Positions 1-64,000 of a DNA stretch of 64,000 nucleotides are shown here, one piece after another. The stretch covers positions 39,999 to 103,998 of the IMG/VR virus record IMGVR_UViG_3300035039_000082. One strand, given 5' to 3'. Within the stretch, counting starts at the first letter, position 1. The number at the start of each line of letters is the position of its first letter. A model generated the notes under the pieces. The model searched no databases and was not told the DNA's origin. It saw nothing but the letters and a program-made list of their open reading frames with translations. The DNA comes from a virus. The translations under genes and the position numbers were made by a program.

Positions 1-4
1 AAGT

Positions 5-1409
5 ATGGTTGGAGTATCTTCTTTATTTACATCAATGTTTAATTATACATTGCAAGAAAAAAATCTTGGAATGAGATGGGGATTATTGCAAGATAGCAAT
101 AATTCTATTTCTGAACAAGATATTCAAGAGATAGAACGTCCAAAAGAAAAAAGTATTAAATGGAACGTAAAAAAAATAGATGAACGTATATTTCGCAAGA
201 TTTTATCTAGATTTGTTGGGGCATATGTTAAAGAAGGTCTTGGAAAAATATTAACGATTCAGGACGGTATTCTTGTAGATTTGGATGCTTCTTTGCCACC
301 TTGGGAAAAAATATATATTAGAAGAAATTCTGAAGTATTTTGGGGAAATATTGGTGAATATGAATATGTTCTAGGTGATGAAACATTAACTTGGGATAAT
401 GATAACGTAACTTGTTGGCGAAAAGTTAAAGCTAAAACTGTTCATCCTTGGAAAAATAAACTTGTTAAAATAACAACAGAAACTGGAAAGACAGTAACAG
501 TAACTTCAAATCATAGTATTTTTGGTATTAAAAAAGGTATTAAAACTAATAAAATTGATTTATTACACGCTATTGATTTAGAAGTTGGTGATTATGTAAC
601 AGGATTTAAATATTTTGATCCTAATGGTATTAAACAAAGTACTAACCCAGAATTGATTGGTTTTTGGTTAAGTGATGGATGGTGTACTAAAGGGAAATTA
701 TCAAAATATATAGCTAAACAAGATAAAGAATTATTAGAATTATTTGTCCCAGATATATCGAACATTCGAATTAAAAAACAACAGAGTATTAAATATAAAC
801 AAGAATGGGTTGGAACTATTATTGATCCGATTAAGTCAGAATTAAATCCTTTTATAAATCATACTCAAAGTAAAAATTTTTTAGAAATTTTAAAATATGA
901 TTTAAAAAATCGTAAAGCTATTTGGGAAGGTATGATGTTTGCTGATGGAACAATAAAAGGATTGAAATCAGATGATGTAAAAACTCCAACAGAAAGACTT
1001 TGTAAATATCGGCCGATGGAAAGAGATGAATGCTTTGTCATTGCCCATACTATTGGATGGAGTCCAAGAAATGAAACTAATGGAATTGCAAATGCACCAA
1101 TACAATCGAATAAATCTCAAAAATATGGCCCATCATTAGTTTGTCCTGAAATATTTAAAAGTGTTAAAGGAGCATGTTCTATATTATCTAAAAATAATAT
1201 GTCTCCACGATATAGACATCCTATTTGGAAAATTAAAAAATTGTTGCCCCATGTTAATAAAATATATACAGATTATATGGGATTGGAAAAAATTAAAAAG
1301 ATTGAAGTTATTGAATATGACGGAAATGTTTATGACCTTTCAGTAGAAGAAACAGAAAGATTTTTTGCAGGAACTGGAATTGGCGTTCACAATACAGCAC
1401 TTTATCCAT
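5..1409 (+). CDS. polB: Family B DNA polymerase, exon 1 (5' truncated by window edge; contains intein)
   Basis: GAYV motif, then motif A split as VDLDA|intein|TALYP; exon ends at ccaT(1409) before a group I intron. Confidence 0.9.
290..1393 (+). mobile_element. Intein (368 aa) with LAGLIDADG endonuclease domain in PolB motif A
   Basis: N-terminal SLPPWEK, block B VTSNHS, LAGLIDADG-like LIGFWLSDG and EGMMFADG, C-terminal GIGVHN followed by Thr; removal restores DLDATALYP. Confidence 0.92.
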
Positions 1410-2086
1410 GTTCAGTAGATTGTGGCTATATTCAGTAATGATTATAGAAAACTTCATTAATTGCTGGAAAATCCTTAGAGTCTATTATACTACAACGTAA
1501 TTTGAAAAAGTAAGTGTGAAAGTTTAAAAAATAATAGAATTGGACAATCAGCAGCCGAGATTCTAAGTTATAAATTTAATTTTTATAATATGAATAAGGT
1601 TCAACGACTATCCCATTTGGGAGTAGAAATAAAGTTATTTCGAAATATGAAGTAACCTTTTTGAAAATATAAAAGGAATAAAAAATGGTTATAAATAAAC
1701 AATATCAAAAAAGTATTAAATCTCATGGACTTGTACTTGCTAAAATAAAAAAGCATAAATATTCAAAAGAACAAATTATTAATGTTTTTAAAATGTTGCA
1801 AAAAAATATTGAAGTGCAAGAAATTGCCGCTCAAAATAATATGTCTAATAGAAGAATTAAAAAACTTAGATATATTTTAAAACATGCGGATAGTAGTGAA
1901 ATTGGATTACTTTTGACATGTAAATTTCTCATCAGTTCAGTTGAAAGAATGATTAAACAAAGAGTTAAATTAGATAAGAAATTGAAAAAACAAAAAGGTT
2001 AATGATATAGTCTAGTCTTTATAGAAATATAAAGCTGTTATGTAAAAACAGAAATAAGAGTAACGATCTTATTTGAATATCTAACG
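1410..2086 (+). mobile_element. Group I intron 1 (in polB)
   Basis: P ttgctggaaa (1461), Q aatcagcagcc (1546), R tcaacgacta (1601), S gatatagtct (2004); exon ccat pairs with IGS gtgg via U.G; ends in G; splicing gives LYP-S-MMMQNNIS. Confidence 0.93.
1685..2002 (+). CDS. Intron-encoded basic protein, HTH-like, no recognisable nuclease motif
   Basis: ORF with RBS aaagga between intron R and S elements; IEVQEIAAQNNMSNRRIKKL resembles an HTH. Confidence 0.6.
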   Translation: MVINKQYQKSIKSHGLVLAKIKKHKYSKEQIINVFKMLQKNIEVQEIAAQNNMSNRRIKKLRYILKHADSSEIGLLLTCKFLISSVERMIKQRVKLDKKLKKQKG

Positions 2087-2946
2087 CAATGATGATGCAA
2101 AATAACATATCTTTTGATTCATATTATGGTAGAGTTTTAGATCCAGAATGTTATATCTTTATTAATATGCTTAATTCAATATTAGGTACTAATGAAGAAA
2201 TTAATCCTGGATTAAAAACATCTGTTATGATTGAAATTAAAAAGTTTGTTAAAAGATTAGCTCCACAGAATATGAATGATTATAATCAATATGTATATTA
2301 TATGTTTATGTATTTATTAAATAAATTAAAACAGATTAATATACCATTGAAAACAATATTTGAAGGTAATAGTCATAAATTACAATTAATTTTAAAATCT
2401 TATTTGGTACCATTATTAGATTTAATGGTTGAAATTAAAAAGATTCCAGAATATCATACATTTGCATATGAATATTTATTAAATAATAATATTGAAACCA
2501 ATAAATCTGTATTTATATTAGAAAATGAAAATGAATATAACAGTAGAATAATCAATATTCCTACAGTAAATTTTAAAAAATATTTAACAGATAATAATAT
2601 TTCTTTTAATTTATCTGGTGCATTATTTTATACGCATGAACATAAATTTGGTATTTTGAATAATTTTTTAACAGATCGATTAGGATTAAGAAAATCTTAT
2701 AAAACTAAACGTGATACATATACAGTCGGATCAAGTGATTATCAATTTTATGATCGAAGACAATTAGCTATGAAAATTAATGCTAATAGTTCTTATGGAT
2801 TAACAGGTATGTCTAATTTCTTATTTTCAAATAGGCAATTAGCTATGTCTACTACTCTGTCTGGTAGATTATGTTTAAAAATATCACAAGCATGTGGTGA
2901 ATTATATTTAAAACAGTTAGAAGAAAAATACAAGGAGCATGCATGA
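2087..2946 (+). CDS. polB: Family B DNA polymerase, exon 2 (motif B; no motif C)
   Basis: QLAMKINANSSYG (KxxxNSxYG) and TLSGR; ends without YGDTDS. Confidence 0.9.
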
Positions 2947-3707
2947 CTAATAATTTAGGAATGCCTGATTTTGAAGCGACACTTCAGACAGGAAATTTGC
3001 CGCTTCAAAAAAAAGAATTAGAAAACTCTAATCAATCTGAAGATTTAGATTTTGAAATTGTAGAACCTGATTTTATTAAAGATATGGCAATTAATGGTAA
3101 TAATCAAAATTCTTTTGATGAAAATCCACCAAATATAAATGTACCAACACCATCAAATGAAAGTGAAATTAGTAAGAATCAATATTATAATTTAAATAAA
3201 ACTAAAAATTATCATATAATTGATATGTTTTGGTTAAATTATGAAGGTGATGAAACAATTAATGATAACCCAAATTTAGTTGAGTTTGTTATTATTTCAT
3301 ATAATTTAGATTTTGGTAATTTAAGAATTACTTTTCATCAAATTCCAGATAATGCAATTAATAATAATGTAGTATTTAATCAATCTTTAAAATTATTAGT
3401 TGCTGGAACAATTTATCCATCTTCAGCTTTTAAAGCTATTCATACAAAAAAACCATTTACTTGTATTGAACAATTAATTATTAGAAGCGGCGAAAAATGG
3501 GAAAAAGAAAGACCAATCACAGCTATTCAAAATACAAGTGAAGATGAAAATAATTTATCTTTTACTATTGCAATTACAAATGTTATAGATGATCAACAAT
3601 TTATTTATGAATTTAAAGATTGGCAAGCTAAAGCTTTATATTCTTGTTTAGAACATACTTATAAACAAGGATTATTAATGCGTGGTCAGGTAAGTAGTAT
3701 GAGCTAA
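2943..3707 (+). CDS. Hypothetical protein
   Basis: 254-aa ORF, ATGA overlap with polB stop. Confidence 0.7.
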   Translation: MTNNLGMPDFEATLQTGNLPLQKKELENSNQSEDLDFEIVEPDFIKDMAINGNNQNSFDENPPNINVPTPSNESEISKNQYYNLNKTKNYHIIDMFWLNYEGDETINDNPNLVEFVIISYNLDFGNLRITFHQIPDNAINNNVVFNQSLKLLVAGTIYPSSAFKAIHTKKPFTCIEQLIIRSGEKWEKERPITAIQNTSEDENNLSFTIAITNVIDDQQFIYEFKDWQAKALYSCLEHTYKQGLLMRGQVSSMS

Positions 3708-3711
3708 AATT

Positions 3712-3942
3712 ATGTTTAATTGTAATGAATTATTCAAAAAACAATTTAAAATTAATGAAAGTATTTATTTATTAAGAATTTATAAATACGATCATACTAA
3801 AAAACCATATATATCATTAGTTTGTAGATTTGGAAATACGTTCATTTCAAATAATTTAAATGCAATATTATATTTTATTAAAGATAGCGAATTTGATGAT
3901 AAATATATAATTGAACAAGCTATATTTGCATATATGTCATGA
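3712..3942 (+). CDS. Small protein, IEQAIFxY C-terminal family
   Basis: Ends IIEQAIFAYMS. Confidence 0.65.
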   Translation: MFNCNELFKKQFKINESIYLLRIYKYDHTKKPYISLVCRFGNTFISNNLNAILYFIKDSEFDDKYIIEQAIFAYMS

Positions 3943-4190
3943 TTCAGCATGTATTATTTCGTCATGATTTTGAAATTAATAATCAATGGTATGTATTTAG
4001 TATAGTTGAAATTAATAAATTTCGTGCGTATGGTCTTGGATCATTATGGAATAATAAATTTATAAATTTTAGGCTAAGAAAACCAGATGATCGTTCAGAT
4101 ATTCAATCTATATTAAAAATTGTTAAATCTTGTGATGGTAAAAATGATAGACAAATAATCGAACAAGCTATATTTGAATATTTAATATAG
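3939..4190 (+). CDS. Small protein, IEQAIFxY C-terminal family
   Basis: Ends IIEQAIFEYLI; ATGA overlap with previous ORF. Confidence 0.65.
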   Translation: MIQHVLFRHDFEINNQWYVFSIVEINKFRAYGLGSLWNNKFINFRLRKPDDRSDIQSILKIVKSCDGKNDRQIIEQAIFEYLI

Positions 4191-4223
4191 TTTGTTCGAT
4201 TATTATAATTTGGAGAAAATTAA

Positions 4224-4628
4224 ATGAGTTTAGATGAACTAAAAAATAAAATTTTAATAACTTCGACACCAAATAGTAAAAATGATTATGTTGATAATTA
4301 TATTGGTGATTTATCGATCACTCCAGATGGTAGTTTATCTGTTTATGATGGAAATTCATATATCGATGCTAATATTACTGCGTATAATTGGCAAAATGAT
4401 CTTATTGATATAAGTCAAATATACTTTCAAGATAGAATTAAAGATTTGTATATATTTTGTATATATAAACAAGATAATATTTTTAAAATAGGTTTATTTG
4501 AAATGCGTGATGATAATGACCAAATATTAAAAACAAATAATTTAAATGAAATAGTTGAAATTTTAAAAAGTGATCTTTCTGATGAAGAATTTCGTGAATA
4601 TGAAAGAAGAATCTTTGAGTATTTTTAA
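4224..4628 (+). CDS. Small protein, IEQAIFxY C-terminal family
   Basis: RBS ggag; ends EYERRIFEYF. Confidence 0.65.
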   Translation: MSLDELKNKILITSTPNSKNDYVDNYIGDLSITPDGSLSVYDGNSYIDANITAYNWQNDLIDISQIYFQDRIKDLYIFCIYKQDNIFKIGLFEMRDDNDQILKTNNLNEIVEILKSDLSDEEFREYERRIFEYF

Positions 4629-4630
4629 AA

Positions 4631-4927
4631 ATGAATTCTTTAAAAGTTTTAGCAATGAATTCTTTAAAAGAAAATTCTTTAAAAGTTTTAATAGTGAATT
4701 CTTTAAAAGAATATGAATTTCAAATAAATAATATTTTATTTGAATACAGTATAATAAACTTTCAAGATGATCTTACAGCTTGGTGTACAAGTAGCGATTC
4801 AGATATTAATATTATTATGCCATATTTTCAAACATCTAATATAATTATAAATTATTTAAAAGAATTAGGAATTGATGAAAAAGATTTAATTGAAATTGAA
4901 AAAATGACTTTTGAATATTTGACTTAA
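4631..4927 (+). CDS. Small protein, IEQAIFxY C-terminal family, with N-terminal NSLK repeats
   Basis: Ends EIEKMTFEYLT; repeated aattctttaaaag units near the start. Confidence 0.6.
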   Translation: MNSLKVLAMNSLKENSLKVLIVNSLKEYEFQINNILFEYSIINFQDDLTAWCTSSDSDINIIMPYFQTSNIIINYLKELGIDEKDLIEIEKMTFEYLT

Positions 4928-4943
4928 TAAGGATAAATATATT

Positions 4944-5232
4944 TTGATTGATAAATTGCCTTTAAATTATAATCATATTGATTATAAAGAAAGAAAATTA
5001 GTAAGAGAAGAATATATTAGATTACAACATTATACATGTTATTATTGTGGTGAATTTCTTTTTAATGACCCACCAGATAATATTTTAAATAAAAAAAATA
5101 ATTAAATCATTATTTCCAAAGAATTTTTTCGATCATTCTATTCATTTACATCATAATCATAATACAGGGATGACTATTGGAGCAGTACATTCTTATTGCA
5201 ATGCGGTTTTATGGCAATATGATGGAGAATAA
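4944..5232 (+). pseudogene. Endonuclease VII-like small HNH protein, frameshifted in an A8 run
   Basis: Frame 1 ...CYYCGE... stops at 5105; +1 frame continues FPKNFF...HLHHNHNTGMTIGAVHSYCNAVLWQY; removing one A at 5091-5098 fuses them. Confidence 0.75.
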
Positions 5233-5237
5233 TATTT

Positions 5238-5537
5238 ATGAAAAAAAGTTATGAGACATATATTAATAAAGATCAATTATTATTAGAAAGATATAATCAA
5301 CAAATACGTTATATGGATAATTTACTAACAAGTATTATTTATCAAAAAAGATTTAAGTTATTTATATTCCGTATTGTTGAAGATAAAGAAACAAAAGAAA
5401 AAATATTTTCAATTCATCATATTAAATCCGGTGCATTAATAACAAATAATAAAAAAAGAATTTTTGATTTTTTATCTGATTTGCCAGATAAGAATGAAGT
5501 TTTTGAAATAGAAAAAGAGATTGCACAACATGTATAA
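5238..5537 (+). CDS. Hypothetical protein, weak member of the IEQAIFxY family
   Basis: Ends EIEKEIAQHV. Confidence 0.55.
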   Translation: MKKSYETYINKDQLLLERYNQQIRYMDNLLTSIIYQKRFKLFIFRIVEDKETKEKIFSIHHIKSGALITNNKKRIFDFLSDLPDKNEVFEIEKEIAQHV

Positions 5538-6069
5538 AGAATTATACCATGGGACAAATTCACATTTTGATAAATTTGATCCATTGTATCTTAATACAGA
5601 AAATTCTATAGATCAATATGGATCTGGATTTTATTTCTATGATTGTATTGCACCAACAATTAGACATGGTGGTAATGTAGTATTTGCAAAATGTCATATT
5701 GAAAAAATATTAGATATTGATGAATCTTATAAACATAAATTAACAAAAGATCAAATTGAAATTTTAATATTACAATCTCCAGAATTAGATTTATGTTTAA
5801 CAAATTTTGGAGATATTGAATTTGAATCATATAATAAAGTATTAAATCGAGCGATAGATCTTTATTTAGATATGGATATAGTTCATACTTTAAATGTAAT
5901 TGGAAATGATTTTTTTAAAGATAAAAATGTATCTGTATTATTGAATAAATTTATTGAAATTACAGGGTTTAATTGTTTTCAAAAGAAATTTATAGAATTT
6001 TCAATATGGGTAATTTTAAATAATAATGATATTGAAATAATAAAAATAGTACCATTTAATGAATTATAA
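5530..6069 (+). CDS. ADP-ribosyltransferase-fold protein (ART-PolyVal-like)
   Basis: LYHGT..F..F...GSGFYF pattern; ATG at 5530 preferred. Confidence 0.6.
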   Translation: MYKELYHGTNSHFDKFDPLYLNTENSIDQYGSGFYFYDCIAPTIRHGGNVVFAKCHIEKILDIDESYKHKLTKDQIEILILQSPELDLCLTNFGDIEFESYNKVLNRAIDLYLDMDIVHTLNVIGNDFFKDKNVSVLLNKFIEITGFNCFQKKFIEFSIWVILNNNDIEIIKIVPFNEL

Positions 6070-6091
6070 AATTAAAAAAAAGGAAAAATTT

Positions 6092-6895
6092 ATGAGCGAT
6101 ACCTGTGAATTGCCAGATATTCAAAATTCAAAACCTAAACATAATATTCCTATTAAAAGAGTTGGAATAAGAAATTTTAAAATGCCAATTTATATCGATG
6201 AGCAATCTGGTGGAAACCAACATACAGTTGCAGATATAGATGTCTTTGTGGATTTAGATGCAATTAATAAAGGTATAAATATGAGTCGATTACCAATTGG
6301 TATTCAATTATATAAAGACAAAAAATTAAACTCTACAGTAATTCATAGTATAGCTAAATTTATTTGTGAATTATCTGAAGCACAAAGATGTGAAATTATT
6401 TATAGATTTCCATATTTTTTAAATAAGATATCACCAGTTACTTCAATTAAAGGTATTATATATTATGATATTGAATTTAATTTAATTTATAATAACAATA
6501 ATAATCAGAGTGAATTTTATATTACTGTAAAATCAATGGGGACAAGTCTTTGTCCTTGCTCGAAAGAAATAAGTGAACATCAAGGTGCTCATAATCAAAG
6601 AAGTATAATTGAAGTTAAATGTAAAACTAAAGGTTTTCTTTGGATTGAAGATATTATAGATAGAATTGAAAGTAGTTATAGCTGTCAAATTTATAGTATT
6701 TTAAAACGTCCTGATGAAAAGAAAGTTACAATGGATGCATATAATAATCCAAAATTTGTAGAAGATATTGGAAGAGAATTAACTTTTAAATTAGGTAAGA
6801 TGGAAAATATTGAATCTTATGAAATCAAAGTAAGTAATCAAGAAAGTATTCATCAACACGATGCGTATTGTCATATTAAATCAATAGAGAAATAA
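6092..6895 (+). CDS. folE2: GTP cyclohydrolase IB (FolE2/MptA family)
   Basis: LPDIQ, RVGI, KGINMSR, SLCPCSKEIS, GAHNQRS, LKRPDEK, NPKFVED, ESIHQHDA. Confidence 0.93.
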   Translation: MSDTCELPDIQNSKPKHNIPIKRVGIRNFKMPIYIDEQSGGNQHTVADIDVFVDLDAINKGINMSRLPIGIQLYKDKKLNSTVIHSIAKFICELSEAQRCEIIYRFPYFLNKISPVTSIKGIIYYDIEFNLIYNNNNNQSEFYITVKSMGTSLCPCSKEISEHQGAHNQRSIIEVKCKTKGFLWIEDIIDRIESSYSCQIYSILKRPDEKKVTMDAYNNPKFVEDIGRELTFKLGKMENIESYEIKVSNQESIHQHDAYCHIKSIEK

Positions 6896-6897
6896 TT

Positions 6898-7548
6898 ATG
6901 TTAAAATTACCATTATTTAATACAGGTTATAATTTTAATACTGGTGAAGATTTAAATAAAAGAAATCGAGAGTATCGAGAACTGGAAGATATGTATCATA
7001 TTATTGAAAATGATTTTTATCCAGAAATAATAAGTGAAATTGATACCAGCAAAAATATTGTTATTATTACACCAAATGAATATAATTTTATTAGAAGAAA
7101 TGATTTTGGAAAATTAGATATATTAGCAACTACAGATATTGAATTATCATCTTGTCGTGCAATTAAAGACGGTATGATTAAAATTATTAATTTTATACCA
7201 AAGATTAAATTAATTGTACCAAAAGGAATTGAAGTAACTTTTACAAGCCCAGTAGAAAATAATTATACTGAAAAAATTTATTGTAAAAATGATATTGAAA
7301 CAAGAAAACATTATAAAAGTCGAATTAATGATTTTTTAATTTATACTCGGCTAGATTTAGATCTTTATATAGATTTACATCAAATGAAAAGATATAAACC
7401 TATATTAAAGATTGATTTTGGACAACCATTATTTAGTATTGGGTTTAATCCAATATATTATGTTGGTCATCCAAATGTTGAAAAAATTGAAGATATTTAT
7501 TGGTTAAAAAATGATAATTTAATGCAACAATGTGAAGATGTATTTTAA
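6898..7548 (+). CDS. Hypothetical protein
   Basis: 216-aa ORF, no motif recognised. Confidence 0.65.
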   Translation: MLKLPLFNTGYNFNTGEDLNKRNREYRELEDMYHIIENDFYPEIISEIDTSKNIVIITPNEYNFIRRNDFGKLDILATTDIELSSCRAIKDGMIKIINFIPKIKLIVPKGIEVTFTSPVENNYTEKIYCKNDIETRKHYKSRINDFLIYTRLDLDLYIDLHQMKRYKPILKIDFGQPLFSIGFNPIYYVGHPNVEKIEDIYWLKNDNLMQQCEDVF

Positions 7549-7578
7549 ATTTTGCCGCTTAAAAGGAGAATAAAATAA

Positions 7579-7734
7579 ATGGATATTCAAAAAGCATTAG
7601 AAAAAATTGGAGTGAAAAATAAAAGTAAAGAGAATCAAAAACGCAAATTAGAAGATCAAATTAAAAAGAAGAGAAGAGCAAAAAATAAAGTAGCTAAAAA
7701 ATCTCGTAAGCTAAATTATAAACGTAAGAAATAA
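7579..7734 (+). CDS. Very basic 51-aa protein (not in ORF track)
   Basis: RBS aaggag; MDIQKALEKIGVKNKSKENQKRKLEDQIKKKRRAKNKVAKKSRKLNYKRKK. Confidence 0.6.
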   Translation: MDIQKALEKIGVKNKSKENQKRKLEDQIKKKRRAKNKVAKKSRKLNYKRKK

Positions 7735-7740
7735 TTATTT

Positions 7741-7783
7741 CTCTACATATTATATTTAAAATTAATTAAATATAATATGTAGA
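7741..7783 (+). terminator. Hairpin, probable intrinsic terminator
   Basis: ctctacatattatattt...aaatataatatgtagag followed by a T-rich tract. Confidence 0.55.
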
Positions 7784-7840
7784 GATTTTTTAATTTTCAT
7801 CGATTTCATATATAAATAATATAAATAAGGAGGATTTATT

Positions 7841-8005
7841 ATGATGGACACTGTTGCTCATCAAATAATCCAATTGGTTAATAAGTTTAAATTCGAAAGC
7901 AAACCTAATAATAGGATTATCGAAGATAGACTTTTATTAATTTTAAATGAATATAAAAAAGAATTAAAGAAAGAAATATTAGATGAAATAAGAAAAGAAA
8001 GATAA
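7841..8005 (+). CDS. Small hypothetical protein (54 aa)
   Basis: TATATAAAT motif and RBS aaggagg upstream. Confidence 0.55.
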   Translation: MMDTVAHQIIQLVNKFKFESKPNNRIIEDRLLLILNEYKKELKKEILDEIRKER

Positions 8006-8029
8006 ATTTTTTAAAAGGAGAATAATACT

Positions 8030-8731
8030 TTGTCAAATGATATTGTAATAGGAACAGTTAAAAAATTAAAAACTACAGTTAAATGGTTAATTGCAATTTT
8101 AATTATTTGTATATTAGGAATTGTAATTATAATTACTGAACATCAAAAAAGAAAAACTTATTCTAATAATTCTTTAATAATTAAAAGAGAATATATTCAA
8201 AGATTAGAAACAAAAAATCAAAGTCTTCTTGATAAATTAAAAACATATAAAAAACAAGAAGAAGAAATTAATAAATTAACACAATTTATTATATACCTTC
8301 AACCTAAAATTGATTTTGAAGTTGCAAAAATAGTTTCAGATAAAGTAATCGAACATTCGAATTTTTATGGATTGCCTCCAGCATTAATTATAGCTTTAAT
8401 TCATCGTGAATCTTCATTTAACACATTAGCTGTTAGCTCGGCAAAATGTGTAGGACTGATGCAAATTAATCCAGCAGCACATCCAGATAAAATTGAAAAT
8501 TTTGAATTAGAATATTATGATCTATTTATGATTGACCATAATATTAAATTAGGATGTATGATCCTTCATGAATATTATTTGAGGGATCAAGATATTAAAA
8601 AAGCATTAACTCGATATGTTGGTGGAAAACATGAAACATATGTTTCAGATATTCTTGCAATGTATGCAAATTATCAAATAAATGAATTTGATAAAATTGA
8701 AGAAAAACAAGAAGAAATTAAAGAAAAATAA
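8030..8731 (+). CDS. Lytic transglycosylase (SLT domain) with N-terminal transmembrane helix
   Basis: IHRESSFN, GLMQIN and ALTRYVGG motifs; hydrophobic WLIAILIICILGIVIII. Confidence 0.88.
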   Translation: MSNDIVIGTVKKLKTTVKWLIAILIICILGIVIIITEHQKRKTYSNNSLIIKREYIQRLETKNQSLLDKLKTYKKQEEEINKLTQFIIYLQPKIDFEVAKIVSDKVIEHSNFYGLPPALIIALIHRESSFNTLAVSSAKCVGLMQINPAAHPDKIENFELEYYDLFMIDHNIKLGCMILHEYYLRDQDIKKALTRYVGGKHETYVSDILAMYANYQINEFDKIEEKQEEIKEK

Positions 8732-8790
8732 TTTCCAAGCATAATTAAATTATTTAATATTTAAATATTTAATATATAAATAATTAATAT

Positions 8791-8960
8791 ACTAATTGTT
8801 CATAATCCCTTACCAATTTGAGGGGTTTAATCCTTACCAAATAAAGGAGAAAGTTGATGTTGGAATCTGCTATCCGTGTACCAACCTGTTAATCTGAGTA
8901 ACAATTAGTAACCCTTTTAATAAGGGTGATACAATATCTATTTATATTGTATCACCCTTA
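8791..8960 (+). ncRNA. Candidate structured sRNA with repeated TACCAA motifs
   Basis: Promoter motif at ~8772; outer stem actaattgtt/aacaattagt, inner hairpins, terminal hairpin agggtgatacaata/tattgtatcaccct; no ORF. Confidence 0.55.
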
Positions 8961-9058
8961 TCCAAGGGGATTTTTTGGGAAATATTATTTTTTCATCTTT
9001 TTTATTTTTTAAATTTTCAATTTTAATATATAAATAATTAAAATAAGGAGTTTAGGTT

Positions 9059-9475
9059 TTGTTATTACGAGATTTTGTTAATCCGAGATCATTTTATAAA
9101 GATCGTATTAATGATATTAAATCATTAAAAGTTTTTTTAAGGGATATTTATATATATCAAACTGTACCTGTAATTAAATTTAATTGTAATAATTATGAAA
9201 TTAATATACAATTAATTGGTGAAGAAGTAAATGAAAGAAATAATATCAGAGTAGCATGTACTTGTCCAAGTTTTAATTTTGAATTTGCACATATTTTACA
9301 TGATGATAATTCTTTATTTATGCCAGAAAATTTTCGTAAAGCCATTTCTGCCGCTCCCAAAAAGAAAAATAAATATAACATTGTAACAGGTTGTAAACAT
9401 ACAATAGCTTGTGCAATGGATGTATATAAAAATTTAGATAAAATTCAATTAATAGTTAATAAAAAAAGGAGTTAA
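9059..9475 (+). CDS. SWIM zinc-finger protein
   Basis: ACTCPSF...GCKHTIA. Confidence 0.75.
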   Translation: MLLRDFVNPRSFYKDRINDIKSLKVFLRDIYIYQTVPVIKFNCNNYEINIQLIGEEVNERNNIRVACTCPSFNFEFAHILHDDNSLFMPENFRKAISAAPKKKNKYNIVTGCKHTIACAMDVYKNLDKIQLIVNKKRS

Positions 9476-9484
9476 TTAAAAGTT

Positions 9485-10072
9485 ATGTCAGGATATTACG
9501 ATGAAGTAAATCAGTTAGAAAAATTCAATATTATTCAAGAAGATCAAAAAGATATTGAATGTGATGATTCAATTTCTGTAGATGATGTATTAAATGAAAC
9601 AGAAACAAATAATAATTTAGAAGAAGAAGAGACTATTATGACAACTGCAACAGAATATCAAGAAGAAGTTCAACCTGAATTAACAGAAGTAAAACAAGAA
9701 GAAACAGAAAATGTAGAAGTCGAATCTTCAGAAGAAGAAAATATAGAATTTATTCAACCAGAATTTGTTAATGTTAAGATTAAATTTCCAACTTCGGCTA
9801 CACCTATTGATTGTGTTTCCGCTGCAACTAATTGCCGTGAAAAAATTGTAGCAGCAAATAAACAAATTAGACTATTACAAAATAGATTTTATTTTATTCC
9901 TGTAGATTGTGATGAAAGAATTGATAGTGATAATTATAGTGGAATTAAAATTTATTCAACTCAAGCAGATAAAATTGATGTAAGATATGTTAAAAATGGA
10001 TTTGCTTGTTTAATTTCTATGAAACATAATGTTAAATTGTATGATGATGAGTTGTTAGCTGTATTATATTAA
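9485..10072 (+). CDS. Hypothetical protein with acidic N-terminal region
   Basis: 195-aa ORF, Glu-rich. Confidence 0.65.
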   Translation: MSGYYDEVNQLEKFNIIQEDQKDIECDDSISVDDVLNETETNNNLEEEETIMTTATEYQEEVQPELTEVKQEETENVEVESSEEENIEFIQPEFVNVKIKFPTSATPIDCVSAATNCREKIVAANKQIRLLQNRFYFIPVDCDERIDSDNYSGIKIYSTQADKIDVRYVKNGFACLISMKHNVKLYDDELLAVLY

Positions 10073-10133
10073 TAGTTTTAAAAATATTTTTCCCTAACTA
10101 CTTTATATTTTTTAAAAAAGGAGATTTTTAAAA

Positions 10134-10583
10134 ATGTATAAAATTCCAAAAGATATTGAAATTGAAATGAATAAACTCTACCCAGATCTTGATATACAAC
10201 TTTTTATACATAATCTATTTACAAAAGTATTAGATAAAACATTTGCAGATGGAGCATGTACAATTAGAGAATTAGGGAAATTTATAACATATAAAACATA
10301 TTCAACAAAAGTTAATAATTATACTGTTAAATTAAAATTTAAAACAGCTGCTTCGATTCTTAATAGGATTAGACATGATGAATATTTATTAGAGAATGTA
10401 CCCGTTCAATCTAAATATTGTTTTACAGATTCACATAAACAAGCCTGTCAGAATCGAGCAGCTCAAAAAGCAGCAAATAAAGAAATAGCTTCTAAAGTAA
10501 AAGAAAGTGAACATAAGAAAACTAATGAGCGATTAGCAAAATATGAAATCTTAAAGGTATTAGAAGAAAAAGATAATACATGA
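10134..10583 (+). CDS. Divergent HU/IHF-like DNA-binding protein
   Basis: Helical N-terminus then GACTIRELGKF resembling the HU beta-arm start; RBS aaggag. Confidence 0.45.
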   Translation: MYKIPKDIEIEMNKLYPDLDIQLFIHNLFTKVLDKTFADGACTIRELGKFITYKTYSTKVNNYTVKLKFKTAASILNRIRHDEYLLENVPVQSKYCFTDSHKQACQNRAAQKAANKEIASKVKESEHKKTNERLAKYEILKVLEEKDNT

Positions 10584-11749
10584 GCAAACATATGAGTTGT
10601 AAAGATTTTCCTAAGTTAGGAGATTTTGTAACCAATCCAAAAGATTTTATAGGAGGTAATAAAACTCAAAAAGAAACACCAGATGGATTATTTAGTGAAC
10701 AAATATTTGGTCCAAAAAAGAATATGCAATGTTTATGTGGTAATCTAAATGGTGTTATCCATGAAAATGAAACGTGTTCTACTTGTGGAGTTTTATGCAC
10801 ATCAAATTCTATACGATCTACACAGTTTGGTAAAATTAAAACAATTTTTCCTTTTATTAAACCTAATAAACGAAAACTTATAATTAAAAGTTTAGGCAAA
10901 TTAACTAATAACATTGTAAATCCTAATCGTAATGATGTTAATTTAGATTCACAAAGATATTTAGCTTTTAAAGTAAATCGGTCTTCTATAAAAATAGTAG
11001 ATTCTTTAACACCAATCGATGATTATTTTATAATTCCTTTTAGAATTACAGGTATTTATAGTTTATATATTGCATTAAAATTTTGTGCAGATTTTTTAAA
11101 AATTTCAAAGGCTATTGAATTTTTTAAAAATAATTATATAACTGATATAATAAAAGTAATACCACCAAATCTTAGAATGTTTTCTATTGATAGTGATAAA
11201 GATGAAATTCGTACACCAGCTATAAATAAAGAATATACATCTCTATTAAATTCGAATGCATTTAATTTACCAATGTTAGAATATATAAAATTAGATGAAA
11301 AAGATTTTTTAGATCAAATTAAGATTAGTTTAAAAAATCATATTATTGATCAAGATATTTTTAATGTTCAACTTATTGAATATGATACAAAAGCGTCTGG
11401 ATATCAAAGAATTGTAAATAATATTTATGAAAATGTTTATTCTACATTATCTGGTAAACCAGGTTTAATTCGTAATAGTATATTAGGAAAAACAATAGAG
11501 TTTAGTGGCCGAACAGTAATTACTGTCGATCCTTCTTTAAAAGCATACCAAATTAAAGTTAGTAAAAAAATGTTAAAAAAATTATGGATGCCATATTTTT
11601 TACATTATTTAATTGAGTATGATGAGTTAGATGCCACTTATTGTTTTGATCGATATATGATGGACGAATTAGATAACGAAGAAGAATTAGATAAAAAATT
11701 TGATGAATTTCTTGAATGGTTTTATGATGATAACGAAGAAGGAAATTAA
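10580..11749 (+). CDS. rpoC: RNA polymerase beta' N-terminal subunit
   Basis: DGLFSEQIFGP, CLCG...CSTCGV zinc finger, KPGLIRNSILGKTIEFSGRTVI. Confidence 0.92.
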   Translation: MSKHMSCKDFPKLGDFVTNPKDFIGGNKTQKETPDGLFSEQIFGPKKNMQCLCGNLNGVIHENETCSTCGVLCTSNSIRSTQFGKIKTIFPFIKPNKRKLIIKSLGKLTNNIVNPNRNDVNLDSQRYLAFKVNRSSIKIVDSLTPIDDYFIIPFRITGIYSLYIALKFCADFLKISKAIEFFKNNYITDIIKVIPPNLRMFSIDSDKDEIRTPAINKEYTSLLNSNAFNLPMLEYIKLDEKDFLDQIKISLKNHIIDQDIFNVQLIEYDTKASGYQRIVNNIYENVYSTLSGKPGLIRNSILGKTIEFSGRTVITVDPSLKAYQIKVSKKMLKKLWMPYFLHYLIEYDELDATYCFDRYMMDELDNEEELDKKFDEFLEWFYDDNEEGN

Positions 11750-11752
11750 AAT

Positions 11753-12226
11753 ATGACAGATTTTAATAATGTATCTTACGAAAATCCTTTATTATGTTCG
11801 AATTTTATATCTGAATTTTATATTCCTTATTTTAATAGTAATGACATTATGAGATATAACGAAAAAATTGAATATGATTTAGTATCTAATAAAGTTATAG
11901 CAAATTTTATTGGATACGAACAAGGTAATTTTGAAAAATTTATTAATAATATTAAAAAAGAAAATATTGAATTTTTTGGAATTTACCCATTAAAAAACCC
12001 ATCAAGTATAGAATTTGATAAATATTATATTTCATGTGTTTTTGGTAGTTTAGAACAATATTATTCACGTTTTGATTTATCTAAAAACGATGTATTAAGA
12101 GGCGAAATAGAATTAAAATTCTATGATATAAAAATTATACAAAAAAATGAAAAATTTGATAATATTCGATATTTAGATCAAGTTCATAAAATGATATATG
12201 AAAAAATTCTATTTAAAAAACTTTAA
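11753..12226 (+). CDS. Hypothetical protein
   Basis: 157-aa ORF. Confidence 0.6.
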   Translation: MTDFNNVSYENPLLCSNFISEFYIPYFNSNDIMRYNEKIEYDLVSNKVIANFIGYEQGNFEKFINNIKKENIEFFGIYPLKNPSSIEFDKYYISCVFGSLEQYYSRFDLSKNDVLRGEIELKFYDIKIIQKNEKFDNIRYLDQVHKMIYEKILFKKL

Positions 12227-12248
12227 TTGATGAGGAAAACTAAAAAAT

Positions 12249-12725
12249 ATGCCAGAAAATACAATACTTGAATTTAAAGGAGAATATAAATTTTTATCGA
12301 ATTTTTATTATTCTCCATTCATATTTAATAATATAAGATTTCCAACTAATGAACATTTCTTTCAAGTGAATAAAACCATAAATAAAGATGAATTTCAATA
12401 TATATTAGATTCTGAAACTCCAGCAATTGCTAAAAGAAGAGGTAAAGAAATTAATATTGATCCAAATTGGGATAATATTAAAAATAGAGTGATGTATATT
12501 GGTGTATATAATAAGTTCACTCAAAATAATAAATTAAAATATATGCTAATTAATACAGAAAATGCTGAATTAATTGAAGGGAATTATTGGAACGACAGAT
12601 ATTGGGGAATTTGTTTGAAGACTAATGAAGGCGAAAATCATTTAGGTAAAATTTTAATGAGTGTAAGACGATTTTTAGATTATGAATCTTTTGTAACATC
12701 TCGTTTAAATACTATTATAAATTAA
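12249..12725 (+). CDS. NADAR (YbiA-like) family protein
   Basis: FLSNFY, NEHFFQ, AKRRGK, KFTQN, LIEGNYWNDRYWG, GENHLGKILM. Confidence 0.92.
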   Translation: MPENTILEFKGEYKFLSNFYYSPFIFNNIRFPTNEHFFQVNKTINKDEFQYILDSETPAIAKRRGKEINIDPNWDNIKNRVMYIGVYNKFTQNNKLKYMLINTENAELIEGNYWNDRYWGICLKTNEGENHLGKILMSVRRFLDYESFVTSRLNTIIN

Positions 12726-12735
12726 GGAGAAATTA

Positions 12736-12966
12736 ATGGATCCAATGTTTAAAGACCTTAATCAAACTATTAATAATTTTGAAAATGAACTTAAATTTCG
12801 AAAAGAAGAAAACTCTTTAGAAAAACAATTAGCTGAAACTAAATTTAGAACTAAACAAGAGACAATTAGTTATTTTGAAAAACATTTAGATTATATTAAA
12901 CAAAAATTTAATCTTCTTTTAGTTGAACAACCAGATATAAAAAAAGAAAATTTAGAAGAGGAGTAA
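12736..12966 (+). CDS. Small hypothetical protein
   Basis: RBS aaggag, 76 aa. Confidence 0.6.
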   Translation: MDPMFKDLNQTINNFENELKFRKEENSLEKQLAETKFRTKQETISYFEKHLDYIKQKFNLLLVEQPDIKKENLEEE

Positions 12967-12967
12967 T

Positions 12968-13942
12968 TTGACACCGGAAGCTAAAAGATTAAATAGATTA
13001 TGTTATTTAAATCGTCAACCAAGTCTTTGGCGCCATAGTGTTCCATGTGTAGAGATTATTCCCGGAGATGATAATGATCTTTCTATAGGATTGTCTCCAT
13101 TAATTTTGGAGCCTATGAATGCTGATCATGATGGTGATGAATTAGCGTTATATGTTATTAATGATCAACAAGCATTAAAAGAAATGGAAGAAAAAGCTTT
13201 TTTAAAGAATTCTTTCTTTTATGATTCTGATGGCTCTATGCTAACGACAGTTAGACATGAAGCATTATATGCTTGTTATATTTTAACAGAAACAACAGAA
13301 CCAAATTTTGAAAATTTTGAAATTATTAAAATATCTGAGTTAAAAGATTTGCCTGAAGATTTTGATTATTGGAATAATTATTTAAAATGTCCAATTAAAT
13401 TTAAAGATAAATATTATACTTATGGTGTTTGTTTGTTAAATAAATGGATGAAATTAGAAGATATTTTAATTAATCAACCAATTACAAAGAAACAAACGGA
13501 TGATATTAGTCGAATTATCTATAAAATCCATAAAGACAAATTTCATGATGTTATTACAGAATTAAATAAAAAATTATATTTCTTTATATCTACTACTGAT
13601 TTTAATCCAACAATTGATGTTGATGAAATGGTTAATATGGTAGATGATAATACTGAAAAATTATTTAAAAAACTACCTGATAGTAATGTTGAATTAGGTT
13701 ATTATATTAATAATGCTTTGGTTGATCGCTGTATTCAAAATATGAATCATAAATCTAGTCTTTATAGATTATATAGATCTGGAAGTCGTATGAGTAAACA
13801 ACAATTAGCTAGAACATGTATTAATGTTGGATATGTTGCTGATGCAAAAAATGTAATTATCCAAGATCCAATTTGTACTAATTTAATGATTGGGCTAGAT
13901 GAGAATGATTACTTTAAGTCGTCACCAGGAGCCAGGAAGGGT
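12968..13942 (+). CDS. rpoC: RNA polymerase beta' C-terminal (catalytic) subunit, exon 1
   Basis: LNRQPSL, catalytic loop NADHDGD, ends SPGARKG; TTG start with RBS gaggag. Confidence 0.92.
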
Positions 13943-14528
13943 AAATAATAATGCTCTTCTAAAACTTATCTATATGCTAGAAACTCCTTAGAGCTTTTAA
14001 TACTTTATAACAGGTTTATAAAGTCAAAATTTAAAAGATTGGACAATTAGCAGATAAGATTGTTTATAAACAAAAATCTCAGAGACTATACGATAAGGTG
14101 AAAAAGAATGATTCATCCTCAATATATACTTGGTATATTTGATTCTAAATTAGGTAAATTTGAAATTAAAAAATATAATACTTGTTATAAGTTTAGAATA
14201 TTGATTTATAATTCAGATATTAAAGTATTATATAAAGTTAAAAATCGATTTAAAATTGGTAAAGTTAAATTCATAGAAGATAAACAATTATTTGTATTAG
14301 TTATAGATAAACAATTAGATATATTGATTAACTTTTTTGAAAAAAATAAATTACTAACATATCAAGGAGTATTATTTAAAAAGTTTGCGTATTTATATAA
14401 AAAATTAATAATAAAAGATTCTAATATTTCTGAAAAGGAATTAAGAAGAATAATTAATAAATTACATTATTTTTTATAGTTTTCACAAGATATAGTCCAT
14501 TTGTTATAGAAATATAACATGTTTAATG
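13943..14528 (+). mobile_element. Group I intron 2
   Basis: P1 aagggt/gctctt, P tatgctagaaa, Q aattagcag, R cagagacta, S agatatagtcc, ends taatG; splicing gives GARKG-IIDKADSTPQSGYLER. Confidence 0.92.
14108..14479 (+). CDS. Intron-encoded single-motif LAGLIDADG-like endonuclease, possibly degenerate
   Basis: QYILGIFDSKLGKF motif; ORF lies between R and S. Confidence 0.65.
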   Translation: MIHPQYILGIFDSKLGKFEIKKYNTCYKFRILIYNSDIKVLYKVKNRFKIGKVKFIEDKQLFVLVIDKQLDILINFFEKNKLLTYQGVLFKKFAYLYKKLIIKDSNISEKELRRIINKLHYFL

Positions 14529-14916
14529 ATTATTGATAAGGCGGACTCAACTCCGCAGTCCGGGTATTTAGAACGCACTATGACAATGGCACTTGGTATC
14601 GTTGAAATAGTAGAAGAAGATTGTGGGACAGATCATTGTATTGAATTTATAGTATTTAGTAAAAAACATGCAAAAAGTTTAGTTGGTAAATATTATAAAG
14701 ATCCATTACAAAATTTAGATTGGCGAGTTTTAGACTTGGAAACGGCAAATTCTTTAATTAATAAAAAGATTTATATTCGATCGCCAATGACATGTCAAAC
14801 TCCAAATTTTAGAGTTTGTCAAAAATGTTTTGGTGCTAGAGAATTTCCAACGAAATATGTTGGTGTGTGTGCTGGTCAAATTGTTTCTGAACGTTTGACG
14901 CAGTTAATAATGCGAT
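14529..14916 (+). CDS. rpoC: RNA polymerase beta' C-terminal subunit, exon 2
   Basis: SGYLER, EDCGT, RSPMTC..VCQKCFG, VGVCAGQIVSERLTQLIMR. Confidence 0.92.
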
Positions 14917-15195
14917 TAAAACAATGGTCGCTTCTAAGAGTAATCTTAGTTGAAAAATTCTTTGAATTCAGGGGACATCTAAGGTATTTAAAAATACTAT
15001 GACAATCCTGATCCAAGCTCTTTTATAAAGAGAAGGTGCAGAGACTATCCTGAAAAGGAGTACACTCAAGTGAGTGGAAGTAGAGAATATCCTTAATTAT
15101 TAAGGATAATGATATAGTCCAATCTATATAGAAATATATAGCAGAAAGATTAAATTCTTTCGGGACAAAATTAACGACTTTGTCTGAATATAATG
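14917..15195 (+). mobile_element. Group I intron 3 (no ORF)
   Basis: P1 gcgat/gtcgc, P gaattcagggga, Q aatcctga, R cagagacta, S gatatagtcc, ends taatG; splicing gives LIMR-S-FHTSG (trigger loop). Confidence 0.92.
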
Positions 15196-15797
15196 CATTT
15201 CACACATCAGGTTCGGCAACACTCGTAATAGACAACAATTTAAATAATTTTATTAAAGATAATTTAATAAATATTGTAACAGACAAAAACAAAAAGAAAT
15301 ATACTTTAATTTTTAAGACAGATCAAATCCCAGAAAAAATTGAAGAAATTAATGGGTTTGATGAAATCGATGAAAATAAAGTTATTTTTGATTATTATAC
15401 AGAAGCAGTTAAAAATACTGATGCTATTTCTGTGATGAATAATATTAAAAAAATATTAAAAACAGATAATCATGTAAAAGAGCATCCTGTTAAATATTAT
15501 GAAGATATTATGACACATTTATTAAATGTGGGTACACCATATTCAAGTTTTATTGAAGTGATGTTATGTAATATGTTTTTATCGGATAAAGATACAAAAG
15601 AATTTTGGCGATATAATTGTGATAAGAAAGCTGTGAAAAAATTTGGAGATAAAAATTTAGCTATTAATCTTTCTTCAACATTAGGATGTTTATATCAACC
15701 TAATAAAAATACATTACAAAATATTGGATCTTTTGAAGATTTAAATATTGATAACCTTTCTATTCATGAAAAATTATGGATTGGGAAATATGATTGA
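15196..15797 (+). CDS. rpoC: RNA polymerase beta' C-terminal subunit, exon 3
   Basis: FHTSG onward; spliced CDS is 1965 nt in frame (654 aa). Confidence 0.88.
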
Positions 15798-16089
15798 TAA
15801 AAATAATGGAATATTATTTATTATTTTAAATAATATTCCATTACTAACAAAAAATAATAATTTTGGAGAACAAAAAATGTCAATAGATCTTTTAGATACA
15901 ATAACAAATTCAGTAAAAAGTTTCACATCAGCAGATCATAATATGGTTGAAGATAGTTTAATCGATTCATATTTTAGAGGAGATATTTGTGATATTGAAG
16001 ATAGATTGCAAAAAAAATTTTTTCGAAAATATAGTCAGATTAACCCAGGCCAATGTTCAATAGATATTGACTTTAATTATGAATATTAA
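15748..16089 (+). CDS. Hypothetical protein (start probably ATG 15877)
   Basis: RBS ggag precedes 15877. Confidence 0.5.
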   Translation: MITFLFMKNYGLGNMIDKNNGILFIILNNIPLLTKNNNFGEQKMSIDLLDTITNSVKSFTSADHNMVEDSLIDSYFRGDICDIEDRLQKKFFRKYSQINPGQCSIDIDFNYEY

Positions 16090-16091
16090 CA

Positions 16092-16286
16092 ATGTCATCA
16101 AGACTTGCTTACGTTCAATATTCTGAAAAAATTTCATATTCGACATATCAAGAATTAGACGAAAAAATTAATAAACTAAAAGCGTCTTCTGAATTTCCAA
16201 TTAATATTGAACCAACAACTCCTAATTATACAGATACTAATAATTGGTGTTTAGTTAATTATTGGAAAGAAGAGATCTTACATTGA
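16092..16286 (+). CDS. Small hypothetical protein
   Basis: 64-aa ORF in operon context. Confidence 0.5.
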   Translation: MSSRLAYVQYSEKISYSTYQELDEKINKLKASSEFPINIEPTTPNYTDTNNWCLVNYWKEEILH

Positions 16287-16320
16287 ATTTTGCCGCTTAC
16301 AGAAAAGGAGAAAATAACTA

Positions 16321-16749
16321 ATGACTAAAAAGAAAACAGTTAAAGTACCACCACCTTTTGTTAAAAATATTAAAACTGATATATCAAAAATCATTTCTAT
16401 TGTTAAAGGTATGGGTTTTAAATTTACAAAACACGAAGAAGATAATTTAATAGTTATTCAATGTGAACGCGAACTTCAAATAGTTATTGAAGATAATAAA
16501 ATATTTTTAACTATGGATTCTTTATTGTGTCCTAAAAAAGTATTTGATTTATCATTATCATTATTTCAAAATAATATTGATATATATAGTACTGCTATTG
16601 TTCATCAATTGCCAAATGGTGAACTTTTAACTGGAGAAGAAGCTTGTGATGGTAGACATTCTTTATTTGATTTTATAGATAGTGTTTTGACAATGACTGA
16701 AAAAGATGATTTATTAAATTCAATATCTGAAAAAACAACAATTCATTAG
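16321..16749 (+). CDS. Hypothetical protein
   Basis: RBS aaggag; GCCGCTT motif upstream. Confidence 0.65.
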   Translation: MTKKKTVKVPPPFVKNIKTDISKIISIVKGMGFKFTKHEEDNLIVIQCERELQIVIEDNKIFLTMDSLLCPKKVFDLSLSLFQNNIDIYSTAIVHQLPNGELLTGEEACDGRHSLFDFIDSVLTMTEKDDLLNSISEKTTIH

Positions 16750-16787
16750 ATTTAATTTTTTGCCGCTTACAAAAAAGGTTTTAAAAA

Positions 16788-17216
16788 ATGAAAACAATAA
16801 AAGTTTATACTGATGGAGCTTGTTCAGGAAATCCTGGAAAGGCAGGTATTGGAATTGTTCTTATTTACCAAGATAATACAATTGAAAAGATATCTCAATA
16901 CATAGGAGATAATCAAACAAATAATATTGCAGAATTAACAGCAATATTAGTAGCTTTGCAAACTATTAAAGATAAAACATGTAAAGTAATTATACATTCT
17001 GATAGTTTATATTCAATTAATGTTTTAACTGGAAAATCAAATGCTAATAAAAATAAAGATTTAATTAAAATTATTAAATCCCAATTAGCTAAATTTAAAT
17101 CTTCAGTTGAATTTGTAAAAGTACCTGCACATTCAAATGATAAATATAATAATATAGCAGATAATTTAGCTGTAACTGCAATTAAAACTTCAAAAAATAT
17201 AAATGATTATATTTAA
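16788..17216 (+). CDS. rnhA: Ribonuclease HI
   Basis: YTDGACSGNPG, TNNIAEL, HSDS, VPAHS..YNNIAD. Confidence 0.95.
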   Translation: MKTIKVYTDGACSGNPGKAGIGIVLIYQDNTIEKISQYIGDNQTNNIAELTAILVALQTIKDKTCKVIIHSDSLYSINVLTGKSNANKNKDLIKIIKSQLAKFKSSVEFVKVPAHSNDKYNNIADNLAVTAIKTSKNINDYI

Positions 17217-17234
17217 AAAGGGAATATTAATATA

Positions 17235-19061
17235 ATGCCTGATGTAACTTATATCGTTAAAAATTTAGAAAATGAAATTAAGTTTCATAATTACAAATAT
17301 TGGATTGAAAATGATCCAGTAATTAGTGATGAAAAATATGATTATTTAATGAATGAATTAGCTGAAAAAGATCCAAATAATTCTCTTTTAAAATTTAAAG
17401 GAGGAGTTAGATTAAATTTACCTAAAGTTAAACATGAAGAAGCAATGTTGTCTTTAGACAAGGTTTATTCAGTTGAACATTTATTACAATGGGCTAAAAA
17501 AGTAGCTAGAAATGAAAGTGAATTATTTCTATTAGAACCAAAATATGATGGGATTGCAGCTAAATTAGATCGACAATTTTCAATTTTATCTACATCTGGT
17601 GATACTGGATATGAAGGTGAAAATATTACAAATAAAACACCTTTAATTAATTTTAGATTAAGTGAAAAATCTAAAAATTTAAGATTTATTAAAGGTGAAA
17701 TAATTTTTGATAAAATTACATTTGAAGAAAAAAAAGATACTATTTTACGAAAGAATGGTAAACCTTATAAAATTCCAAGAAGTGCTGTAGTTGGACTATT
17801 ATCAAATGATAATATTGATGCAACTATTGGAAAAGTTTTAACATTTGTTGATTATAATTGGTATTCAAATGAATTTGATTTAAATCAATTAAAGTTAATC
17901 GATTGGGATGAATATATTAAAATAATGAGAAATTGGTATTGTCCTTTAGATGGATTAGTTTTGAAATTAAAAGATAAAGAATATTTTAACTCTTTAGGAT
18001 TTACATCTCATCATTATAAAGGTCAAATGGCATTAAAATTTGGAAATCCAACTGGTATTACTATATTAAAAGACATTGAATTACATAGTGGTAAACAATC
18101 AATTACTCCAGTAGGTATAATTGAAAAAGTTGTAATTGATGGTATTGATAACAGTAGAACATCATTACATAATTGGAAATATGTAATTGATAAACAAATT
18201 AATGTTGGTGATACTATTGAAATTGAGAGATGTGGTGAAATTATTCCGCAATTTAAAAGAATTGTTAAAAAAACTGAAAAACCTAAAACTATTGATCCAA
18301 TTTGTCCAGATTGTGGTAGTCAATTAATTTATGATGAACCTAATTTAAAATGTATTAATAAATTATGTTATGGTAGATTAATTCGAGTTTTATCAGATGC
18401 AGTTGTACGAATTGGTATTGAAGAATTAGGACGTGGTACTATTAAAAAATTAGTATTAGAGAAGCATATTAAAACATTAAGAGAAATTTTAAATTTGACT
18501 TATGATGATGTCGTTACGTTATCAGGTTTTGCAACTCAATCTGCAATGAATTTGATTAATGAAATTAGAAAAGTAAAAGATAATCCAGTTCATGATTATA
18601 ATATATTAGCAAGTTTTAATATTTCTGGAATTGGAACAACATTAAGTAAAAAAATATTAAAACATTATACTTTAAAAGAATTAATGAATTTATCTGTTGA
18701 TGATTTACAATTATTAGAACAAATTGGTCCTGAAAGAGCAATATTAATTGAAGGATATTTAAGAGAATCAAAAGATTCTGTTGAACAAATTTTAAGTGAA
18801 TTAATAATTAAAGAATCTAAAAATATAGAATCTAAAAACACTTTAAAAATTTGTTTTACTGGATCTAATCCATTAAAAAGAGATGAATGGGTTAAAATTG
18901 CAGAAAAGAATGGATTTGAATATATTAAATCAGTTACTAAAGAATTAAATATTTTAGTGACAGATGATATTAATAGTAGTTCAAATAAGAATAAGAAAGC
19001 TCAAAAATATGGATGTAAGATAATTACTTATCAACAATTTACTAATTTAATTAAAAGTTAA
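17235..19061 (+). CDS. ligA: NAD-dependent DNA ligase
   Basis: YWIENDPVISDEKYD, EPKYDG, DGLVLK, CPDCGS zinc finger, C-terminal BRCT. Confidence 0.95.
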   Translation: MPDVTYIVKNLENEIKFHNYKYWIENDPVISDEKYDYLMNELAEKDPNNSLLKFKGGVRLNLPKVKHEEAMLSLDKVYSVEHLLQWAKKVARNESELFLLEPKYDGIAAKLDRQFSILSTSGDTGYEGENITNKTPLINFRLSEKSKNLRFIKGEIIFDKITFEEKKDTILRKNGKPYKIPRSAVVGLLSNDNIDATIGKVLTFVDYNWYSNEFDLNQLKLIDWDEYIKIMRNWYCPLDGLVLKLKDKEYFNSLGFTSHHYKGQMALKFGNPTGITILKDIELHSGKQSITPVGIIEKVVIDGIDNSRTSLHNWKYVIDKQINVGDTIEIERCGEIIPQFKRIVKKTEKPKTIDPICPDCGSQLIYDEPNLKCINKLCYGRLIRVLSDAVVRIGIEELGRGTIKKLVLEKHIKTLREILNLTYDDVVTLSGFATQSAMNLINEIRKVKDNPVHDYNILASFNISGIGTTLSKKILKHYTLKELMNLSVDDLQLLEQIGPERAILIEGYLRESKDSVEQILSELIIKESKNIESKNTLKICFTGSNPLKRDEWVKIAEKNGFEYIKSVTKELNILVTDDINSSSNKNKKAQKYGCKIITYQQFTNLIKS

Positions 19062-19117
19062 TTAAGGAAGCTGCAAAATTTTTAATAATAATCTAAATTT
19101 TGCCGCTTACAAAAGAA

Positions 19118-19782
19118 ATGAATAAACCAATTAAATTTGTAGAGTCATTTCATAAAAAACATATTAATCAATCTGGAATTATAATAGGAGGTGGATTATC
19201 ACTTAAACAATTATTAGATAATAATTATCCATTTGATAAATTAAATAATTATATTAAATTAGGATTAAATGTATCATTTAAATTTATAAATACAGATTAT
19301 TTATTATTTTCAGATACGTATATTTGGAATAACTATTATAAAGAGATAAAAGAATTAAATATTCCTGTATTTACTAATTTAATACCAGAAGATAAAAGGA
19401 TTAAATATCCATTTCCTAATGATATTATTCATATTTATTCAAATAATAGCATATTTTTTCCATTAATTAAAGGAGATATTAGATGTAATAATTCAGGTTC
19501 ATCAGGACTTTCATTATTACATTATTTTGGTATTAAAAAAATTTACTTATTTGGATTTGATTTAATTGTAACAAATGACAATATTAAGAATTTTCATAAT
19601 GAATATGATGATAAGAAAAAAGAAAAGAAATTAGTTGAATGTAATTTAAATTCTTTTTATATTAATTTAAAAAAATTATAGAACTTTTAAATCATAAATA
19701 TAAAATTCAAGTTATTTCATGTTCTGAAAATTCAAAATTAAATAAAATCATTTCTTATAAGTCACCTTTTGAATTATTTTAA
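19118..19782 (+). pseudogene. MAF/DUF115-like (CMP-sugar transferase-like) protein split by a -1 frameshift in TTTAAAAAAA
   Basis: IIGGGLS, LGLN, NNSGSSGL..LHYFGIKKIYLFGFDL; -1 frame continues IIELLNHKYKIQVISCSENSKL to 19782. Confidence 0.6.
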
Positions 19783-19821
19783 AAACTAAACCGTTACATC
19801 TGAATAGGAGCAAAATATATA

Positions 19822-20250
19822 ATGAGTTCTTGCAAAAATTTGGTTTTACTTATTGGTCATGTTGGTAGTGACCCTGAAGATCTTAATGATAATGTAGTTA
19901 GTGTTAAATTTCACTTATTTACAAATAAATCATTTTTCAGTACAAAAAAGAATCAATTTATTCAAACTTCTGAACGACATCTAATTAAAGCTTGGAAACA
20001 AGATGCTGAATATGCTAGAAATAATATTATGAAAGGTGATTATGTTTTCGTTATGGGAGAATTACATTATCATATTGTTAATGTAGAAAATCGAAAAATT
20101 GTTAACACTGAAATTATAGCTAATCAAGTAATTAAATTAAATAAAAAAGAAGCTTCTATTGAATTAAAATTATTTGATGCTATTGAAGAAAATACAAAAT
20201 TAAAAGAAATTCTTAAAGAACATAATATAGAATTTCCTATTGAAAATTAA
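19822..20250 (+). CDS. ssb: Single-stranded DNA-binding protein
   Basis: NLVLLIGHVGSDPE, KGDYVFVMGEL, TEIIANQV. Confidence 0.85.
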   Translation: MSSCKNLVLLIGHVGSDPEDLNDNVVSVKFHLFTNKSFFSTKKNQFIQTSERHLIKAWKQDAEYARNNIMKGDYVFVMGELHYHIVNVENRKIVNTEIIANQVIKLNKKEASIELKLFDAIEENTKLKEILKEHNIEFPIEN

Positions 20251-20391
20251 ATAATTCGTTATGTGAGAATATTAATATATTTTAATATTCTCACATATTT
20301 ATTTGCTTTTCATATTCTTAAATTATATATATAAATATTATTAATATATTTATATTTTTTTAATTTTAAGAATAAAGGAGGATATGAGTGC

Positions 20392-21489
20392 ATGTCTATA
20401 ACAAGTGTTAATTTATCTGCTTTACCATTTATGGGATCTTGTGATTCTACAAGAGCTCAAATGGCATCTAAACAAATGTCACAAGCTTTAACTCATCCAA
20501 ATTGCGAAATTCCATATGTTATTTCAAATGAATATAGGAATTTAGTAAATTCGAGTTTTTTGGGTATTTGTATTGCTAAAGATGATGGTGAAGTGATATT
20601 TAACGCAAGTGAAATTTTAATTATTTATTATAATAATTTAAAAAAATTACAAGTTTTTCAAGTTCCTATTATTAAAAAAACATCTAGTATGTTTGCGTCT
20701 AGTTTACGATTTATATTACCTCAAGGTTTAAAATTTAAAAAAAATGATATTATATTTAGTTATGATGGTTTTAAAAATGGAATACCATCATTTGGGTATA
20801 ATGTAATGACAGCTTATATGGCTGGGTGGGGATTTAATCATGAAGATTCACTTATAATCAGTGAATCTTTTGCAAGAAAAGCTAAAGTAAAAATTAGTGA
20901 AAAAGTATATATTCCTATTTATGAACATACTATTTTAATGCCTATTTATAAAAATATAGATGATTCTTTAATTTATTTTCCAAACATTGGTCAAAAAATT
21001 AAAGGGACAACTGTATGTTCTACAGTGAGACCAAACGCGACAAATTATGCCGAGTCCAATAAAAGTATTAAAAATAAAATGATGTTATTTTTTAAGAATG
21101 CAACAATTACAGACCTTTTAAATCTTAACAATCAAAATACGAATAATATTAAAGTTGAAGAAGTAAAAACAAAAATTGAAAATGGAACAATTACAGGATT
21201 GAATATTCATAGACTTCAAAAAGGAGTTAATTTAATTGATCCAAGATTCCAAGATTGTTTAAATAAATTAGTTATAAATTATTGTGAACAGAATATTTTT
21301 TCAACTTTTAATGATTTGCAATGTAAATTTAATCAAGATTATGCAAAGCAAATTATTAAACAAAATATTATGTATTCAGCTGATCAGAAATCTTCTAATA
21401 AAAGTATGATGAAAAATGCTATTTATTTAATTGAATTAGAAATTACTAGAGAAGATTCGAGTCAGATCGGCGACAAATTCTGTAATCGT
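20392..21489 (+). CDS. rpoB: RNA polymerase beta C-terminal subunit, exon 1
   Basis: LPFMGSCDSTRAQMASKQMSQA, GYNVMTAYM..GFNHEDSLIISE, ends IGDKFCNR. Confidence 0.92.
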
Positions 21490-21778
21490 TAACAATAGCG
21501 ACCTTTAGGAGTAATCCTAATTGAATAACGCCTCTTTATCAGGGAAAGTCTTACTAGGTAATGCTAAAGATAATCCTGAGCTAATCTCTTTTATAAAAAG
21601 AGACGGTGCAACGACTATCGAAACCATATTTATTTAATAAATAAATAAATACAAGGGAGTAGAGTACACTCAAGTGAGTGGAAACGGGGCGCATCCTTAA
21701 AAAAGGATGGTGATATAGTCTGATCTTTATAGAAATATAAAGAAGGAGAGAAATAACGAATCTCTTCGTAACATAATG
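21490..21778 (+). mobile_element. Group I intron 4 (no ORF)
   Basis: P1 tcgt/gcga, P atcagggaaa, Q aatcctgag, R caacgacta, S gatatagtct, ends taatG; splicing gives GDKFCNR-YAGKGV. Confidence 0.92.
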
Positions 21779-21901
21779 TATGCAGGAAAAGGTGTCGCAG
21801 TAGTTATTCCAGATGATATTCGACCAATATCTATGAATTCTAATCTTCCAATTGATTGTATATTTAATTCTTTTGGACTCTATTCGCGGATGAACGTGAG
21901 T
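21779..21901 (+). CDS. rpoB: RNA polymerase beta C-terminal subunit, exon 2 (41 codons; not in ORF track)
   Basis: YAGKGVAVVIPDDIRP...PIDCIFNSFGLYSRMNVS. Confidence 0.9.
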
Positions 21902-22192
21902 TAAATTTAGCTCCTTTTAAGAGTAATCTTGATCGAAAATCTCGTGAATTCAGAGAAAGCCTAAGTCTATTTAGATATGGTAACCCTGAGCCAAGCCTAA
22001 TAGAACTGCTAATGAAATTAGGAAGGTGCAACGACTATCCCTTTTGGGAGTACACTGGAAGTCTAGTGGAAGCGCGAGACATCCAAATTCTTAATAATTG
22101 GATGATGATATAGTCTAATCTTATAGGAAACTATAAGCAGTATAAAATTTTTTATACGATATAAGATTAACGATCTTATATGAATGCAAATG
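21902..22192 (+). mobile_element. Group I intron 5 (no ORF; alternative in-frame 3' end at 22186)
   Basis: P1 gagt/gctc, P gaattcagagaaa, Q aaccctgag, R caacgacta, S gatatagtct; splicing gives SRMNVS-QILEG. Confidence 0.9.
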
Positions 22193-22737
22193 CAAATTTT
22201 AGAAGGAATTGTTGCAAAAGAAGTAATGCTTTCTGAAAAAGAAATTATAAATAATCCTGATAATTGTTTATCACAATTAACACATATAAATGAAAATATT
22301 ATTAAACATTTTAATTCTAAACAATATTATAAAGATGTTGATAATTTAATTAATTCTATGAAAGAAGATAAAAAATTATTAGATTCTTTTGTAAATGATG
22401 TTGAAGAAAATGGATTCTTTATAGAAGCACCATCGTTTAGTGAAATAAATATTAAAGAGATTATTAAAAAAAATAAATCACATATTGAAGATATTAAGAT
22501 TTCTAAAAAATCTTTACAATATTTTAAAGATAAATTAGATTTCGATCTTCCATTTACTATTAATGGTGATATTATAATTAAACAAAAGTTTTGTGCCCCA
22601 ATTTATACAATGAAATTATATAAATTAATTTCTGAAATTGTGACTGCTAGAGATTTAGGTAAACATAAGTTTATTACTAAACAACCTCTACGTGGTCGTG
22701 TAAATTCCGGGGGAAAACGATTAGGACAAATGGAGAT
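22193..22737 (+). CDS. rpoB: RNA polymerase beta C-terminal subunit, exon 3
   Basis: YTMKLYKL, TKQPLRGRVNSGGKRLGQME. Confidence 0.9.
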
Positions 22738-23893
22738 TAGAAAAAAAATCGGTCTCCATATAAAATAATCTCGTGAACTGCTGGAATATCCTTAGAGCTT
22801 ATTATACTACAACATAATCTGAAAAGATAAGTGTGAAAGTTTAAAAAGTAATAAGATTGGACAATCAGCAGCCAAGACTCTAAGTAGATTTCGCTAATCT
22901 ATATGAGTAAGGTTCAACGACTATCCCATTTGGGAGTACACTCAAGCGAGTGGAAGCGCGAGACATTGTGTGTTAAAAAAGGAAAATGTTAAAAAATGAT
23001 AATAAATAAACAAAAAATAATGAATTTAAATTTTTTATACTCTAATATTAAATTACCACAAATATATATAGATTATTTAATTGAACATCAAAATAATCCA
23101 TTAATTTTTAAATATTTAATTAAACATATTATTAAAAATGATAAGAAATTAATAAATGAATGTTGGTTATGGAGTAAACATCACGATAAAGATGGTTATC
23201 CTAAATATTTAGGAGAACCAGTTCAAAGAATACTTTGGGAAATAACAAGACAAAGAAAAATTGAACCAAATTATGTAATTCGACATACTTGTGATAATCC
23301 TAATTGTATTAATCCATTTCATTTATTAAGCGGTAGTCAGGCAGATAATGCAAAAGATAAAGTAATAAGAGGCAGATCTATAACTTGTGAAGCACATAGC
23401 TCAACTCATTTAAAGAATACTGATATACCAATAATTTTTGAAAATTATATTAATGGTATGTCAATGTTAAAAATTTCAAAAATGTTTAATGTTACTGAAC
23501 CAACTATTAGAGATATTTTGTATGGAAATACTTGGAAACCAGTTATTGAACAGTATAATATTAATTTAGATATAATCAAAAATATAATTAAATCAAGAAC
23601 AATAGCAAATTCTCCTCCTATAATACAAGGTAAAAAATTAAATAAAAATGATGTAATTAATATTAGGGAATTATATCATTCAAAAAAATATACAAGACAA
23701 CAATTGGCACAATTATATAATATTCATCCAACACATGTAACAAGCATTGTTAATCGTAAAACTTGGAAACATATATAATAATTTAATAAAAACATACAAT
23801 GAAGATATAGTCTAATCTATATAGTAATATATAGCTGGGAAAAATAAATAATTTGTCCCGGAGAAAGAGTCGCGATCTTTCTTGAATATCCTG
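22738..23893 (+). mobile_element. Group I intron 6 with HNH endonuclease ORF
   Basis: P1 tggagat/gtctcca, P actgctggaa, Q aatcagcagcc, R tcaacgacta, S agatatagtct; splicing gives GQME-I-EGIISHG. Confidence 0.92.
22996..23778 (+). CDS. Intron-encoded HNH homing endonuclease
   Basis: CWLW, IRHTCDNPNCINPFHLLSGSQADN, two C-terminal HTH-like repeats ending KTWK. Confidence 0.9.
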   Translation: MIINKQKIMNLNFLYSNIKLPQIYIDYLIEHQNNPLIFKYLIKHIIKNDKKLINECWLWSKHHDKDGYPKYLGEPVQRILWEITRQRKIEPNYVIRHTCDNPNCINPFHLLSGSQADNAKDKVIRGRSITCEAHSSTHLKNTDIPIIFENYINGMSMLKISKMFNVTEPTIRDILYGNTWKPVIEQYNINLDIIKNIIKSRTIANSPPIIQGKKLNKNDVINIRELYHSKKYTRQQLAQLYNIHPTHVTSIVNRKTWKHI

Positions 23894-24089
23894 CGAGGGC
23901 ATCATTTCTCACGGATGTATTAAATCTTTAAAAGAATTATTAACAGTAAAATCAGATCATATAGATGAAAAGAAAAATTTCTTAAAACAAGTTATTCAAA
24001 GTGGAGAATATAATATGTCTGATGATATTAATTATAATGGTGAAACTAAAAAAGTAGTTGATACATTAATTAAATTTTTAAGTGATTAA
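23894..24089 (+). CDS. rpoB: RNA polymerase beta C-terminal subunit, exon 4 (not in ORF track)
   Basis: EGIISHGCIKSLKELLTVKSD; spliced CDS is 1962 nt in frame. Confidence 0.9.
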
Positions 24090-24092
24090 TAT

Positions 24093-25280
24093 ATGAATTT
24101 ACTTAAAAATCGTAAAGAAAATAATTGGTTTGATTATATAAATCCAATTTCTATTAGACAATATCAATATAATTTTTTATTAGATTTTTGTGAAAATGCT
24201 ATTAATTTTTTAGCTCAACAAAAAAATAATTATTTACAAGTAAGTAATAAAACACTTCATCAAAGAATCAATTATAAAGGAGTATATAATTCGAGTTTTT
24301 CAAAAGTATCTATTGATGTAAAAAATATTAATGAAAATCGAATATATCATTTTACAGATTTCTTTGTACCAACATTAATTGAAAATAATCATTTTTATTT
24401 AAATGGTTGTTATTATACTCCAATATTATATTTAGTTGATTATCCAATAATTACTAAACAAAATAGTTCTAAAATATTTGGATTATTTAATAGTATTACA
24501 TTATATAATCGAGATGATATTGCAATCTTTGTAAGACATAATTTACCATTAGATTATTTCTTACAATTATTTATTGATTTTGAAGATGATATTTATCAAG
24601 AATATATTAAAAAATATGGATTAAAACATAAGAAAAGAAGTCAAGATAATATTATTGAGATATTATCAAATAGATTTTCAGTTAAAGAAAAAACAGTAGA
24701 TGCTATTATTAATAAATTTGAGACTCTATTTTTTGATGATTATACTTATGAGTTATATCGAAGATGTTATAATTTAGATGATTTTAATTTAAAAGATATT
24801 ATAAGAATTACATTAACAAACGCGAATAAAGATCCAGTAAATTTTGTTGATTTAAGATATAAAAGAGTATCTTTTCTTGAAATGATATTAAGGCCATTTT
24901 TAGATCGTATATCTAATCTTGCTATTGAAGTTAGTAAAGGTATTGAAAAGAATAATATGAAAGTAGATGATTTATTTATTCTTAAATATTTTTTAACTTC
25001 TAATCAAAGTAATTCAGCATCGAATAAACAAATGGTTGGATTAAGTGGTAATTATTTATATGATACTAAGAATCTTTATTCAAGTATTTTAATTAATAAA
25101 TGTAGTTTTATTACTCCTGGTATGTCTATGCCACCTAATGAAGTTAAACATTTACATAAAACTCATTTTGGTAAGATTTGTCCAATAACTATTTCAGCAC
25201 AAACTCCAGGAGAAACAATTTCTTTAATACCAGATATTCAATTTGATGAATTTGGTATTATTTCAAATATTAATAATTAA
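24093..25280 (+). CDS. rpoB: RNA polymerase beta N-terminal subunit
   Basis: LHKTHFGKICPITISAQTPGETISL matches the HPTHYGRxCPxETPEG region. Confidence 0.85.
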   Translation: MNLLKNRKENNWFDYINPISIRQYQYNFLLDFCENAINFLAQQKNNYLQVSNKTLHQRINYKGVYNSSFSKVSIDVKNINENRIYHFTDFFVPTLIENNHFYLNGCYYTPILYLVDYPIITKQNSSKIFGLFNSITLYNRDDIAIFVRHNLPLDYFLQLFIDFEDDIYQEYIKKYGLKHKKRSQDNIIEILSNRFSVKEKTVDAIINKFETLFFDDYTYELYRRCYNLDDFNLKDIIRITLTNANKDPVNFVDLRYKRVSFLEMILRPFLDRISNLAIEVSKGIEKNNMKVDDLFILKYFLTSNQSNSASNKQMVGLSGNYLYDTKNLYSSILINKCSFITPGMSMPPNEVKHLHKTHFGKICPITISAQTPGETISLIPDIQFDEFGIISNINN

Positions 25281-25321
25281 TTATTTTAATATTTTCATAT
25301 TTCATATATAAATTACTAAAT

Positions 25322-25575
25322 TAGAAGGTCGTGCTTTTGCTCTATACTTCTACTCTGGATTCTTTCATGAGAATCAATTCCTACTCCGTTTATATATTTT
25401 TATATAAACTTAATGGAATGCGAACCTCCTTTCGGGACATTTTTTATAAAATGTTTTTACATCTCGCAGCCGGCTAACAAGGGTCAGCTATGATAGATCT
25501 TATGATTAATTCATTAATAAGATCATCGTTGGATTTGGGGGATATTTGTATGTATTTACAAATATCCCTTAAATT
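25322..25575 (+). ncRNA. Candidate structured sRNA, unit 1
   Basis: TATATAAAT at 25305; several hairpins; terminator gggatatttgta/tacaaatatccc. Confidence 0.5.
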
Positions 25576-25590
25576 ATTTTTTTGCGATTA

Positions 25591-25626
25591 TTTTTGCGTA
25601 TTCAAAGATTTTATATATAAATATTA
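25591..25626 (+). promoter_or_regulatory. Promoter-like motif, copy 1 of a near-exact duplicate
   Basis: tttttgcgtattcaaagattttatatataaatatta; copy 2 at ~25831 differs by 1 nt. Confidence 0.65.
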
Positions 25627-25629
25627 TAG

Positions 25630-25812
25630 ATATAAGATGATAATCCTTTTTAGGATTAAAGTTTTTCCGGGAGTGGTAATAACTTTTTTGTTATTGCTTT
25701 CTCCTCCCACATAGATATATTTATATATCTACGGTCAGTGGGTTTGCCATCTCCAGAACAAAGAAGTTTATATTAGTGTTTACATTAATATAAACTTCTT
25801 TGTTCTTTTTGA
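25630..25812 (+). ncRNA. Candidate structured sRNA, unit 2
   Basis: Hairpins, CCCAC/GTGGG stem enclosing a hairpin, TTGCC, long terminator hairpin agaacaaagaagttta/taaacttctttgttct. Confidence 0.55.
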
Positions 25813-25830
25813 GTTATTTTTCATGTTTAT

Positions 25831-25866
25831 TTTTGCGTATTCAAAAATTTTATATATAAATATTAA
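25831..25866 (+). promoter_or_regulatory. Promoter-like motif, copy 2
   Basis: ttttgcgtattcaaaaattttatatataaatatta. Confidence 0.65.
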
Positions 25867-25867
25867 T

Positions 25868-26012
25868 AATGAAGGGCGTAAGTCCTTCTCAGGAAAAATA
25901 AAGGTTTTATGCTTTTATTTTTTCCTCCCTCAGAGGTATTTATACCTGGATGAGGGTTGCGGGTTTTTAAAAAGATAACAGTCTCCTTCTGGAGAAGGTT
26001 ATCTTTTTATTT
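25868..26012 (+). ncRNA. Candidate structured sRNA, unit 3 (homologous architecture to unit 2)
   Basis: GTAA tetraloop hairpin, 13-bp hairpin, CCCTCA/TGAGGG stem enclosing a hairpin, TTGCG, terminal hairpin. Confidence 0.55.
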
Positions 26013-26049
26013 TTTTATTTATTTTTATTAATAAAAAGGATTTTTTAAT

Positions 26050-26715
26050 ATGATTCCTGGTAAACCAATTTATCATGCTATTTTTAATAAATGTAGAATG
26101 ATTTTTACATTGATTCCTAAGAATGCAAATACATCTATTAAGTATGCATTGTTAGAGACATTTTCTGATTTAGAAAATGATGAATTAGATAAATTAAAAC
26201 AATTAAATGTAGATCGATTTCATTCGTCTACATTAAAATTTTTTAATTTTATATCTAATAATGAATTAGAAAGATTTGATGAATATGTTAAATTGTGTTT
26301 TGTAAGAAATCCTTTTGATCGATTAGTTTCAGGATGGGAAAATAAAATAAAACCTTTAAATAATAAAACAAGATTTGGTTTTAAAGGATCAATAAGTTTT
26401 CCTAATTTTATTAAACAAATTTGCAAAACAGAAGATAATTTATTAAATAGACATTTTACACCACAAATTAATTTTTTAAAATGTAATAATATTATCCAAG
26501 AATATAATATTATGAAATATGAATTTTTAGAATCTGAATGGACAGATTTACAAAATTATTTAGATATGAGGTGTCAAATAATATTACCTAATTTACCAAA
26601 ATTAAATTATTCAAAAAATGATAAATTATATAAAGAATATTATAATAAAGAATTAATATCATTAGTCAAAGATAAATTTAAAGAAGATTTGGAGTATTTT
26701 GAATATGACTTTTAA
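26050..26715 (+). CDS. Sulfotransferase family 2 protein
   Basis: IPKNANTSIK (5'-PSB loop), FVRNPFDRLVS (3'-PB), HFTPQ. Confidence 0.9.
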   Translation: MIPGKPIYHAIFNKCRMIFTLIPKNANTSIKYALLETFSDLENDELDKLKQLNVDRFHSSTLKFFNFISNNELERFDEYVKLCFVRNPFDRLVSGWENKIKPLNNKTRFGFKGSISFPNFIKQICKTEDNLLNRHFTPQINFLKCNNIIQEYNIMKYEFLESEWTDLQNYLDMRCQIILPNLPKLNYSKNDKLYKEYYNKELISLVKDKFKEDLEYFEYDF

Positions 26716-26730
26716 ACAAGATTTTTTTAA

Positions 26731-27255
26731 ATGTTAATCCTTTCATATGCAACAAAAGATAAAAAATATCTCAATTATGCAGATCGACTGATTCAAAATT
26801 TTGCCGCTCTCAAATATAAAGATTATAAAATTATTTATTATCCATCTTGTAATAATAAATATGATGGATGTAACATTAAACCAACATTTATATTAAACCA
26901 GTTATTATATTATAAAAAAGAAATATTAATTATAGATGTTGATAGTATTATTAAAGAATATCCAAAAATATCTAATTATGTTGATTATGATATTGGATTT
27001 GTATATACACCAGAAAGAAAAAATAAAATCACAAATGGCATACATTTATGGAATTATACAAATAATACAATTAATTTTTTAAAAAGATGGCAATATTTAT
27101 GTAATGATAAAAAATTAAGATCATTAGACCATCATAGATTAATTCAAACATTTGAAGAATTTAAAAATAAATTAAATATTATTAATATTCGTAAAGATAT
27201 TTCAAATTGGTTTATAGCTGAATTAAATTATAATAATTCTTATGTAAAATTTTAA
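26731..27255 (+). CDS. Nucleotide-diphospho-sugar transferase-like protein (GT-A)
   Basis: KPTFIL, DVDS (DxD), NGIHLWNYT, DHHRL; paralog of 27265 and 28771. Confidence 0.65.
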   Translation: MLILSYATKDKKYLNYADRLIQNFAALKYKDYKIIYYPSCNNKYDGCNIKPTFILNQLLYYKKEILIIDVDSIIKEYPKISNYVDYDIGFVYTPERKNKITNGIHLWNYTNNTINFLKRWQYLCNDKKLRSLDHHRLIQTFEEFKNKLNIINIRKDISNWFIAELNYNNSYVKF

Positions 27256-27264
27256 GAGGTAAAA

Positions 27265-28071
27265 ATGGGAGATAATCAAAAATATGTATTAATATCTTAT
27301 GCATCAAAAGATAAAAAATATTTAAAATATGCTCATCAATTTAAGAAAAATTTAAAATCTCTTGGAATTGTTAATTATGATATAACTTATTTAGATATTC
27401 CAAAAGATTTAAATTATTGGAAAGATGAATATAAAAAAGATAAAATTAAGAAAGAATTAATATGTTTACAAAAACCAACTTTGATTCTTAATAAATTAAA
27501 TTTATATAAAATGCCAATAATTTGTGTTGATATTGATTCAAAATTGATTAAAAAACCAATTTTACCAAATGAATATTTTGATAATTGTTTTATTTTTAGA
27601 AAAAATAGGAAATTATTATCTGTAACTAATGGATTTCATGTTCATAATTACACAGAAAATTCAATAAGATTTTTAAAAATATGGGAATATTTATGTCAAA
27701 ATCCTGAATTAACATATCTTAGTGATCATTGGAGATTAAAAATATCACTTGATTTAATTAAACAAGAAAATGAAAATAATATGTTAAAAAAAATTAGTTC
27801 TTTTAAAAAAACTATTATATTAGATGGAATTAATTTATATAATAATACATATATTGAAGGCTTTACAAGATTGAATGATAATATTAAATATTTTGATTTA
27901 TTTAATCATAAAATAGATAGTTCAATTAATTCAATAGATAAATCAAATCTTTCTAAAAAAAAGATCTTAAAAAAATCAAACCCTTGTGTTCCTATGGGGT
28001 TTCCTATGGGTACTATACTACCTTCTAATAAACCAATAAAAATAAATAAAATTAAAAAACCAAAAAGATAA
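27265..28071 (+). CDS. Nucleotide-diphospho-sugar transferase-like protein (GT-A)
   Basis: KPTLIL, DIDS, NGFHVHNYT, DHWRL. Confidence 0.65.
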   Translation: MGDNQKYVLISYASKDKKYLKYAHQFKKNLKSLGIVNYDITYLDIPKDLNYWKDEYKKDKIKKELICLQKPTLILNKLNLYKMPIICVDIDSKLIKKPILPNEYFDNCFIFRKNRKLLSVTNGFHVHNYTENSIRFLKIWEYLCQNPELTYLSDHWRLKISLDLIKQENENNMLKKISSFKKTIILDGINLYNNTYIEGFTRLNDNIKYFDLFNHKIDSSINSIDKSNLSKKKILKKSNPCVPMGFPMGTILPSNKPIKINKIKKPKR

Positions 28072-28093
28072 TTTAATATAAGGATAAACTTAT

Positions 28094-28768
28094 ATGGTTA
28101 AAGGGCAAGTAATAAATCATATATTGATTGATAAATATAAATTAATTTTTACAGTAATACCAAAAAATGCGAATACATCTGTAAAATATATATTGGTAAA
28201 AGATTTCTTTCCATTTTTTTTAAATAATATCAATATAAATGACCCAGATAAAATACATAGTAATACAATTAAATTATTTAATTTTGTAAATCATGAATTT
28301 ATGTATAATAATAATGATTATCTACGAATATCTATTGTTCGCAATCCATTTGATAGATTAGTCTCGGGTTGGAGAAATAAAATTAAAAATTTAAATTTAA
28401 TAAATTTTAAAAGACCAAGAAGACATGGTTTTACTAAAGCTTGTAATTTTAAAGAATTTATACATCAGATTTATAATACATCCGAAGAAAAAATTGATCG
28501 ACATTTTGTTCCTCAATATCGATTTATTACTTATAATGATATTATTTTTAGTGATCGTATTTTAAAATTTGAAAATCTTACTGAAGATTGGGATAATTTA
28601 ATTCAAGAAATATATATACGAAATAAAATAAAATTAAGTCGTTTAACTATTAATTTAAATAATACAAAAAATAATAAAAGTTACCGAGAATATTATGATA
28701 AAGATTTAATTAAATTAGTTGAAAAAAAATTTGAAAGAGATTTAAATATTTTTAATTATGAGTTTTAA
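28094..28768 (+). CDS. Sulfotransferase family 2 protein
   Basis: IPKNANTSVK, IVRNPFDRLVS, HFVPQ. Confidence 0.9.
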   Translation: MVKGQVINHILIDKYKLIFTVIPKNANTSVKYILVKDFFPFFLNNININDPDKIHSNTIKLFNFVNHEFMYNNNDYLRISIVRNPFDRLVSGWRNKIKNLNLINFKRPRRHGFTKACNFKEFIHQIYNTSEEKIDRHFVPQYRFITYNDIIFSDRILKFENLTEDWDNLIQEIYIRNKIKLSRLTINLNNTKNNKSYREYYDKDLIKLVEKKFERDLNIFNYEF

Positions 28769-28770
28769 TT

Positions 28771-29400
28771 ATGATAGATTATATAATAGTTAGTTATGCA
28801 ACTGAAGATAAAAAATATTTAAACTATGCTAATAGATTTTTAAATAATTTAAAGAAATTAGATATTCTAAATTATGATATCACTTATATCAAACCTTTTA
28901 ATTCTGAAGATGCACAAAAAATTTGGAATTATAAATTAGATAAAATAATAGCTCCAAAGAGATTAGCTGCTTTATATAAACCAACAATAATATTAGATAA
29001 AATATTACAATATAAAAAGATGATAATTTTTATGGATATAGATGCAATTTTAACAGGTAAACCTAATTTTTCTGAAATTAAAAATTCTTTTGATGTTGGT
29101 ATTACTTATAAAATTGATAATAATAATAATCTTCCTATATGTGATGCAGTTCATGTTTATAATTATACAGAAAATGCTATTCGACTATTAAAATCTTGGA
29201 AATCTTTTTGTGATATATCGAATATATCTTATTTTGGAGATCATCGACGATTAAATATATTAATTAATTTATTTCAAGAAGAAAATAAAATATTTAAACA
29301 AGATTTTAAATTAATAGATGTAACTAATATTTTTAAAGATATTTTTAAAGAAACTATGTCATTATCTAATAAATCAAGAGGATTAAGAGGAGCTAAATAA
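28771..29400 (+). CDS. Nucleotide-diphospho-sugar transferase-like protein (GT-A)
   Basis: KPTIIL, DIDA, HVYNYT, DHRRL. Confidence 0.65.
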   Translation: MIDYIIVSYATEDKKYLNYANRFLNNLKKLDILNYDITYIKPFNSEDAQKIWNYKLDKIIAPKRLAALYKPTIILDKILQYKKMIIFMDIDAILTGKPNFSEIKNSFDVGITYKIDNNNNLPICDAVHVYNYTENAIRLLKSWKSFCDISNISYFGDHRRLNILINLFQEENKIFKQDFKLIDVTNIFKDIFKETMSLSNKSRGLRGAK

Positions 29401-29406
29401 AAAAAT

Positions 29407-30222
29407 ATGTCTGTTATTTATTTTGGTCGTAGAGCATTTAAAAGAGTATTAAATCCATTTTTTGAAGAATTAAGTAATAATATTGGTAGAGATGTTTTAA
29501 TTACAAGTGTTATGACAAAACAAGAATTTAATCAATTTAAAAATTTAAATCGAAAAGCTGATTTTTTTATTACTGGAGAAAATCTTGAACCAAATTTTAA
29601 ATTAGCTGATAAACAAATAGGTTTTTGGTGTAATTGTAATGATAAAATGTTTAGATTTCCAAATTGGATGTGGCATCTAGATTGGCCTGAAATTAAAGAT
29701 AATTCATTAAGTACTAATCGATATGGGGAGTCTTTAAAAATAGAAAAGCTAGAAAATTCAATTAATCAAAATTATAATAATATTCGTCAAACGAAAGCTG
29801 CATTTTTTACAAATCATTTTAAAAAATTACGAAAAGAATTATATAATATTGTCAATAGTGTTTTAGAATGTGATGGATATGGAAGAGCATTTGATAATGT
29901 TGTTAATCTAAAAAAACCAATTTTAGAAAAATATTGTTTTTGTTTATGTCCAGAAAATGATATTGGAGATGGATATATTACTGAGAAAATTCCAGATGCA
30001 TTTTATGCTGGTTGTATTCCAATTACTTATTGCAATCCAAAAGATTTAGAATTAGATTTTAATAAAAATGCTGTAGTTAATCTTTTTGGATTATCTAAAT
30101 ATGATATGATTAAAAAATTAAAAATAATAAAAGAAGATAATGCTTATTTAAAAGATATCCCATTATTAAAAAATAAATTAAATTTAAAAGATATAAGAGA
30201 ATTCATAATAGGAGATACATAA
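29407..30222 (+). CDS. GT10 (alpha-1,3-fucosyltransferase-like) glycosyltransferase
   Basis: KYCFCLCPEN...GYITEKI.DAFYAGCIPI. Confidence 0.85.
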   Translation: MSVIYFGRRAFKRVLNPFFEELSNNIGRDVLITSVMTKQEFNQFKNLNRKADFFITGENLEPNFKLADKQIGFWCNCNDKMFRFPNWMWHLDWPEIKDNSLSTNRYGESLKIEKLENSINQNYNNIRQTKAAFFTNHFKKLRKELYNIVNSVLECDGYGRAFDNVVNLKKPILEKYCFCLCPENDIGDGYITEKIPDAFYAGCIPITYCNPKDLELDFNKNAVVNLFGLSKYDMIKKLKIIKEDNAYLKDIPLLKNKLNLKDIREFIIGDT

Positions 30223-30755
30223 TGTTATTTAACTTTTCAGATTTCAAAGGACAGGATCCAAAAATTCATCCAAGTAAAAAATTGAAAATTGAACATTTAT
30301 TATATTTAACTGAAAAATATAATTTAGATAATTTTGTTGAAACAGGGACATATAAAGGGCAAACATTAAAAAGTTTATACCCTTATTATAATAATTTATA
30401 TTCAATTGAAATTAATAAAGATTTATTTGATATGAATATAGAAAAATTTAAGAATTATAAAAACGTTCATTTATATCTTGGGGATAGTGCTGAAATAATT
30501 AATGATGTAACTCCACTTGTTAAAGAATCAACATTATTTTGGTTAGATGCACATGAATCTATAACTGAAAATCCGATATTAAAAGAGTTAAAAACAATTA
30601 TAAATAATTGTTGTAATTATGTTATTGTTATCGATGATCTAAGATTATTTGATAATCGTAAACATTATCCAACTCGAAAAGATGTATTAGATGTATTAAA
30701 TTTATTTAATGTTGAATATTCTTGTGATGCATTTGTAATAACAAATCTTAATTAA
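30222..30755 (+). CDS. Class I SAM-dependent methyltransferase
   Basis: FVETGTYKG, YSIE, GDSAE, LFWLDAH, IDDLR. Confidence 0.8.
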   Translation: MLFNFSDFKGQDPKIHPSKKLKIEHLLYLTEKYNLDNFVETGTYKGQTLKSLYPYYNNLYSIEINKDLFDMNIEKFKNYKNVHLYLGDSAEIINDVTPLVKESTLFWLDAHESITENPILKELKTIINNCCNYVIVIDDLRLFDNRKHYPTRKDVLDVLNLFNVEYSCDAFVITNLN

Positions 30756-30791
30756 TTTAATTTTTTTGCTATTTTGAAATAAGGAGAAAAA

Positions 30792-31994
30792 ATGAATAAA
30801 ATATTAATAATGGGTGGTGATGGATTTTGTGGTTGGCCTACTGCTTTATATTTATCTAATAATGATTATGGTGTTACAATAGTAGATAATCTTTCAAGAA
30901 GAAAAATAGATATAGATTTAAATTGTAGTTCTTTAACTCCAATATATCATATTGAAGATAGAATTAGAGTTTGGAAAGAAATAACAGGGCATAAAATACA
31001 ATTTGAACAAATAAATATAGCTAATAATTATCTAAGATTATTACAATTGATAAAAGAAATAAAACCACAAACAATAATTCATTTTGCAGAACAAAGAGCG
31101 GCTCCATATTCAATGAAAAATAGTATATGTAAAAGATATACTGTTGATAATAATATTAATGCGACACATAATATATTAGATGCTATTATTGAATCAAAAC
31201 TAGATATTCATTTAGTTCATTTAGGTACAACTGGAGTATATGGATATAGTTCAGTAGATATGGAAATACCAGAAGGTTATTTAGATATTAAAGTAGATGT
31301 TGAAGGACAACAAAAAGAAATGACTATACCATATCCACCACAACCAGGTAGTATTTATCATATGACAAAAACAATGGATGCATTAATGTTTAGTTATTAT
31401 AATAAAACATTTGGTATAAAAATTACGGATTTACATCAAGGAATTGTATGGGGAACTCAAATAGAAGAAACTAAATTAGATAATAGATTAATTAATAGAT
31501 TCGATTACGAAGGTGATTATGGAACAGTTTTGAATAGATTTGTTATGCAAGCTGCTATAGGACATCCATTAACAGTTCATGGAACTGGTGGACAAACAAG
31601 AGCATTTATTAATATTAATGATACTGTAAAGTGTCTTAAAATTGCTGTTGATAACCCTCCAGAAATTGGTGAACGAGTTAAGATATTTAATCAAACAACT
31701 GAACAACTTAATATTTTAGAATTAGCTAAATTAATTTCTAAAATGACAAAATCAGAAATTCGATATTATAAAAACCCAAGAAAAGAAGATCCTGAAAATA
31801 ATTTAAAGATGAAATGTGATAATTTTAAAAATCTTGGATTGAATCCAATTACTTTAAATGAAGGATTACTTTCAGAAATATATGATATTGCTTATAAATA
31901 TAAAGATAATTGTGATAAAAATAAGATTATTTGTGAATCTGTTTGGACAGCTGATATGGAAATTGATCATATAGGATCAAAAAATCCAGTTTAA
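30792..31994 (+). CDS. sqdB: UDP-sulfoquinovose synthase
   Basis: GGDGFCGWPTAL, HFAEQRAAPYSM, HLGTTGVYG, YHMTK, TDLHQGIVWG, RFDYEGDYGTVLNRF, HPLTVHGTGGQTRAFI. Confidence 0.95.
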   Translation: MNKILIMGGDGFCGWPTALYLSNNDYGVTIVDNLSRRKIDIDLNCSSLTPIYHIEDRIRVWKEITGHKIQFEQINIANNYLRLLQLIKEIKPQTIIHFAEQRAAPYSMKNSICKRYTVDNNINATHNILDAIIESKLDIHLVHLGTTGVYGYSSVDMEIPEGYLDIKVDVEGQQKEMTIPYPPQPGSIYHMTKTMDALMFSYYNKTFGIKITDLHQGIVWGTQIEETKLDNRLINRFDYEGDYGTVLNRFVMQAAIGHPLTVHGTGGQTRAFININDTVKCLKIAVDNPPEIGERVKIFNQTTEQLNILELAKLISKMTKSEIRYYKNPRKEDPENNLKMKCDNFKNLGLNPITLNEGLLSEIYDIAYKYKDNCDKNKIICESVWTADMEIDHIGSKNPV

Positions 31995-32011
31995 TTTATA
32001 AGGAGGGTTAA

Positions 32012-32464
32012 ATGCTCTCAAATAGAAAACTATTTAATAATTTAGATGATGAATTAACACCTAAACAAAAATCTCATGCATTTCAATTAGGTGTTGAAGC
32101 TAATAAGAAAAGGCAAGAAGAATTAGAAAATGATCAAAAATTAGAACAACAAGAATTAGAACAACAAAAAGAAAAAGAAAGATTAGAAAAAGCTCAAGAA
32201 GAATTTGAGAAAGAAAAAGATAAAGAATTAATTAAGAATAAAACTGAAGAAATGAAAGAAGAAGATCCGGAATATAAAAAAGTAAAAACTAATAATAAAG
32301 TTGAAGAAATTGATTCTAAATTAGAAGAAAAACAATTAAAAGATCAAGTAGAAAAACAACAAACTCCAGAAGAAGAAAATAAACAAGAAGTTCAATCTGA
32401 ATTAAAATTATATAATAAGCTAACAACAAAATTAAATTTAATTTTTGAAAAATTTTTAAAATGA
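32012..32464 (+). CDS. Coiled-coil, E/K/Q-rich protein with MLSxxxLF N-terminus
   Basis: Starts MLSNRKLF. Confidence 0.65.
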   Translation: MLSNRKLFNNLDDELTPKQKSHAFQLGVEANKKRQEELENDQKLEQQELEQQKEKERLEKAQEEFEKEKDKELIKNKTEEMKEEDPEYKKVKTNNKVEEIDSKLEEKQLKDQVEKQQTPEEENKQEVQSELKLYNKLTTKLNLIFEKFLK

Positions 32465-32512
32465 ATTTTAATTCTTTCATAAATTATATATAAATATTAA
32501 AATAAAAAAGGA

Positions 32513-32734
32513 GTGATAAATGTGACTTTGGCTGAAGCTATATTCATAGGCGAACAAGTTACAATTAAAGATAATAATATTTATTTATCTTCAAATAATT
32601 TAAATTTAAAAGATGTATTTAAAGCTATAGAAATATTAACATTTTGTTGTAAAGAATTACAATATTCACATAAATGTATTTCATGTATGAATAAAGAATA
32701 TCAAAAAAATGAGAAAGAAAAGAATTTATTATAA
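32513..32734 (+). CDS. Small hypothetical protein
   Basis: Promoter motif and RBS aaggag upstream. Confidence 0.5.
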   Translation: MINVTLAEAIFIGEQVTIKDNNIYLSSNNLNLKDVFKAIEILTFCCKELQYSHKCISCMNKEYQKNEKEKNLL

Positions 32735-33086
32735 AGGTAAACGAGTTTCAAAAGGCGAAAATGAGATAATTATATTTTTAAATGAAACAAAAATATATTT
32801 TGAAAAAGAAAAATCTTTTGAAAAATGTTTATCATTAAAAGGGAATAAATTAAGATTTGATTTTTGGTTACCTGAATATAATACATTAATTGAATTTGAT
32901 GGATTGCATCATTTTAAACCAGTAAATAAATATCGCCGAGCACAAAAAACTCACAATAGTACAAAGATAAATGATGAAATTAAAAATTCATTTTGTCAAG
33001 AAAATAATATTAATTTAATTAGAATATCTTATAAAGATATTGAATATATATCACTTTTAATTCCTTATTATTTATTTAATTATTAA
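32709..33086 (+). CDS. DUF559/Vsr-like endonuclease domain protein
   Basis: LRFDF.LP...LIEFDGLHHF...DEIKN.FC..NNI.LIRI. Confidence 0.8.
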   Translation: MRKKRIYYKGKRVSKGENEIIIFLNETKIYFEKEKSFEKCLSLKGNKLRFDFWLPEYNTLIEFDGLHHFKPVNKYRRAQKTHNSTKINDEIKNSFCQENNINLIRISYKDIEYISLLIPYYLFNY

Positions 33087-33109
33087 CATTTTTTTAAAGG
33101 ATTTTTCGA

Positions 33110-33556
33110 ATGCCAACATATAAAAATATTTCACAAGAATCTGTTTCAGGCATATTTACTACAGAATATTTTCATAGAACTGTATTACCTCAAAAAACAG
33201 TTGAGACATATAGATATTATGATAATGAAAATTTAGAAAAAACATCAGATGAACCTTATTTTAATCCTGTTTTAAGTTTAACCAATTTAATTTTAGATGA
33301 CGCGGCAGATTCAGAAGAAATTGTAATTTTAGAAGATTGTAAAAAACTTGAAATATTAAATATATCTGATAATTTATTATATCTTTATTTGCAATCTATT
33401 GAAAATACTCCTCCTATGATTATTTCAGCTGGTATGTCTTTTGATTTTGAAGATTTGTTTAGAAGATTTACAAAAATTATTTTAAAAGCATCTGGTACAA
33501 TTTCTCTTAATACAGTTTTTATTTCACAATTATCTAAAAAAGAGTTTATTTATTAA
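33110..33556 (+). CDS. Hypothetical protein
   Basis: 148-aa ORF. Confidence 0.6.
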   Translation: MPTYKNISQESVSGIFTTEYFHRTVLPQKTVETYRYYDNENLEKTSDEPYFNPVLSLTNLILDDAADSEEIVILEDCKKLEILNISDNLLYLYLQSIENTPPMIISAGMSFDFEDLFRRFTKIILKASGTISLNTVFISQLSKKEFIY

Positions 33557-33585
33557 GGATAATATTATATAGGAGTTTAATTATT

Positions 33586-33810
33586 ATGTTAAAATCAATT
33601 ATATCAAAAAAAGAGAAACTTGAAAATTTAAATAAAAAATTTGGTGAATTAGATTATTATTATCCTTGTTTTATTGATAATAAATTTGCATTATTTACTG
33701 AAACTGAATTAAATAATGCAATTAATAGAGGGCAAAAAAATAAAGAAGAATATTTACCAAGAATTGAAAAGAATTTAAAAAAGATAAAAATAAAGAGAAT
33801 AAAAAAATGA
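33586..33810 (+). CDS. Small protein, tandem paralog 1
   Basis: YYPCFIDNKFALFT...AINRG...LPR. Confidence 0.6.
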   Translation: MLKSIISKKEKLENLNKKFGELDYYYPCFIDNKFALFTETELNNAINRGQKNKEEYLPRIEKNLKKIKIKRIKK

Positions 33811-34013
33811 GATCACAAATAAATACTTTAGAAAAAATTAAAAAAAATTCTGAAGATATTAATTCTTCATATTATTTTCCTTGTTTTATTGATAAAGGAT
33901 TTGCATTATTTACAAAAAATCAATTAAGTGTTGCAATAAATCGAGGAAGAAAAAGAGAAGATTTATTACCTCGGCAAAATTGGTTATCTAAATTATTTTC
34001 AAAAATTTTATGA
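33807..34013 (+). CDS. Small protein, tandem paralog 2
   Basis: YFPCFIDKGFALFT...AINRG...LPR. Confidence 0.6.
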   Translation: MRSQINTLEKIKKNSEDINSSYYFPCFIDKGFALFTKNQLSVAINRGRKREDLLPRQNWLSKLFSKIL

Positions 34014-34276
34014 AAAATAATTTAGAATTTTTCCCAACAGATCAAGAATTAAATAAGTTATTAAATGAATTAAATAAAATATCAAACGAAATTTGGTTTA
34101 TAGATTTTAAATGGATAAAGATTAATCGAGTTTTTGCCGATCCAAAAAGAATTTTAACAGCGACAATTTCTAAATTAATTAATGATAAGAAACAAATAGA
34201 ATATCGAGCAAATGATATTTTAGAAATAAAATATTGTTTACAAGGAATTATTCAGCAAATTAAATATAAAAAATAA
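34010..34276 (+). CDS. Small hypothetical protein
   Basis: ATGA overlap with previous ORF. Confidence 0.55.
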   Translation: MKNNLEFFPTDQELNKLLNELNKISNEIWFIDFKWIKINRVFADPKRILTATISKLINDKKQIEYRANDILEIKYCLQGIIQQIKYKK

Positions 34277-34297
34277 TCTATTAAGGAGAATTTTATT

Positions 34298-34951
34298 ATG
34301 GCTGAGATTGTTACACCAACAAGCCAAGAATTATTTCCTGTCCCACATTCACATGTAAATTATACTTTTATTGCATCGACTGTTCTTGAAGAATATAGAA
34401 CAACTAGATATCTTAATCGTATGATAAATATGTTTGGTCAGGATTGTATTATAAAAGGATTAGAAGTTACATCAATCAATATTACAAGTAATGACTTATT
34501 AGTAAATATTAATAAAGGAACATTAATACAAGATTCAACAGTTATTAATATTTCAAATAATTTTGATAAAACAATTACTGGAATTTCTGCCGCTTCACAA
34601 ATTAATTCTGACTATATTGTGGTAGTTTATACATCTTTTCAATTTCAATGGCCTCAATCTGTACCAACATCAAATCCTAATACATTTTCGATTAGTATTG
34701 GTATTTTAGATACTAATATTAATTTAATTCATTCTGGAGATCCATTAAGTACACCTTTAGTTTTATATAATTCTAATATAAATAGAGTAGTTATATATGC
34801 GGCAAATATAACAGAATTGGAAAATATTTTAAGTGAAGTTCAAATTGGCGCTTATACATATAATATTAGAGCTAATAGACAAGGTGGATTAGACTTTGAT
34901 GGTTATAATGATTTAAGTTTATTAAATCCAGATGGTGGTATAATTACTTAA
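34298..34951 (+). CDS. Putative virion structural protein, paralog family A
   Basis: IIKGLEV..G.LIQD pattern and DGG.IT end shared with 34974 and 36647; beta-rich S/T/N composition. Confidence 0.5.
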   Translation: MAEIVTPTSQELFPVPHSHVNYTFIASTVLEEYRTTRYLNRMINMFGQDCIIKGLEVTSINITSNDLLVNINKGTLIQDSTVINISNNFDKTITGISAASQINSDYIVVVYTSFQFQWPQSVPTSNPNTFSISIGILDTNINLIHSGDPLSTPLVLYNSNINRVVIYAANITELENILSEVQIGAYTYNIRANRQGGLDFDGYNDLSLLNPDGGIIT

Positions 34952-34973
34952 TATTAAAGGAGAATTAAAAATA

Positions 34974-35663
34974 ATGTCAATTACAAATTATACACCTACC
35001 CAAGAAATTATTTTTGAACCATATTCACAAAAATATTTTTCATTTTTTGATGATTCTAAAGTAAATTATTATATAACACCAGAATTTGGTAAACTTACTG
35101 ATTTAGTTGGAAATAATATTATTTTAGAAGGATTTGAAATATCAGGTGTAAGTAGAACAAATACAAGTATTTCATGTACTGTTGGATTAGGTCGATTAAT
35201 TATAAATAATACTTATATTGAAGTAGCATCTTCGACTAATATTACTTATTCACAAGCTAATGTATTTGATGATAGTGGATTTTTTGTATTATCTGCAAGA
35301 TTTATTAATTATAATACTTTAAGAAAAAATGAATTAACGTTACATTTAACTTATTTCACATCAGGAAATGTTTCTTTTAATGATTTTGATACTTCTAAAA
35401 ATGCGATTATTTTAGGCGTTTTTAATTTTGAAAAAACAGGTACTAATATTACAAGTGTATCATTAACTGAATCTGGTAGTATAACTTTAGATGGAGTTTC
35501 ATTTACAATAAGAGATACAGAATTATCTTCTGCTGAAACTATTATTGATGGTAATTTAGTAGATTATGAAGAAATGTCTATACCTTCTGGTAATAATAAT
35601 TTAAATGAAATTATAGAATTATTAAAAACTAATGGTGGAATTTCTCCTATAACTATTACATAA
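34974..35663 (+). CDS. Putative virion structural protein, paralog family A
   Basis: IILEGFEI..GRLII; IIDG near C-terminus. Confidence 0.5.
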   Translation: MSITNYTPTQEIIFEPYSQKYFSFFDDSKVNYYITPEFGKLTDLVGNNIILEGFEISGVSRTNTSISCTVGLGRLIINNTYIEVASSTNITYSQANVFDDSGFFVLSARFINYNTLRKNELTLHLTYFTSGNVSFNDFDTSKNAIILGVFNFEKTGTNITSVSLTESGSITLDGVSFTIRDTELSSAETIIDGNLVDYEEMSIPSGNNNLNEIIELLKTNGGISPITIT

Positions 35664-35677
35664 GGAGATTTTTTAAA

Positions 35678-35896
35678 ATGTTATCAAATTATAACTTGTA
35701 CATTTTTGAGAATCCTGCATTAATTAATGCAGCTAAACAAGCTGCTGTTTGGGGGATATCTTCTGGATTAGCTTCTAAATTAACATCAGAAAAACCGGCA
35801 ACGAAAGAACAGAAAAAGAAAAATTTAAAGAATTTAGCAATATCTGTATTAGCTGGAGCTGGAGCAGGTGCTATTGGTTCTAAAATATCTGAATAA
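35678..35896 (+). CDS. Small Gly/Ala-rich protein with MLSxxxLY N-terminus
   Basis: MLSNYNLY; LAGAGAGAIG. Confidence 0.55.
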   Translation: MLSNYNLYIFENPALINAAKQAAVWGISSGLASKLTSEKPATKEQKKKNLKNLAISVLAGAGAGAIGSKISE

Positions 35897-35907
35897 AAGA
35901 GATTATC

Positions 35908-36645
35908 ATGGGCGTATATACATTTATACCAGTGAGATTAAATTCAAAAAGATTTCCACGAAAACCTTTATATAAAATTTTTGGTAAACCTTTAATACAA
36001 CATGTTTATAATAATTTTTATAATAGTATATTTAATGTTAATTATATTCTTACTCCTGACTTTGAAATTTATAAATACTGTAAATTTAATAATATGCCAG
36101 TAATTTTAAATTCAAATAAAAATATTAAATGTGGAACTGATCGAGTAGCTGAAGCGGCAAAAACATTAAATTTATGCGATGATGATATAATTATAAATAT
36201 TCAAGGTGATTTACCATTTGTAAATACTGTTGATTTAACAACTATTGCATATAATTTTGTAGAAAATGAAAATTTATATTGGCTAACTATTTTACAAAAA
36301 TTAAAAGAAGCTAATATTAATAATATTAATACTGTTAAAGCGATTTGTAAAAAGAAAAATCAAAATGAATATATTAAAATTATTAATTTTAAAAGATTAT
36401 TAGATAATTCTGATTTTAATTATGATATATTTCATCATGTGGGTATATATGCTTTTCGAAATAATTTTTTACAAATATTTTATAATTTAAATCAAACAAT
36501 AAATGAAAAAAAATATTCTTTAGAACAATTAAGAGGTATTGATAACAATTATAATATATATGGAATTTTTTCTGATTTTAATTATAAAAGTATAGATACA
36601 CCTGAAGATATTAATTTAATTAAAAATATTAATAAAGAGGAATAA
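35908..36645 (+). CDS. kdsB: CMP-Kdo synthetase-like cytidylyltransferase
   Basis: IPVRLNSKRFPRKPL, CGTDRVAEA, INIQGDLP, HVGIYAF, LEQLR, IDTPED. Confidence 0.9.
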   Translation: MGVYTFIPVRLNSKRFPRKPLYKIFGKPLIQHVYNNFYNSIFNVNYILTPDFEIYKYCKFNNMPVILNSNKNIKCGTDRVAEAAKTLNLCDDDIIINIQGDLPFVNTVDLTTIAYNFVENENLYWLTILQKLKEANINNINTVKAICKKKNQNEYIKIINFKRLLDNSDFNYDIFHHVGIYAFRNNFLQIFYNLNQTINEKKYSLEQLRGIDNNYNIYGIFSDFNYKSIDTPEDINLIKNINKEE

Positions 36646-36646
36646 T

Positions 36647-37513
36647 ATGACTACTGAAATAGCAAGAATAGCTATAGATCCTTATGGTATTCAAACTGAT
36701 CATAGTACTGCTAGTAGTAAAAGTATATTTAAAGAACAAAATTTAAGGTCAGGAACAATATTATCAAAAGAATTAATTAAATTAATTTCAATATTTGATA
36801 ATAATACAATATTAAAAGGATTAACAATTAATAATATTTGGAGATCAAATAGTAATAGAACTTTAAATATTAGTTTAAATATTGGTAAAGTTTTTCAAGA
36901 TAATACATTTATTGATTTGCAATCTATTCCAAATATTTCTATTGATATATTTAATGAATATTCAATTTCGTCAATTGATATTACAGATAATTATTTTGTA
37001 ATTAGTGGTGATCATGTTGATGAATTTCCATCTGGAAAAATTTTTGGGATATTTAATTCAACAGAAAGCTCTTATAATCATACTAATTGGGTAGTTTCAA
37101 GTTCAGAATTATCAGGTGGAAATACAATAATTTCAACAGTACAAAATTTATCGATAGATAATTCAACTGGAGAAATTATTAATGATAATTTTCCAGATAA
37201 TAATTCAATAGTTGGTAATATATTACTTACATTAAAATATCAATATAATAAAAATATTACTGGTAATTCTTTAGAAGTTGCACCAGTATATATTACATCA
37301 GATTATACATTTTATCCAAATTTTTCAAAAAATTCTAATAAAATTATTTGTGGAATAGTTTCTATTATTAAAGATTTAGACGATTTTATTATAACCCCAA
37401 CTGTATATAAAATTGATGATTCACCAATTATTTTTAAATTATATAATCAAGAATTTACTAATCATAATAAAACAAAAGTAGTTGATATGTTAGATGGTAG
37501 TGTAATTACTTAA
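36647..37513 (+). CDS. Putative virion structural protein, paralog family A
   Basis: ILKGLTI..GKVFQD; ends MLDGSVIT. Confidence 0.5.
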   Translation: MTTEIARIAIDPYGIQTDHSTASSKSIFKEQNLRSGTILSKELIKLISIFDNNTILKGLTINNIWRSNSNRTLNISLNIGKVFQDNTFIDLQSIPNISIDIFNEYSISSIDITDNYFVISGDHVDEFPSGKIFGIFNSTESSYNHTNWVVSSSELSGGNTIISTVQNLSIDNSTGEIINDNFPDNNSIVGNILLTLKYQYNKNITGNSLEVAPVYITSDYTFYPNFSKNSNKIICGIVSIIKDLDDFIITPTVYKIDDSPIIFKLYNQEFTNHNKTKVVDMLDGSVIT

Positions 37514-37540
37514 AAACTTATAAAAAAGGAGAATTTTATT

Positions 37541-37918
37541 TTGGAAATATTAACTAAGAAATATTGGAATGCAGTATTATCTAAATTAATTGAAACATTC
37601 ATTTCAGTTAAACTTTGGATAATTGTTTTAGCATCTTTTTTTGCTTTTAAATTAATATATTTGTTTATTGAAATAAAAGATGTTATTTTAACATTTGCTA
37701 TTGATCCACATTTAGATATTAATAATAATGAAATGTTAAGTATTCTTACTACTTGGAGTAAATCTCTTTTAGATATAACATTTGCAATGTTTGCAAGTGT
37801 TATTGTTGTTATTGTATTATCGCGTGAGGTTTTTAAACATGCAAAGATTAGTAAGAATTATGAATTTGGATGTGAAAAAGATCATACATCAAAAGACATT
37901 AAAGATGAAATGGTTTAA
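37541..37918 (+). CDS. Membrane protein with two TM helices (holin-like candidate)
   Basis: Two hydrophobic segments, charged C-terminus. Confidence 0.4.
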   Translation: MEILTKKYWNAVLSKLIETFISVKLWIIVLASFFAFKLIYLFIEIKDVILTFAIDPHLDINNNEMLSILTTWSKSLLDITFAMFASVIVVIVLSREVFKHAKISKNYEFGCEKDHTSKDIKDEMV

Positions 37919-37921
37919 AAA

Positions 37922-38242
37922 ATGGATATTAATTTAACTGCGATTGTAGGAGTATTAGGAGTATTAGCTGCATTATTTTTTGGATTTAAAGGTAAGTTAT
38001 CTGGTATTTTATCGGCAAAAAGAGATATTCATAAAAAAGAACAAACTAAAATTGAAAAAGAAGTTGATATAGTTAAAAAAGATATTATTAAAAAAGAAGA
38101 AGAAATAAAAAAATTAGAAGAGAAATCTAAAAAAGCTGAAGAAGTAATTCAAAAAATTGCCGCTTCCAAAAATGAAGAAGTAAAAAAAATTCTTAAAGAA
38201 GAAGATACTAAAAAGTTAATTGATGAATTTAATAAATGGTAA
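37922..38242 (+). CDS. N-terminal TM plus coiled-coil protein (i-spanin-like candidate)
   Basis: AIVGVLGVLAALFFGF then a K/E coiled coil. Confidence 0.4.
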   Translation: MDINLTAIVGVLGVLAALFFGFKGKLSGILSAKRDIHKKEQTKIEKEVDIVKKDIIKKEEEIKKLEEKSKKAEEVIQKIAASKNEEVKKILKEEDTKKLIDEFNKW

Positions 38243-38274
38243 TAAAATTTTAATAAAAAAAGGAGATTTTTAAA

Positions 38275-38580
38275 ATGTCAAAAACATTACATAACTCAGA
38301 TATTTCTGGTGCAAAGAAAAATGTAAAAGATATTGAAGTATTTGGTAATGGAGATCTTTTTCAATTATTATCCAAAGCCAGTAGTGAACAAGAAGGATGG
38401 ATGAAATCAACTAAAGCTATGGAAATTGAAAATATTGGATGTGTAGTTCAAGTTACTACTCAACAAATGAATCCAGATGGTTCTTATTCAATAGCTGAAG
38501 CTCTTACATTTGTACCTGATGTTTGTGTTATTGACGATATTAATAATGGACGAAAATTAGTTGATAGAGATTTAATATAA
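38275..38580 (+). CDS. Hypothetical protein
   Basis: RBS aaggag; GWMKSTKAMEI...GCVVQVTTQQ. Confidence 0.65.
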   Translation: MSKTLHNSDISGAKKNVKDIEVFGNGDLFQLLSKASSEQEGWMKSTKAMEIENIGCVVQVTTQQMNPDGSYSIAEALTFVPDVCVIDDINNGRKLVDRDLI

Positions 38581-38585
38581 CTATT

Positions 38586-38921
38586 ATGTATACCTGCTAT
38601 TTTCACAGATACTTTAAATTAAATTTAGAAAATGGCGTAAGTATTTGTGCAAAATCTCCTCCTAATTTCATTGGACGTGTTTACAAAGATTTAGCTCCTC
38701 CATGGGAATTAATAAAGAATCTTAAAGAAACAGGCAATGAACAACAATATGTTGAAAATTATTATAAGAAAGTATTATATCAATTAGATCCGAAAAAAGT
38801 TTATCAGGATTTGAAAGATAATATAATCTTGTGTTATGAGAGTCCTGAGAAATTTTGTCATCGACATATAATATCTTATTGGTTAAATAATGAGTTAGGA
38901 TTACAAATATCGGAGTATTAA
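38586..38921 (+). CDS. DUF488-like protein
   Basis: LAPPWEL, ILCYE.P.KFCHRH. Confidence 0.75.
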   Translation: MYTCYFHRYFKLNLENGVSICAKSPPNFIGRVYKDLAPPWELIKNLKETGNEQQYVENYYKKVLYQLDPKKVYQDLKDNIILCYESPEKFCHRHIISYWLNNELGLQISEY

Positions 38922-38925
38922 TAAT

Positions 38926-39453
38926 TTGAAAAAATATAAACAATATATAATTTACAGTACAATTATTATTTTAAGTTTATTTATTTTTGGGTGTAGTGGA
39001 AAAGAGATTCAACCTATTACAATTCCTAAAGCGAATTTTGAAAAAACTGAAAAATTTGTAATTGAAGAATATATTAATAAACCAGAAAGACCAGATTTAC
39101 AAACATATGATGAATTATTTAATGAGGTACAAGATCCTGAAAAGATTCATCATTTTGTATTTGATAAGTATGAATTTGCTAAAATAGTTGCATTAAGTAA
39201 ATCATTTGATAGTCAAAAAGAAATGATAGATCAATTATCTATTATTATAAATTTAAAAATAGATGAAATTAATGCATTAAAAGAATTAATTGCAAGTAAA
39301 GAAATTTTAGCAGAACATATGGCTATATTGTATGCAAATGAACAAAATATACGAAAAGAAGAAAACCAAACGTATAAAATACAAAGACTAACAGATAAAG
39401 TTTTTATGTTTATTCAATCTGGTGTTATAGTTGCATTAGCTTTAGCTTTATAA
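38926..39453 (+). CDS. Lipoprotein with C-terminal hydrophobic tail (o-spanin-like candidate)
   Basis: Signal peptide ending LFIFG-CSG (lipobox-like); coiled-coil body. Confidence 0.5.
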   Translation: MKKYKQYIIYSTIIILSLFIFGCSGKEIQPITIPKANFEKTEKFVIEEYINKPERPDLQTYDELFNEVQDPEKIHHFVFDKYEFAKIVALSKSFDSQKEMIDQLSIIINLKIDEINALKELIASKEILAEHMAILYANEQNIRKEENQTYKIQRLTDKVFMFIQSGVIVALALAL

Positions 39454-39514
39454 TATATTTTTGAAAACGACAAGATTTTTCATATTCTCAAATTTTATAT
39501 ATAAATTATATAAA

Positions 39515-39750
39515 CAAGTAGTTATGTTAAGCTATTAAATTTTTTTATAACCTTTTAAAAATGTTCTTTATTTTTCGTTTGGGTTTGGTTGTAAATACCT
39601 GTCTGTGATAAGCATTATTAGTTTGACATAACTACTATGAATTGATAGCAAATTATTCCTAGAGAATATTCTTAATAGGAAGGCTATGTAATTCATGTTG
39701 TTCTCCTGCCTTTCCCAGATATTTTATATTTGGGAAAGGCGAACAATAAA
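39515..39750 (+). ncRNA. Candidate structured RNA A
   Basis: Promoter motif ~39480-39505; stems gtagttatgttaa/ttgacataactac, atgaatt/aattcat, ttccta/taggaa; terminal hairpin gcctttccca/tgggaaaggc. Confidence 0.55.
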
Positions 39751-39799
39751 AATAATTTTTTGAGGATTCAAAAAAATTATATATAAATATATAAAGTAT

Positions 39800-40232
39800 T
39801 GTGTTTGGTTGGTTTTTTTCGCTCATGGTTATAATGATACATGGGCCCGATAAACCGCGGTTGGCCGACCGACATAATAAAGCTGTATGGTATGTCTGGC
39901 GAGACTGCCTACCAGCGTCCAATCTTGTAACTATCAGCAACGTGAACGATGCTTACAAGATTTATGACTCAGAAAATAATTCTGAGTCGGCTTTAGATCT
40001 GACTATCTAAAGCTAAGCCCCCTTCGAATTCGCAATTGGCCGCGAAAAGATGTGGGTTAGAAAAAAACTCAGTGGAGATCCGGGGAATTTCGGGTTGTAG
40101 AAGCTGAGTAGGTCACGGGTTGCTTGTCAATCCCTGATCAATTCGGACATATTCATATTATATGGGTATGTTCCATGGAGGTCTCCTTGGTCGCGTGCGC
40201 GGCGCTGTCAGGGAGACCTTTCTATTTTTTAT
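39800..40232 (+). ncRNA. Candidate large structured RNA B (~430 nt)
   Basis: GC-rich island; at least 8 consecutive hairpins; ends aggtctcc/ggagacct plus T tract; own TATATAAAT motif at ~39779. Confidence 0.65.
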
Positions 40233-40317
40233 TTGTAAAAAAATAAATTCTTATATTAACATACATAATAATTGTATATTAATATAAGAATTTTATTTTT
40301 TAATTTTTTAAAGAATC

Positions 40318-40563
40318 TTGCCGCTTCCAAAAATAAGGAATATAAGTATTAATACTTTATTCGAATCAAAACAAGATAAAACTCCACTTACATCAGAAGA
40401 ATATAAACAAGTAAAAGAACGATTTGGGAAAGTTGGATGTTCTTTTGCAAAGAATAAAGATGGAAAATATTACTGTTATACACATCGAGCTAGATCTAAG
40501 TATTATAATTCTATTGATAAGATCCCTAAAGATAGAGTTAAATTTATTGAATCAACAGGATAA
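40318..40563 (+). CDS. Small hypothetical protein (TTG start is part of the GCCGCTT motif; true start likely 40342 or 40348)
   Basis: ISINTLFE resembles the N-terminal motif family; CSF...YCYTHRARS. Confidence 0.55.
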   Translation: MPLPKIRNISINTLFESKQDKTPLTSEEYKQVKERFGKVGCSFAKNKDGKYYCYTHRARSKYYNSIDKIPKDRVKFIESTG

Positions 40564-40591
40564 AAGTAAATAATAATTAGGAAATTATATT

Positions 40592-40888
40592 ATGTTATCA
40601 GTAATTGAGAATGTTATTACTTATCCAATAGGAGGTGGTAATATTCCTATTTTAACTAATCACCCTGTTATTAAGAATAATAGACAATCTAAAAATCGTT
40701 CACCGACTTTAAGATCTAATATTAAGATTGGATCTAAAGTTCAAATTGTAGAAAAACAAAATCAAGGTACAGAGAATTATACTGATGGTATAGTTAAAAG
40801 AATTTTAACTAAATCAAAAAACCATCCTAGAGGTATAAAAGTTCAACTAAAAACTGGCCAAGTTGGACGAGTTATTAAATTATTATAA
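40592..40888 (+). CDS. ywbE: YwbE (DUF2196) family protein
   Basis: IKIGSKVQIV.KQNQ.T...GIVKRILTKS..HPRGIKVQL.TGQVGRV. Confidence 0.88.
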   Translation: MLSVIENVITYPIGGGNIPILTNHPVIKNNRQSKNRSPTLRSNIKIGSKVQIVEKQNQGTENYTDGIVKRILTKSKNHPRGIKVQLKTGQVGRVIKLL

Positions 40889-40920
40889 TAATTATTTTTT
40901 ATTAAGGAGTATTTTTAAAA

Positions 40921-41592
40921 ATGGAAACTGTTAAATTTGTTGATGATGGTGCGTTTTATGTAGAATGTGATGGACCTGGTGTAGCTTTATATACTGTAAA
41001 TAAGATTGCTTCTAGTGCAACTGTTGAGTGTATTGTTGCTGCTGATTTGGATGCTGGAGATTATCTTATTATTCCTACGCCTACTACAACTTATTATGCG
41101 TGGATGGATATAACTGGTGATGGTACTACTGACGATCCTGCTCCGGATGGATATGATACAGATGCAGGTATTCAAGTAGATGTTTCAGGTGCAACTACTG
41201 CTGCCCAAGTTGCTACTGCTTTAGCTACTGCTATTGATGGAGTGACTGGATTATCTGCCGCTGTTTCTGATAGTATTTATGTAGATATTGATGTTGACGC
41301 TACTGGTGCGTGTGATCCTATTTCTGATTTCAGTTGTGGATTTACTTTAACTGCTGTATTAGGTGGAAAAGATGAAAATGAATTAGTTAAATCTGGAGTT
41401 CCTAATTCAGATACAAGTATTGTTAATATTGTTGATGTTACTTATTCTTCCACTACAGATACTTTAGTTGTATTAGCTAAAACAAAAACAACTACACCTG
41501 TAAATAATCCTTCAACTGGATTAGTAGGTTCTGGATATAATTATATATATTCATATGAAGCTATTACTCATTCTGATTTTGTTCTTGGATAA
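40921..41592 (+). CDS. Putative virion structural protein (Thr/Ala/Asp-rich)
   Basis: VDVSGATTAAQVATALATAID segment; acidic, beta-rich composition. Confidence 0.5.
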   Translation: METVKFVDDGAFYVECDGPGVALYTVNKIASSATVECIVAADLDAGDYLIIPTPTTTYYAWMDITGDGTTDDPAPDGYDTDAGIQVDVSGATTAAQVATALATAIDGVTGLSAAVSDSIYVDIDVDATGACDPISDFSCGFTLTAVLGGKDENELVKSGVPNSDTSIVNIVDVTYSSTTDTLVVLAKTKTTTPVNNPSTGLVGSGYNYIYSYEAITHSDFVLG

Positions 41593-41613
41593 AAAGAAAT
41601 AATCTTTTAGAAG

Positions 41614-41650
41614 ATATTTGGAAGCGGTAAAATCTGTCGCTTCCAAATAT
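41614..41650. repeat. Inverted pair of GCCGCTT-type motifs forming a hairpin
   Basis: atatttggaagcg-gtaaaatctgt-cgcttccaaatat. Confidence 0.7.
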
Positions 41651-41754
41651 TATTTATATATAATTTAATATTCGAAAATTTTATATATAAATAATATTAA
41701 TAGTTCCCTTCTTATTTTGTTTTAATAGCAATTTTTTAAAAAAAGGAGAAAGAA

Positions 41755-41976
41755 ATGTTAGATCCGAATAAGAACTATAAGGCAGAATTAATGAAATTAG
41801 TTACAGAATTTTCAAAAAAAGAAAATTGGGTTATTTCTAAAGATGTTAATGATTTAAAAGTATTTACATGGGTTGGAGAATTTGATCCAGTAAAGGTAGC
41901 AGAAGATTTAATTCAAGAAATTATTACACCTCCACCTGGAGGTAATACATCTAACATTTCAGATGATGTAGCTTAA
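41755..41976 (+). CDS. Small hypothetical protein
   Basis: Promoter motif ~41670 and RBS aaggag. Confidence 0.6.
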   Translation: MLDPNKNYKAELMKLVTEFSKKENWVISKDVNDLKVFTWVGEFDPVKVAEDLIQEIITPPPGGNTSNISDDVA

Positions 41977-41982
41977 TTATTT

Positions 41983-42015
41983 TTATCCTGATAGTCGTTT
42001 TGACTATCAGGATAA
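41983..42015 (+). terminator. 14-bp hairpin
   Basis: ttatcctgatagtc/gactatcaggataa. Confidence 0.6.
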
Positions 42016-42066
42016 TCTATTTTTCGCCGCTTTCCAAAAATCTAAATTACATAAAAGGAGAAACTT

Positions 42067-42690
42067 ATGTATTTTCAATTAACAAAAGAAGAAGTAAAAT
42101 TCTTAAAAAGACAACTCCCTACAATTCGTTTGAATGGTTATCATATTGAGAAATTTCAATCAATTATGAAATCATTAGATAGTCCTATTAAAGCTATTCC
42201 AGAAAAATCAATCACTTCTGAATCAAAACAAGAAGAAGTATATTCAAATTCTAAAAAATATGTTACTAAAGATGATTTTTATGGTATTAAACAAAACGAA
42301 GTTAAACAAGAAGTTTTAGTCGACGAACCTGTATCTTATGAAGAAGATATTCTTGAAAATAATTCATTTTTAAAACCACCTAAAATTGAAAAAACTATTA
42401 AAGAAGATCCTCCAAGTTATGAAGAACAATTAACAAAATTAGAAAAAACTAAATCATTAGAATATGAAAATAATGAAGTTGAAACTCTTAATGATTCTAT
42501 TGACTCAGAAAAAGAAATTCCTGAAGTAAATGATTCTCAGAATAATTTAGAAGAAGAAGAAATTGAAGAAGAGGAACAAGATCCTATTCAAACAGAGCCA
42601 GATGATTCTATTTTTAGAAATCAATCAACTGATGTTGAATCAGCTAGTATTTTTTCTGTTGTTGATAGCCGAACACAAAAGAATAATTAA
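42067..42690 (+). CDS. Acidic low-complexity protein
   Basis: RBS aaggag; Glu-rich C-terminal half. Confidence 0.65.
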   Translation: MYFQLTKEEVKFLKRQLPTIRLNGYHIEKFQSIMKSLDSPIKAIPEKSITSESKQEEVYSNSKKYVTKDDFYGIKQNEVKQEVLVDEPVSYEEDILENNSFLKPPKIEKTIKEDPPSYEEQLTKLEKTKSLEYENNEVETLNDSIDSEKEIPEVNDSQNNLEEEEIEEEEQDPIQTEPDDSIFRNQSTDVESASIFSVVDSRTQKNN

Positions 42691-42851
42691 TTTTTCATAA
42701 TTTGTATATAAATTATTAAAATAACATGTCATTAAATTTCCTTAATATTATGTCATGGTATCTCCTTGGTTGGATAGAGTGCAGTATTTATTTATCGCAC
42801 TCTATTCTCGTTTTTTTAATTATTATAATATCTTTTTGGAGATTATTTAAT

Positions 42852-43211
42852 ATGTCCGAAGTATTTACAACCAGCTATACAATTAATTATACTGATCAAG
42901 ATACTGGAGTAGTGAATAGAATAATTAATTCATTAAAAACATTATCTCCAGAAGATTTTATGAATGGTAAAATTACATTAGAAGCTAACGCAGAAACAGA
43001 TGCAATTGATGTTCTCTTAGGAGATAATCAAAATTTTATTTATTTTGAATCAGATATTCCTATAAATTATCAAATTAATGCAGATGGTAATGAAATTCAG
43101 AATACAACTATCTTTCTCCACTATGGAGAAAAGATAGATCTTTATTTACATAATCCAGATACAGAAAATGATGCAACTGTGAAATATGCAATTATGTCTT
43201 TTACTGAATAA
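42852..43211 (+). CDS. Hypothetical protein (ATG 42852 preferred over 42726)
   Basis: RBS ggag upstream of 42852. Confidence 0.55.
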   Translation: MSEVFTTSYTINYTDQDTGVVNRIINSLKTLSPEDFMNGKITLEANAETDAIDVLLGDNQNFIYFESDIPINYQINADGNEIQNTTIFLHYGEKIDLYLHNPDTENDATVKYAIMSFTE

Positions 43212-43224
43212 CTATCAAAAAAAA

Positions 43225-43440
43225 TAAAAAAAGAGTAAGGCGGTTCTTTGATGGACTCTCTATGTTACTAGAGATCCAGAACCGCCTTTTTCCAGGTTTT
43301 TTTCTTTCCGATAATCGCTCGCCCTCCCTATTGGGAGAACTGCGCAGCGCAGCTTTGAGTAAATCTAAATCCCAAAGCTGCTAGATTTACAGAAATGGCA
43401 TTTTTTTCTCCTTTCCCCGCTTAGGGAATTTTTATTTTTT
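43225..43440 (-). ncRNA. Candidate sRNA with SD, 4-codon ORF and 9+9 bp H-type pseudoknot
   Basis: Minus-strand promoter motif 43455-43478; AAGGAG-n6-ATG CCA TTT CTG TAA; pseudoknot 43349-43390; terminal hairpin 43237-43288. Confidence 0.6.
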
Positions 43441-43542
43441 TGATATTAATAATATTTATATATAAAATTTTTGAATATTAAAAAAAAGATTCCCCTCCCT
43501 ATCAAGATACTTTTGAAGTATTTGATAAGGAGGGAAATGAGT

Positions 43543-43863
43543 TTAAAGGAGGTTGGCTAAATACGCCTCCTTAAACTCTTTTCGCAGATCAATCCAAGAT
43601 GGATGATCTGCAAAATGACTATCCCACATCCAAAACTTGGGTGTGGTTTGCGTCATAAGGATCACGAGAAAAATCTCGCGATCCATCTCTGTGTCGAAAG
43701 GAGTCTGCAAAGCAAACTCCTCTATGTTATATGACCAATAACCCATGGGCGAGTATTTTACCCACGGGGTATATATCGGCTGATTCATCACCATCGCCGA
43801 CCAGACGATGGTAATGGTGGAAAGGACTATCAATCCTTTCCAGATTTTTTTAAAAATTTTCAT
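43543..43863 (-). CDS. Membrane-anchored hypothetical protein, GC-richer than neighbours
   Basis: RBS aaggag, N-terminal hydrophobic helix. Confidence 0.6.
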   Translation of the reverse strand: MKIFKKIWKGLIVLSTITIVWSAMVMNQPIYTPWVKYSPMGYWSYNIEEFALQTPFDTEMDREIFLVILMTQTTPKFWMWDSHFADHPSWIDLRKEFKEAYLANLL

Positions 43864-43961
43864 AATTTTTCTCCTTTTTTTGATTTTTATAGGATTAATA
43901 TATTTATATAATTTATATATTCAAATTAAGAATATGAAAAATTCTGCCGTTTATAAAAATA

Positions 43962-44561
43962 TCAAAATTCTAATAATTTAACATTATCATTTAAATATTT
44001 TGTATCTTTTAAACTATTAATAAAATCTTGAATTGTATAATATGGTTTCCCTTTATTATTTTTATCCATTCTTGGATAGGTATAAACATCAGTTTTTAGT
44101 TTATATTTTTCAATAATATAAATCAATAATTGGCTTTTGCCTTTATTCATTCCACCACTCATACAATCATAATATTCACTTCCGATAAGCATTCCAAGCA
44201 TTTCTTCAATTGAAGTTATTTCACTATTGTTTTCTTTTTGGGTATCATTAATTTTTTTAAACCATTTAAATTTATCAATTAATTGATAATAGCTATCTAA
44301 TAATAAAGTGATTTCATCTACTTTTTCGTCAAATTTTGAACCTTCAAATTTAAAATTTAAATTCTCAATTTTAAATACTGGCCTAACTAATACAATTCTT
44401 GGCTCATTAAATCCATTATTAACTATTGGAAATTCTTCAATTGGAACATTATCTTTATTTAAATAATAAATATATTCATCATTATTTGACATTGGAGACA
44501 TTTCAATAATATAACGAAATGCATTTTCTACTTTTTCATTTTTTAACTCGGGTAAATTCAT
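43962..44561 (-). CDS. Hypothetical protein
   Basis: RBS aggag; promoter motif ~44605-44640. Confidence 0.65.
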   Translation of the reverse strand: MNLPELKNEKVENAFRYIIEMSPMSNNDEYIYYLNKDNVPIEEFPIVNNGFNEPRIVLVRPVFKIENLNFKFEGSKFDEKVDEITLLLDSYYQLIDKFKWFKKINDTQKENNSEITSIEEMLGMLIGSEYYDCMSGGMNKGKSQLLIYIIEKYKLKTDVYTYPRMDKNNKGKPYYTIQDFINSLKDTKYLNDNVKLLEF

Positions 44562-44712
44562 AGTTATTCTCCTGTAAAAAAAGATTATTAAAAAACTTAC
44601 ATTAATATTATAATTTATATATTAATTTTTAGAATATAATATTAATTTAAATTTTTTAATAATAATTTAAATTCTGCCGCTTTCAAAAAAAATATTAAGG
44701 AGAACATATAAA

Positions 44713-44994
44713 ATGTATTCAATATCTGCAACATTATTTAAGCCATTGATTTCAGTAAATAAAATAAATCAAGTTCCAGTTGGAAAACATAACCATATTC
44801 CAGATGATGAATTTGATCCTAAACAATTAGAGATGGGTATACAAGTAGAATTTGAACATACAGACGATTTTTCGATTGCAAAATTCATTGCTAAAGATCA
44901 TCTTGCGGAGATCCCTGACTATTATATTCGTTTAAAAAAGATGGAAGATGAGGCTAAAATCGAATTATATAATAAATTAGGAAATAAAGAATAA
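44713..44994 (+). CDS. DUF5661-like protein
   Basis: FDPKQLEMGIQVEFEHT...IAKDHLAEIPDYY.RL. Confidence 0.75.
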   Translation: MYSISATLFKPLISVNKINQVPVGKHNHIPDDEFDPKQLEMGIQVEFEHTDDFSIAKFIAKDHLAEIPDYYIRLKKMEDEAKIELYNKLGNKE

Positions 44995-45003
44995 TTAATT
45001 TTT

Positions 45004-45080
45004 GTGGGAGAGACAAGTTAGCTACTTGGTGAGTTGCCACTACAACTCCTCTCCTTCCCCTTTAGTGGAAGGAAAAATAA
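45004..45080 (+). promoter_or_regulatory. Structured leader (three-way junction and possible pseudoknot onto the RBS region)
   Basis: ggagag/ctctcc, caag/cttg, gagttg/caactc; loop ccacta complementary to tagtgg next to the RBS. Confidence 0.5.
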
Positions 45081-46760
45081 ATGTATAATATAATTAATAA
45101 TTATCATATTAATAATATTTGTCAAACTAATATTATTAAAACATTAGACCAAGTTAAATATTGGAATAAATTAAATTGGCCATTATATATGCATCAACAA
45201 TTTTGGAAACATATTGAAATTATTAAGCCGGATAATTTTAATATGTTTAATATAGAATTTATTTGGAATGGCCCAAAAGATATTAATAATAATCCATTAT
45301 TTTTATTTGATAATCAGTATTATTTTGTAAAATCTATTTTATTTCAACAATATTATTATATAGAATCTTATAATTTATATATATTAAATGATATTTTTAA
45401 TTATACTGATCCACAACAATTAATACCATTTCAAGTTTATCATAGTTATTTAGAATATATTGTAAAATTAATTTTTAAATATAAAGATATTGATTGGATA
45501 GGTATTAAAAAGAATGAAATTGATTTATTCAATAGATTAAAATGGGATATTAAAGATATTAGAAGATTTTTTAGTAAAATAAATATTCCGCAGGATTATA
45601 TAAACGATCATTGGATGTGGACAGCTGGTAAAAGTAATGGTTATGGACAATTTAGTCATGTTTATAGTGGACAAATATCACATCGATTAATATATGAATT
45701 AATATTCGGTAAAATATTGAATACTAATGTTGTTAGACATATTGGAGATATAGAAAAAAGTAGTGTTAATATTTTTCATTTAATATTAGGGGAAGTAAAA
45801 GATAATAATAATGATAAAGTTTTAAATGGAAACTCTTGTTTTGGTGAAAAAAATCCTAAATCTAAATTATCTGAATTAAGTGTAATTAAAATTGAAGAAG
45901 ATATTTTTAATAAACAATTTAATACTATATATGAATTAAGTCAAAAATATAATATTAGTAAACCAACAATTATGGATATTATACATTATAAAACATGGAA
46001 ATATGTTACAGATGATTTTGCAAAAAATAAAAATATGTGTACTAAAGAATTGTTAGAAATTTTTTCAATAAATACATATGAAAAATATAAAATTATGTGG
46101 ACAAATAATTCATTAGGAGAAGCAAATCCTAATTCAGTGTTAACAAAAGAAAATGTATATAATATTATAACACAAATATATGAAAAAAAATTTATAACAA
46201 TACAAAAATTATCAGAAGAATATAATGTAAACCCAAATACTATATGTATGATTATATCTTATAAAAATTGGGCAAACATAACAAATGATTTTGCAAAAAA
46301 TAAAAACATTTCTGTTCAAGAATTATTAGATATTTTTAATAAAAATATTTTAGAAAATTCTTTTAAACGTAGATCATTTGTTATGTCTGGAGAAAATTGT
46401 CATACATCAAAATTAACTAATTATAATGTTATATTTATTTATTTATTATATATTGTTTGTAATGTTACTCATAAACAGATTTATAATTATATTATATTAA
46501 AAAAAATAGTTAAAGTATCACTCTCTTCTATATCACATGCAATTAATGGAACAACTTGGAAGCCATTACAATGTTATAGAGATGCTATTGATGAAATGAA
46601 AATAAAAGGATTATTACCAACATTATCTTTAGAATTACTTAATATAATAGACATTAATAATTTGTTTATTACATTATTAAATTTTATGAATTCAGATTTA
46701 AAATATCAAAATTCTTATTATTTAGACATTTTGAATAAAAAATTTGAAGATAATGAGTAA
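45081..46760 (+). CDS. Free-standing HNH homing-endonuclease-like protein, degenerate
   Basis: WMWT..NGYGQF..SHRLIYEL..VRH...VN.FHL..G...DN; repeated HTH-like units ending KTWK/KNW. Confidence 0.75.
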   Translation: MYNIINNYHINNICQTNIIKTLDQVKYWNKLNWPLYMHQQFWKHIEIIKPDNFNMFNIEFIWNGPKDINNNPLFLFDNQYYFVKSILFQQYYYIESYNLYILNDIFNYTDPQQLIPFQVYHSYLEYIVKLIFKYKDIDWIGIKKNEIDLFNRLKWDIKDIRRFFSKINIPQDYINDHWMWTAGKSNGYGQFSHVYSGQISHRLIYELIFGKILNTNVVRHIGDIEKSSVNIFHLILGEVKDNNNDKVLNGNSCFGEKNPKSKLSELSVIKIEEDIFNKQFNTIYELSQKYNISKPTIMDIIHYKTWKYVTDDFAKNKNMCTKELLEIFSINTYEKYKIMWTNNSLGEANPNSVLTKENVYNIITQIYEKKFITIQKLSEEYNVNPNTICMIISYKNWANITNDFAKNKNISVQELLDIFNKNILENSFKRRSFVMSGENCHTSKLTNYNVIFIYLLYIVCNVTHKQIYNYIILKKIVKVSLSSISHAINGTTWKPLQCYRDAIDEMKIKGLLPTLSLELLNIIDINNLFITLLNFMNSDLKYQNSYYLDILNKKFEDNE

Positions 46761-46817
46761 AATAAATAATTTATTTTTCGTTATTTCCAAAATTAAAAAA
46801 ATAGGAAAATTTTAATC

Positions 46818-47465
46818 ATGTTAAGTACACAAAAATTATTTTACAAAGAAGACGAACTAATTAATGAGTTCGGTGTAGAAACAGCAGTTATTGGTGGATT
46901 AGCTTTAGCTATTGGTGGATTATTTCAAGCAATTAGTTCACATCAAAAAGCTAATCAAATTGAATCTTTATTATTAACTCAATACGACGATGATTATTTA
47001 ACATTAAAGTTAGATTCAGATATTGTTGTAAACGATATTATAAAAAACTTTACAGTTAGAGGAAAATTATTAAAGAGATTTACTGATCGTCAGAGTATGA
47101 CTTTAATTGTTAACATGGAAGCGGCAAGATTATTAAAACAGCATTTTTCTAAATATCCAATTTTTAAATATTTATTTGAAAATAAAGAATTGAATTATAA
47201 ATCTGGAGAAGATTTCTTTAAAGATCATAAAGATCTATTTAACATCTTTGGTGATTTTAGATCTAAGTCAGCAATTACTTGGGATGGTGCAATTAAAGCA
47301 TTTGTAACATTAGGATTGAGTCAAAATATTAATGAATTAGATGATAAAGTTATTGCTAATCTTTATTTTCTAGCATTGTTCTTTAGACAGTTAGCTTTAT
47401 ATAAAGATAAGATTGGGGAAATGACATTTAAGTTTAAGAAGGTCCAAATTAGACATAATTATTAA
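46818..47465 (+). CDS. Hypothetical protein with MLSxxxLF N-terminus
   Basis: MLSTQKLF; AVIGGLALAIGGLF. Confidence 0.65.
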   Translation: MLSTQKLFYKEDELINEFGVETAVIGGLALAIGGLFQAISSHQKANQIESLLLTQYDDDYLTLKLDSDIVVNDIIKNFTVRGKLLKRFTDRQSMTLIVNMEAARLLKQHFSKYPIFKYLFENKELNYKSGEDFFKDHKDLFNIFGDFRSKSAITWDGAIKAFVTLGLSQNINELDDKVIANLYFLALFFRQLALYKDKIGEMTFKFKKVQIRHNY

Positions 47466-47475
47466 AATAAATAAT

Positions 47476-47518
47476 TATTGATTCTCTTAGAATAATATTT
47501 CTAAGAGAATCAATAATT
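47476..47518. terminator. Bidirectional hairpin between convergent genes
   Basis: ttattgattctcttagaa/ttctaagagaatcaataa. Confidence 0.6.
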
Positions 47519-47812
47519 TGTTAATAAATTATATAGTTCTTTTATTTCTTGATAACAATCCCATTTTTCATTCATATAATGAAAATTAATTGGATCAGAT
47601 ATTAATAACTCATAACATAATTCGTAACATGGATTATTAAAATGAACTATCCATACAGGTTTAGATATTATTAATTCTAATTGTAAATTAAATGGTATTT
47701 CTTTTTTCGCGCGTTTAGATTTATTTAATAACCAAAAAATACCATTAGTATATGTAATATCGTTAGTATTGTTTAATTTATAATATTGAATTTTATTTTG
47801 TGAGGAATTCAT
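47510..47812 (-). CDS. ELYEFL-tail family protein
   Basis: Ends CYQEIKELYNLLTNY. Confidence 0.65.
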   Translation of the reverse strand: MNSSQNKIQYYKLNNTNDITYTNGIFWLLNKSKRAKKEIPFNLQLELIISKPVWIVHFNNPCYELCYELLISDPINFHYMNEKWDCYQEIKELYNLLTNY

Positions 47813-48176
47813 ATAATTCTTTCACTTCTTGATAATAATCACATTCTGGATTGATATAATTAATAATAAAAATATCTTTATATAATGCTAATTGGCAAAT
47901 TTTAAAAGATGGATTTTTTATATATATAAAATAAGTTATATAATTTTTAACTATATACAATTGAATCTTTTTACAAGGATTTTTAATATATTTAACATTA
48001 TATGGATTATATTTAATACTAGCAAATTGACATCTCTCCGATGGAGTTTCAATATTTTCAATTAAATAATTATATTTATAAATAATTTTATATTGATCAT
48101 CTTCACAAAATTTATTTAAATCTAATTTAATTAATTTTCGATAATTATTTAATAATTGAGGAGTTAATCTTATCAT
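47793..48176 (-). CDS. ELYEFL-tail family protein with DUF4116-like repeats
   Basis: KYIKNP repeats; ends YYQEVKELYEFLTK. Confidence 0.7.
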   Translation of the reverse strand: MIRLTPQLLNNYRKLIKLDLNKFCEDDQYKIIYKYNYLIENIETPSERCQFASIKYNPYNVKYIKNPCKKIQLYIVKNYITYFIYIKNPSFKICQLALYKDIFIINYINPECDYYQEVKELYEFLTK

Positions 48177-48332
48177 TTTTTCTCCTTAAAAATTTAAAAA
48201 GTTTATATTAGTATTATAATTTATATATTAAATTTTAGAATATTAATTTAAGTTTTTTAAATAATTTTTTAAGCGGTAAAAAATAGATTCTTTTGTTGAA
48301 TTTTGCCGCTTTCAAAAATAGGAATAAATAAT

Positions 48333-49295
48333 ATGTTATCTGTTAATTCACTTTATCGCAATTTATATAAAGATAATTTTGATAGTCTTTATGAATCTAT
48401 ATTGAATGATTTTGATGTAGATAATATTAATCCATTATTCGAAGTATCAATTGATGCTCCTAGATATTTTAAACAATTAGAAATAGATTTAGATATATTC
48501 ACTCAGAAAGATTATAATAAAATTTCTCAAACTGAATTAAATAAAGTTACAAATAAATTATATAAAACTTTATCTAAGATATTAAATGTTGATGTCGGTT
48601 TATATATTGGTGATTTTAAAAATTGTATGATTTATCCACAATATTATTTTATAAAGAAAAAAGATATTAAATTTGATAAAAATAAAAAACCTATTTTAGA
48701 AGAATCTTTACTTAATATAAAAACTGCATATTTCTTTATTGATATTGAATTATTTATGTATAAATTAAAATTAACACCAGCAGAAATGGTTGGTATATTA
48801 CTTCATGAAATTGGTCATTTGACTTATCATAGAAATTTCATTACTAATTTTTTTGGCCAATTTTTATCAAGATTTAAAAATGTATTGATTATAAGTTCAA
48901 TTTTTTCATTTATTAAAATGACTTTATATGCTTTTTCTCCACAATTTATTGCTTTATTTTTATCTATTATTTTTTTATTTACTCGAACACTTTCATTTTT
49001 TGAACATAAACAAGAATATTATTGTGATAAATTTGCAACTAAATATGGTTATGGTGATGAAATAGCTAGTGCATTTATTAAATTAGGAAATTATACTAAC
49101 ACAGTTACTAAAACATCAAGAACATTATTTAAAAAAATAATTGATTTTATTAAAACAATTTTTAATTCATCCACTCATCCTGGAACGGTTAATCGAATTT
49201 GTACAATAGCTGAACAATTAAAAAAAGATTATATTAATAGTTATCCAAAAATAAAATCTACTCTTGAAAGAGATTTAAATAGATTAGGTTGTTAA
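48333..49295 (+). CDS. M48-like zinc metalloprotease with MLSxxxLY N-terminus
   Basis: LLHEIGH, EYYCDKFA, THP..VNR; ATG 48333. Confidence 0.75.
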   Translation: MLSVNSLYRNLYKDNFDSLYESILNDFDVDNINPLFEVSIDAPRYFKQLEIDLDIFTQKDYNKISQTELNKVTNKLYKTLSKILNVDVGLYIGDFKNCMIYPQYYFIKKKDIKFDKNKKPILEESLLNIKTAYFFIDIELFMYKLKLTPAEMVGILLHEIGHLTYHRNFITNFFGQFLSRFKNVLIISSIFSFIKMTLYAFSPQFIALFLSIIFLFTRTLSFFEHKQEYYCDKFATKYGYGDEIASAFIKLGNYTNTVTKTSRTLFKKIIDFIKTIFNSSTHPGTVNRICTIAEQLKKDYINSYPKIKSTLERDLNRLGC

Positions 49296-49387
49296 AGAAT
49301 CTAAATTTTGCCGCTTCCAAAAAAAAATAAAATAGGATAAGATAATAAAAATTATTTTATTATCTTATCCTATTTATAATTTCATTT

Positions 49388-49915
49388 TTACATTATTAAA
49401 AATTCATAAAATTCAATAACTCTTTTATAACAACAGCATTTATAATTAATATAATTTATTGAACTTGTTTTATAAATAATATATTGACAAGTTTCAAAAC
49501 TTGGATTTTGAAATACATTTTTCCAAAAAACATAATTATATATAAAATATTTAAAATTATTCACATATTTTATATTATAATTTATATTTATTAATAAACA
49601 ACTTTCAATAAATTTAGAATAATAAATAATGTTTTTATTTTCACTAATAATCCATAATAATTCATTTTGACAAGAAAGAAACATGTCATCAGTTGGATAT
49701 TTAATATATTTAATATTTATAGGATATTTTTTAATTCCTTTAATTATATAATCATTTATCCATTTTAATTCTTTTAGAATTGGTAAAATATTTCTTTTTT
49801 CTAATTCATAATAATATTCAAATGTTTCTTTAAAAAATAATTTTTGATCTTTTTCTAATTCATTTAATTGTTTTTTTAACATTTCATCTTGAATTTTACT
49901 TTGATAAAAATTCAT
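49388..49915 (-). CDS. ELYEFL-tail family protein
   Basis: Ends CYKRVIEFYEFLIM. Confidence 0.65.
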   Translation of the reverse strand: MNFYQSKIQDEMLKKQLNELEKDQKLFFKETFEYYYELEKRNILPILKELKWINDYIIKGIKKYPINIKYIKYPTDDMFLSCQNELLWIISENKNIIYYSKFIESCLLININYNIKYVNNFKYFIYNYVFWKNVFQNPSFETCQYIIYKTSSINYINYKCCCYKRVIEFYEFLIM

Positions 49916-50330
49916 ATAACTGTTTCACTTCTTCAAAACAATCACATTCTGGATTAATAAAACTCATTAAATCTTTTAATTTTTTATTATCATGTACTAA
50001 ATAAAATGCATGATAATCTTCTTTATTACTAAATGAATTAATTGTATTGAATAGAAATTCTTGACATACTTTATAAGTAGGATTTTTAATATAAGATATA
50101 TTAAATCCACTTTTATGTTTAGCTAAATATATAGATCTTGGAGTTCTAATAGCTAATAATTGTAATTCTTCATCAGGATTATCAATATATTTAATATTAG
50201 ATCCATCTTCTTTTATTAATCCAATAATTTCTTCTCGAGTCATTCTAGAACATATTTCTTTTTGTTCTAAAAATTTGTATTGATAATCTAATAAAGATTT
50301 AGATGAATTATAATATTTATGAGTATTCAT
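49896..50330 (-). CDS. ELYEFL-tail family protein with DUF4116-like repeats
   Basis: Ends CFEEVKQLYEFLSK. Confidence 0.7.
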   Translation of the reverse strand: MNTHKYYNSSKSLLDYQYKFLEQKEICSRMTREEIIGLIKEDGSNIKYIDNPDEELQLLAIRTPRSIYLAKHKSGFNISYIKNPTYKVCQEFLFNTINSFSNKEDYHAFYLVHDNKKLKDLMSFINPECDCFEEVKQLYEFLSK

Positions 50331-50346
50331 TATTTTAGACTATTTT

Positions 50347-50826
50347 TTAATATCTATTACTAATAGAATTTTTTGTCGCATTCACAATATCAGGAATAGA
50401 ACTTTGTATTGCCATAGCAAACATATCTTTAAAGAATGTAGCTGCTAATTTATTAGCTTTCTCTTCAAGAACTTTTTCAAATTTTTCTGATAACGCTGCT
50501 TTATATTCACCATCAATATATTCACTCCCAATTTGAAATTCAGGACTTTGAAAATGTTTTTCAAGTCGAGTAATAACAATATCTCGACATTGATTCCATA
50601 TAATAGCTCTGAAAGGAGATATTGGAGTTGTTAATTCTGAGATTTTATTATAATTATTTATACTTCTAATAGTAAAATTATTAGATGTAGTCTGGAAAAA
50701 TGCTTTAATTTCATTATTTATAAGTGTTTCAAATTTATCGTCTGGAATAAGATTAAAGAAATTTAATTTTACATTTTCTGTAATCTTCTCTTTAAGATCT
50801 TGCATATTCATCAGTTCATTAGTCAT
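50347..50826 (-). CDS. Hypothetical protein
   Basis: RBS aaggag, 159 aa. Confidence 0.65.
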   Translation of the reverse strand: MTNELMNMQDLKEKITENVKLNFFNLIPDDKFETLINNEIKAFFQTTSNNFTIRSINNYNKISELTTPISPFRAIIWNQCRDIVITRLEKHFQSPEFQIGSEYIDGEYKAALSEKFEKVLEEKANKLAATFFKDMFAMAIQSSIPDIVNATKNSISNRY

Positions 50827-50840
50827 ACTTTTTCTCCTTT

Positions 50841-51059
50841 TTACTTTATTAGAAATTCATAAAACTCTTTTATCTTTGGATATTCAGGATGATCAGTTCT
50901 AATAAATTGATAGTATTCTATATTATCATATAATACTTGTTGAATTACTTCAAAATTAACAAAATTATTTTTTAAATTATATTCAATAACTGGATCACGA
51001 ACTTTTTTAATTTTAAATGCAAAATTAATATATTCAATTGGTTTAGTAGAAGTAATCAT
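50841..51059 (-). CDS. ELYEFL-tail family protein
   Basis: Ends YPKIKEFYEFLIK. Confidence 0.65.
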   Translation of the reverse strand: MITSTKPIEYINFAFKIKKVRDPVIEYNLKNNFVNFEVIQQVLYDNIEYYQFIRTDHPEYPKIKEFYEFLIK

Positions 51060-51505
51060 ATTGTTAAATACTTATGCATTTGTTTAATTTCATTATAACA
51101 TTCAGTTTGACTTGAAATATAGTTTATTATATTAATGTCTTTATAAAGAAATTCTTGGTAGATTTTTAATGGTAGATTTTTAAAATAGAATATATTTTTT
51201 ATACTTCTGTAATGAATAAGCCCAGTAATAAATTTTTCTTCTGTAACTTTTTTATTTAAAATTATTTTTAATTTATCTTCATCAAATTTATTCATTAAAT
51301 ATAATCGTTCAATGTATTTACAGATTTTAATTCTTTTCATATTTATTAATTCAATTAAAAATTCTATATTTACTTGATTTAAAATGAATGATCTGTAATC
51401 ATAATTATATTCATTTAATAATTTATGAAATGTTTTAATATTATTTTTATTTCTTAATATACTTTTAATTCTTTTGTAATCGGCAGATTCTTTTCTTTTT
51501 GTCAT
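51056..51505 (-). CDS. ELYEFL-tail family protein
   Basis: Ends CYNEIKQMHKYLTI; KESADY shared with 51502. Confidence 0.65.
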   Translation of the reverse strand: MTKRKESADYKRIKSILRNKNNIKTFHKLLNEYNYDYRSFILNQVNIEFLIELINMKRIKICKYIERLYLMNKFDEDKLKIILNKKVTEEKFITGLIHYRSIKNIFYFKNLPLKIYQEFLYKDINIINYISSQTECYNEIKQMHKYLTI

Positions 51506-51942
51506 AATTTTAAAAACCTATAGTATTCTTTTATTTCATTATAATTTTTAGTATCTTCTGAAATATTCTCGAATATATTTATATTAGATTGAATTGCTTT
51601 AAAATAAACATATAATGGTAGATTTTCAAAATATTTTATTGATGCTTCCCACATATATGCTACTTTATTAATCCAGTCATTATGTGGATGTGGATATAAT
51701 AATTTACATAATATTTGAACTAATTTATCTTCATTAAACTTATTAATTAAATATCTTTGTTCAATATATTTAGTAGATTTATTAATATCTATTTCTATTA
51801 TTGATAATAATTTGTTTAAAGATAAACTATCTAATTTAAATTTTTCAACTTCATTAAAACAATTTAAATTTCGAATATATTGAATATAATCGTTTTTGTT
51901 TGATAATGCTTTTAAAAATTGATAATCGGCAGATTCTTTCAT
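51502..51942 (-). CDS. ELYEFL-tail family protein
   Basis: Ends YNEIKEYYRFLKL. Confidence 0.65.
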   Translation of the reverse strand: MKESADYQFLKALSNKNDYIQYIRNLNCFNEVEKFKLDSLSLNKLLSIIEIDINKSTKYIEQRYLINKFNEDKLVQILCKLLYPHPHNDWINKVAYMWEASIKYFENLPLYVYFKAIQSNINIFENISEDTKNYNEIKEYYRFLKL

Positions 51943-52109
51943 TATTTTCCTTTCTAAAAATATAAAATTTAAAAAAGTCTTATATTAATATAATTTATAT
52001 ATTAAATTTAAGAATCTTAAAAAAGAATCTACTTTTTCGCCGCTTCCAAAAAAAATAAAATAGGTGATAAGATATATAAATCTTATCATATCACCTATAG
52101 GTTTTAATA

Positions 52110-52406
52110 TTACACACTTTTCATATAATTATCAATTTCAGGACAATATTTCAAAAAAGCATATAATTGTGCTTCTTCTTTTGTATCAAATGTAATTCCT
52201 TTTAATTCTTTAATCCAATATTTTTTAGTATCTTCAATATATTGGTATGTATATTTATTTTCAAATTCTTTTAACATTTTAATAACGGTATATATATTTG
52301 AAATTTGGTCTGCATTATAAAATAATGCATTGATAATATGTTTGGTAATTCTATTATTTTCCAAAGTAGGGATTTTAAGTTCGATATATTTGTATTCATC
52401 TGCCAT
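52110..52406 (-). CDS. Hypothetical protein
   Basis: RBS gaggag. Confidence 0.6.
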   Translation of the reverse strand: MADEYKYIELKIPTLENNRITKHIINALFYNADQISNIYTVIKMLKEFENKYTYQYIEDTKKYWIKELKGITFDTKEEAQLYAFLKYCPEIDNYMKSV

Positions 52407-52434
52407 GATTTTTATTCTCCTCTTTATTTATTTA

Positions 52435-52647
52435 TTAATTATCTAATGGAAATATTTCATCTAATGTTTTATTTTGATCGTAATCTTTTTCAGAATCCAT
52501 AAATTTTTTAATATTTTCGTTATTAATTATAATATCCATTTGTTCTAATTCATTAAAACATTCATTACAAATGTATCCATGATTTTCTGAATATCTAATA
52601 CATAAAATAGTTTTACAACCTTTTCTATTACAAGCTCTGTTACTCAT
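52435..52647 (-). CDS. Small Cys-rich protein
   Basis: CNRKGC...C...ICNEC. Confidence 0.6.
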   Translation of the reverse strand: MSNRACNRKGCKTILCIRYSENHGYICNECFNELEQMDIIINNENIKKFMDSEKDYDQNKTLDEIFPLDN

Positions 52648-52669
52648 ATTATTCTCCTTTTTTTATTAA

Positions 52670-52870
52670 TTATTTAAGACTATGTCGTTTAATAAAATCA
52701 ATATCCTCTTTAATTTCTTTATCTGAATAATCAACATGTTGATTATCTATAATTTCATTAACTGTTTTTTCAATTAATTCAATTGCTTTTTTTGGTTTTT
52801 TCATAACAATACTGGCTCCACCTAAAATTAATCCAAGTTGAGTACCAGTTACTAAGTATCTGTTAGCCAT
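52670..52870 (-). CDS. Small hypothetical protein
   Basis: RBS aaggag. Confidence 0.6.
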   Translation of the reverse strand: MANRYLVTGTQLGLILGGASIVMKKPKKAIELIEKTVNEIIDNQHVDYSDKEIKEDIDFIKRHSLK

Positions 52871-52943
52871 GATTTTTATTCTCCTTATTTAGATAGTTAA
52901 AAATTCTTTAATAATCTATTTTTCGCCGCTTCCAAAAATAATT

Positions 52944-53282
52944 TTATTTCCTTTCTAATGGATCACCACAAAACTCACAACAATCACATGATGGATCATG
53001 AATCTTATGATACATACAAAATCCAAATGGACTTTTAGGACAGTCCCATTCTGTTGAGATATAATACCATTCAATTTCTTCATCAATTTCAGGATATTCT
53101 TTTCCATCTCTATCTCTATACATTAATTTATATCCTATTCTATCTAATTCTTCTTTAGCTATTTCATAAATATATTCACTTAATACACTAATTTGATTAT
53201 AGACTTGTTCAATTTTCTTTTTAATTTCTTCTTGTTCATATTTAACAATTTCTATTTCATTAAGTATTTCATTATTTCCCAT
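52944..53282 (-). CDS. Protein with C-terminal Cys-rich zinc-binding motif
   Basis: WDCPKSPFGFCMY...CDCCEFCGDPLERK. Confidence 0.65.
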   Translation of the reverse strand: MGNNEILNEIEIVKYEQEEIKKKIEQVYNQISVLSEYIYEIAKEELDRIGYKLMYRDRDGKEYPEIDEEIEWYYISTEWDCPKSPFGFCMYHKIHDPSCDCCEFCGDPLERK

Positions 53283-53404
53283 TATTTTTATTCTCCTTTA
53301 TTTAAAGATTGTATGAATAATAAATCTAAAGAATATTAATAGAACACAAAACATACAAAAAACAATAACATCAGACATTATTTATTCTCCATTTTTAGAT
53401 TTTT

Positions 53405-53716
53405 TCATAGAGTTAAAAATTGATATAACTCTTTTAATTCATTATAATCTTCTCTAGTTTTATTTATAAAGAAGAAGTAATATGATGATAAATATATAAA
53501 TTTTTTTAATACTTTAAATTTTAAGAAATTTTTATTATCATTAATAATAATATTTATAGCATGTTTATTTAATTTTAATTCGCTATCTAATGTTATTAAA
53601 TTTATAAATTGAATATTAATTTTATTAGATTCATTTTTAATTTTATTAATATATTCTTTAGAGATATTTCTTTTATCAATATAATATTCACCACCATGAG
53701 TAAACATTTTTATCAC
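53405..53716 (-). CDS. ELYEFL-tail family protein
   Basis: Ends YNELKELYQFLTL. Confidence 0.65.
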   Translation of the reverse strand: MIKMFTHGGEYYIDKRNISKEYINKIKNESNKINIQFINLITLDSELKLNKHAINIIINDNKNFLKFKVLKKFIYLSSYYFFFINKTREDYNELKELYQFLTL

Positions 53717-53718
53717 CT

Positions 53719-54195
53719 TTACATAGTTAAGAATTCATATAATTCATATACTTTTGGAAATCTTTTAATATCCACATATTGAATTGCATTTGGATCTTTT
53801 CTAATAGCTTCAAGACAGAGTTCTTCTGTTTGATTTTTAACATATTGTAATGATGATCCATCTTTTTTAACAGCTTCTAAACATATCTCTTCTGTTTGAT
53901 TTTTAACAAATTGTAATGATGATCCATCTTTTTTAACAGCTTCAAAACATATCTCTTCTGTTTGATTTTTAACAAATTTTAATGCATTTTCATTTTCTTT
54001 TACAGCTTCCATACAAATTTGTTCTGTTTTATTTTTAACATATTGTAATGCCCACCCATTTTGTCTTATAGCATCAATACATATCTCTTCTGTTTGATTT
54101 TTAACATATTGTATTAACAAGCCACTTTCTTTAACTTTTCTTAAACAATAATCTTTATCATACCATTTTAAAAGTTTTTCTTTCGTATAATACAT
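53719..54195 (-). CDS. DUF4116 repeat protein with ELYEFL tail
   Basis: Tandem LQYVKNQTEEICLEAVK repeats; ends KVYELYEFLTM. Confidence 0.8.
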   Translation of the reverse strand: MYYTKEKLLKWYDKDYCLRKVKESGLLIQYVKNQTEEICIDAIRQNGWALQYVKNKTEQICMEAVKENENALKFVKNQTEEICFEAVKKDGSSLQFVKNQTEEICLEAVKKDGSSLQYVKNQTEELCLEAIRKDPNAIQYVDIKRFPKVYELYEFLTM

Positions 54196-54682
54196 ATTTT
54201 TATTCCTTTCTAAAAGATAAAAATTTTTATTCTATATTTATTATTTATATATAAATCTGTTGAATCTTAAATAAGTTAAAACTCTTTTAATTTTCTAAAA
54301 TTTTCAACAATTTTAACTTATAATATAGACGTGTAAATTCTTATGAATATTAATTTAATTCTATTTTTGACTCTTTAAAATAATTTTAATTTCTGAATTT
54401 TTATTTTTTAGGACGGGATAAAAACAAGATTCTTTTTAGATTAATTAGATCTTTTTGGTAAGCGGCAGATTTTAAAATTTTGCTACTTTAGAAAATTTAA
54501 AAATCTTTAAATGATAACTTTAACCTTGGTGGGAAATTGCTCACCAAACTGAGTGAAAATTTAGATTTATCTTTAAAAAACTCTATTTAATTTTAAATAA
54601 TTTTATTTTTATTCTTAAAAACTCTTTAATAATCTATTTTTCGCCGCTTCCAAAATAAAATAAATTAATAAAAAGGTGTTTT

Positions 54683-54880
54683 ATGATTTCTACAAATAAC
54701 ATATTCCTTGAAGCATTAAATCCTACTATTAAAAAATCTTTTATTCAATCTGGTAAATTATTAGGTGCTGGAGCTGGTTTAGGGATTTCTAGTGTGGGGA
54801 AAACATTAGATTATTCAGGTAAAAAATTATATGATAAATTATCAGATAAGAATCAAAAAGATAATCAAAATAAAAAATAA
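54683..54880 (+). CDS. Small Gly-rich protein with MISxxxIF N-terminus
   Basis: MISTNNIF; LLGAGAGLG. Confidence 0.55.
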   Translation: MISTNNIFLEALNPTIKKSFIQSGKLLGAGAGLGISSVGKTLDYSGKKLYDKLSDKNQKDNQNKK

Positions 54881-54947
54881 TTTAAATCTTTCTTATTAAT
54901 TCTCTTTTACAAGAACTAATAAGAAAGATTTATTTATTATATTCTTT

Positions 54948-55559
54948 TTAATATTTAACTCTAAAACATAAATATTGAATTACATAATTATATTCTTCTT
55001 CATTTTTAAAATTATCTGGATCTAAATGCCATTCATTAATCCAAGATTCTTCTTCTTTGTTTTTAATAATATCAGACCACATATCAAATGTTTGATTTTT
55101 AATTAATTGATGAATAAATTTTTTACCTTCAATATCTTTTTTTAATACTCCTTCTTTAATATTATCATTAATATTATTTAATCTCTTTTTCATACTTTTA
55201 ATTTTTTCAATATCTTTTTTTAATTGAACAAACATTTTATAATAATCTTCAATTAATATTTCTTTATCAATCTTAAAATATATTGTGAATCGATATTTAT
55301 TATTAATTTTCTTTAATTTATATGAATCTATAATATCTTTGTATTTATGATTCTTTAATAATTGATCTAATTTTTCTTCTAATTGATATGTATAATTTTT
55401 TATTCCCCACCAACAATATCGATATAGACCATTCTTTAATATATTAGAATCAATACCATTGTAAGCTTTATAATAATTAAAATATCTATTAATTTCATTA
55501 CTAATATCATTTCGAATTGCAATTATTTTTTTTTGAAGATTTTTATTTAAGATTTGCAT
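54948..55559 (-). CDS. Hypothetical protein
   Basis: 203-aa ORF. Confidence 0.6.
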   Translation of the reverse strand: MQILNKNLQKKIIAIRNDISNEINRYFNYYKAYNGIDSNILKNGLYRYCWWGIKNYTYQLEEKLDQLLKNHKYKDIIDSYKLKKINNKYRFTIYFKIDKEILIEDYYKMFVQLKKDIEKIKSMKKRLNNINDNIKEGVLKKDIEGKKFIHQLIKNQTFDMWSDIIKNKEEESWINEWHLDPDNFKNEEEYNYVIQYLCFRVKY

Positions 55560-55594
55560 TTAATTATTAATTCAATATAATTTAATTTTATCAT

Positions 55595-56452
55595 TTAAAT
55601 TAAATGATCAATTTGAGTATCAATATGTTTTTTTAATTCTTTAAATTGATTTTCTATATCTGATTGAGATACTAATTCAGTTTTGAATTGATCTAATGTT
55701 TGATCTATTGTTTCTAACAAATTATTATTTTCATCAATATTTTGATCTATTGTTTCTAACAAATTATTATTTTGAATAATATTTTGATCTATTGTTTCTA
55801 ACAAATTATTATTTTGAATAATATCATTTTTAATATCTCCGATATCATTTTCAAAATCATTAATTCGATCATCTAAATCACTAATGTTATTTTCAAGATC
55901 ATCAATTCGATCATCTAAATGATCAATTTTTTCAATAAGAATATTTAATTTATTATTTATATTTTCTATTAATTCTTGTTTCTTTTTTGATGAAATAATA
56001 AGATCAGTTTTTATTATTTTAGGTTCGATAATTGGTTCTGAGTCTTTTTTTGTAAGTGTTTTTAGTAAATCTTTTTCTGATTCATTAATCAAATATTTTT
56101 CTTGAATTATATAATATTCTCCATCAATATCTACTTTATATTTATAATCTATTTTAGTATCACTTTCAGAATATCTTTGTTCAATAATAATTCCTTTAGG
56201 ATAATCTGTAGTATAAATAGTATCATTAATATTATATTTAAATTGATACATCATTTCTAATTCATTAATTTCTTCTTGCCCAATAATATCTTTTTCAAAA
56301 ATATTTAAAATCATATCTCTATTACATTTAATATCATATGTAATTTGTAAAACTCCATTCTTATTAAAAATAATATGTCTTTTGAATATTTTTCCAGATA
56401 CTTCAATTGGATTTTTAATTGAGATAGTATCATTGAGATTGTATTTAAACAT
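55595..56452 (-). CDS. Protein with C-terminal heptad coiled coil
   Basis: LDDRIDDLE and NNNLLETIDQ repeats; RBS aaggag. Confidence 0.7.
   Translation of the reverse strand: MFKYNLNDTISIKNPIEVSGKIFKRHIIFNKNGVLQITYDIKCNRDMILNIFEKDIIGQEEINELEMMYQFKYNINDTIYTTDYPKGIIIEQRYSESDTKIDYKYKVDIDGEYYIIQEKYLINESEKDLLKTLTKKDSEPIIEPKIIKTDLIISSKKKQELIENINNKLNILIEKIDHLDDRIDDLENNISDLDDRINDFENDIGDIKNDIIQNNNLLETIDQNIIQNNNLLETIDQNIDENNNLLETIDQTLDQFKTELVSQSDIENQFKELKKHIDTQIDHLI
55699..55824. repeat. Three tandem 42-nt coding repeats
   Basis: tttgatctattgtttctaacaaattattatttt unit repeated three times. Confidence 0.85.
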
Positions 56453-56466
56453 TTTGTTCTCCTTTT

Positions 56467-56763
56467 TTATATCTTTAAAAATTTATATAATTCCATCACA
56501 TCATTATAACAATTATATTTTTTACATTTGTTCTTATCAAAATTATAATTAAAATATTTTAAATTTTTAGTTAATAATGATTGCCACATATTAAATGTAT
56601 GATGGTGAATTATTTTTATATATTTTGGATGTTTATCAATAATATCTTCTTGTAATTCAATTGGTAATTGATTAATAATACGTTTATAGTTATTTGTTAT
56701 ATGATAAAATCCATTATCACAACAATAATATAATTTTTGAAGATCTTCTGAATATTTAGACAT
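56467..56763 (-). CDS. ELYEFL-tail family protein
   Basis: Ends CYNDVMELYKFLKI; close paralog of 56767. Confidence 0.7.
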   Translation of the reverse strand: MSKYSEDLQKLYYCCDNGFYHITNNYKRIINQLPIELQEDIIDKHPKYIKIIHHHTFNMWQSLLTKNLKYFNYNFDKNKCKKYNCYNDVMELYKFLKI

Positions 56764-56766
56764 TTT

Positions 56767-57087
56767 TTATACCTTTAAGAAATTATATAATTCTATTACT
56801 TCATTATAACAATTATATTTAAAACAATTATCTTTATTTAAATATTTAAACCATTTTAAATTTTTAGATAATAATATTTGCCACATATTTAATGTATGGT
56901 GATAGATTAAATGAATTTTAGTTGGTGTACGTGAAATAAGATTTTCTTGTAATTCAATAGGTAATTGATTAATTGATTGAACATGAAGATCATTTTTAAT
57001 ATTACCATCTCTAAAAGGACAAGATCGAAAAAATTGATATATTAATTGAATTTGAAATGGGTATTTAGAAATATCTATATTGATCAT
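56767..57087 (-). CDS. ELYEFL-tail family protein
   Basis: Ends CYNEVIELYNFLKV. Confidence 0.7.
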   Translation of the reverse strand: MINIDISKYPFQIQLIYQFFRSCPFRDGNIKNDLHVQSINQLPIELQENLISRTPTKIHLIYHHTLNMWQILLSKNLKWFKYLNKDNCFKYNCYNEVIELYNFLKV

Positions 57088-57108
57088 GTTTTCTCTTTTC
57101 TTATATAG

Positions 57109-57408
57109 TTATATAGTTAAATATTTATACAATTCATATAGTTTATAATACTCTGGATGTTCTTTATTAATATGTTTAAATAATTTTGGATTTAAATATA
57201 ATAAATTTTGCAAAGTTTCAAATTTAAATCTATAATTATATCGCATAAATACTCTTCGGTCATCTATTTTAGATTGATTATAATAATCATAAATAGGTGC
57301 GCATTTAATATTTATAAAAACCATTGTTTTTGTTATTTCTTTATTTTGATATTTATTAATTTGTTTAATAATATAATCTTCATATTCTTCGATAGTTATA
57401 AATTTCAT
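57109..57408 (-). CDS. ELYEFL-tail family protein
   Basis: Ends YYKLYELYKYLTI. Confidence 0.7.
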   Translation of the reverse strand: MKFITIEEYEDYIIKQINKYQNKEITKTMVFINIKCAPIYDYYNQSKIDDRRVFMRYNYRFKFETLQNLLYLNPKLFKHINKEHPEYYKLYELYKYLTI

Positions 57409-57731
57409 AATGTTAAAAACATATATAATTCATATAATTCTTGATAATATTTATGAGTTAAATCAATACATTGAATTATTTCTGGCTTTTCATATATTAA
57501 ATTAGATAAAATATTATAATCTAATTTATGTTGATGTTCATCTAATACTTCATTTTTTAATGTGGGATTACTATAATTAACATATGATGGATTATTTATA
57601 TAATATATACCTTCATTATATGATAGTATAATATAAATTATTTTATTAATACAATTTATATTATTATAATAATAATCGCGTAATAAATTATCTAATTTAT
57701 TTATAGGATCTAAATCATATAATTTTATCAT
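57405..57731 (-). CDS. ELYEFL-tail family protein
   Basis: Ends YYQELYELYMFLTL. Confidence 0.7.
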   Translation of the reverse strand: MIKLYDLDPINKLDNLLRDYYYNNINCINKIIYIILSYNEGIYYINNPSYVNYSNPTLKNEVLDEHQHKLDYNILSNLIYEKPEIIQCIDLTHKYYQELYELYMFLTL

Positions 57732-58183
57732 AATGTTAGAAATTTATATAATTCTTTAACTTGTTTTTGTAATTCATAATCATTACTTGGTATAGTTATA
57801 TATTTATAATAATTAATATTTCTTATTAATAACCATTCACATAATTCATAAGATGGATATTTAATATATCTTAGTAACTTATTATGAGCAGTTATATAAG
57901 TTATATATAACCAATTCGATATAAATAATTTAACAAATTCTTTATTATCGATATTATAATTATATAATTTTGCAATTAAGTTAATAATTTTATAATCATA
58001 TCCTCGATATAAAGTATCAATTATATCAAATTGTTTTTGAATCGGCAAATTCTTGAATGAAGACTTATTATTAACAATAATATTTTTTGAATATAAAAAT
58101 TCATCTGTATTATAATTTGTTTTATTTAATATATATTCATTAAGTATTTTATAGTCAACACCATTTATCACATATTTATTCAT
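57728..58183 (-). CDS. ELYEFL-tail family protein
   Basis: Ends QKQVKELYKFLTL. Confidence 0.7.
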   Translation of the reverse strand: MNKYVINGVDYKILNEYILNKTNYNTDEFLYSKNIIVNNKSSFKNLPIQKQFDIIDTLYRGYDYKIINLIAKLYNYNIDNKEFVKLFISNWLYITYITAHNKLLRYIKYPSYELCEWLLIRNINYYKYITIPSNDYELQKQVKELYKFLTL

Positions 58184-58460
58184 TTTATATCCTTAGTGTT
58201 TTGAAAATTATATATAATCTCGCCGCTTCCAAAATAAATAATCTTTAGCCATATTTTATTCTCCTTTTTTATATTCTTTTAATATTATAATTTATATATG
58301 TAATCTTATAATATTAAAAATTTATAAAAAATAAAAAGAGAGTAATTATGATTTTTAAATGGATAACAAATATTGGATTGGGTATAGGATTGTTTATTAA
58401 TTATATTTTAAATATCTTTAAAAATAAAAATTAGTGAAATAATATAAATTCACTAATTTA

Positions 58461-58778
58461 TTATAGAATTAAGAATTCAAATAACTCTTTTAATTCTTTA
58501 TAATATTTATGATTCTCATTAATATTTTGTATTAAAAATTTATTATGATAAATTAATTTTGACAATATTTCATAATCTAATAGATGTTGATTTTCTTTTA
58601 ATATATTACTTTTAATTTCAATATTATATTTGCCAAAATCACAAGGTTTAATATTAAATTTTATATTGTCAATTATTAAATCTATTATACAATTAAATGT
58701 ACGATCATCTTTATTTCCATTATTGTAATCATTTATTAATTTTTCAATTATATTTTTATTATAATTTTGTGAATTCAT
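58461..58778 (-). CDS. ELYEFL-tail family protein
   Basis: Ends YYKELKELFEFLIL. Confidence 0.7.
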   Translation of the reverse strand: MNSQNYNKNIIEKLINDYNNGNKDDRTFNCIIDLIIDNIKFNIKPCDFGKYNIEIKSNILKENQHLLDYEILSKLIYHNKFLIQNINENHKYYKELKELFEFLIL

Positions 58779-59278
58779 ACTGTCAAAAACTCATATAATT
58801 CTTTTACTTGCTTTTTTATTTTTGAATTTTTAAAATCAAAATATTTAAAATAACCTAAATGTTTATATAATAACAATTCCCATATTTCATAAGAGAAACT
58901 ATTTGCATAATGTGCTACCATTTTAAAATGTGAAAAATAATTAATTGTATTAAATATTAATCTAAATATTTCTTCTGGAATTTTATTATTATCATATAAT
59001 TCAAAAATTAAATATACAAAATCATCATAATTATGGACATAATCATATCTGTTTATAGTTAGAATATATTCAATTAAATTATATTGTTTTTGAATCGGCA
59101 GATTTTTGAATCTAATATCATCATAAATTGAAATTTGATATTTATTGAGTACTGTTTGAATATTAATATCATCTTCTTCACTAATAATTTCAAATTCATA
59201 GCTTTTAGAATTTATTAATTCATTTTGGTTAATCATATTAAAATATTTATTTAAAGAATCTATATCTTTTTTGTTCAT
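58775..59278 (-). CDS. ELYEFL-tail family protein
   Basis: Ends KKQVKELYEFLTV. Confidence 0.7.
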   Translation of the reverse strand: MNKKDIDSLNKYFNMINQNELINSKSYEFEIISEEDDINIQTVLNKYQISIYDDIRFKNLPIQKQYNLIEYILTINRYDYVHNYDDFVYLIFELYDNNKIPEEIFRLIFNTINYFSHFKMVAHYANSFSYEIWELLLYKHLGYFKYFDFKNSKIKKQVKELYEFLTV

Positions 59279-59712
59279 ATTGTTAAAAACCTATATAACT
59301 CATCAATTTTAGTTTGTAATTCATTATTTGTAATATACAAACTATAATATAAAAATTTATTATAATATAATAATTGTTGATAATCTTCAAAAGTTAAATA
59401 TTCAGAATAATAAATTAAAATATTATTTGTTTCATTTGCTGATAAATTTTGCAATATTAAATTCAATATTTCTATTGGAATATAATTATCATATATTTGT
59501 GTAATAAATTTTGCAAATATATCATAATACATAATATTTTTTACTAAAAATAACATAAAATCATATTGTATATTAATTGATAATTTTTTGAATTTTATAT
59601 CTGAATAAAAATAATCACTATTAATTTTACTTTCAATTCTATCATCGACATAATCATAAGTTGTATTATTATTTATTTGTTCAACAATTAATTCATATTC
59701 TTTTTGTATCAT
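59275..59712 (-). CDS. ELYEFL-tail family protein
   Basis: Ends QTKIDELYRFLTI. Confidence 0.7.
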   Translation of the reverse strand: MIQKEYELIVEQINNNTTYDYVDDRIESKINSDYFYSDIKFKKLSINIQYDFMLFLVKNIMYYDIFAKFITQIYDNYIPIEILNLILQNLSANETNNILIYYSEYLTFEDYQQLLYYNKFLYYSLYITNNELQTKIDELYRFLTI

Positions 59713-59772
59713 ATGAAACCTTATTTTTCATAAGTTTGAAATTTTATAAATTCTGCCGCTTCCAAAATAATA

Positions 59773-60114
59773 TTAAATAGTAAGAAATTCATATAACTCT
59801 TTTAATTGTTGATAATTTTTATGATTCTTATTAATTTTGTTAATTATACTTGGATATCTATATAATAATCTTGACAATATATTATAATCTAAATATTCTT
59901 GATAATTATTTAATAAATGATTTTTAATTTTAATTTCACTATACTTTGTATAAGTAGTATTATCTGGAATAGCTTGATAACTATTATTAGAAAATATATA
60001 ATTGGTAACTTTTTTAATATATTCAAGATTATTTTTATCAGAATTATAATCTCTTAATAAAGATTCAAATACACCTCTTGTGATATATTCATATTTTATT
60101 CTATTTTTATTCAT
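59773..60114 (-). CDS. ELYEFL-tail family protein
   Basis: Ends YQQLKELYEFLTI. Confidence 0.7.
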   Translation of the reverse strand: MNKNRIKYEYITRGVFESLLRDYNSDKNNLEYIKKVTNYIFSNNSYQAIPDNTTYTKYSEIKIKNHLLNNYQEYLDYNILSRLLYRYPSIINKINKNHKNYQQLKELYEFLTI

Positions 60115-60398
60115 ATTGTCAAAAACTCATATAACTCTTTTAATTTTTTATAATCTTTATGATCTTCTTTAATACATTTTATTATTTCAGGATTATAATA
60201 TAATAATCTTGATAATATATCATAATTTAATAAACTTTGATGTTTTAATAATAATGTATTTTTAATAATAATTTCATGATTATCAAAAACTTCAGCAGGA
60301 GCAGGTATAAATGTATAATCATTAAAACTTAATATATAATTAAATAGGGTATCAATATTATCTTTTTTATATTTAGTTATATTATTAATTATATTCAT
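60111..60398 (-). CDS. ELYEFL-tail family protein
   Basis: Ends YKKLKELYEFLTI. Confidence 0.7.
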   Translation of the reverse strand: MNIINNITKYKKDNIDTLFNYILSFNDYTFIPAPAEVFDNHEIIIKNTLLLKHQSLLNYDILSRLLYYNPEIIKCIKEDHKDYKKLKELYEFLTI

Positions 60399-60841
60399 AC
60401 TGTCAAAAACTCATATAATTCTTTTAATTCTTTTTTATGTGGATGATCTTCTTTAATAATTATATATTTATAATATTTAGGATTTAAATATATTAACCAT
60501 TGGTACATATTAAAAGATAATGATTGATTAGAAGTTATTAAAAATGTTTTCATTAATATATGATTTTTCTTCTTTTGAAATAATAATTGCAATATATCTT
60601 CTGGAATAAAATCATCATATAATATATTTAATAATTCAATAAACATTTGATCATATATTCTAATATCATTTAATATCATAATTATATTTTTCTGTATATC
60701 ATAATTATATTCTTGAAAATTTTGTCCATATTGAGTATTATTTTGAATGTAATTTAAAAATTTTTGTTTTGCAAATTGAACGTGCATTCGATAATTCTCT
60801 GTAATAAAATTTTGCATAGCATCCCATTGTGTTTTATTCAT
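60395..60841 (-). CDS. ELYEFL-tail family protein
   Basis: Ends HKKELKELYEFLTV; promoter motif ~60875-60905. Confidence 0.7.
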   Translation of the reverse strand: MNKTQWDAMQNFITENYRMHVQFAKQKFLNYIQNNTQYGQNFQEYNYDIQKNIIMILNDIRIYDQMFIELLNILYDDFIPEDILQLLFQKKKNHILMKTFLITSNQSLSFNMYQWLIYLNPKYYKYIIIKEDHPHKKELKELYEFLTV

Positions 60842-60922
60842 ATTATTTCCTTTTTAAATTATAAAAGATTATTTATATTATTTATATATTAAATTTGACA
60901 ATATTAAATAAAAATAGGATAT

Positions 60923-61126
60923 TTGATCATGTCTATTTATTGTAAAGATTGTTCTGAATTAATAACGAAAATAAATAAGTTTGGTGTAACTAGTTATTGT
61001 AAAAAATTTAATGAATATTTAAGAGAAGTCCCAATGGATAATAATATTATTAAATATCCAATTAAATGTTTAGAATGTATTAATCAAGAAAATAAAAAAA
61101 GGTTAAATTATGATTTCAGTAAATAA
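60923..61126 (+). CDS. Small Cys-rich protein
   Basis: CKDC...C...KCLEC. Confidence 0.55.
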   Translation: MIMSIYCKDCSELITKINKFGVTSYCKKFNEYLREVPMDNNIIKYPIKCLECINQENKKRLNYDFSK

Positions 61127-61463
61127 ATTATTTGAATTTACAGAAGAGACTCAAGAAAGAAAATCAGTTCAAAGTTTTTTAAATAAAACAAATCCAGAAC
61201 CAAATTTAAATGACAATTATAAATCTAAATTTAATGAAATAACTATTTTATGTAATAATGCGACGGCATATGAATCGTTAGTTCCTCTTTTAAAATATAT
61301 TGCAAGAAATGGAAATCCTGGTCATTCTTTTGATATAATTGTTGATCCAGATAGTTCAGAAAATAAAAGATCTTTTGAATTTGATGGTGATGGAGCACAT
61401 TTTATCAAACAAATAAAATTAAATTCTGTTGATATTAATAAAATTATTAAAGACGAAAAATAA
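61110..61463 (+). CDS. Hypothetical protein with MISxxxLF N-terminus
   Basis: MISVNKLFE; GNPGHSFDIIVDP. Confidence 0.6.
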   Translation: MISVNKLFEFTEETQERKSVQSFLNKTNPEPNLNDNYKSKFNEITILCNNATAYESLVPLLKYIARNGNPGHSFDIIVDPDSSENKRSFEFDGDGAHFIKQIKLNSVDINKIIKDEK

Positions 61464-61485
61464 TTATTCTTTTGGAGTTTATATT

Positions 61486-61902
61486 ATGGACCAAAATAGA
61501 TTATTAAGAACAATTGAAACATATAGACCATATAATAAATTTCCATATATGTGTTCTTCTGGTGAATCTATTATTGGTATTGGAAGACCTTTGTGTAATG
61601 GTGTTCGATATAGAGAAGCAAGATTTATGCTTAAAAATGATATAGATGAGTGTCGTTGGGATCTTCAAAAAATATTTATAGATCAATTTGATATTTTACC
61701 CGATTATATTCAAGAAGTTTTGTTATATATGAGATTTCATTTAGGTTTAGATAAATTTCAAGAATTTGAAAAATTTATTAATGCTGTTAAAGGATGGGAT
61801 TTTGTTTATACTTCTAATGAATTATTAAATTCTAAATGGGCAAAACAAAATTCAGAAATAGTTAAAAAATTAGCTAATATAATTTGTTATAATTGGAAAT
61901 AA
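61486..61902 (+). CDS. T4-type lysozyme-like protein, catalytic Glu apparently lost
   Basis: PY.CSSG..IIGIGR.L, EA.FML.ND, ELLNSKWAKQ; ETYRP in place of the HEG motif. Confidence 0.7.
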   Translation: MDQNRLLRTIETYRPYNKFPYMCSSGESIIGIGRPLCNGVRYREARFMLKNDIDECRWDLQKIFIDQFDILPDYIQEVLLYMRFHLGLDKFQEFEKFINAVKGWDFVYTSNELLNSKWAKQNSEIVKKLANIICYNWK

Positions 61903-62087
61903 CTATGACATACTATGATTATAGAGATCAATGCGGCAATTGGAATTATTCAGATAATAAGATTAAATTAAAAGAGCAAGAAAAAGAAGCAATATTAAAT
62001 TTAAAAAAAGAATTATTAGATAAAAGTGAACCACTTTCATCTCATTTTTCTAAGACAGTTGATAAACATTTTTGGGAATTATTTTAA
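61893..62087 (+). CDS. Small hypothetical protein
   Basis: 64-aa ORF. Confidence 0.5.
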   Translation: MEITMTYYDYRDQCGNWNYSDNKIKLKEQEKEAILNLKKELLDKSEPLSSHFSKTVDKHFWELF

Positions 62088-62136
62088 TTAAATAATTTGC
62101 CGCTTTCAAAAAATTAAATAGGAATTATTATATATT

Positions 62137-62961
62137 ATGAGTTATAAATTAACAAAGCAATTTATAAATCGTTCAATCACAGTAAATCAAATTCCAGCCG
62201 AAGCATTAGAACGAATGGTTACTGTTACTAACGAGACTGAAAAATTTAATTTAACTATTGATACAGTCCAGAATGGGGATACTGTATATCAATCAGATAC
62301 AAAATTAATGTATCGAGTTATAGATCATAATAATTTAGATAATTCAGCTGGGTATCAAGTTTATAATGGGGCGGTTTATTGGAATAATGTAAGAGAAAAA
62401 CCATTTGAAATAGTTGAAAATGAAAATAATTTTACTATAGCAGGTGGAACAGACAATGAGAAAACCTTAACTGTTGATGAAACAAAATCTATTTCTAGTA
62501 AAGTAGATAAAGTTACGGGGTCTTCTTTAGTAGTAGATACAGAAATTTCTAAGATCCACACCCAAAACACCGACACCAGCCTTGACCTTGGTGGTACTAA
62601 CCCTGTCACTGCTGCCGAGCTTGCAACACTGAGAGACACGACTGTTCCGGCCAAAGTCGACAAACTTATCCTCGAAACCGCAGAAAAAACAGCCGATTAC
62701 ACCCTGGCTGACGGCGATCAAGATAAGATTGTCCTGATGAACAAAACCGGGGCAGCGAACTTGACAGTACCCACAAATGCAGCAGTGGCATTTTCAATAG
62801 GCACAATCATCGGTGTTTACAACATTTCATCTGATGCTGTAACCATCGCTGGTGATGCTGGTGTGACTGTTCGCAATGCCGGTGACCTGGCCCAGTATGG
62901 CGAAGTGTCGCTCAGGAAAAGAGCAACGGATGAATGGGTGTTGGCGGGAGCTGTGTCATGA
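62137..62961 (+). CDS. Putative tail fibre/virion protein, compositionally mosaic
   Basis: C-terminal TADYTL..D....V.MN....LTVP......G....GVTV domain; GC content rises from ~62560. Confidence 0.65.
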   Translation: MSYKLTKQFINRSITVNQIPAEALERMVTVTNETEKFNLTIDTVQNGDTVYQSDTKLMYRVIDHNNLDNSAGYQVYNGAVYWNNVREKPFEIVENENNFTIAGGTDNEKTLTVDETKSISSKVDKVTGSSLVVDTEISKIHTQNTDTSLDLGGTNPVTAAELATLRDTTVPAKVDKLILETAEKTADYTLADGDQDKIVLMNKTGAANLTVPTNAAVAFSIGTIIGVYNISSDAVTIAGDAGVTVRNAGDLAQYGEVSLRKRATDEWVLAGAVS

Positions 62962-64000
62962 GATTAAGAAGAGCGTCAATATTAAATGCTGGATTGCTTC
63001 CACCAACAAATGTAACTGCAGAAGTATCTGGATCAGATATTATTGTATCTTGGACAGCAGCAAATTTTGTAGACGGCTACCACGTGTATCAGCAGATCGA
63101 TGGCGGCACCTGGACCAAACTCAACGCCACGGCAACGACTGACCTGACATATACCCTGACCCCAACCGAACCCGGCGAGTATAACTTTTACGTCACAAGT
63201 GTCCGTGGCACAAAAGAGTCTGCCCCGTCTGCTGAGACGCTGCTTGATGATGTCTTTTATTTCGCTGTCAACTCCACCCAAACCATCAGTGGCCTATTCT
63301 CCACCACCGGAGAAATCACAGTCCATTGGGGCGACGGAACAAGCAACACCTATAACGGTACAGATCAAGCATGGTCCAAGGATTACGGATCAGCAGTTGA
63401 CGAACTGGTTGTGATAGAAGGGTCAGATTATATCACTAAATTCACAATGTACCAAAGTGGTGCTGACATCTCCTTTGATTTAGGACACTTGCCTACAAAC
63501 TTGACGTACTTCCTCTGCTACGGATCGAACACCATTAGTGGGTCTTTAGCTGACCTTCCAAGTGGCCTGACGTACTTCAACTGCACCGGATTGAACACTG
63601 TGAGTGGGTCTTTAGCTGACCTTCCGGCTGGTCTGACGATCTTCAACTGCTACGGATCGAATACCGTCTCAGGATCTTTAGGTGACCTTCCGAGTGGCCT
63701 GACGTACTTCCTCTGCCAAGGATTGAATACCGTGAGTGGGTCTTTGGCTGACCTTCCAAGTGGCCTGACGTACTTCAACTGCTACGGATTGAATACCATC
63801 GACACCTATACAACCCGTACATGGACCACTAAGCCTTCTACTTTTGTATTCGTTCCAGTATCTCCGGGTGGCCTCTCTGAAACAGAAATCAACCAGCTTT
63901 TAGTGGATCTGGATGAAGACCTGGAGTGGACATCTGGAACTATTACGTTGACAGGAACCAATGCAGCACCGACTGGAGTAGGGCTTACGGCAGCGAATAA
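62958..64000 (+). CDS. Putative receptor-binding protein: FN3-like, PKD-like and LRR regions (3' truncated; not in ORF track)
   Basis: ATGA overlap; open frame to window end; PPTNVTA..VSW..YHVY, VHWGDG, 22-aa DLPSGLTYFxCxGxNTVSGSL repeats. Confidence 0.8.
   Translation, partial: MRLRRASILNAGLLPPTNVTAEVSGSDIIVSWTAANFVDGYHVYQQIDGGTWTKLNATATTDLTYTLTPTEPGEYNFYVTSVRGTKESAPSAETLLDDVFYFAVNSTQTISGLFSTTGEITVHWGDGTSNTYNGTDQAWSKDYGSAVDELVVIEGSDYITKFTMYQSGADISFDLGHLPTNLTYFLCYGSNTISGSLADLPSGLTYFNCTGLNTVSGSLADLPAGLTIFNCYGSNTVSGSLGDLPSGLTYFLCQGLNTVSGSLADLPSGLTYFNCYGLNTIDTYTTRTWTTKPSTFVFVPVSPGGLSETEINQLLVDLDEDLEWTSGTITLTGTNAAPTGVGLTAAN
63486..63800 (+). repeat. 66-nt (22-aa) LRR tandem repeats, four full and one partial
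   Basis: Units start at 63486, 63552, 63618, 63684 and 63750. Confidence 0.9.

Follow-up and report, generated by a model that had tools for sequence, protein, structure and literature searches.

A strand-biased, GC-cored intergenic motif in an RNA polymerase-encoding jumbo phage as a candidate second promoter class

Why should a very AT-rich phage genome carry the same GC-rich word again and again, mostly on one strand, and what reads it? The question is raised by an uncultured giant (jumbo) phage whose genome specifies a multisubunit RNA polymerase (RNAP) of its own, with split beta/beta' genes. We analysed a stretch of 64,000 nucleotides (the window, to which all coordinates refer unless marked genome) and the 109,263-bp contig around it, which represents about 52% of the jumbo phage genome.

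The motif and its copies

The word GCCGCTT was found 22 times in the window with 0.5 copies expected, 18 times on the plus strand and 4 times on the minus strand; in dinucleotide-preserving shuffles it occurred 0.52 times on average and never more than twice. An earlier note had located these copies by eye, and all 22 of its coordinates were exact; the k-mer enrichment and strand skew that it had proposed to check were both confirmed. GCCGCTT is the core of a GC-cored consensus of about 25 nt, aATCTAaATTTTGCCGCTTCCAAAA, which was expressed as a PWM and named class B. When the whole contig was scanned, with a PWM score of >22 bits defining a strong copy, 43 strong sites were obtained, 35 on the plus and 8 on the minus strand (binomial p = 4e-5). 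Non-coding DNA makes up 13.6% of the sequence and holds 32 of the 43 sites (p = 2.5e-19), again with a strand bias (26 plus versus 6 minus; p = 5e-4). Copies lie between and inside genes at a density of about 1 per 2.5 kb. Besides class A, a motif described below, class B is the sole strongly over-represented word once RBS words are excluded.

Of the four minus-strand cores, only that at 54466 is a true copy; at 54454..54480, it is the window's one true minus-strand single copy, 271 nt upstream of the minus gene 53719-54195 with a class A site at 54252 in between. The other three (3485, 36152 and 47119) lie in genes and consist of the core alone, the extended motif being absent. Variant copies had been missed at 9350 and 26803 (GCCGCTC), at 48277 on the minus strand (ACCGCTT) and at 43946 (GCCGTTT). 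In-gene sense copies occur on the plus strand at 2985..3011 and, similarly, at 9350, 26803, 34136, 34589 and 38159. Since the in-gene copies (2999, 34589, 38159 and others) mostly read GCC-GCT and encode x-Ala-Ala-x, they are partly explained by coding, and it is uncertain whether they are functional sites.

Single class B copies do not form hairpins (mean hairpin z, +0.31) and have no degenerate partner, which argues for a linear sequence read by a protein. Indeed, about 30 single copies hold the 25-nt consensus, including flanks that are unable to pair, and this points to selection on the linear sequence. In back-to-back pairs, the A-run is degraded in the minus copy and intact in the plus copy. 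Outside class B, CCGCT was found 8 times on the plus strand and 11 times on the minus strand, i.e., it is neither enriched nor biased, and a short word of the Chi or KOPS type is therefore excluded. Thus, the Chi/KOPS-like polar signal suggested earlier finds no support in the simple form of a short core, but the uniform orientation along the DNA is real in this phage. The Chi words of Firmicutes are AGCGG in B. subtilis and GAAGCGG in S. aureus, and the reverse complement of the class B core, GGAAGCGGC, holds both and is likewise polar along the DNA. In contrast to Chi, the flanks of class B are conserved, its sites are intergenic, its bare core shows neither enrichment nor bias, and the cores of relatives (CCTCGGC, TATCGGC) contain no Chi words.

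Class A and the position of class B relative to genes

A second, AT-rich motif, TTTAATATTC-N8-ATATATAAAT (class A), had escaped the earlier description. It is always directed at its gene, on either strand, whereas class B is not. Class A resembles the AT-rich early promoters of jumbo phages with an RNAP of their own, for which a type of about 10 nt is described in a review (PMC7598289) and the consensus AAATATATATTAT was reported in phage AR9 (PMC5312081). In the fragment, class A sites at genome 49024 and 60325 precede the beta' and beta genes, which are therefore probably early. A polymerase made early would need another promoter class, and class B is the only other strong non-RBS word.

Among 31 intergenic class B copies, 22 aim at a same-strand gene, mostly from 16 to 58 nt upstream of its start and with a Shine-Dalgarno sequence in between; 10 of 32 are directed at a gene's 3' end, an arrangement far commoner than for class A (Fisher p = 0.011). 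About ten copies had been placed shortly before plus-strand starts, and they are indeed found 16 to 41 nt upstream. The core of the plus-strand copy 7540..7566 lies 25 nt 5' of the start of ORF 7579-7734 and 6 nt past the stop of ORF 6898-7548; the intergenic plus-strand copies 16278..16304 and 16748..16774 lie 29 nt upstream of ORF 16321-16749 and 26 nt upstream of the RNase H gene 16788-17216. Past the NAD-ligase gene, a 41-bit plus-strand copy (19088..19114; core 19102) stands 16 nt before the ATG at 19118 and has a weak, reversed partner at 19074. The plus-strand copy 62085..62111 lies 38 nt upstream of the tail-protein-like ORF 62137-62961. That ORF is followed by a gene for an fn3-domain protein.

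Immediately past three strong terminators on the same strand, where the next unit would need a promoter of its own, class B and not class A is present (genome 5906; window 40320, 42026). The plus-strand copy 40306..40332 is immediately 3' of an AT-rich terminator hairpin, and the copy 42012..42038, 41 nt upstream of ORF 42067-42690 on the same strand, has a T-rich upstream half that is also the T-tract of a 15-bp terminator hairpin (41983-42015). The hairpin reported as an inverted pair is real: at 41613..41651 on the plus strand, two degenerate class B copies (ACCGCTT, GTCGCTT) are followed by a T-run, so that the structure resembles an intrinsic terminator, and a class A promoter lies downstream at 41683.

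At three of four divergent junctions (44676, 48305 and 54643), class B is the sole conserved element of the plus genes, and class A is absent. The plus-strand copy 44662..44688, the only conserved plus element of its junction, is 37 nt upstream of ORF 44713-44994; the copy 54629..54655, also on the plus strand, is 40 nt upstream of ORF 54683-54880. At 48265..48317, a back-to-back pair occupies both strands (minus copy 48277, plus copy 48305), and the plus copy is 28 nt 5' of the ATG at 48333 of an M48 peptidase-like gene. Gaps that hold both classes on the same strand are rare and number about three (in genome coordinates, 3446/3498 and the minus-strand pairs 88226/88275 and 94250/94464).

Five plus-strand copies are antisense within minus-strand arrays, as noted earlier; two of the five head toward a hairpin that is a bidirectional terminator. 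The top-scoring copy (49296..49322, 43 bits) stands at a convergent junction without a sense gene and points toward the bidirectional terminator hairpin 49331-49374. The copy 52025..52051, flanked by a minus-strand terminator hairpin and the minus-strand class A promoter 52002, is antisense to its array. Two more antisense copies lie within minus operons, 52911..52937 at 19 nt from the stop of 52944-53282 and 59741..59767 at 18 nt from the stop of 59773-60114. The copy 58208..58234 is located in the leader between the minus-strand class A promoter 58299 and the gene 57728-58183, head-on to that promoter. A further, weak plus-strand copy (43932..43958, GCCGTTT) faces the stop of the minus gene 43962-44561, back-to-back with the minus-strand class A promoter 43920; in a 93 to 97% identical relative, it reads the full GCCGCTT. 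Amid minus genes, single copies number 5 on the plus and 2 on the minus strand. Class B orientation in this phage is uniform along the DNA and not relative to genes. The sites tend toward the borders of conserved blocks with variable small-gene cassettes.

Class B in related phages

The class B core is lineage-specific and common to all copies of a genome: CTT here, AGG in G005, YTGTCA in L154/L155 and GAT in G001. In G005, the closest distinct relative (beta' 65% identical, syntenic), 18 of 23 positions match, and only when the element is reverse-complemented. Seven of its eight sites point against genes, with only one gene direction represented there, and three anti-gene sites occupy gaps whose positional equivalents in our phage carry sense or paired sites. 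The element is reversed in the equivalent of the gap at 7540..7566, and the junction corresponding to 19088..19114 retains the reversed copy only. Hairpin folds occur in several G005 copies and in every pair; decaying pairs are visible at 20069 and 10606 in G005 and at 19074/19102 here. A class A promoter and a gene that is tRNA-like by eye flank one reversed G005 copy.

Single copies in L156, L157, L173 and L164 are reversed and adjoin the ribosome-binding site of the next gene, and the forms in L161-165 are palindromic. The G001 element is a tight, conserved palindrome whose half-sites vary independently, without compensation. Five of these palindromes, with a T-run, occupy the place of unique terminator hairpins upstream of class A promoters. 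They are found only between co-directional genes, and the one divergent junction of G001 carries no class B element. In this the G001 element resembles REP/BIME; the copies here, in contrast, are mostly single, asymmetric and unstructured and occur at divergent junctions too. The orthologous 15- to 18-nt gaps of G002 lack the G001 element, and class B is wholly absent from G002 and G004, which have the same RNAP family. At 14 sites compared with the 93 to 97% identical relative, no presence/absence polymorphism was seen, and one site is nearer the consensus there. In every lineage, class B fills the gap exactly from the stop codon to the next ribosome-binding site. The signal being flipped or palindromic in related phages, any role assigned to it is tentative.

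What may read class B

Of the readings considered, a second (middle/late) promoter class is the most likely one for class B. Tentatively, we propose that the motif is the recognition element of this class, read by the phage's own multisubunit RNAP. Class A would then serve the early programme, i.e., the small-gene arrays, non-coding RNAs, replication genes and RNAP subunit genes of the fragment, and the RNAP, once made, would use class B for middle/late units and for internal re-starts within early operons. Firing toward the CCAAAA side would give short A-rich leaders right before the ribosome-binding site. Class B may be almost wholly on the plus strand because all non-early genes are there. 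Copies in the minus-strand early arrays would fire antisense or head-on into early promoters and may help to shut these arrays off. Position, orientation, divergent junctions, post-terminator sites and the exclusion of class A fit, for most copies, the phage-RNAP late promoter suggested in the earlier note; "late" is weakly supported, because class B, without class A, accompanies the tail-like gene and the endolysin region, yet also precedes RNase H and other non-structural genes. The lineage-specific cores would fit co-evolution of promoter and polymerase as in T7/T3/SP6-type systems. Counting against a promoter are the GC-rich core beside the presumed start site, which is unusual for promoter melting, the ten 3'-facing copies, the reversal in G005, L156, L157, L173 and L164, the G001 palindrome, and the absence from G002 and G004. 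Antisense-driving late promoters do have a precedent in phage AR9 (PMC5312081).

The main rival reading, which we consider possible but doubtful, is that class B is no promoter itself but the docking site of a phage-encoded, sequence-specific DNA-binding protein at gene or cassette borders, acting as insulator, regulated roadblock or operator. A monomer would bind one asymmetric site here and a dimer two half-sites in G001-type phages, and crossing polymerases would be blocked or modulated whatever the orientation of the site to genes. Flipped (G005), reversed (L156/L157/L173/L164) and palindromic (G001, L161-165) arrangements would be expected, and the independent variation of G001 half-sites is that of protein half-sites; the exact gap filling, the cassette borders and the operator-like copy 58222, between early promoter and operon, agree as well. 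However, orientation-independent action leaves the 26:6 intergenic bias and the 7:1 bias of G005 unexplained, the plus genes at three divergent junctions and past terminators would be left without a recognisable promoter, and a block upstream of the lysis and tail-like genes would shut these off. A candidate factor was not found: the family's one conserved HTH protein has the same recognition helix despite differing or missing class B. That the motif is a sequence-specific terminator or an RNA-level signal (processing, stability or translation) is very improbable. Reversed copies 6 to 20 nt past stop codons, both in G005 and in the minus arrays of our phage, the hairpins of G005 copies and pairs, and the five G001 palindromes in terminator position all suggest it, but single copies are unstructured, flipping alters the RNA so that one RNA-level reader could not serve both orientations, and in plus regions the motif faces the wrong way for sense transcripts. 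Moreover, no promoter lies downstream of the reversed copies 52925 and 59755 (minus operons) and 58222 (leader), where a constitutive terminator would silence 3 to 8 genes, and the G005 copy before the tRNA-like gene counts against it too; like the Chi-like short core, a constitutive terminator is disfavoured.

A pure gene-expression promoter does not explain uniform DNA orientation here together with anti-gene pointing in G005. Both would fit a polar signal in the DNA whose reader follows the genome and not the genes, such as a T5-type strand-specific nick site, a replication, recombination or packaging signal, or unidirectional promoters for T7-style transcription-driven genome entry. One rule would then cover plus regions and minus arrays (26:6; 5 versus 2 among minus genes), and ancestral pairs would have decayed differently, with opposite copies kept per lineage at the ligase and clamp-loader junctions; the phage also encodes a NAD-dependent ligase, as T5 does. 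We nevertheless regard this as unlikely, since the G001 palindromes have no polarity and nicking there would yield staggered double-strand breaks, the sites strongly prefer gaps and keep a fixed relation to start codons, and, apart from the gene-strand skew, no skew of the replication type is present. Still less probably, class B is a repeat that recombination or transposition has spread, comparable to REP elements, mitochondrial GC clusters or PeSL regulatory cassettes; its ancestor would be a hairpin-forming palindrome, of which the single copies in our phage would be surviving halves of little function. The palindromic forms, the decaying pairs, the cassette borders and the absence from tight G002 junctions, and from G002 and G004 altogether, fit such an origin. 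Against it, some 30 single copies hold the consensus even in unpairable flanks, 14 sites show no presence/absence polymorphism, with one nearer the consensus in the relative, and random insertion would not be expected to give a strong orientation bias.

As candidate promoters, class B copies resemble those of the T7 group in being long, nearly invariant, lineage-specific, one-way along the genome, similar in density (about one per 2.5 kb) and placed between and inside genes, with leaders that would be short. T7-group class II/III promoters are 23 bp and are read by single-subunit RNAPs, whereas the polymerase here is multisubunit; a single-subunit RNAP was not detected in this phage in a search run without a working control. 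We know of no opposite-strand gene arrays or palindromic promoter variants in T7. Promoter-early stem-loop (PeSL) cassettes, which Arbiol et al. reportedly described in 2010 for T4-type phages, combine a host-type promoter with a stem-loop, always in gene orientation. Like them, class B is a repeated intergenic regulatory motif that flanks variable small-gene cassettes and marks plausible recombination points, but class A with its terminators fits the PeSL description better, single class B copies having no stem-loop.

The promoters of jumbo-phage non-virion RNAPs come with a similar arrangement: split beta/beta' genes, a separate AT-rich early class driving these genes, and a second class upstream of non-early genes, within early operons and, now and then, antisense. 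Those known are short, TATG (T-3ATG+1) in phiKZ and AACA-N6-TA/G in AR9 (PMC7598289, PMC5312081), and the middle/late ones have been called unpredictable by bioinformatics (PMC7598289). Class B, in contrast, is about 25 nt long, has a GC-rich core, is easily found by word statistics, shows no sequence similarity to the phiKZ and AR9 promoters, and is flipped or palindromic in relatives. Within ORFs of AR9 there are 13 late promoters, and antisense RNA is driven by 7, mostly late (PMC5312081); about a third of the intergenic class B copies are antisense, compared with 7 of 118 in AR9.

Placement and structure of the class B motif

The 64-kb window (bases 39999-103998 of a 109,263-bp IMG/VR record; 17 to 31% G+C) contains 22 instances of GCCGCTT, the core word of the class B motif, whereas shuffled sequences averaged 0.52 and never exceeded 2. 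The earlier note had proposed this enrichment by eye, and all the coordinates that it listed proved exact, but several variant copies had been missed; the four minus-strand cores that it gave are likewise at their positions, but three of the four are bare in-gene cores without flanks. A position weight matrix (PWM) of the class B sites gave the consensus aATCTAaATTTTGCCGCTTCCAAAA, and a scan of the whole contig (109,263 bp, to which genome coordinates refer) with a cutoff of >22 bits returned 43 sites, 35 on the plus and 8 on the minus strand. Thirty-two of the 43 are intergenic, with noncoding DNA making up 13.6% of the sequence (p = 2.5e-19), and these are again biased in strand (26 plus, 6 minus; p = 5e-4). 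Genes were simple longest-ORF calls, and starts running into the motif via TTG codons were set by hand. Apart from the ribosome-binding site and the class A motif described below, no word but class B is strongly overrepresented. The in-gene copies are in sense orientation without exception and were given little weight as evidence, since most of them encode Ala-Ala as GCC-GCT (10 observed versus 2.7 expected in the coding regions of the whole contig). For Ala-Ala dipeptides in the same regions, GCG-GCA was seen 9 times with 2.7 expected; the two codon pairs are the two strands of the core.

Class B is one contiguous block whose distance to the ribosome-binding site can be as little as 4 nt, whereas sigma-dependent promoters have -35 and -10 boxes separated by about 17 nt. 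Secondary structure is lacking in single copies (mean z, +0.31), as are a degenerate partner and any consistent pairing of the core, and these copies therefore appear to be read by a protein as linear sequence. The only folding elements are six pairs and the hairpin at 41613-41651, which the earlier note had already recognized as an inverted pair and which does fold. Intrinsic terminators need a stable stem-loop with a T-run behind it, and single copies form no such stem-loop; palindromic or stem-loop units like REP or PeSL are a feature of relatives of the G001 type (a related phage genome) but not of the single copies found here. Rfam returned no RNA family at any class B site. Chi and KOPS words are short (5 to 8 nt) and are enriched and skewed genome-wide, genes included. 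The class B core is not: outside class B sites, CCGCT was found 8 times on the plus and 11 times on the minus strand, and CCGCTT 2 and 8 times, respectively. Because the core shows no enrichment or skew beyond the full-length motif, we rejected a Chi-like short word, which was one of the alternatives put forward in the earlier note.

RNA polymerase genes and a probable AT-rich promoter class

CheckV puts the completeness of the 109,263-bp IMG/VR record at 52%, so that the contig represents roughly half the genome of an uncultured jumbo phage, and the analysis covers this half, which is without the structural module and the physical ends. It carries genes for NAD-ligase, RNase H, primase, topoisomerase II, clamp loader, helicase and DNA polymerase, with a tail-like protein and an endolysin toward the right end. 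The fragment also encodes a multisubunit RNA polymerase (RNAP), whose subunits share only ~25% identity with any protein of the phage collection, with split genes for beta' (window 10580-11749 and 12968-13948) and beta (window 20392-21492 and ~21833-22699). The beta' gene is also interrupted by intervening ORFs (11753-12966), and two group I introns lie within the beta gene (window 21480-21742 and 21892-22137; Rfam RF00028, 77 and 115 bits). A stretch of some 100 nt at 22777-22877 shares 85 to 88% identity with sequences from Yersinia phage phiR1-37 and Lactococcus AM phages. A Sigma70_r2 search of the contig, i.e., of ~52% of the genome, gave no match, and no single-subunit RNAP was detected in the contig by a PF00940 search that was run without a working control.

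The upstream regions of the minus-strand arrays have in common an AT-rich motif of ~35 nt, class A, which reads tTTTTttAATATTC-N8-ATATATAAAT-aATAtaA or, in a shorter form, TTTAATATTC-N8-ATATATAAAT. The motif scan placed it in the window at 25613, 25852, 39497, 39779 and 41683 on the plus strand and at 43463, 43920, 44622, 48228, 52002, 54252, 58299 and 60889 on the minus strand, and about 20 further sites lie across the contig beyond these 13. Of 33 intergenic class A sites, 31 aim at the next same-strand gene and 2 stand ahead of small-RNA regions; the genes behind them include the RNAP subunits, primase, topoisomerase, small-gene arrays and noncoding RNAs. The orientation of class A flips with the gene strand, which provides an internal control for promoter behavior in this genome. 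The early promoter of phage AR9 has the consensus AAATATATATTAT-N6-G (PMC5312081), and the features of jumbo-phage early promoters (AT richness, a conserved stretch of ~10 nt, orientation with the gene) are found in class A but not in the GC-core class B. Class A is thus probably an early promoter class, and from the class A sites upstream of the RNAP subunit genes (genome 49024 and 60325) we infer that the split beta and beta' subunits are expressed early. If so, the encoded polymerase needs its own promoter class.

Two kinds of helix-turn-helix (HTH) protein were considered as binders of class B. A family of tandem-HTH paralogues (genome 3546-4139, 11057-11824 and 38960-39658; window 22996-23778) probably represents homing endonucleases, because its members match HNH-endonuclease-type PHROGs and one of them adjoins the introns; the candidate at genome 3546-4139 was rejected as a member of this family that does not track class B. 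The protein at genome 31386-32057 (L002:11386-12057) combines a repetitive Pro/Ala/Gln-rich N terminus with one HTH and is conserved in five of five related genomes. Its recognition helix is nearly invariant (ITKxQVNRxL), and the protein may act in transcription or DNA binding as a core factor of the lineage; as a class B binder it was rejected, since the helix stays the same despite different class B cores or no class B at all.

Orientation of class B in this phage and its relatives

Twenty-two of 31 intergenic class B copies aim at a same-strand gene, mostly 16 to 58 nt from its start, with only the ribosome-binding site between. At three of four divergent junctions (window 44676, 48305 and 54643), class B is the sole conserved element before the plus-strand gene, and the minus-strand gene at each of the three has a class A site. 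In three cases (genome 5906; window 40320 and 42026), a strong same-strand terminator hairpin is followed directly by class B and then by the gene, the T-rich half of class B doubling as the terminator T-tract. Only about three gaps hold both motifs on the same strand. Ten intergenic copies aim at a gene 3' end, and gene-relative orientation differs between the two classes (Fisher p = 0.011). Among the ten are all five plus-strand copies that the earlier note had described as antisense within minus-strand arrays (49310, 52039, 52925, 58222 and 59755), a decayed sixth copy in these arrays (43946, plus strand) and a single minus-strand copy toward the contig's right end (genome 108230); the remaining ones are the minus members of back-to-back pairs. 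A 14-codon leader ORF (MAKDYLFWKRRDYI; window 58184-58300, minus strand) with its own ribosome-binding site separates the putative early promoter at 58299 from the gene that opens a 3-kb operon, and the reversed motif is written through it.

Relatives were recruited through the beta' protein, and many that are 50 to 75% identical were located on short contigs. Exact peptide words had found no close relatives, and exact-motif scans yielded only one multicopy relative among viral contigs and only single chance matches among genome contigs. A contig with 93 to 97% identity (IMGVR_UViG_3300035102_000070) keeps all 14 comparable class B sites, which speaks against recent mobility. The syntenic relative G005, whose beta' is 65% identical, carries AAATCTGCCGAGGCCAAAAA, which matches class B at 18 of 23 positions only as the reverse complement, and seven of its eight copies point against genes, compared with the prevailing sense orientation here. 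Three of these copies lie in gaps equivalent to class B sites of this phage (one behind the ligase, one close to the clamp loader and one following the orthologue of genome 46896-47546). At two of these gaps this phage has a pair of which G005 retains the opposite member, as would be expected if the ancestor had carried a pair and each lineage had lost a different member. Single copies are reversed in L156, L157, L173 and L164 too, and TTTTGCCGYTGTCA is present in L154 and L155, either paired or sense-oriented. In G001 (95% complete), the word WTCTTGCCG occurs 90 times versus 3 times for a control word, and in gaps between codirectional genes the element is a tight palindrome, ATCGGCAAGATCT-N-AGATCTTGCCGAT, with both arms exact in 22 cases and one arm degenerate in a few more. 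The palindrome is absent from the one divergent and the one convergent junction of G001, and the G001 element is absent from the orthologous 15- to 18-nt gaps of G002. G002 (complete) and G004 have no class B; both carry the promoter of the class A type along with ordinary, unique terminator hairpins. The core of class B differs by lineage (CTT, AGG, GAT or YTGTCA). The class A core ATATATAAAT is identical in G005 and replaced by TTTCATATAGAAATA in G001, G002 and G004. Nothing relevant on palindromic motifs between genes of jumbo phages came up in a literature search.

Possible functions of class B

Tentatively, and a little short of calling it probable, we read class B as a promoter class of the phage's own RNAP. 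Most copies here would be accounted for by such a promoter, and motifs of this kind in phages with their own RNAP are most commonly explained in this way; the split beta and beta' genes behind class A resemble the non-virion RNAP systems of jumbo phages. The early promoters of jumbo phages that encode RNAP are easily seen, whereas the middle and late ones of the non-virion RNAP are short and not predictable from sequence (PMC7598289). Those have a short consensus over the start site (TATG or AACA-N6-TA/G), unlike the 25-nt GC-core class B. If class B were a non-virion RNAP promoter, the recognition element of this lineage would be long and rich in information, one could directly test how a sigma-less multisubunit RNAP recognizes its promoters, and the natural core differences could be used to map specificity determinants. 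The antisense copies would then have to be functional antisense or head-on promoters, for which the internal and antisense late promoters of AR9 set a precedent (PMC5312081). A promoter, as proposed in the earlier note, would suit most copies here but leave the flip in G005 and the palindromes of relatives unexplained.

The tolerance of orientation across lineages would be accounted for if class B were instead the site of a boundary or roadblock factor, an unlikely reading that still deserves some weight; the strand bias within this genome and the units without a promoter would then be unexplained. Less plausible is a mixed form, a polar promoter or roadblock that takes its direction from the DNA molecule as a whole instead of from the individual genes. 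RNAP would load at ~40 sites, always run one way and express plus-strand genes where present; where genes run the opposite way (in the early arrays of this phage and throughout the replication block of G005), it could silence early operons late by antisense or head-on transcription, or it could serve transcription-driven DNA handling such as T7-like genome internalization, and the bidirectional palindromes would be conversions of the element in sister lineages. A genome-polar DNA signal fits the uniform direction along the DNA in this phage and G005 and is slightly less credible still; neither the palindromes nor the tight link to start codons would be explained. A boundary or roadblock site or a genome-polar signal would constitute an undescribed mode of giant phage genome organization. 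Whether class B is one of these or a promoter, its reversal between relatives at equivalent gene junctions poses a concrete puzzle. That class B is a repeat spread by recombination is very improbable, with no presence/absence polymorphism at the 14 sites shared with the nearly identical contig. We give hardly any credence to a terminator or another RNA-level signal and exclude it, because flipping alters the RNA sequence, single copies are unstructured and reversed copies occur inside minus-strand operons and in the leader of the 3-kb operon, which has no other promoter; the last point also speaks against a constitutive terminator.

Two observations concern the relatives. G005 encodes QueE-like and queuine tRNA-ribosyltransferase-like proteins (L143:654-3122), which hints that its DNA may be modified with 7-deazaguanine, and such modification would matter for the reading of a GC-core motif. 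In a relative with 36% identity, one gap (L176:2142-2295) holds five tandem 38-nt repeats with TCGCCGTTAG in each, which may be an array form of the class B element family.

Follow-up and report, generated by a model that had tools for sequence, protein, structure and literature searches.

A 244-bp cassette lying between two convergent phage genes was identified as a real, non-random and self-contained unit. We tentatively favour reading it as a strain-specific accessory unit, an RNA-only 'moron' carried on a 0.95-kb mosaic block and equipped with what would be a ribosome-loading 5' end. The first-pass annotation of the region had proposed a small RNA with a perfect pseudoknot over a stop codon, possibly a mimic of an RNA antitoxin; the stand-alone small-RNA gene on the minus strand held up on sequence grounds, whereas the static knot and the antitoxin mimic did not.

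Genomic setting of the cassette

The window (the whole stretch of 64,000 nucleotides that was analysed) belongs to a 109-kb IMG/VR virus record, estimated to be ~52% complete and with a GC content of ~22%, whose gene content includes a split multisubunit-RNAP beta-like gene, two group I introns and an NAD-dependent ligase. No tRNA or tmRNA was found, and the only matches to Rfam 15 at the gathering score in the whole window were the two group I introns, away from the cassette. The cassette site is a 331-nt gap separating two convergent ORFs of 161 and 106 amino acids, neither of which matched a Pfam, PHROGs or PADLOC family, and terminators flank the unit on both sides. The features of the region, with the kind of evidence for each, were as follows (window positions):

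43211 (end), plus strand: 161-aa ORF, on one side of the gap
43217..43288, minus strand: T2, a long interrupted hairpin (43288-43237) with a T-run; direct reading and folds
43236..43479, no strand assigned: the 244-bp cassette, a present/absent indel; whole-contig comparison with the sister contig G001
43235..44180, no strand assigned: divergent mosaic block of 0.95 kb; sliding identity to the sister phage
43305..43395, minus strand: predicted three-way junction; folds by MFE, centroid and RNAalifold
43348-43317, minus strand: hairpin 3, GC-rich, with a CUCCC/GGGAG core; direct reading and folds
43349..43390, minus strand: 42-nt core of interleaved complementary segments; direct reading, folds and shuffles
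43387..43413, minus strand: initiation region and minigene (MPFL*); direct reading
43413..43428, minus strand: 5' hairpin of 6 bp, UUCCCU-AAGC-GGGGAA; predicted folds
43444..43477, minus strand: AT-rich phage promoter motif of 34 nt, TATTCAAAAATTTTATATATAAATATTATTAATA; recurrent genome motif
43537-43490, minus strand: T1, the terminator of the 106-aa gene, followed by a T-run; direct reading
43543 (end), minus strand: 106-aa ORF, on the other side of the gap

Presence and absence of the cassette among phage lineages

The sister contig G001 (IMGVR_UViG_3300035102_000070) is collinear with the window and cleanly lacks the cassette: the alignment of the two stops at 43480 and restarts at 43235, nine nucleotides (CT(T/C)TTTTTT) being common to both sides. 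These form the direct repeats that flank the cassette, CTTTTTTTT (43488-43480) and CTCTTTTTT (43235-43227). The exact 106-aa protein was recovered from five other contigs, two of which bridge the gap and have the cassette at 100% identity, and two more terminate inside the promoter motif; one further 90% cluster of this protein has several members. The filled-site contigs were L014, from a JGI sample, and L013/L016, from a Logan assembly. The site is empty in about 20 contigs from at least four sequence lineages, in which the gap measures 76-78 nt and reads AAATCT(C)T7-8AT7AAT. The cassette is known from one lineage only, where three same-strain assemblies carry it unchanged, and the empty sites of at least four sister lineages show that they can do without it. 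All lineages with an empty site group together, opposite the one lineage that is filled, and gain versus loss is thus unpolarised.

Identity to the sister phage falls to 77-86% between 44180 and 43235, compared with 99-100% in the flanks of this block. It holds the 3' part of a 199-aa gene, the 106-aa gene, T1 and, at its right edge, the cassette, a position which suggests that the unit travels with the mosaic block from an unsampled donor lineage. Where convergent genes meet, the sister contig also has two small protein genes of ~257 nt (G001:C1:31058-31315 and 28874-29132) that the window lacks at the corresponding sites (47466-47469 and 49381-49387). That these gene-boundary indels are complete genes suggests that cassettes of such a size are normal exchange currency here, and a moron-like gene pool is consistent with both the cassette indel with its 9-nt repeats and the small-gene indels, about 250 nt long, that lie between genes.

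Phage morons, as known from the lambdoid phages, are self-contained promoter-gene-terminator inserts between conserved genes. The cassette resembles them in being a discrete, clean insert between genes that are adjacent in its relatives, with its own predicted promoter and terminator and a distribution limited to one lineage. Unlike them, it carries no protein gene, the longest frame behind its ribosome site being of four codons, and its payload is ~150 nt of GC-rich folded RNA.

Promoter motif and terminators

The promoter motif that had been claimed upstream of the ribosome site is present at 43477-43444 on the minus strand, and it proved to be the phage's own recurrent 34-nt element (TATTCnnnAAtTTTATATATAAATAatAttAATA, with a T-run ahead of it), which is spread over window positions 7794-60903 on both strands (e.g. 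at 20313, 25599, 25838, 39483, 41669, 43934, 44636, 48242, 52016 and 60903). The cassette copy served as the query, and hence has zero mismatches to itself; with it, 17 copies were found in the 109-kb genome at up to six mismatches, versus 0.07 in composition-matched shuffles, and more than 30 at up to eight. Copies point the same way as the downstream genes and usually lie 10-60 nt ahead of the start; one of them precedes the RNAP beta-like ORF at 20392. A highly conserved core (ATATATAAAT) occupies the position of the sigma-70 spacer, and the motif may therefore serve a phage polymerase.

The nearest kin of the cassette copy were those at window positions 25838 and 41669 and at genome position 11013, with two mismatches each. 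No ORF of at least 45 codons was found within 400 nt downstream of the cassette copy, and several further copies precede GC-rich non-coding stretches. Tandem ncRNAs at 25591-26012, when compared with the cassette by eye, resembled it in no more than the promoter and one short 5' hairpin, and they gave no match to the cassette covariance model. The JGI contigs L015 and L017 stop exactly within the promoter motif of the cassette; assemblers evidently break at this repeated 34-mer.

Downstream, the further hairpins and the terminator noticed in the first reading were recovered as hairpin 3 and as T2 with its T-run, separated by an A-rich spacer. T2 is a two-way terminator, canonical on the plus strand for the convergent 161-aa gene, and with a U-tract that begins 4 nt past the stem on the minus strand. 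On the other side of the cassette, the pairing of T1 (43490-43537; loci L007, L018 and L023) is kept across lineages by compensating changes, its variants being TTATC/GATAG, TCATC/GATGA and TTATC/GATGG.

Ribosome site and four-codon frame

Direct reading and scripts agreed with the translation signals first described: AAGGAG at 43413-43408, a 6-nt spacer of six A's, and ATG CCA TTT CTG TAA at 43401-43387 on the minus strand, with a 5' hairpin at 43428-43413 whose plus-strand sequence resembles a small terminator, a T-run coming after the hairpin. This is the make-up of a minigene, with a strong Shine-Dalgarno (SD) sequence, an AUG and three sense codons ahead of UAA, and the predicted folds leave both the SD and the AUG unpaired. 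Another in-frame stop, TAG, lies two codons after TAA (43383-43381). The start context, AAAGGAGAAAAAAATG, recurs letter for letter at genome position 4897, where it opens a real gene of 72 codons. The pattern AGGAG-N5-9-ATG occurs 51 times in the genome, opening ORFs of more than 60 codons in 37 cases and frames of ten codons or fewer in eight; a tiny frame behind such a ribosome site is therefore unusual but not unique. A second promoter-to-terminator unit of this make-up was seen at 8791-8960, where a full ribosome site (AAAGGAG, 7 nt, ATG) opens an 11-codon frame (MLESAIRVPTC*; ORF 8857-8892, plus strand) ahead of the terminator.

A minigene of 2-8 codons ties up the tRNA that reads its final codon, and the effect grows as the minigene gets shorter (PMC2490762). 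By this route, rapid cycling and peptidyl-tRNA drop-off on the cassette RNA would deplete tRNA-Leu(CAG) and bias host translation, a role consistent with the strong SD, the four codons, and a final CTG that accounts for 1.9% of the phage's Leu codons; CCA and TTT are its preferred Pro and Phe codons. We nevertheless hold such a role to be very improbable, since it rests on a single codon that is also constrained by stem a (the G of CTG doubles as its first base), since the toxicity of minigenes is known mainly from Pth-defective E. coli, and since the elaborate 3' structure would be left unexplained. The likeness to the lambda bar and synthetic 2-8-codon minigenes (PMC2490762) extends to a strong ribosome site and a few-codon frame in a phage genome, whereas the bar minigenes have two codons and lie within longer transcripts, and that of the cassette heads a dedicated structured RNA.

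Two recoding schemes were also considered for this frame. Stop-codon recoding was rejected, the genes being normal table-11 genes throughout, as was a bypass in the style of T4 gene 60, with an in-frame CUG directly 3' of the knot, for which no nascent-peptide signal was found.

Interleaved complementary segments

Segment a (GTAAATCTA, 43390-43382), which begins at the third base of the CTG codon, is followed directly by segment b (GCAGCTTTG, 43381-43373), then by GGATT, segment a' (TAGATTTAC, 43367-43359), a single T and segment b' (CAAAGCTGC, 43357-43349). Both a:a' and b:b' are perfect 9-mers, and their order, a-b-a'-b', is that of the interleaved helices of an H-type pseudoknot. Perfect interleaved stems of at least 9 bp were found at only two loci in the 109-kb genome, the other of which (window positions 49326-49371) is an AT-only artefact of a perfect 16-bp terminator hairpin; this terminator separates convergent genes and has an A-rich 5' flank. 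In 100 block shuffles there were 0.28 interleaved loci per genome, each with at most two G/C among its 18 stem bases, compared with seven in the cassette. The interleaved perfect 9+9 arrangement is thus beyond chance.

The minus strand of the cassette folds better than its shuffles (z = -2.88, 0/200 shuffles as good), versus z = -1.34 for the plus strand, a bias in keeping with a minus-strand RNA. Neither segment a nor segment b recurs elsewhere in the genome, and on these grounds the idea of a DNA site was ruled out.

Probable competing helices in place of a full pseudoknot

The two 9-mers had been taken to form a perfect 9+9 H-type pseudoknot. Both are present, but the full knot is sterically excluded, because the loops that connect the segments are of 0, 5 and 1 nt (L1 = 0 nt, L3 = 1 nt), whereas an A-form model of coaxial 9-bp stems calls for groove crossings of ~25 Å and ~34 Å; a link of 0 nt covers no distance, and one of 1 nt covers ~7 Å. 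Which groove takes which figure depends on a sign convention of which we are unsure, and in the model both crossings are far out of reach under either assignment. This model excludes a perfect 9+9 pseudoknot as the folded state. When trimmed variants were enumerated, at most ~13 of the 18 pairs could coexist (e.g. as 7+6 bp), and the allowed partial knot, at about -13 kcal/mol by a crude duplex sum, is no better than hairpin b:b' alone, which extends to 11 bp around an 11-nt loop (AUUUAGAUUUA) at -15.3 kcal/mol. The a:a' helix is AU-rich and weak (-7.0). When the full transcript was folded as a nested ensemble, b:b' was predicted with P = 0.998 and a:a' with ~1e-5, and forcing a:a' cost ~7.7 kcal/mol. 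These predictions favour a reading of the segments as rivals for pairing, with at most a partial docking of the loop.

The predicted three-way junction is closed by stem P1, which pairs 43395-43384 with 43316-43305 (UUUCUG..AAUC with GAUU..CGGAAA) and would enclose hairpin b:b' and the GC-rich hairpin 3. In constrained folds, P1 was lost when the ribosome footprint was masked at initiation, and the base of hairpin b:b' also opened when the footprint was placed at the stop codon. All three known copies of the cassette are identical, with no sequence variation to compare among them.

The placement of segment a where an initiating ribosome meets the mRNA was correct: it begins at +12 of the AUG, inside the ribosome footprint, and covers the stop codon. 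With the exposed, strong SD and a partial knot of ~7+6 bp that is sterically allowed, this arrangement would suit a ribosome trap, in which a stable pseudoknot over the stop holds or senses the ribosome at initiation or termination, much as the rpsO and alpha-operon operators do. These operators of E. coli, and the leader of T4 gene 32, have workable loops, a known protein and a downstream gene that is controlled. The cassette has in common with such ribosome-entrapment and T4 gene 32 pseudoknots its pseudoknot potential beside a translation start; it differs from them in its loops of 0 and 1 nt and in having neither a partner protein nor a regulated downstream gene. Taken with the energies above, by which the partial knot is no better than the b:b' hairpin and a:a' is weak, these differences make a ribosome trap very improbable.

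Protein-coding readings and searches for relatives

No ORF of 20 codons or more was found on the minus strand of the cassette region. A 40-codon ORF on the plus strand has no ribosome site, lies inside the hairpins and had no family or homolog. The frame that starts at the ATG is open for 59 codons past its two stops, as might be expected if the cassette were vestigial, that is, the remnant of a small protein-gene moron that kept its promoter, ribosome site and terminator, and whose body now does nothing but supply a second terminator between convergent genes. Such an origin would sit well with a size near that of the ~257-nt protein-gene indels of the sister phage, with the canonical start context, with an orphan, strain-specific and dispensable cassette, and with a T2 that serves the 161-aa gene as a canonical plus-strand terminator. 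The openness of the read-through frame is weak evidence, because its last ten codons are a T-run outside the cassette, and searches of PHROGs, of the phage and of 1.84 billion protein representatives gave no relative of the frame. The RNA body, moreover, has ~44% GC in a genome of ~22% GC, with codons (GCG, CTG and CGC) that are very rare in the phage, and two perfect 9-bp complementarities that are not of low complexity, together with a fold z of -2.9, would be unexpected in a decayed coding sequence. We therefore regard a vestigial origin as unlikely, and as a less likely reading than a small-RNA gene.

Searches for relatives of this candidate small RNA gave none. The cassette had no blastn match in 50,697 phage and 72,556 plasmid records; five exact cassette patterns had no match in IMG/VR, and a 19-mer searched in JGI metagenomes gave four matches, all of them chance matches within unrelated genes encoding LDLLKAA. 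A covariance model of the cassette identified no paralog in the 109-kb genome or in the 40.7-kb sister contig, its best other match (21 bits, E = 0.027) being to AT-rich sequence, and Rfam at E<=10 returned only sub-threshold chance matches in the local region. A search for antisense targets in the phage contig gave only matches of 11-16 nt that were either of low complexity or antisense to an SD. Ribozymes of the HDV-like, pistol and twister kinds and a group I intron core were rejected, for want of an Rfam match or of the required helices.

Comparison with RNA antitoxins and CRISPR-repeat mimics

The suggestion of a type III antitoxin mimic was not borne out. The cassette resembles ToxI and other type III antitoxins (RF02519) in being a small, phage-borne RNA with pseudoknot potential, and it departs from them in lacking tandem repeats, a toxin gene and a match to the model. 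The repeats sought were tandem direct repeats of ~34-45 nt; TRF found none in the RNA body and gave a single array, AT-rich and with a period of 15, in the region of the promoter. The ToxI model, run against the whole genome at E<=10, had no match in the cassette, and none of seven neighbouring proteins had a PADLOC or Pfam match, so that no ToxN/AbiQ-like or other defence protein was recognised nearby.

More broadly, the cassette might be an anti-defence decoy that mimics an RNA antitoxin or, like the Racr RNAs, a host CRISPR repeat. Solitary repeat-like RNAs of phages act as anti-CRISPRs (PMC10651486), and a promoter-to-terminator small RNA in a flexible part of the genome, present in one strain and absent from its sisters, would be in keeping with this role. 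Against it stand the negative results above and the lack of an exact match, among 185,579 species genomes (GTDB), to two 23-mers, one from the knot and the other from hairpin 3, a search whose scope was exact identity and not inexact likeness. Usual CRISPR repeats, besides, are unlike a 9-11-bp stem with an 11-15-nt loop. We regard a decoy as very improbable.

Proposed mode of action

For the reading that we favour, that of an accessory RNA-only unit, the following course is proposed. Transcription would start from the phage's recurrent promoter class and stop at the two-way terminator, giving a minus-strand RNA of ~210-215 nt. Its 5' hairpin would be followed by the exposed, full-strength SD and AUG, the 4-codon frame, and a three-way junction in which P1 closes over the 11-bp hairpin b:b' and hairpin 3, which is GC-rich. 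The two 9-mers would act as competing or partly docking helices, with b:b' as the ground state and a' displayed in its loop, and segment a, which overlaps the last sense codon and the stop, would pair either with its P1 partner or partly with the loop of b:b'. Ribosomes would load at the exposed site, and reading of the minigene would open P1 and the base of hairpin b:b', so that ribosome occupancy would set the fold and shield the 5' part of the RNA.

A role as a 5' stabiliser can be drawn for the cassette RNA only by analogy. In B. subtilis, RNAs are shielded against 5' decay when ribosomes initiate at a strong SD (PMC5737220), and the combination of a 5' hairpin and a strong SD near the 5' end recalls 5' stabilisers of Firmicute RNAs, namely the STAB-SD of cryIIIA and the initiating ribosomes on hbs mRNA (PMC5737220, PMC3997798). 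Such a combination could block 5'-to-3' decay; the Firmicute elements protect protein-coding mRNAs, unlike the cassette RNA.

A more active role has a slim chance, in our estimation: the RNA might engage host ribosomes through its rare-codon 4-codon frame and its two-state helices over the stop, cycling or stalling ribosomes or sequestering tRNA-Leu(CAG), and so tilt translation phage-ward; it would then belong to a broader class, so far undescribed, of 'ribosome-loading' RNAs with a mini-ORF. The importance of the cassette, an invariant orphan predicted from sequence, is uncertain. If expressed, an RNA-only moron would be a small swappable module whose product is a folded, ribosome-recruiting RNA and not a protein. 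The interleaved segments also carry a lesson for annotation, in that perfect interleaved complementarity marks a possible switch and not automatically a pseudoknot. Near-identical phage pairs with and without the cassette coexist in the same oil-field samples, which would permit a direct comparison of fitness given a culturable phage or surrogate host.

Elsewhere in the contig, a stretch of ~3.1 kb with 43% GC runs from window position 62112 past the end of the window (64000) to 65254, the latter boundary being a genome coordinate. It holds an ORF with fn3 and repeats, is missing from the sister contig, and has a composition foreign to the 22% GC genome.

What the first reader, a model, noticed from the sequence alone, without database searches (positions are those of the whole stretch)
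47510..60841. Twenty small, divergent proteins all ending in the same ELYEFL(T/K/I)x helix: candidate C-terminal address tag and shufflable cassette array
Seen: 20 minus-strand ORFs of 72-175 aa with highly variable N-termini end in I-x(4-6)-Y-x-x-[LVI]-[KY]-E-L-Y-E-F-L-[TKIS]-[ILVKM]-stop; 19 of 20 stop two residues after the FL position. The 3' DNA is also conserved (plus strand tcata.tgt.aaaaac.catataa.tc near 58775, 59275, 60111, 60395). Many are chained by ATGA stop/start overlaps behind the bipartite promoter. Some bodies carry DUF4116-like helical repeats. Inference, three alternatives: (1) a sorting signal delivering a variable effector library to one place, such as a phage compartment, membrane or host machine; (2) a docking motif for a hub protein, since LxxFL resembles clamp-binding motifs like the T4 gp45-binding LDFL tail; (3) a conserved 3' cassette end giving translational coupling and homology for shuffling. 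I know of no description of this.
Basis: partly seen in the sequence, partly recalled or inferred. Interest (0 to 1): 0.87.

Follow-up and report, generated by a model that had tools for sequence, protein, structure and literature searches.

The report
Phage gene family sharing one end-cap helix
An uncultured AT-rich oil-field phage carries at least 23 small paralogous genes whose shared ELYEFLT ending is the predicted last helix of a conserved 45-residue DUF4116-type repeat module, not a detachable address tag. It is a real but fairly ordinary lineage-specific gene-family expansion.

Summary
Twenty minus-strand ORFs at window 47510-60841 end in ..ELYEFLT[ILV]; 19 stop two residues after FL. 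Three more lie elsewhere on the 109-kb contig, and a near-identical strain has three beyond the contig end.

The conserved part is about 45-50 residues, not 8. A profile of it retrieves DUF4116 proteins through profile positions 2-36. The last seven positions have no counterpart there.

AlphaFold2 places the tail helix one 22-residue period after the last repeat helix. The whole model overlays longer DUF4116 solenoid models (TM 0.86-0.93). The tail is therefore best read as a terminal half-repeat cap.

A tail-only HMM finds it on paralogs only, never on unrelated proteins. Synonymous codons in the tail are no more uniform than genome codon usage predicts (0.707 against 0.727), so the DNA-cassette idea fails.

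The array is accessory. A more distant relative lacks the whole 11-gene block and several other members.

Whether the constant module also docks on a common partner is untested; I give it about 0.2. The scan has noted DUF4116 gene pairs and arrays before on other DNA.

Verdict: new variant of a known kind, moderate interest.

The parts
60395..60841 (-). member, 148 aa, body type A, tail KELYEFLTV; first gene of the 11-gene block
   Evidence: AF2 model pLDDT 81.4, tail helix 136-147
60111..60398 (-). member, 95 aa, body type B, tail KELYEFLTI; ATGA overlap with the upstream gene
59773..60114 (-). member, 113 aa, body type B, tail KELYEFLTI; ATGA overlap
59275..59712 (-). member, 145 aa, body type A, tail DELYRFLTI; preceded by the GGAAGCGGC motif at 59755-59763
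58775..59278 (-). member, 167 aa, body type A, tail KELYEFLTV; ATGA overlap
58461..58778 (-). member, 105 aa, tail KELFEFLIL; ATGA overlap
57728..58183 (-). member, 151 aa, body type A, tail KELYKFLTL; preceded by the GGAAGCGGC motif at 58222-58230
57405..57731 (-). member, 108 aa, body type B, tail YELYMFLTL; ATGA overlap
57109..57408 (-). member, 99 aa, tail YELYKYLTI; ATGA overlap
56767..57087 (-). member, 106 aa, body type C, tail IELYNFLKV
56467..56763 (-). member, 98 aa, body type C, tail MELYKFLKI; last gene of the 11-gene block that relative L010 lacks
53719..54195 (-). member, 158 aa, canonical DUF4116 solenoid (six 22-aa repeats) plus tail YELYEFLTM; 180 aa in strain L002, 71 aa in L010
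   Evidence: Pfam E 5.5e-42; AF2 pLDDT 92.3; fold matches TM 0.86-0.93
53405..53707 (-). member, 100 aa from the ATG (103 aa from the GTG at 53716), tail KELYQFLTL
51502..51942 (-). member, 146 aa, body type D, tail KEYYRFLKL; preceded by both intergenic motifs
51056..51505 (-). member, 149 aa, body type D, tail KQMHKYLTI; ATGA overlap; split into 69 + 73 aa ORFs in L010
50841..51059 (-). member, 72 aa, tail KEFYEFLIK; ATGA overlap; no L010 ORF has it as best blastp match
49896..50330 (-). member, 144 aa, weak DUF4116 repeats in the body, tail KQLYEFLSK
49388..49915 (-). member, 175 aa, tail IEFYEFLIM; 20-nt overlap with the upstream gene; absent in L010
47793..48176 (-). member, 127 aa, DUF4116-like body (PHROG 5925, E 1.9e-14), tail KELYEFLTK
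47510..47812 (-). member, 100 aa, tail KELYNLLTNY, the one member with three residues after the L; absent in L010
48303..49295 (+). non-member: M48 zinc peptidase gene embedded in the array on the opposite strand; position conserved in L010
   Evidence: Pfam PF01435, E 4.6e-11; 96% aa identity in L010

Best explanation
The genes are a lineage-specific expansion of small all-helical accessory proteins. At least 23 copies lie on this 109-kb contig, and at least 26 are inferred for the phage.

All copies share a C-terminal module of about 45 residues, which consists of one DUF4116-type two-helix repeat, a short linker with a conserved Tyr, and a final helix [LIV]-K-E-L-Y-x-F-L-T-x.

That final helix is the first helix of a truncated last repeat. 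It lies one repeat period after the preceding helix A and packs on the last full repeat as a C-terminal cap. In it the small core residues of internal repeats (C, A, V) are replaced by larger ones (V/I/L, L, Y, F, L).

The family grew by tandem duplication, including two-gene A-B units, and its N-terminal bodies diverged into at least five types. Selection acts on the protein, not on the DNA.

The genes are dispensable and turn over quickly between related phages. Most likely they are variable binders used in phage-host interaction, with the constant module as the fold nucleus and perhaps a shared handle.

Shown here: paralogy, the DUF4116 relationship of the module, the predicted in-register helix, protein-level constraint, and gain and loss between relatives. 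Inferred: burial of the helix, tandem-duplication history, and the binder role.
For: Family and significance:
- 23 tail hits at E <= 0.007, all at ORF ends, with noise starting at E 0.15.
- Conservation extends over about 50 residues; 47 non-redundant members across all data.

DUF4116 link:
- The module profile run against 1.84 billion proteins finds small proteins matched end to end at their C-termini. It also finds long proteins with 3-13 stretches matching profile positions 2-36 only. Ten of ten long hits tested are Pfam DUF4116.
- A profile built from the 16 members that lack a canonical DUF4116 signal still scores those proteins above shuffles: 16 of 110 reach 15 bits against 0 of 550 shuffles. 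It never uses positions 44-50.

Structure:
- w53719 model, pLDDT 92.3: helix A starts at residues 14, 36, 58, 80, 102 and 124. The tail helix spans 147-157, with pLDDT about 96-97 over the last blocks.
- The model aligns over residues 1-158 with longer DUF4116 solenoid models at TM 0.86-0.93 and rmsd 1.5-2.3 A. Foldseek against AFDB gives E 2e-9.
- In w60395 the tail helix 136-147 has pLDDT about 94.

Protein rather than DNA constraint: among same-residue pairs in the tail, codon identity is 0.707 observed against 0.727 expected.

Turnover:
- Strain L002 is colinear, with a repeat-number change in the DUF4116 gene.
- Relative L010 keeps the flanks at 78-96% aa identity but has about 190 bp in place of the 4.4-kb 11-gene block. 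It also lacks or shortens other members and has one extra.

Binder role: DUF4116 relatives are fused to U-box and IBR domains, consistent with a protein-binding scaffold.
Against: - I had no model coordinates, so burial of the tail residues is inferred from register, pLDDT and whole-length superposition. It was not measured.
- Small canonical DUF4116 proteins such as P0031 and P0048 end without such a helix, so the cap is not a general need of the fold.
- The tail is the most conserved part of the family: E-8, Y-6, F-4, L-3 and T-2 carry 2.9-3.5 bits against about 1-2.5 bits in the repeat part. About two thirds of the helix circumference is conserved. That is more than a simple cap needs and hints at an extra shared function.
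- The body of type A (w60395) does not resemble DUF4116 solenoids in fold search (TM <= 0.5). Common descent of whole proteins, as opposed to the module, is therefore not shown.
- No expression or functional data exist; no RNA run holds this DNA.
Confidence: 0.68

Rival explanations
1. Adapter library. The constant C-terminal module, with the ELYEFLT helix as its key surface, docks every family member onto one common phage or host hub protein. The variable N-terminal bodies recruit or block different targets. The logic resembles poxvirus ankyrin-PRANC or F-box proteins. The helix may still be part of the fold.
For: - The tail is the most conserved feature across 47 non-redundant members.
- It is specific to this clade and absent from canonical DUF4116 proteins.
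- The C-terminus position is nearly fixed at 2-3 residues after L.
- Bodies are diverse, at least five types.
- DUF4116 repeats elsewhere are combined with U-box and IBR modules, so the scaffold is used in adapter architectures.
Against: - No hub has been identified.
- The tail is never found apart from the repeat module.
- It is predicted as a confident in-register fold element, not a linker-attached peptide.
- The only complex test run, w60395 with w60111, gave no verdict.
- The sequence does not fit a PIP-box or a beta-clamp motif by inspection (my reading, not a tool test).
Confidence: 0.2
2. Sorting or degradation signal. The free C-terminal ...FLT[ILV]-COOH is read by a transport, packaging or protease system, which sends the whole library to one compartment or limits its lifetime. 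One candidate is the M48 peptidase embedded in the array.
For: - The stop codon position is nearly invariant.
- An M48 peptidase gene sits inside the array, and its position is conserved in relative L010.
Against: - The M48 gene is on the opposite strand, with its own signals and a terminator hairpin.
- No unrelated protein carries the tail.
- The tail is predicted helical and ordered, unlike known C-terminal degrons or export tags (general knowledge).
- The stop position is also fixed by simple paralogy. In 20% GC DNA any read-through would meet a stop within a few codons.
Confidence: 0.06
3. DNA-level cassette end. The conserved 3' coding sequence is kept as a homology patch for unequal crossing-over, or as a translational-coupling signal. 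The protein tail would be a by-product.
For: - Eight ATGA overlaps between members.
- Array content differs between relatives, and two-gene units appear duplicated.
Against: - Synonymous codon identity in the tail is 0.707 against 0.727 expected from genome codon usage. The tail uses varied Glu, Phe, Leu and Thr codons, for example 7 of 20 GAG at the first Glu column and 4 of 20 TTC at the Phe column.
- Only 10 of the 22 members tabulated end in TGA; the rest end in TAA.
- The big indel relative to L010 has its ends in intergenic DNA, not in two tails.
- Paralogs are old, with at most 53% aa identity.
Confidence: 0.04

Closest known systems
Pfam PF13475 DUF4116 repeat proteins (alpha-solenoids of untested function; also PHROGs 5925, 17056, 25923)
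   Same: One member is a canonical DUF4116 protein (141.5 bits). The family's C-terminal module retrieves DUF4116 proteins through its repeat part. The repeat has the same 22-residue two-helix period. The w53719 model overlays DUF4116 models at TM 0.86-0.93.
   Different: Nine of the ten members scanned against Pfam gave no DUF4116 hit even at E <= 1, and seven of ten gave no DUF4116-type PHROG hit. The terminal ELYEFLT helix has no counterpart in canonical DUF4116 proteins. The proteins are very short, with one recognisable repeat plus cap in most. The type-A body does not match the DUF4116 fold.
Capping repeats of helical repeat proteins, for example the special C-caps of natural and designed armadillo and ankyrin repeat proteins
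   Same: It is a terminal, sequence-distinct half or full repeat that covers the hydrophobic core of the last internal repeat. The weak PDB matches of the w53719 model are to designed helical-repeat and armadillo proteins with engineered caps.
   Different: The PDB similarity is not significant (best E 0.12).
Lineage-specific expansions of small proteins in large phages, for example about 35 zinc-ribbon copies in Bacillus phage G (Iyer et al. 2021, PMC7824862)
   Same: There are many tandem paralogs of a small domain in one large phage genome, with unknown accessory function, read as adaptation to biological conflict.
   Different: The fold is different (helical repeat rather than zinc ribbon). 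This family combines a constant C-terminal module with variable bodies.
Poxvirus ankyrin-repeat/PRANC (F-box-like) host-range proteins
   Same: The architecture is analogous: a multigene viral family with variable repeat bodies and a constant C-terminal element.
   Different: This is analogy only (my knowledge, not tested). There is no sequence or fold relation, no ubiquitin system in bacteria, and no partner known here.

Membership tests
Pfam DUF4116 (PF13475) | Pfam HMM match above the gathering score of 24.9 bits | tested here: inconclusive
   Met by w53719-54195 (141.5 bits). The other nine members scanned gave no DUF4116 hit even at E <= 1.
Pfam DUF4116 (PF13475) | Reciprocal profile relationship: the family profile retrieves DUF4116 proteins as repeated matches | tested here: met
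   Long hits carry 3-13 stretches on profile positions 2-36. Ten of ten tested are DUF4116. This holds for a profile without the canonical members, compared with shuffles. That target set had been picked by the fuller profile, so it is partly circular.
Pfam DUF4116 (PF13475) | 22-23-residue two-helix repeat forming an alpha-solenoid | tested here: met
   For w53719: helices at a 22-residue period, pLDDT 92.3, and TM 0.86-0.93 to DUF4116 models. For w60395, only the last module has this pattern. The whole model matches only generic helical repeats.
Portable C-terminal targeting or docking tag | The same short tail occurs on otherwise unrelated proteins | tested here: not met
   The tail-only HMM finds 23 ORFs, and every one also carries the upstream repeat module. 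No other ORF scores below E 0.15.
Portable C-terminal targeting or docking tag | The tail is a flexible or linker-attached peptide outside the folded domain | tested here: not met
   It is predicted as a helix with pLDDT 94-97, one repeat period after helix A, and is included in whole-length superpositions on longer solenoids. This rests on predictions only.
Portable C-terminal targeting or docking tag | A receptor or hub that binds the tail | not testable with these tools
   The host is unknown. The single complex job (a type-A member with a type-B member) gave no verdict.
Recombination cassette with conserved DNA ends | Synonymous sites in the shared end are more conserved than codon usage predicts | tested here: not met
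   Observed 0.707 against expected 0.727 over 1,527 same-residue codon pairs.
Sliding-clamp-binding C-terminal motif (T4 gp45-type, PIP-box, beta-clamp QLxLF) | Consensus motif on an extended C-terminal peptide, plus a clamp partner | not tested
   By inspection the tail fits neither Qxx[LIM]xx[FY][FY] nor QL[SD]LF (my knowledge of the motifs). A clamp-loader-like AAA+ gene lies beside the second small cluster (L004). No binding test was run.

The most novel reading that the evidence does not exclude
The constant 45-residue module ending in ELYEFLT is a clade-specific docking handle. It plugs a library of 26 or more variable small helical proteins into one phage or host hub. This would be a bacterial-virus counterpart of the 'variable repeat body plus constant C-terminal adaptor' design of poxvirus ANK-PRANC or F-box families. 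The array would serve as a rapidly exchangeable set of specificities.
Probability: 0.2. Interest if true: 0.7.

Novelty: new variant of a known kind. Interest (0 to 1): 0.36.

Why it matters
The finding gives a concrete, checkable reading of about 20 orphan genes, close to 10 kb of coding sequence in the 64-kb window, in a deeply divergent oil-field phage. They are DUF4116-derived mini-solenoids with a specialised end cap.

DUF4116 is a large virus-rich family with no solved structure and no tested function. A clade of 70-170-residue members with a strongly conserved cap could be good material for a first structure.

The family also offers a test of whether such phage repeat families work as binder libraries. 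If the constant module proved to be a shared docking handle, it would be a new organising principle for phage accessory genes. As it stands, this is one more lineage-specific expansion.

Tried and rejected
- Complex prediction of the translationally coupled pair w60395 + w60111: no verdict, score 0.00, partner fold uncertain. This is evidence neither way.
- A 19-residue canonical DUF4116 repeat HMM built from long hits detects only w53719 strongly, and w47793, w49896 and g19175 weakly. It is too short to see the divergent members.
- The module profile run against the members' own bodies gives only w49896 clearly (E 4e-6).
- Foldseek against the PDB: nothing significant, best E 0.12 to designed helical repeats. 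AFDB and Atlas searches for w60395: generic helical repeats only.
- dN/dS between this phage and strain L002: many array genes are 100% identical and the rest are mosaic, so there is no usable signal of positive selection.
- Metagenome and species-genome pattern scans found no further relatives (error, 45, 81). The word-index search found only close homologues.
- Text searches: no paper contains ELYEFL. DUF4116 appears only in a modelling paper as a predicted alpha-solenoid.
- The small ORF in L010 at the deletion junction, with a YELLDYL-like stretch, is not a family member.
- Relatives could not be drawn for a virus record.


Full report
**Setting**

The window is bases 39999-103998 of a single 109,263-bp contig. 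Its GC content is about 20%. It encodes split multisubunit RNA polymerase pieces, an NAD-dependent ligase and an intein-bearing protein. Genes have Shine-Dalgarno sites and ATGA overlaps.

The best phage matches to its RNAP subunit are only 23-26% identical, and the tools treat the contig as a virus record. Near-identical DNA occurs in oil-field metagenomes from 24 studies; none of the listed runs is RNA. This is therefore a large, deeply divergent, uncultured phage whose assembly is probably incomplete.

**Observation**

Nineteen of 20 stop two residues after FL.

I ran a 14-residue tail HMM on all 1,743 six-frame segments of the contig. It separates 23 ORFs (E <= 0.007) from noise (E >= 0.15), and every hit lies at an ORF's C-terminus.
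- The three extra members form a second small cluster upstream of the window, at G000 19175-21639. It sits beside a clamp-loader-like AAA+ gene and a metallophosphatase.
- A 94%-identical strain, L002, has three further members just beyond the point where our contig ends.

The phage therefore has at least 26 members.

**What is conserved**

The conserved part is not just the tail. Alignment of the last 50 residues shows a module:
- a segment of the form h-x-[FY]-E-h-[CY]-Q-x-L-L-Y-x-[ND]-P-x-h-[FI]-x-[YF]-I;
- a 6-10-residue linker with a conserved Tyr;
- the terminal helix.

Over 47 non-redundant members from all data, the most informative columns are E-8, Y-6, F-4, L-3 and T-2, at 2.9-3.5 bits. 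The repeat part carries about 1-2.5 bits.

**Relation to DUF4116**

A profile of the module was run against 1.84 billion representative proteins and gave 163 hits of two kinds.
- Small proteins (57-190 aa) matched over profile positions 1-50, ending at their last residue. These are the family itself, in this phage and related AT-rich contigs.
- Long proteins (200-1,000 aa) with 3-13 separate stretches, most matching only positions about 2-36.

Ten of ten long hits tested are Pfam DUF4116, some fused to U-box or IBR domains. A stricter profile built only from the 16 members with no canonical DUF4116 signal still scores these proteins well above shuffled controls. It never uses its last seven positions. 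That target set had been selected by the fuller profile, so this check is partly circular.

One member, w53719-54195, is an outright DUF4116 protein (E 5.5e-42). Two others hit the DUF4116-type PHROGs 5925, 17056 and 25923, always short of the tail.

So the module is one DUF4116 repeat plus a clade-specific terminal helix.

**Structure**

AlphaFold2 on w53719 gives pLDDT 92.3. It predicts six two-helix repeats with helix A starting at residues 14, 36, 58, 80, 102 and 124. The tail helix spans 147-157, one 22-residue period further on, and pLDDT over the last blocks is about 96-97. The protein ends where the next helix B would begin.

The model aligns over residues 1-158 with longer DUF4116 solenoid models at TM 0.86-0.93 and rmsd 1.5-2.3 A. 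Foldseek against AFDB gives E 2e-9. Because the whole length superposes on solenoids that continue, the tail helix must occupy the place of a regular repeat helix.

In register, the invariant Glu of the tail falls on the conserved Glu of helix A. The small core residues C, A and V/I of internal repeats fall on V/I/L, L and Y of the tail. That is what a terminal cap with nothing beyond it would need. This last point is my inference; I had no coordinates.

In w60395 (pLDDT 81.4) the last module has the same helix-helix-linker-helix layout, with the tail at pLDDT about 94. Its body, however, resembles only generic helical repeats. There is no significant PDB match, and the literature has only a predicted alpha-solenoid for DUF4116.

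**Protein or DNA constraint**

Among pairs of members with the same residue at a tail position, codon identity is 0.707. The expectation from this genome's codon usage is 0.727. Glu, Phe, Leu and Thr codons vary freely. Only 10 of the 22 members tabulated end in TGA, and only eight member-to-member junctions are ATGA overlaps. The conserved 3' DNA is thus a by-product of protein conservation in a genome with very skewed codon usage.

**Evolution of the array**

Paralogs are old, with the best pair at 53% identity. Bodies without the module fall into at least five groups plus singletons. Two-gene A-B units appear duplicated.

Strain L002 keeps the order. It shows a mosaic of 100%-identical and 83-96%-identical genes, and one extra 22-residue repeat in the DUF4116 gene.

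A more distant relative, L010, has flanking genes at 78-96% aa identity. It differs as follows:
- about 190 bp of unrelated DNA replace the whole 4.4-kb block w56467-w60841;
- w49388, w47510 and w50841 have no counterpart among its ORFs;
- two members are shortened and one is split;
- it has one member that we lack.

A third, unrelated contig, L006, chains three 76-82-aa members. Another, L007, has a single DUF4116-plus-tail gene in a different genomic context. No member was found in 185,579 prokaryote species genomes.

The family is therefore accessory, fast-turning and confined to a group of uncultured AT-rich phages.

**Interpretation**

The best-supported reading is a lineage-specific expansion of DUF4116-derived mini-solenoids whose shared ending is the capping half-repeat of the fold. 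The tail is not a portable tag, because it never occurs without the repeat and never on a non-paralog.

Two things go beyond a plain cap. Small canonical DUF4116 proteins do without such a helix, and the tail is the most conserved part of the family. A shared function of the constant module, such as docking on a common partner, therefore stays open; I give it about 0.2. The one complex test I could run gave no verdict.

**Novelty**

DUF4116 pairs and arrays in phages and bacteria have been noted before in this scan, and PHROGs lists such families as unknown. Large paralog expansions in big phages are known, for example the phage G zinc ribbons (PMC7824862). What is new is the clade-specific conserved cap and the size of the expansion. 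I rate it a new variant of a known kind, of moderate interest.

Noticed in passing
window 62112-64000, continuing to about 65254 in window numbering (G000 about 102110-105252): About 3.1 kb with 43% GC, in a 20% GC genome, is present here but absent from the otherwise colinear strain L002. It encodes at least two ORFs (62137-62961 and 62934-63998 onward); the second has a fibronectin type III domain. It looks like a recent insertion of foreign DNA.
   Followed up: partly
window 3712-4927 (+): A separate small paralog family of four ORFs (76, 83, 134 and 98 aa) ends in ..IFAYMS..IFEYLI..IFEYF and ..TFEYLT. The ELYEFL tail HMM does not hit them, so they are not a 'dialect' of this family by that test.
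   Followed up: partly
window-wide; in the array at 59755-59763, 58222-58230, 54643-54651, 52925-52933, 52039-52047, 49310-49318: GGAAGCGGC (one mismatch allowed) occurs 26 times against 0.41 expected. In the array it lies 4-5 nt upstream of a TATA-like box, before w59275 and w57728. Elsewhere it is often on the strand opposite to the genes, so a simple promoter role does not fit every site.
   Followed up: partly
window 60880-60895, 51993-52008, 48219-48234 (-) and seven other sites: AATTTAATATATAAAT (one mismatch allowed) occurs 10 times against 0.65 expected. It precedes three units of the array as well as regions that another reader flagged as ncRNA genes. It is a likely promoter class.
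   Followed up: no
window 48303-49295 (+), hairpin at 49331-49374: A membrane-type M48 zinc peptidase gene sits inside the array on the opposite strand, followed by a 20-bp-stem bidirectional terminator-like hairpin. The gene and its position are conserved in relative L010 (96% aa identity).
   Followed up: no
window 55595-56452 (-): A 285-aa protein has tandem NNNLLETIDQNI-type coiled-coil repeats. It is 266 aa and only 70% identical in strain L002 and 227 aa in L010, which makes it a length-polymorphic hotspot next to the array.
   Followed up: no
window 53719-54195 (-); L002:16295-16837; L010:3140-3355: The canonical DUF4116 member changes repeat number between relatives: 158 aa here, 180 aa in L002 (one extra 22-residue unit) and 71 aa in L010. 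The tail stays the same.
   Followed up: yes
G000 19175-21639 (+), upstream of the window; L004: A second small cluster of three tail-bearing genes is interleaved with a metallophosphatase and lies next to a clamp-loader-like AAA+ gene.
   Followed up: partly
window 5-1438 (+): The first ORF carries an intein splicing domain (Pfam PF14890, E 3e-16).
   Followed up: no
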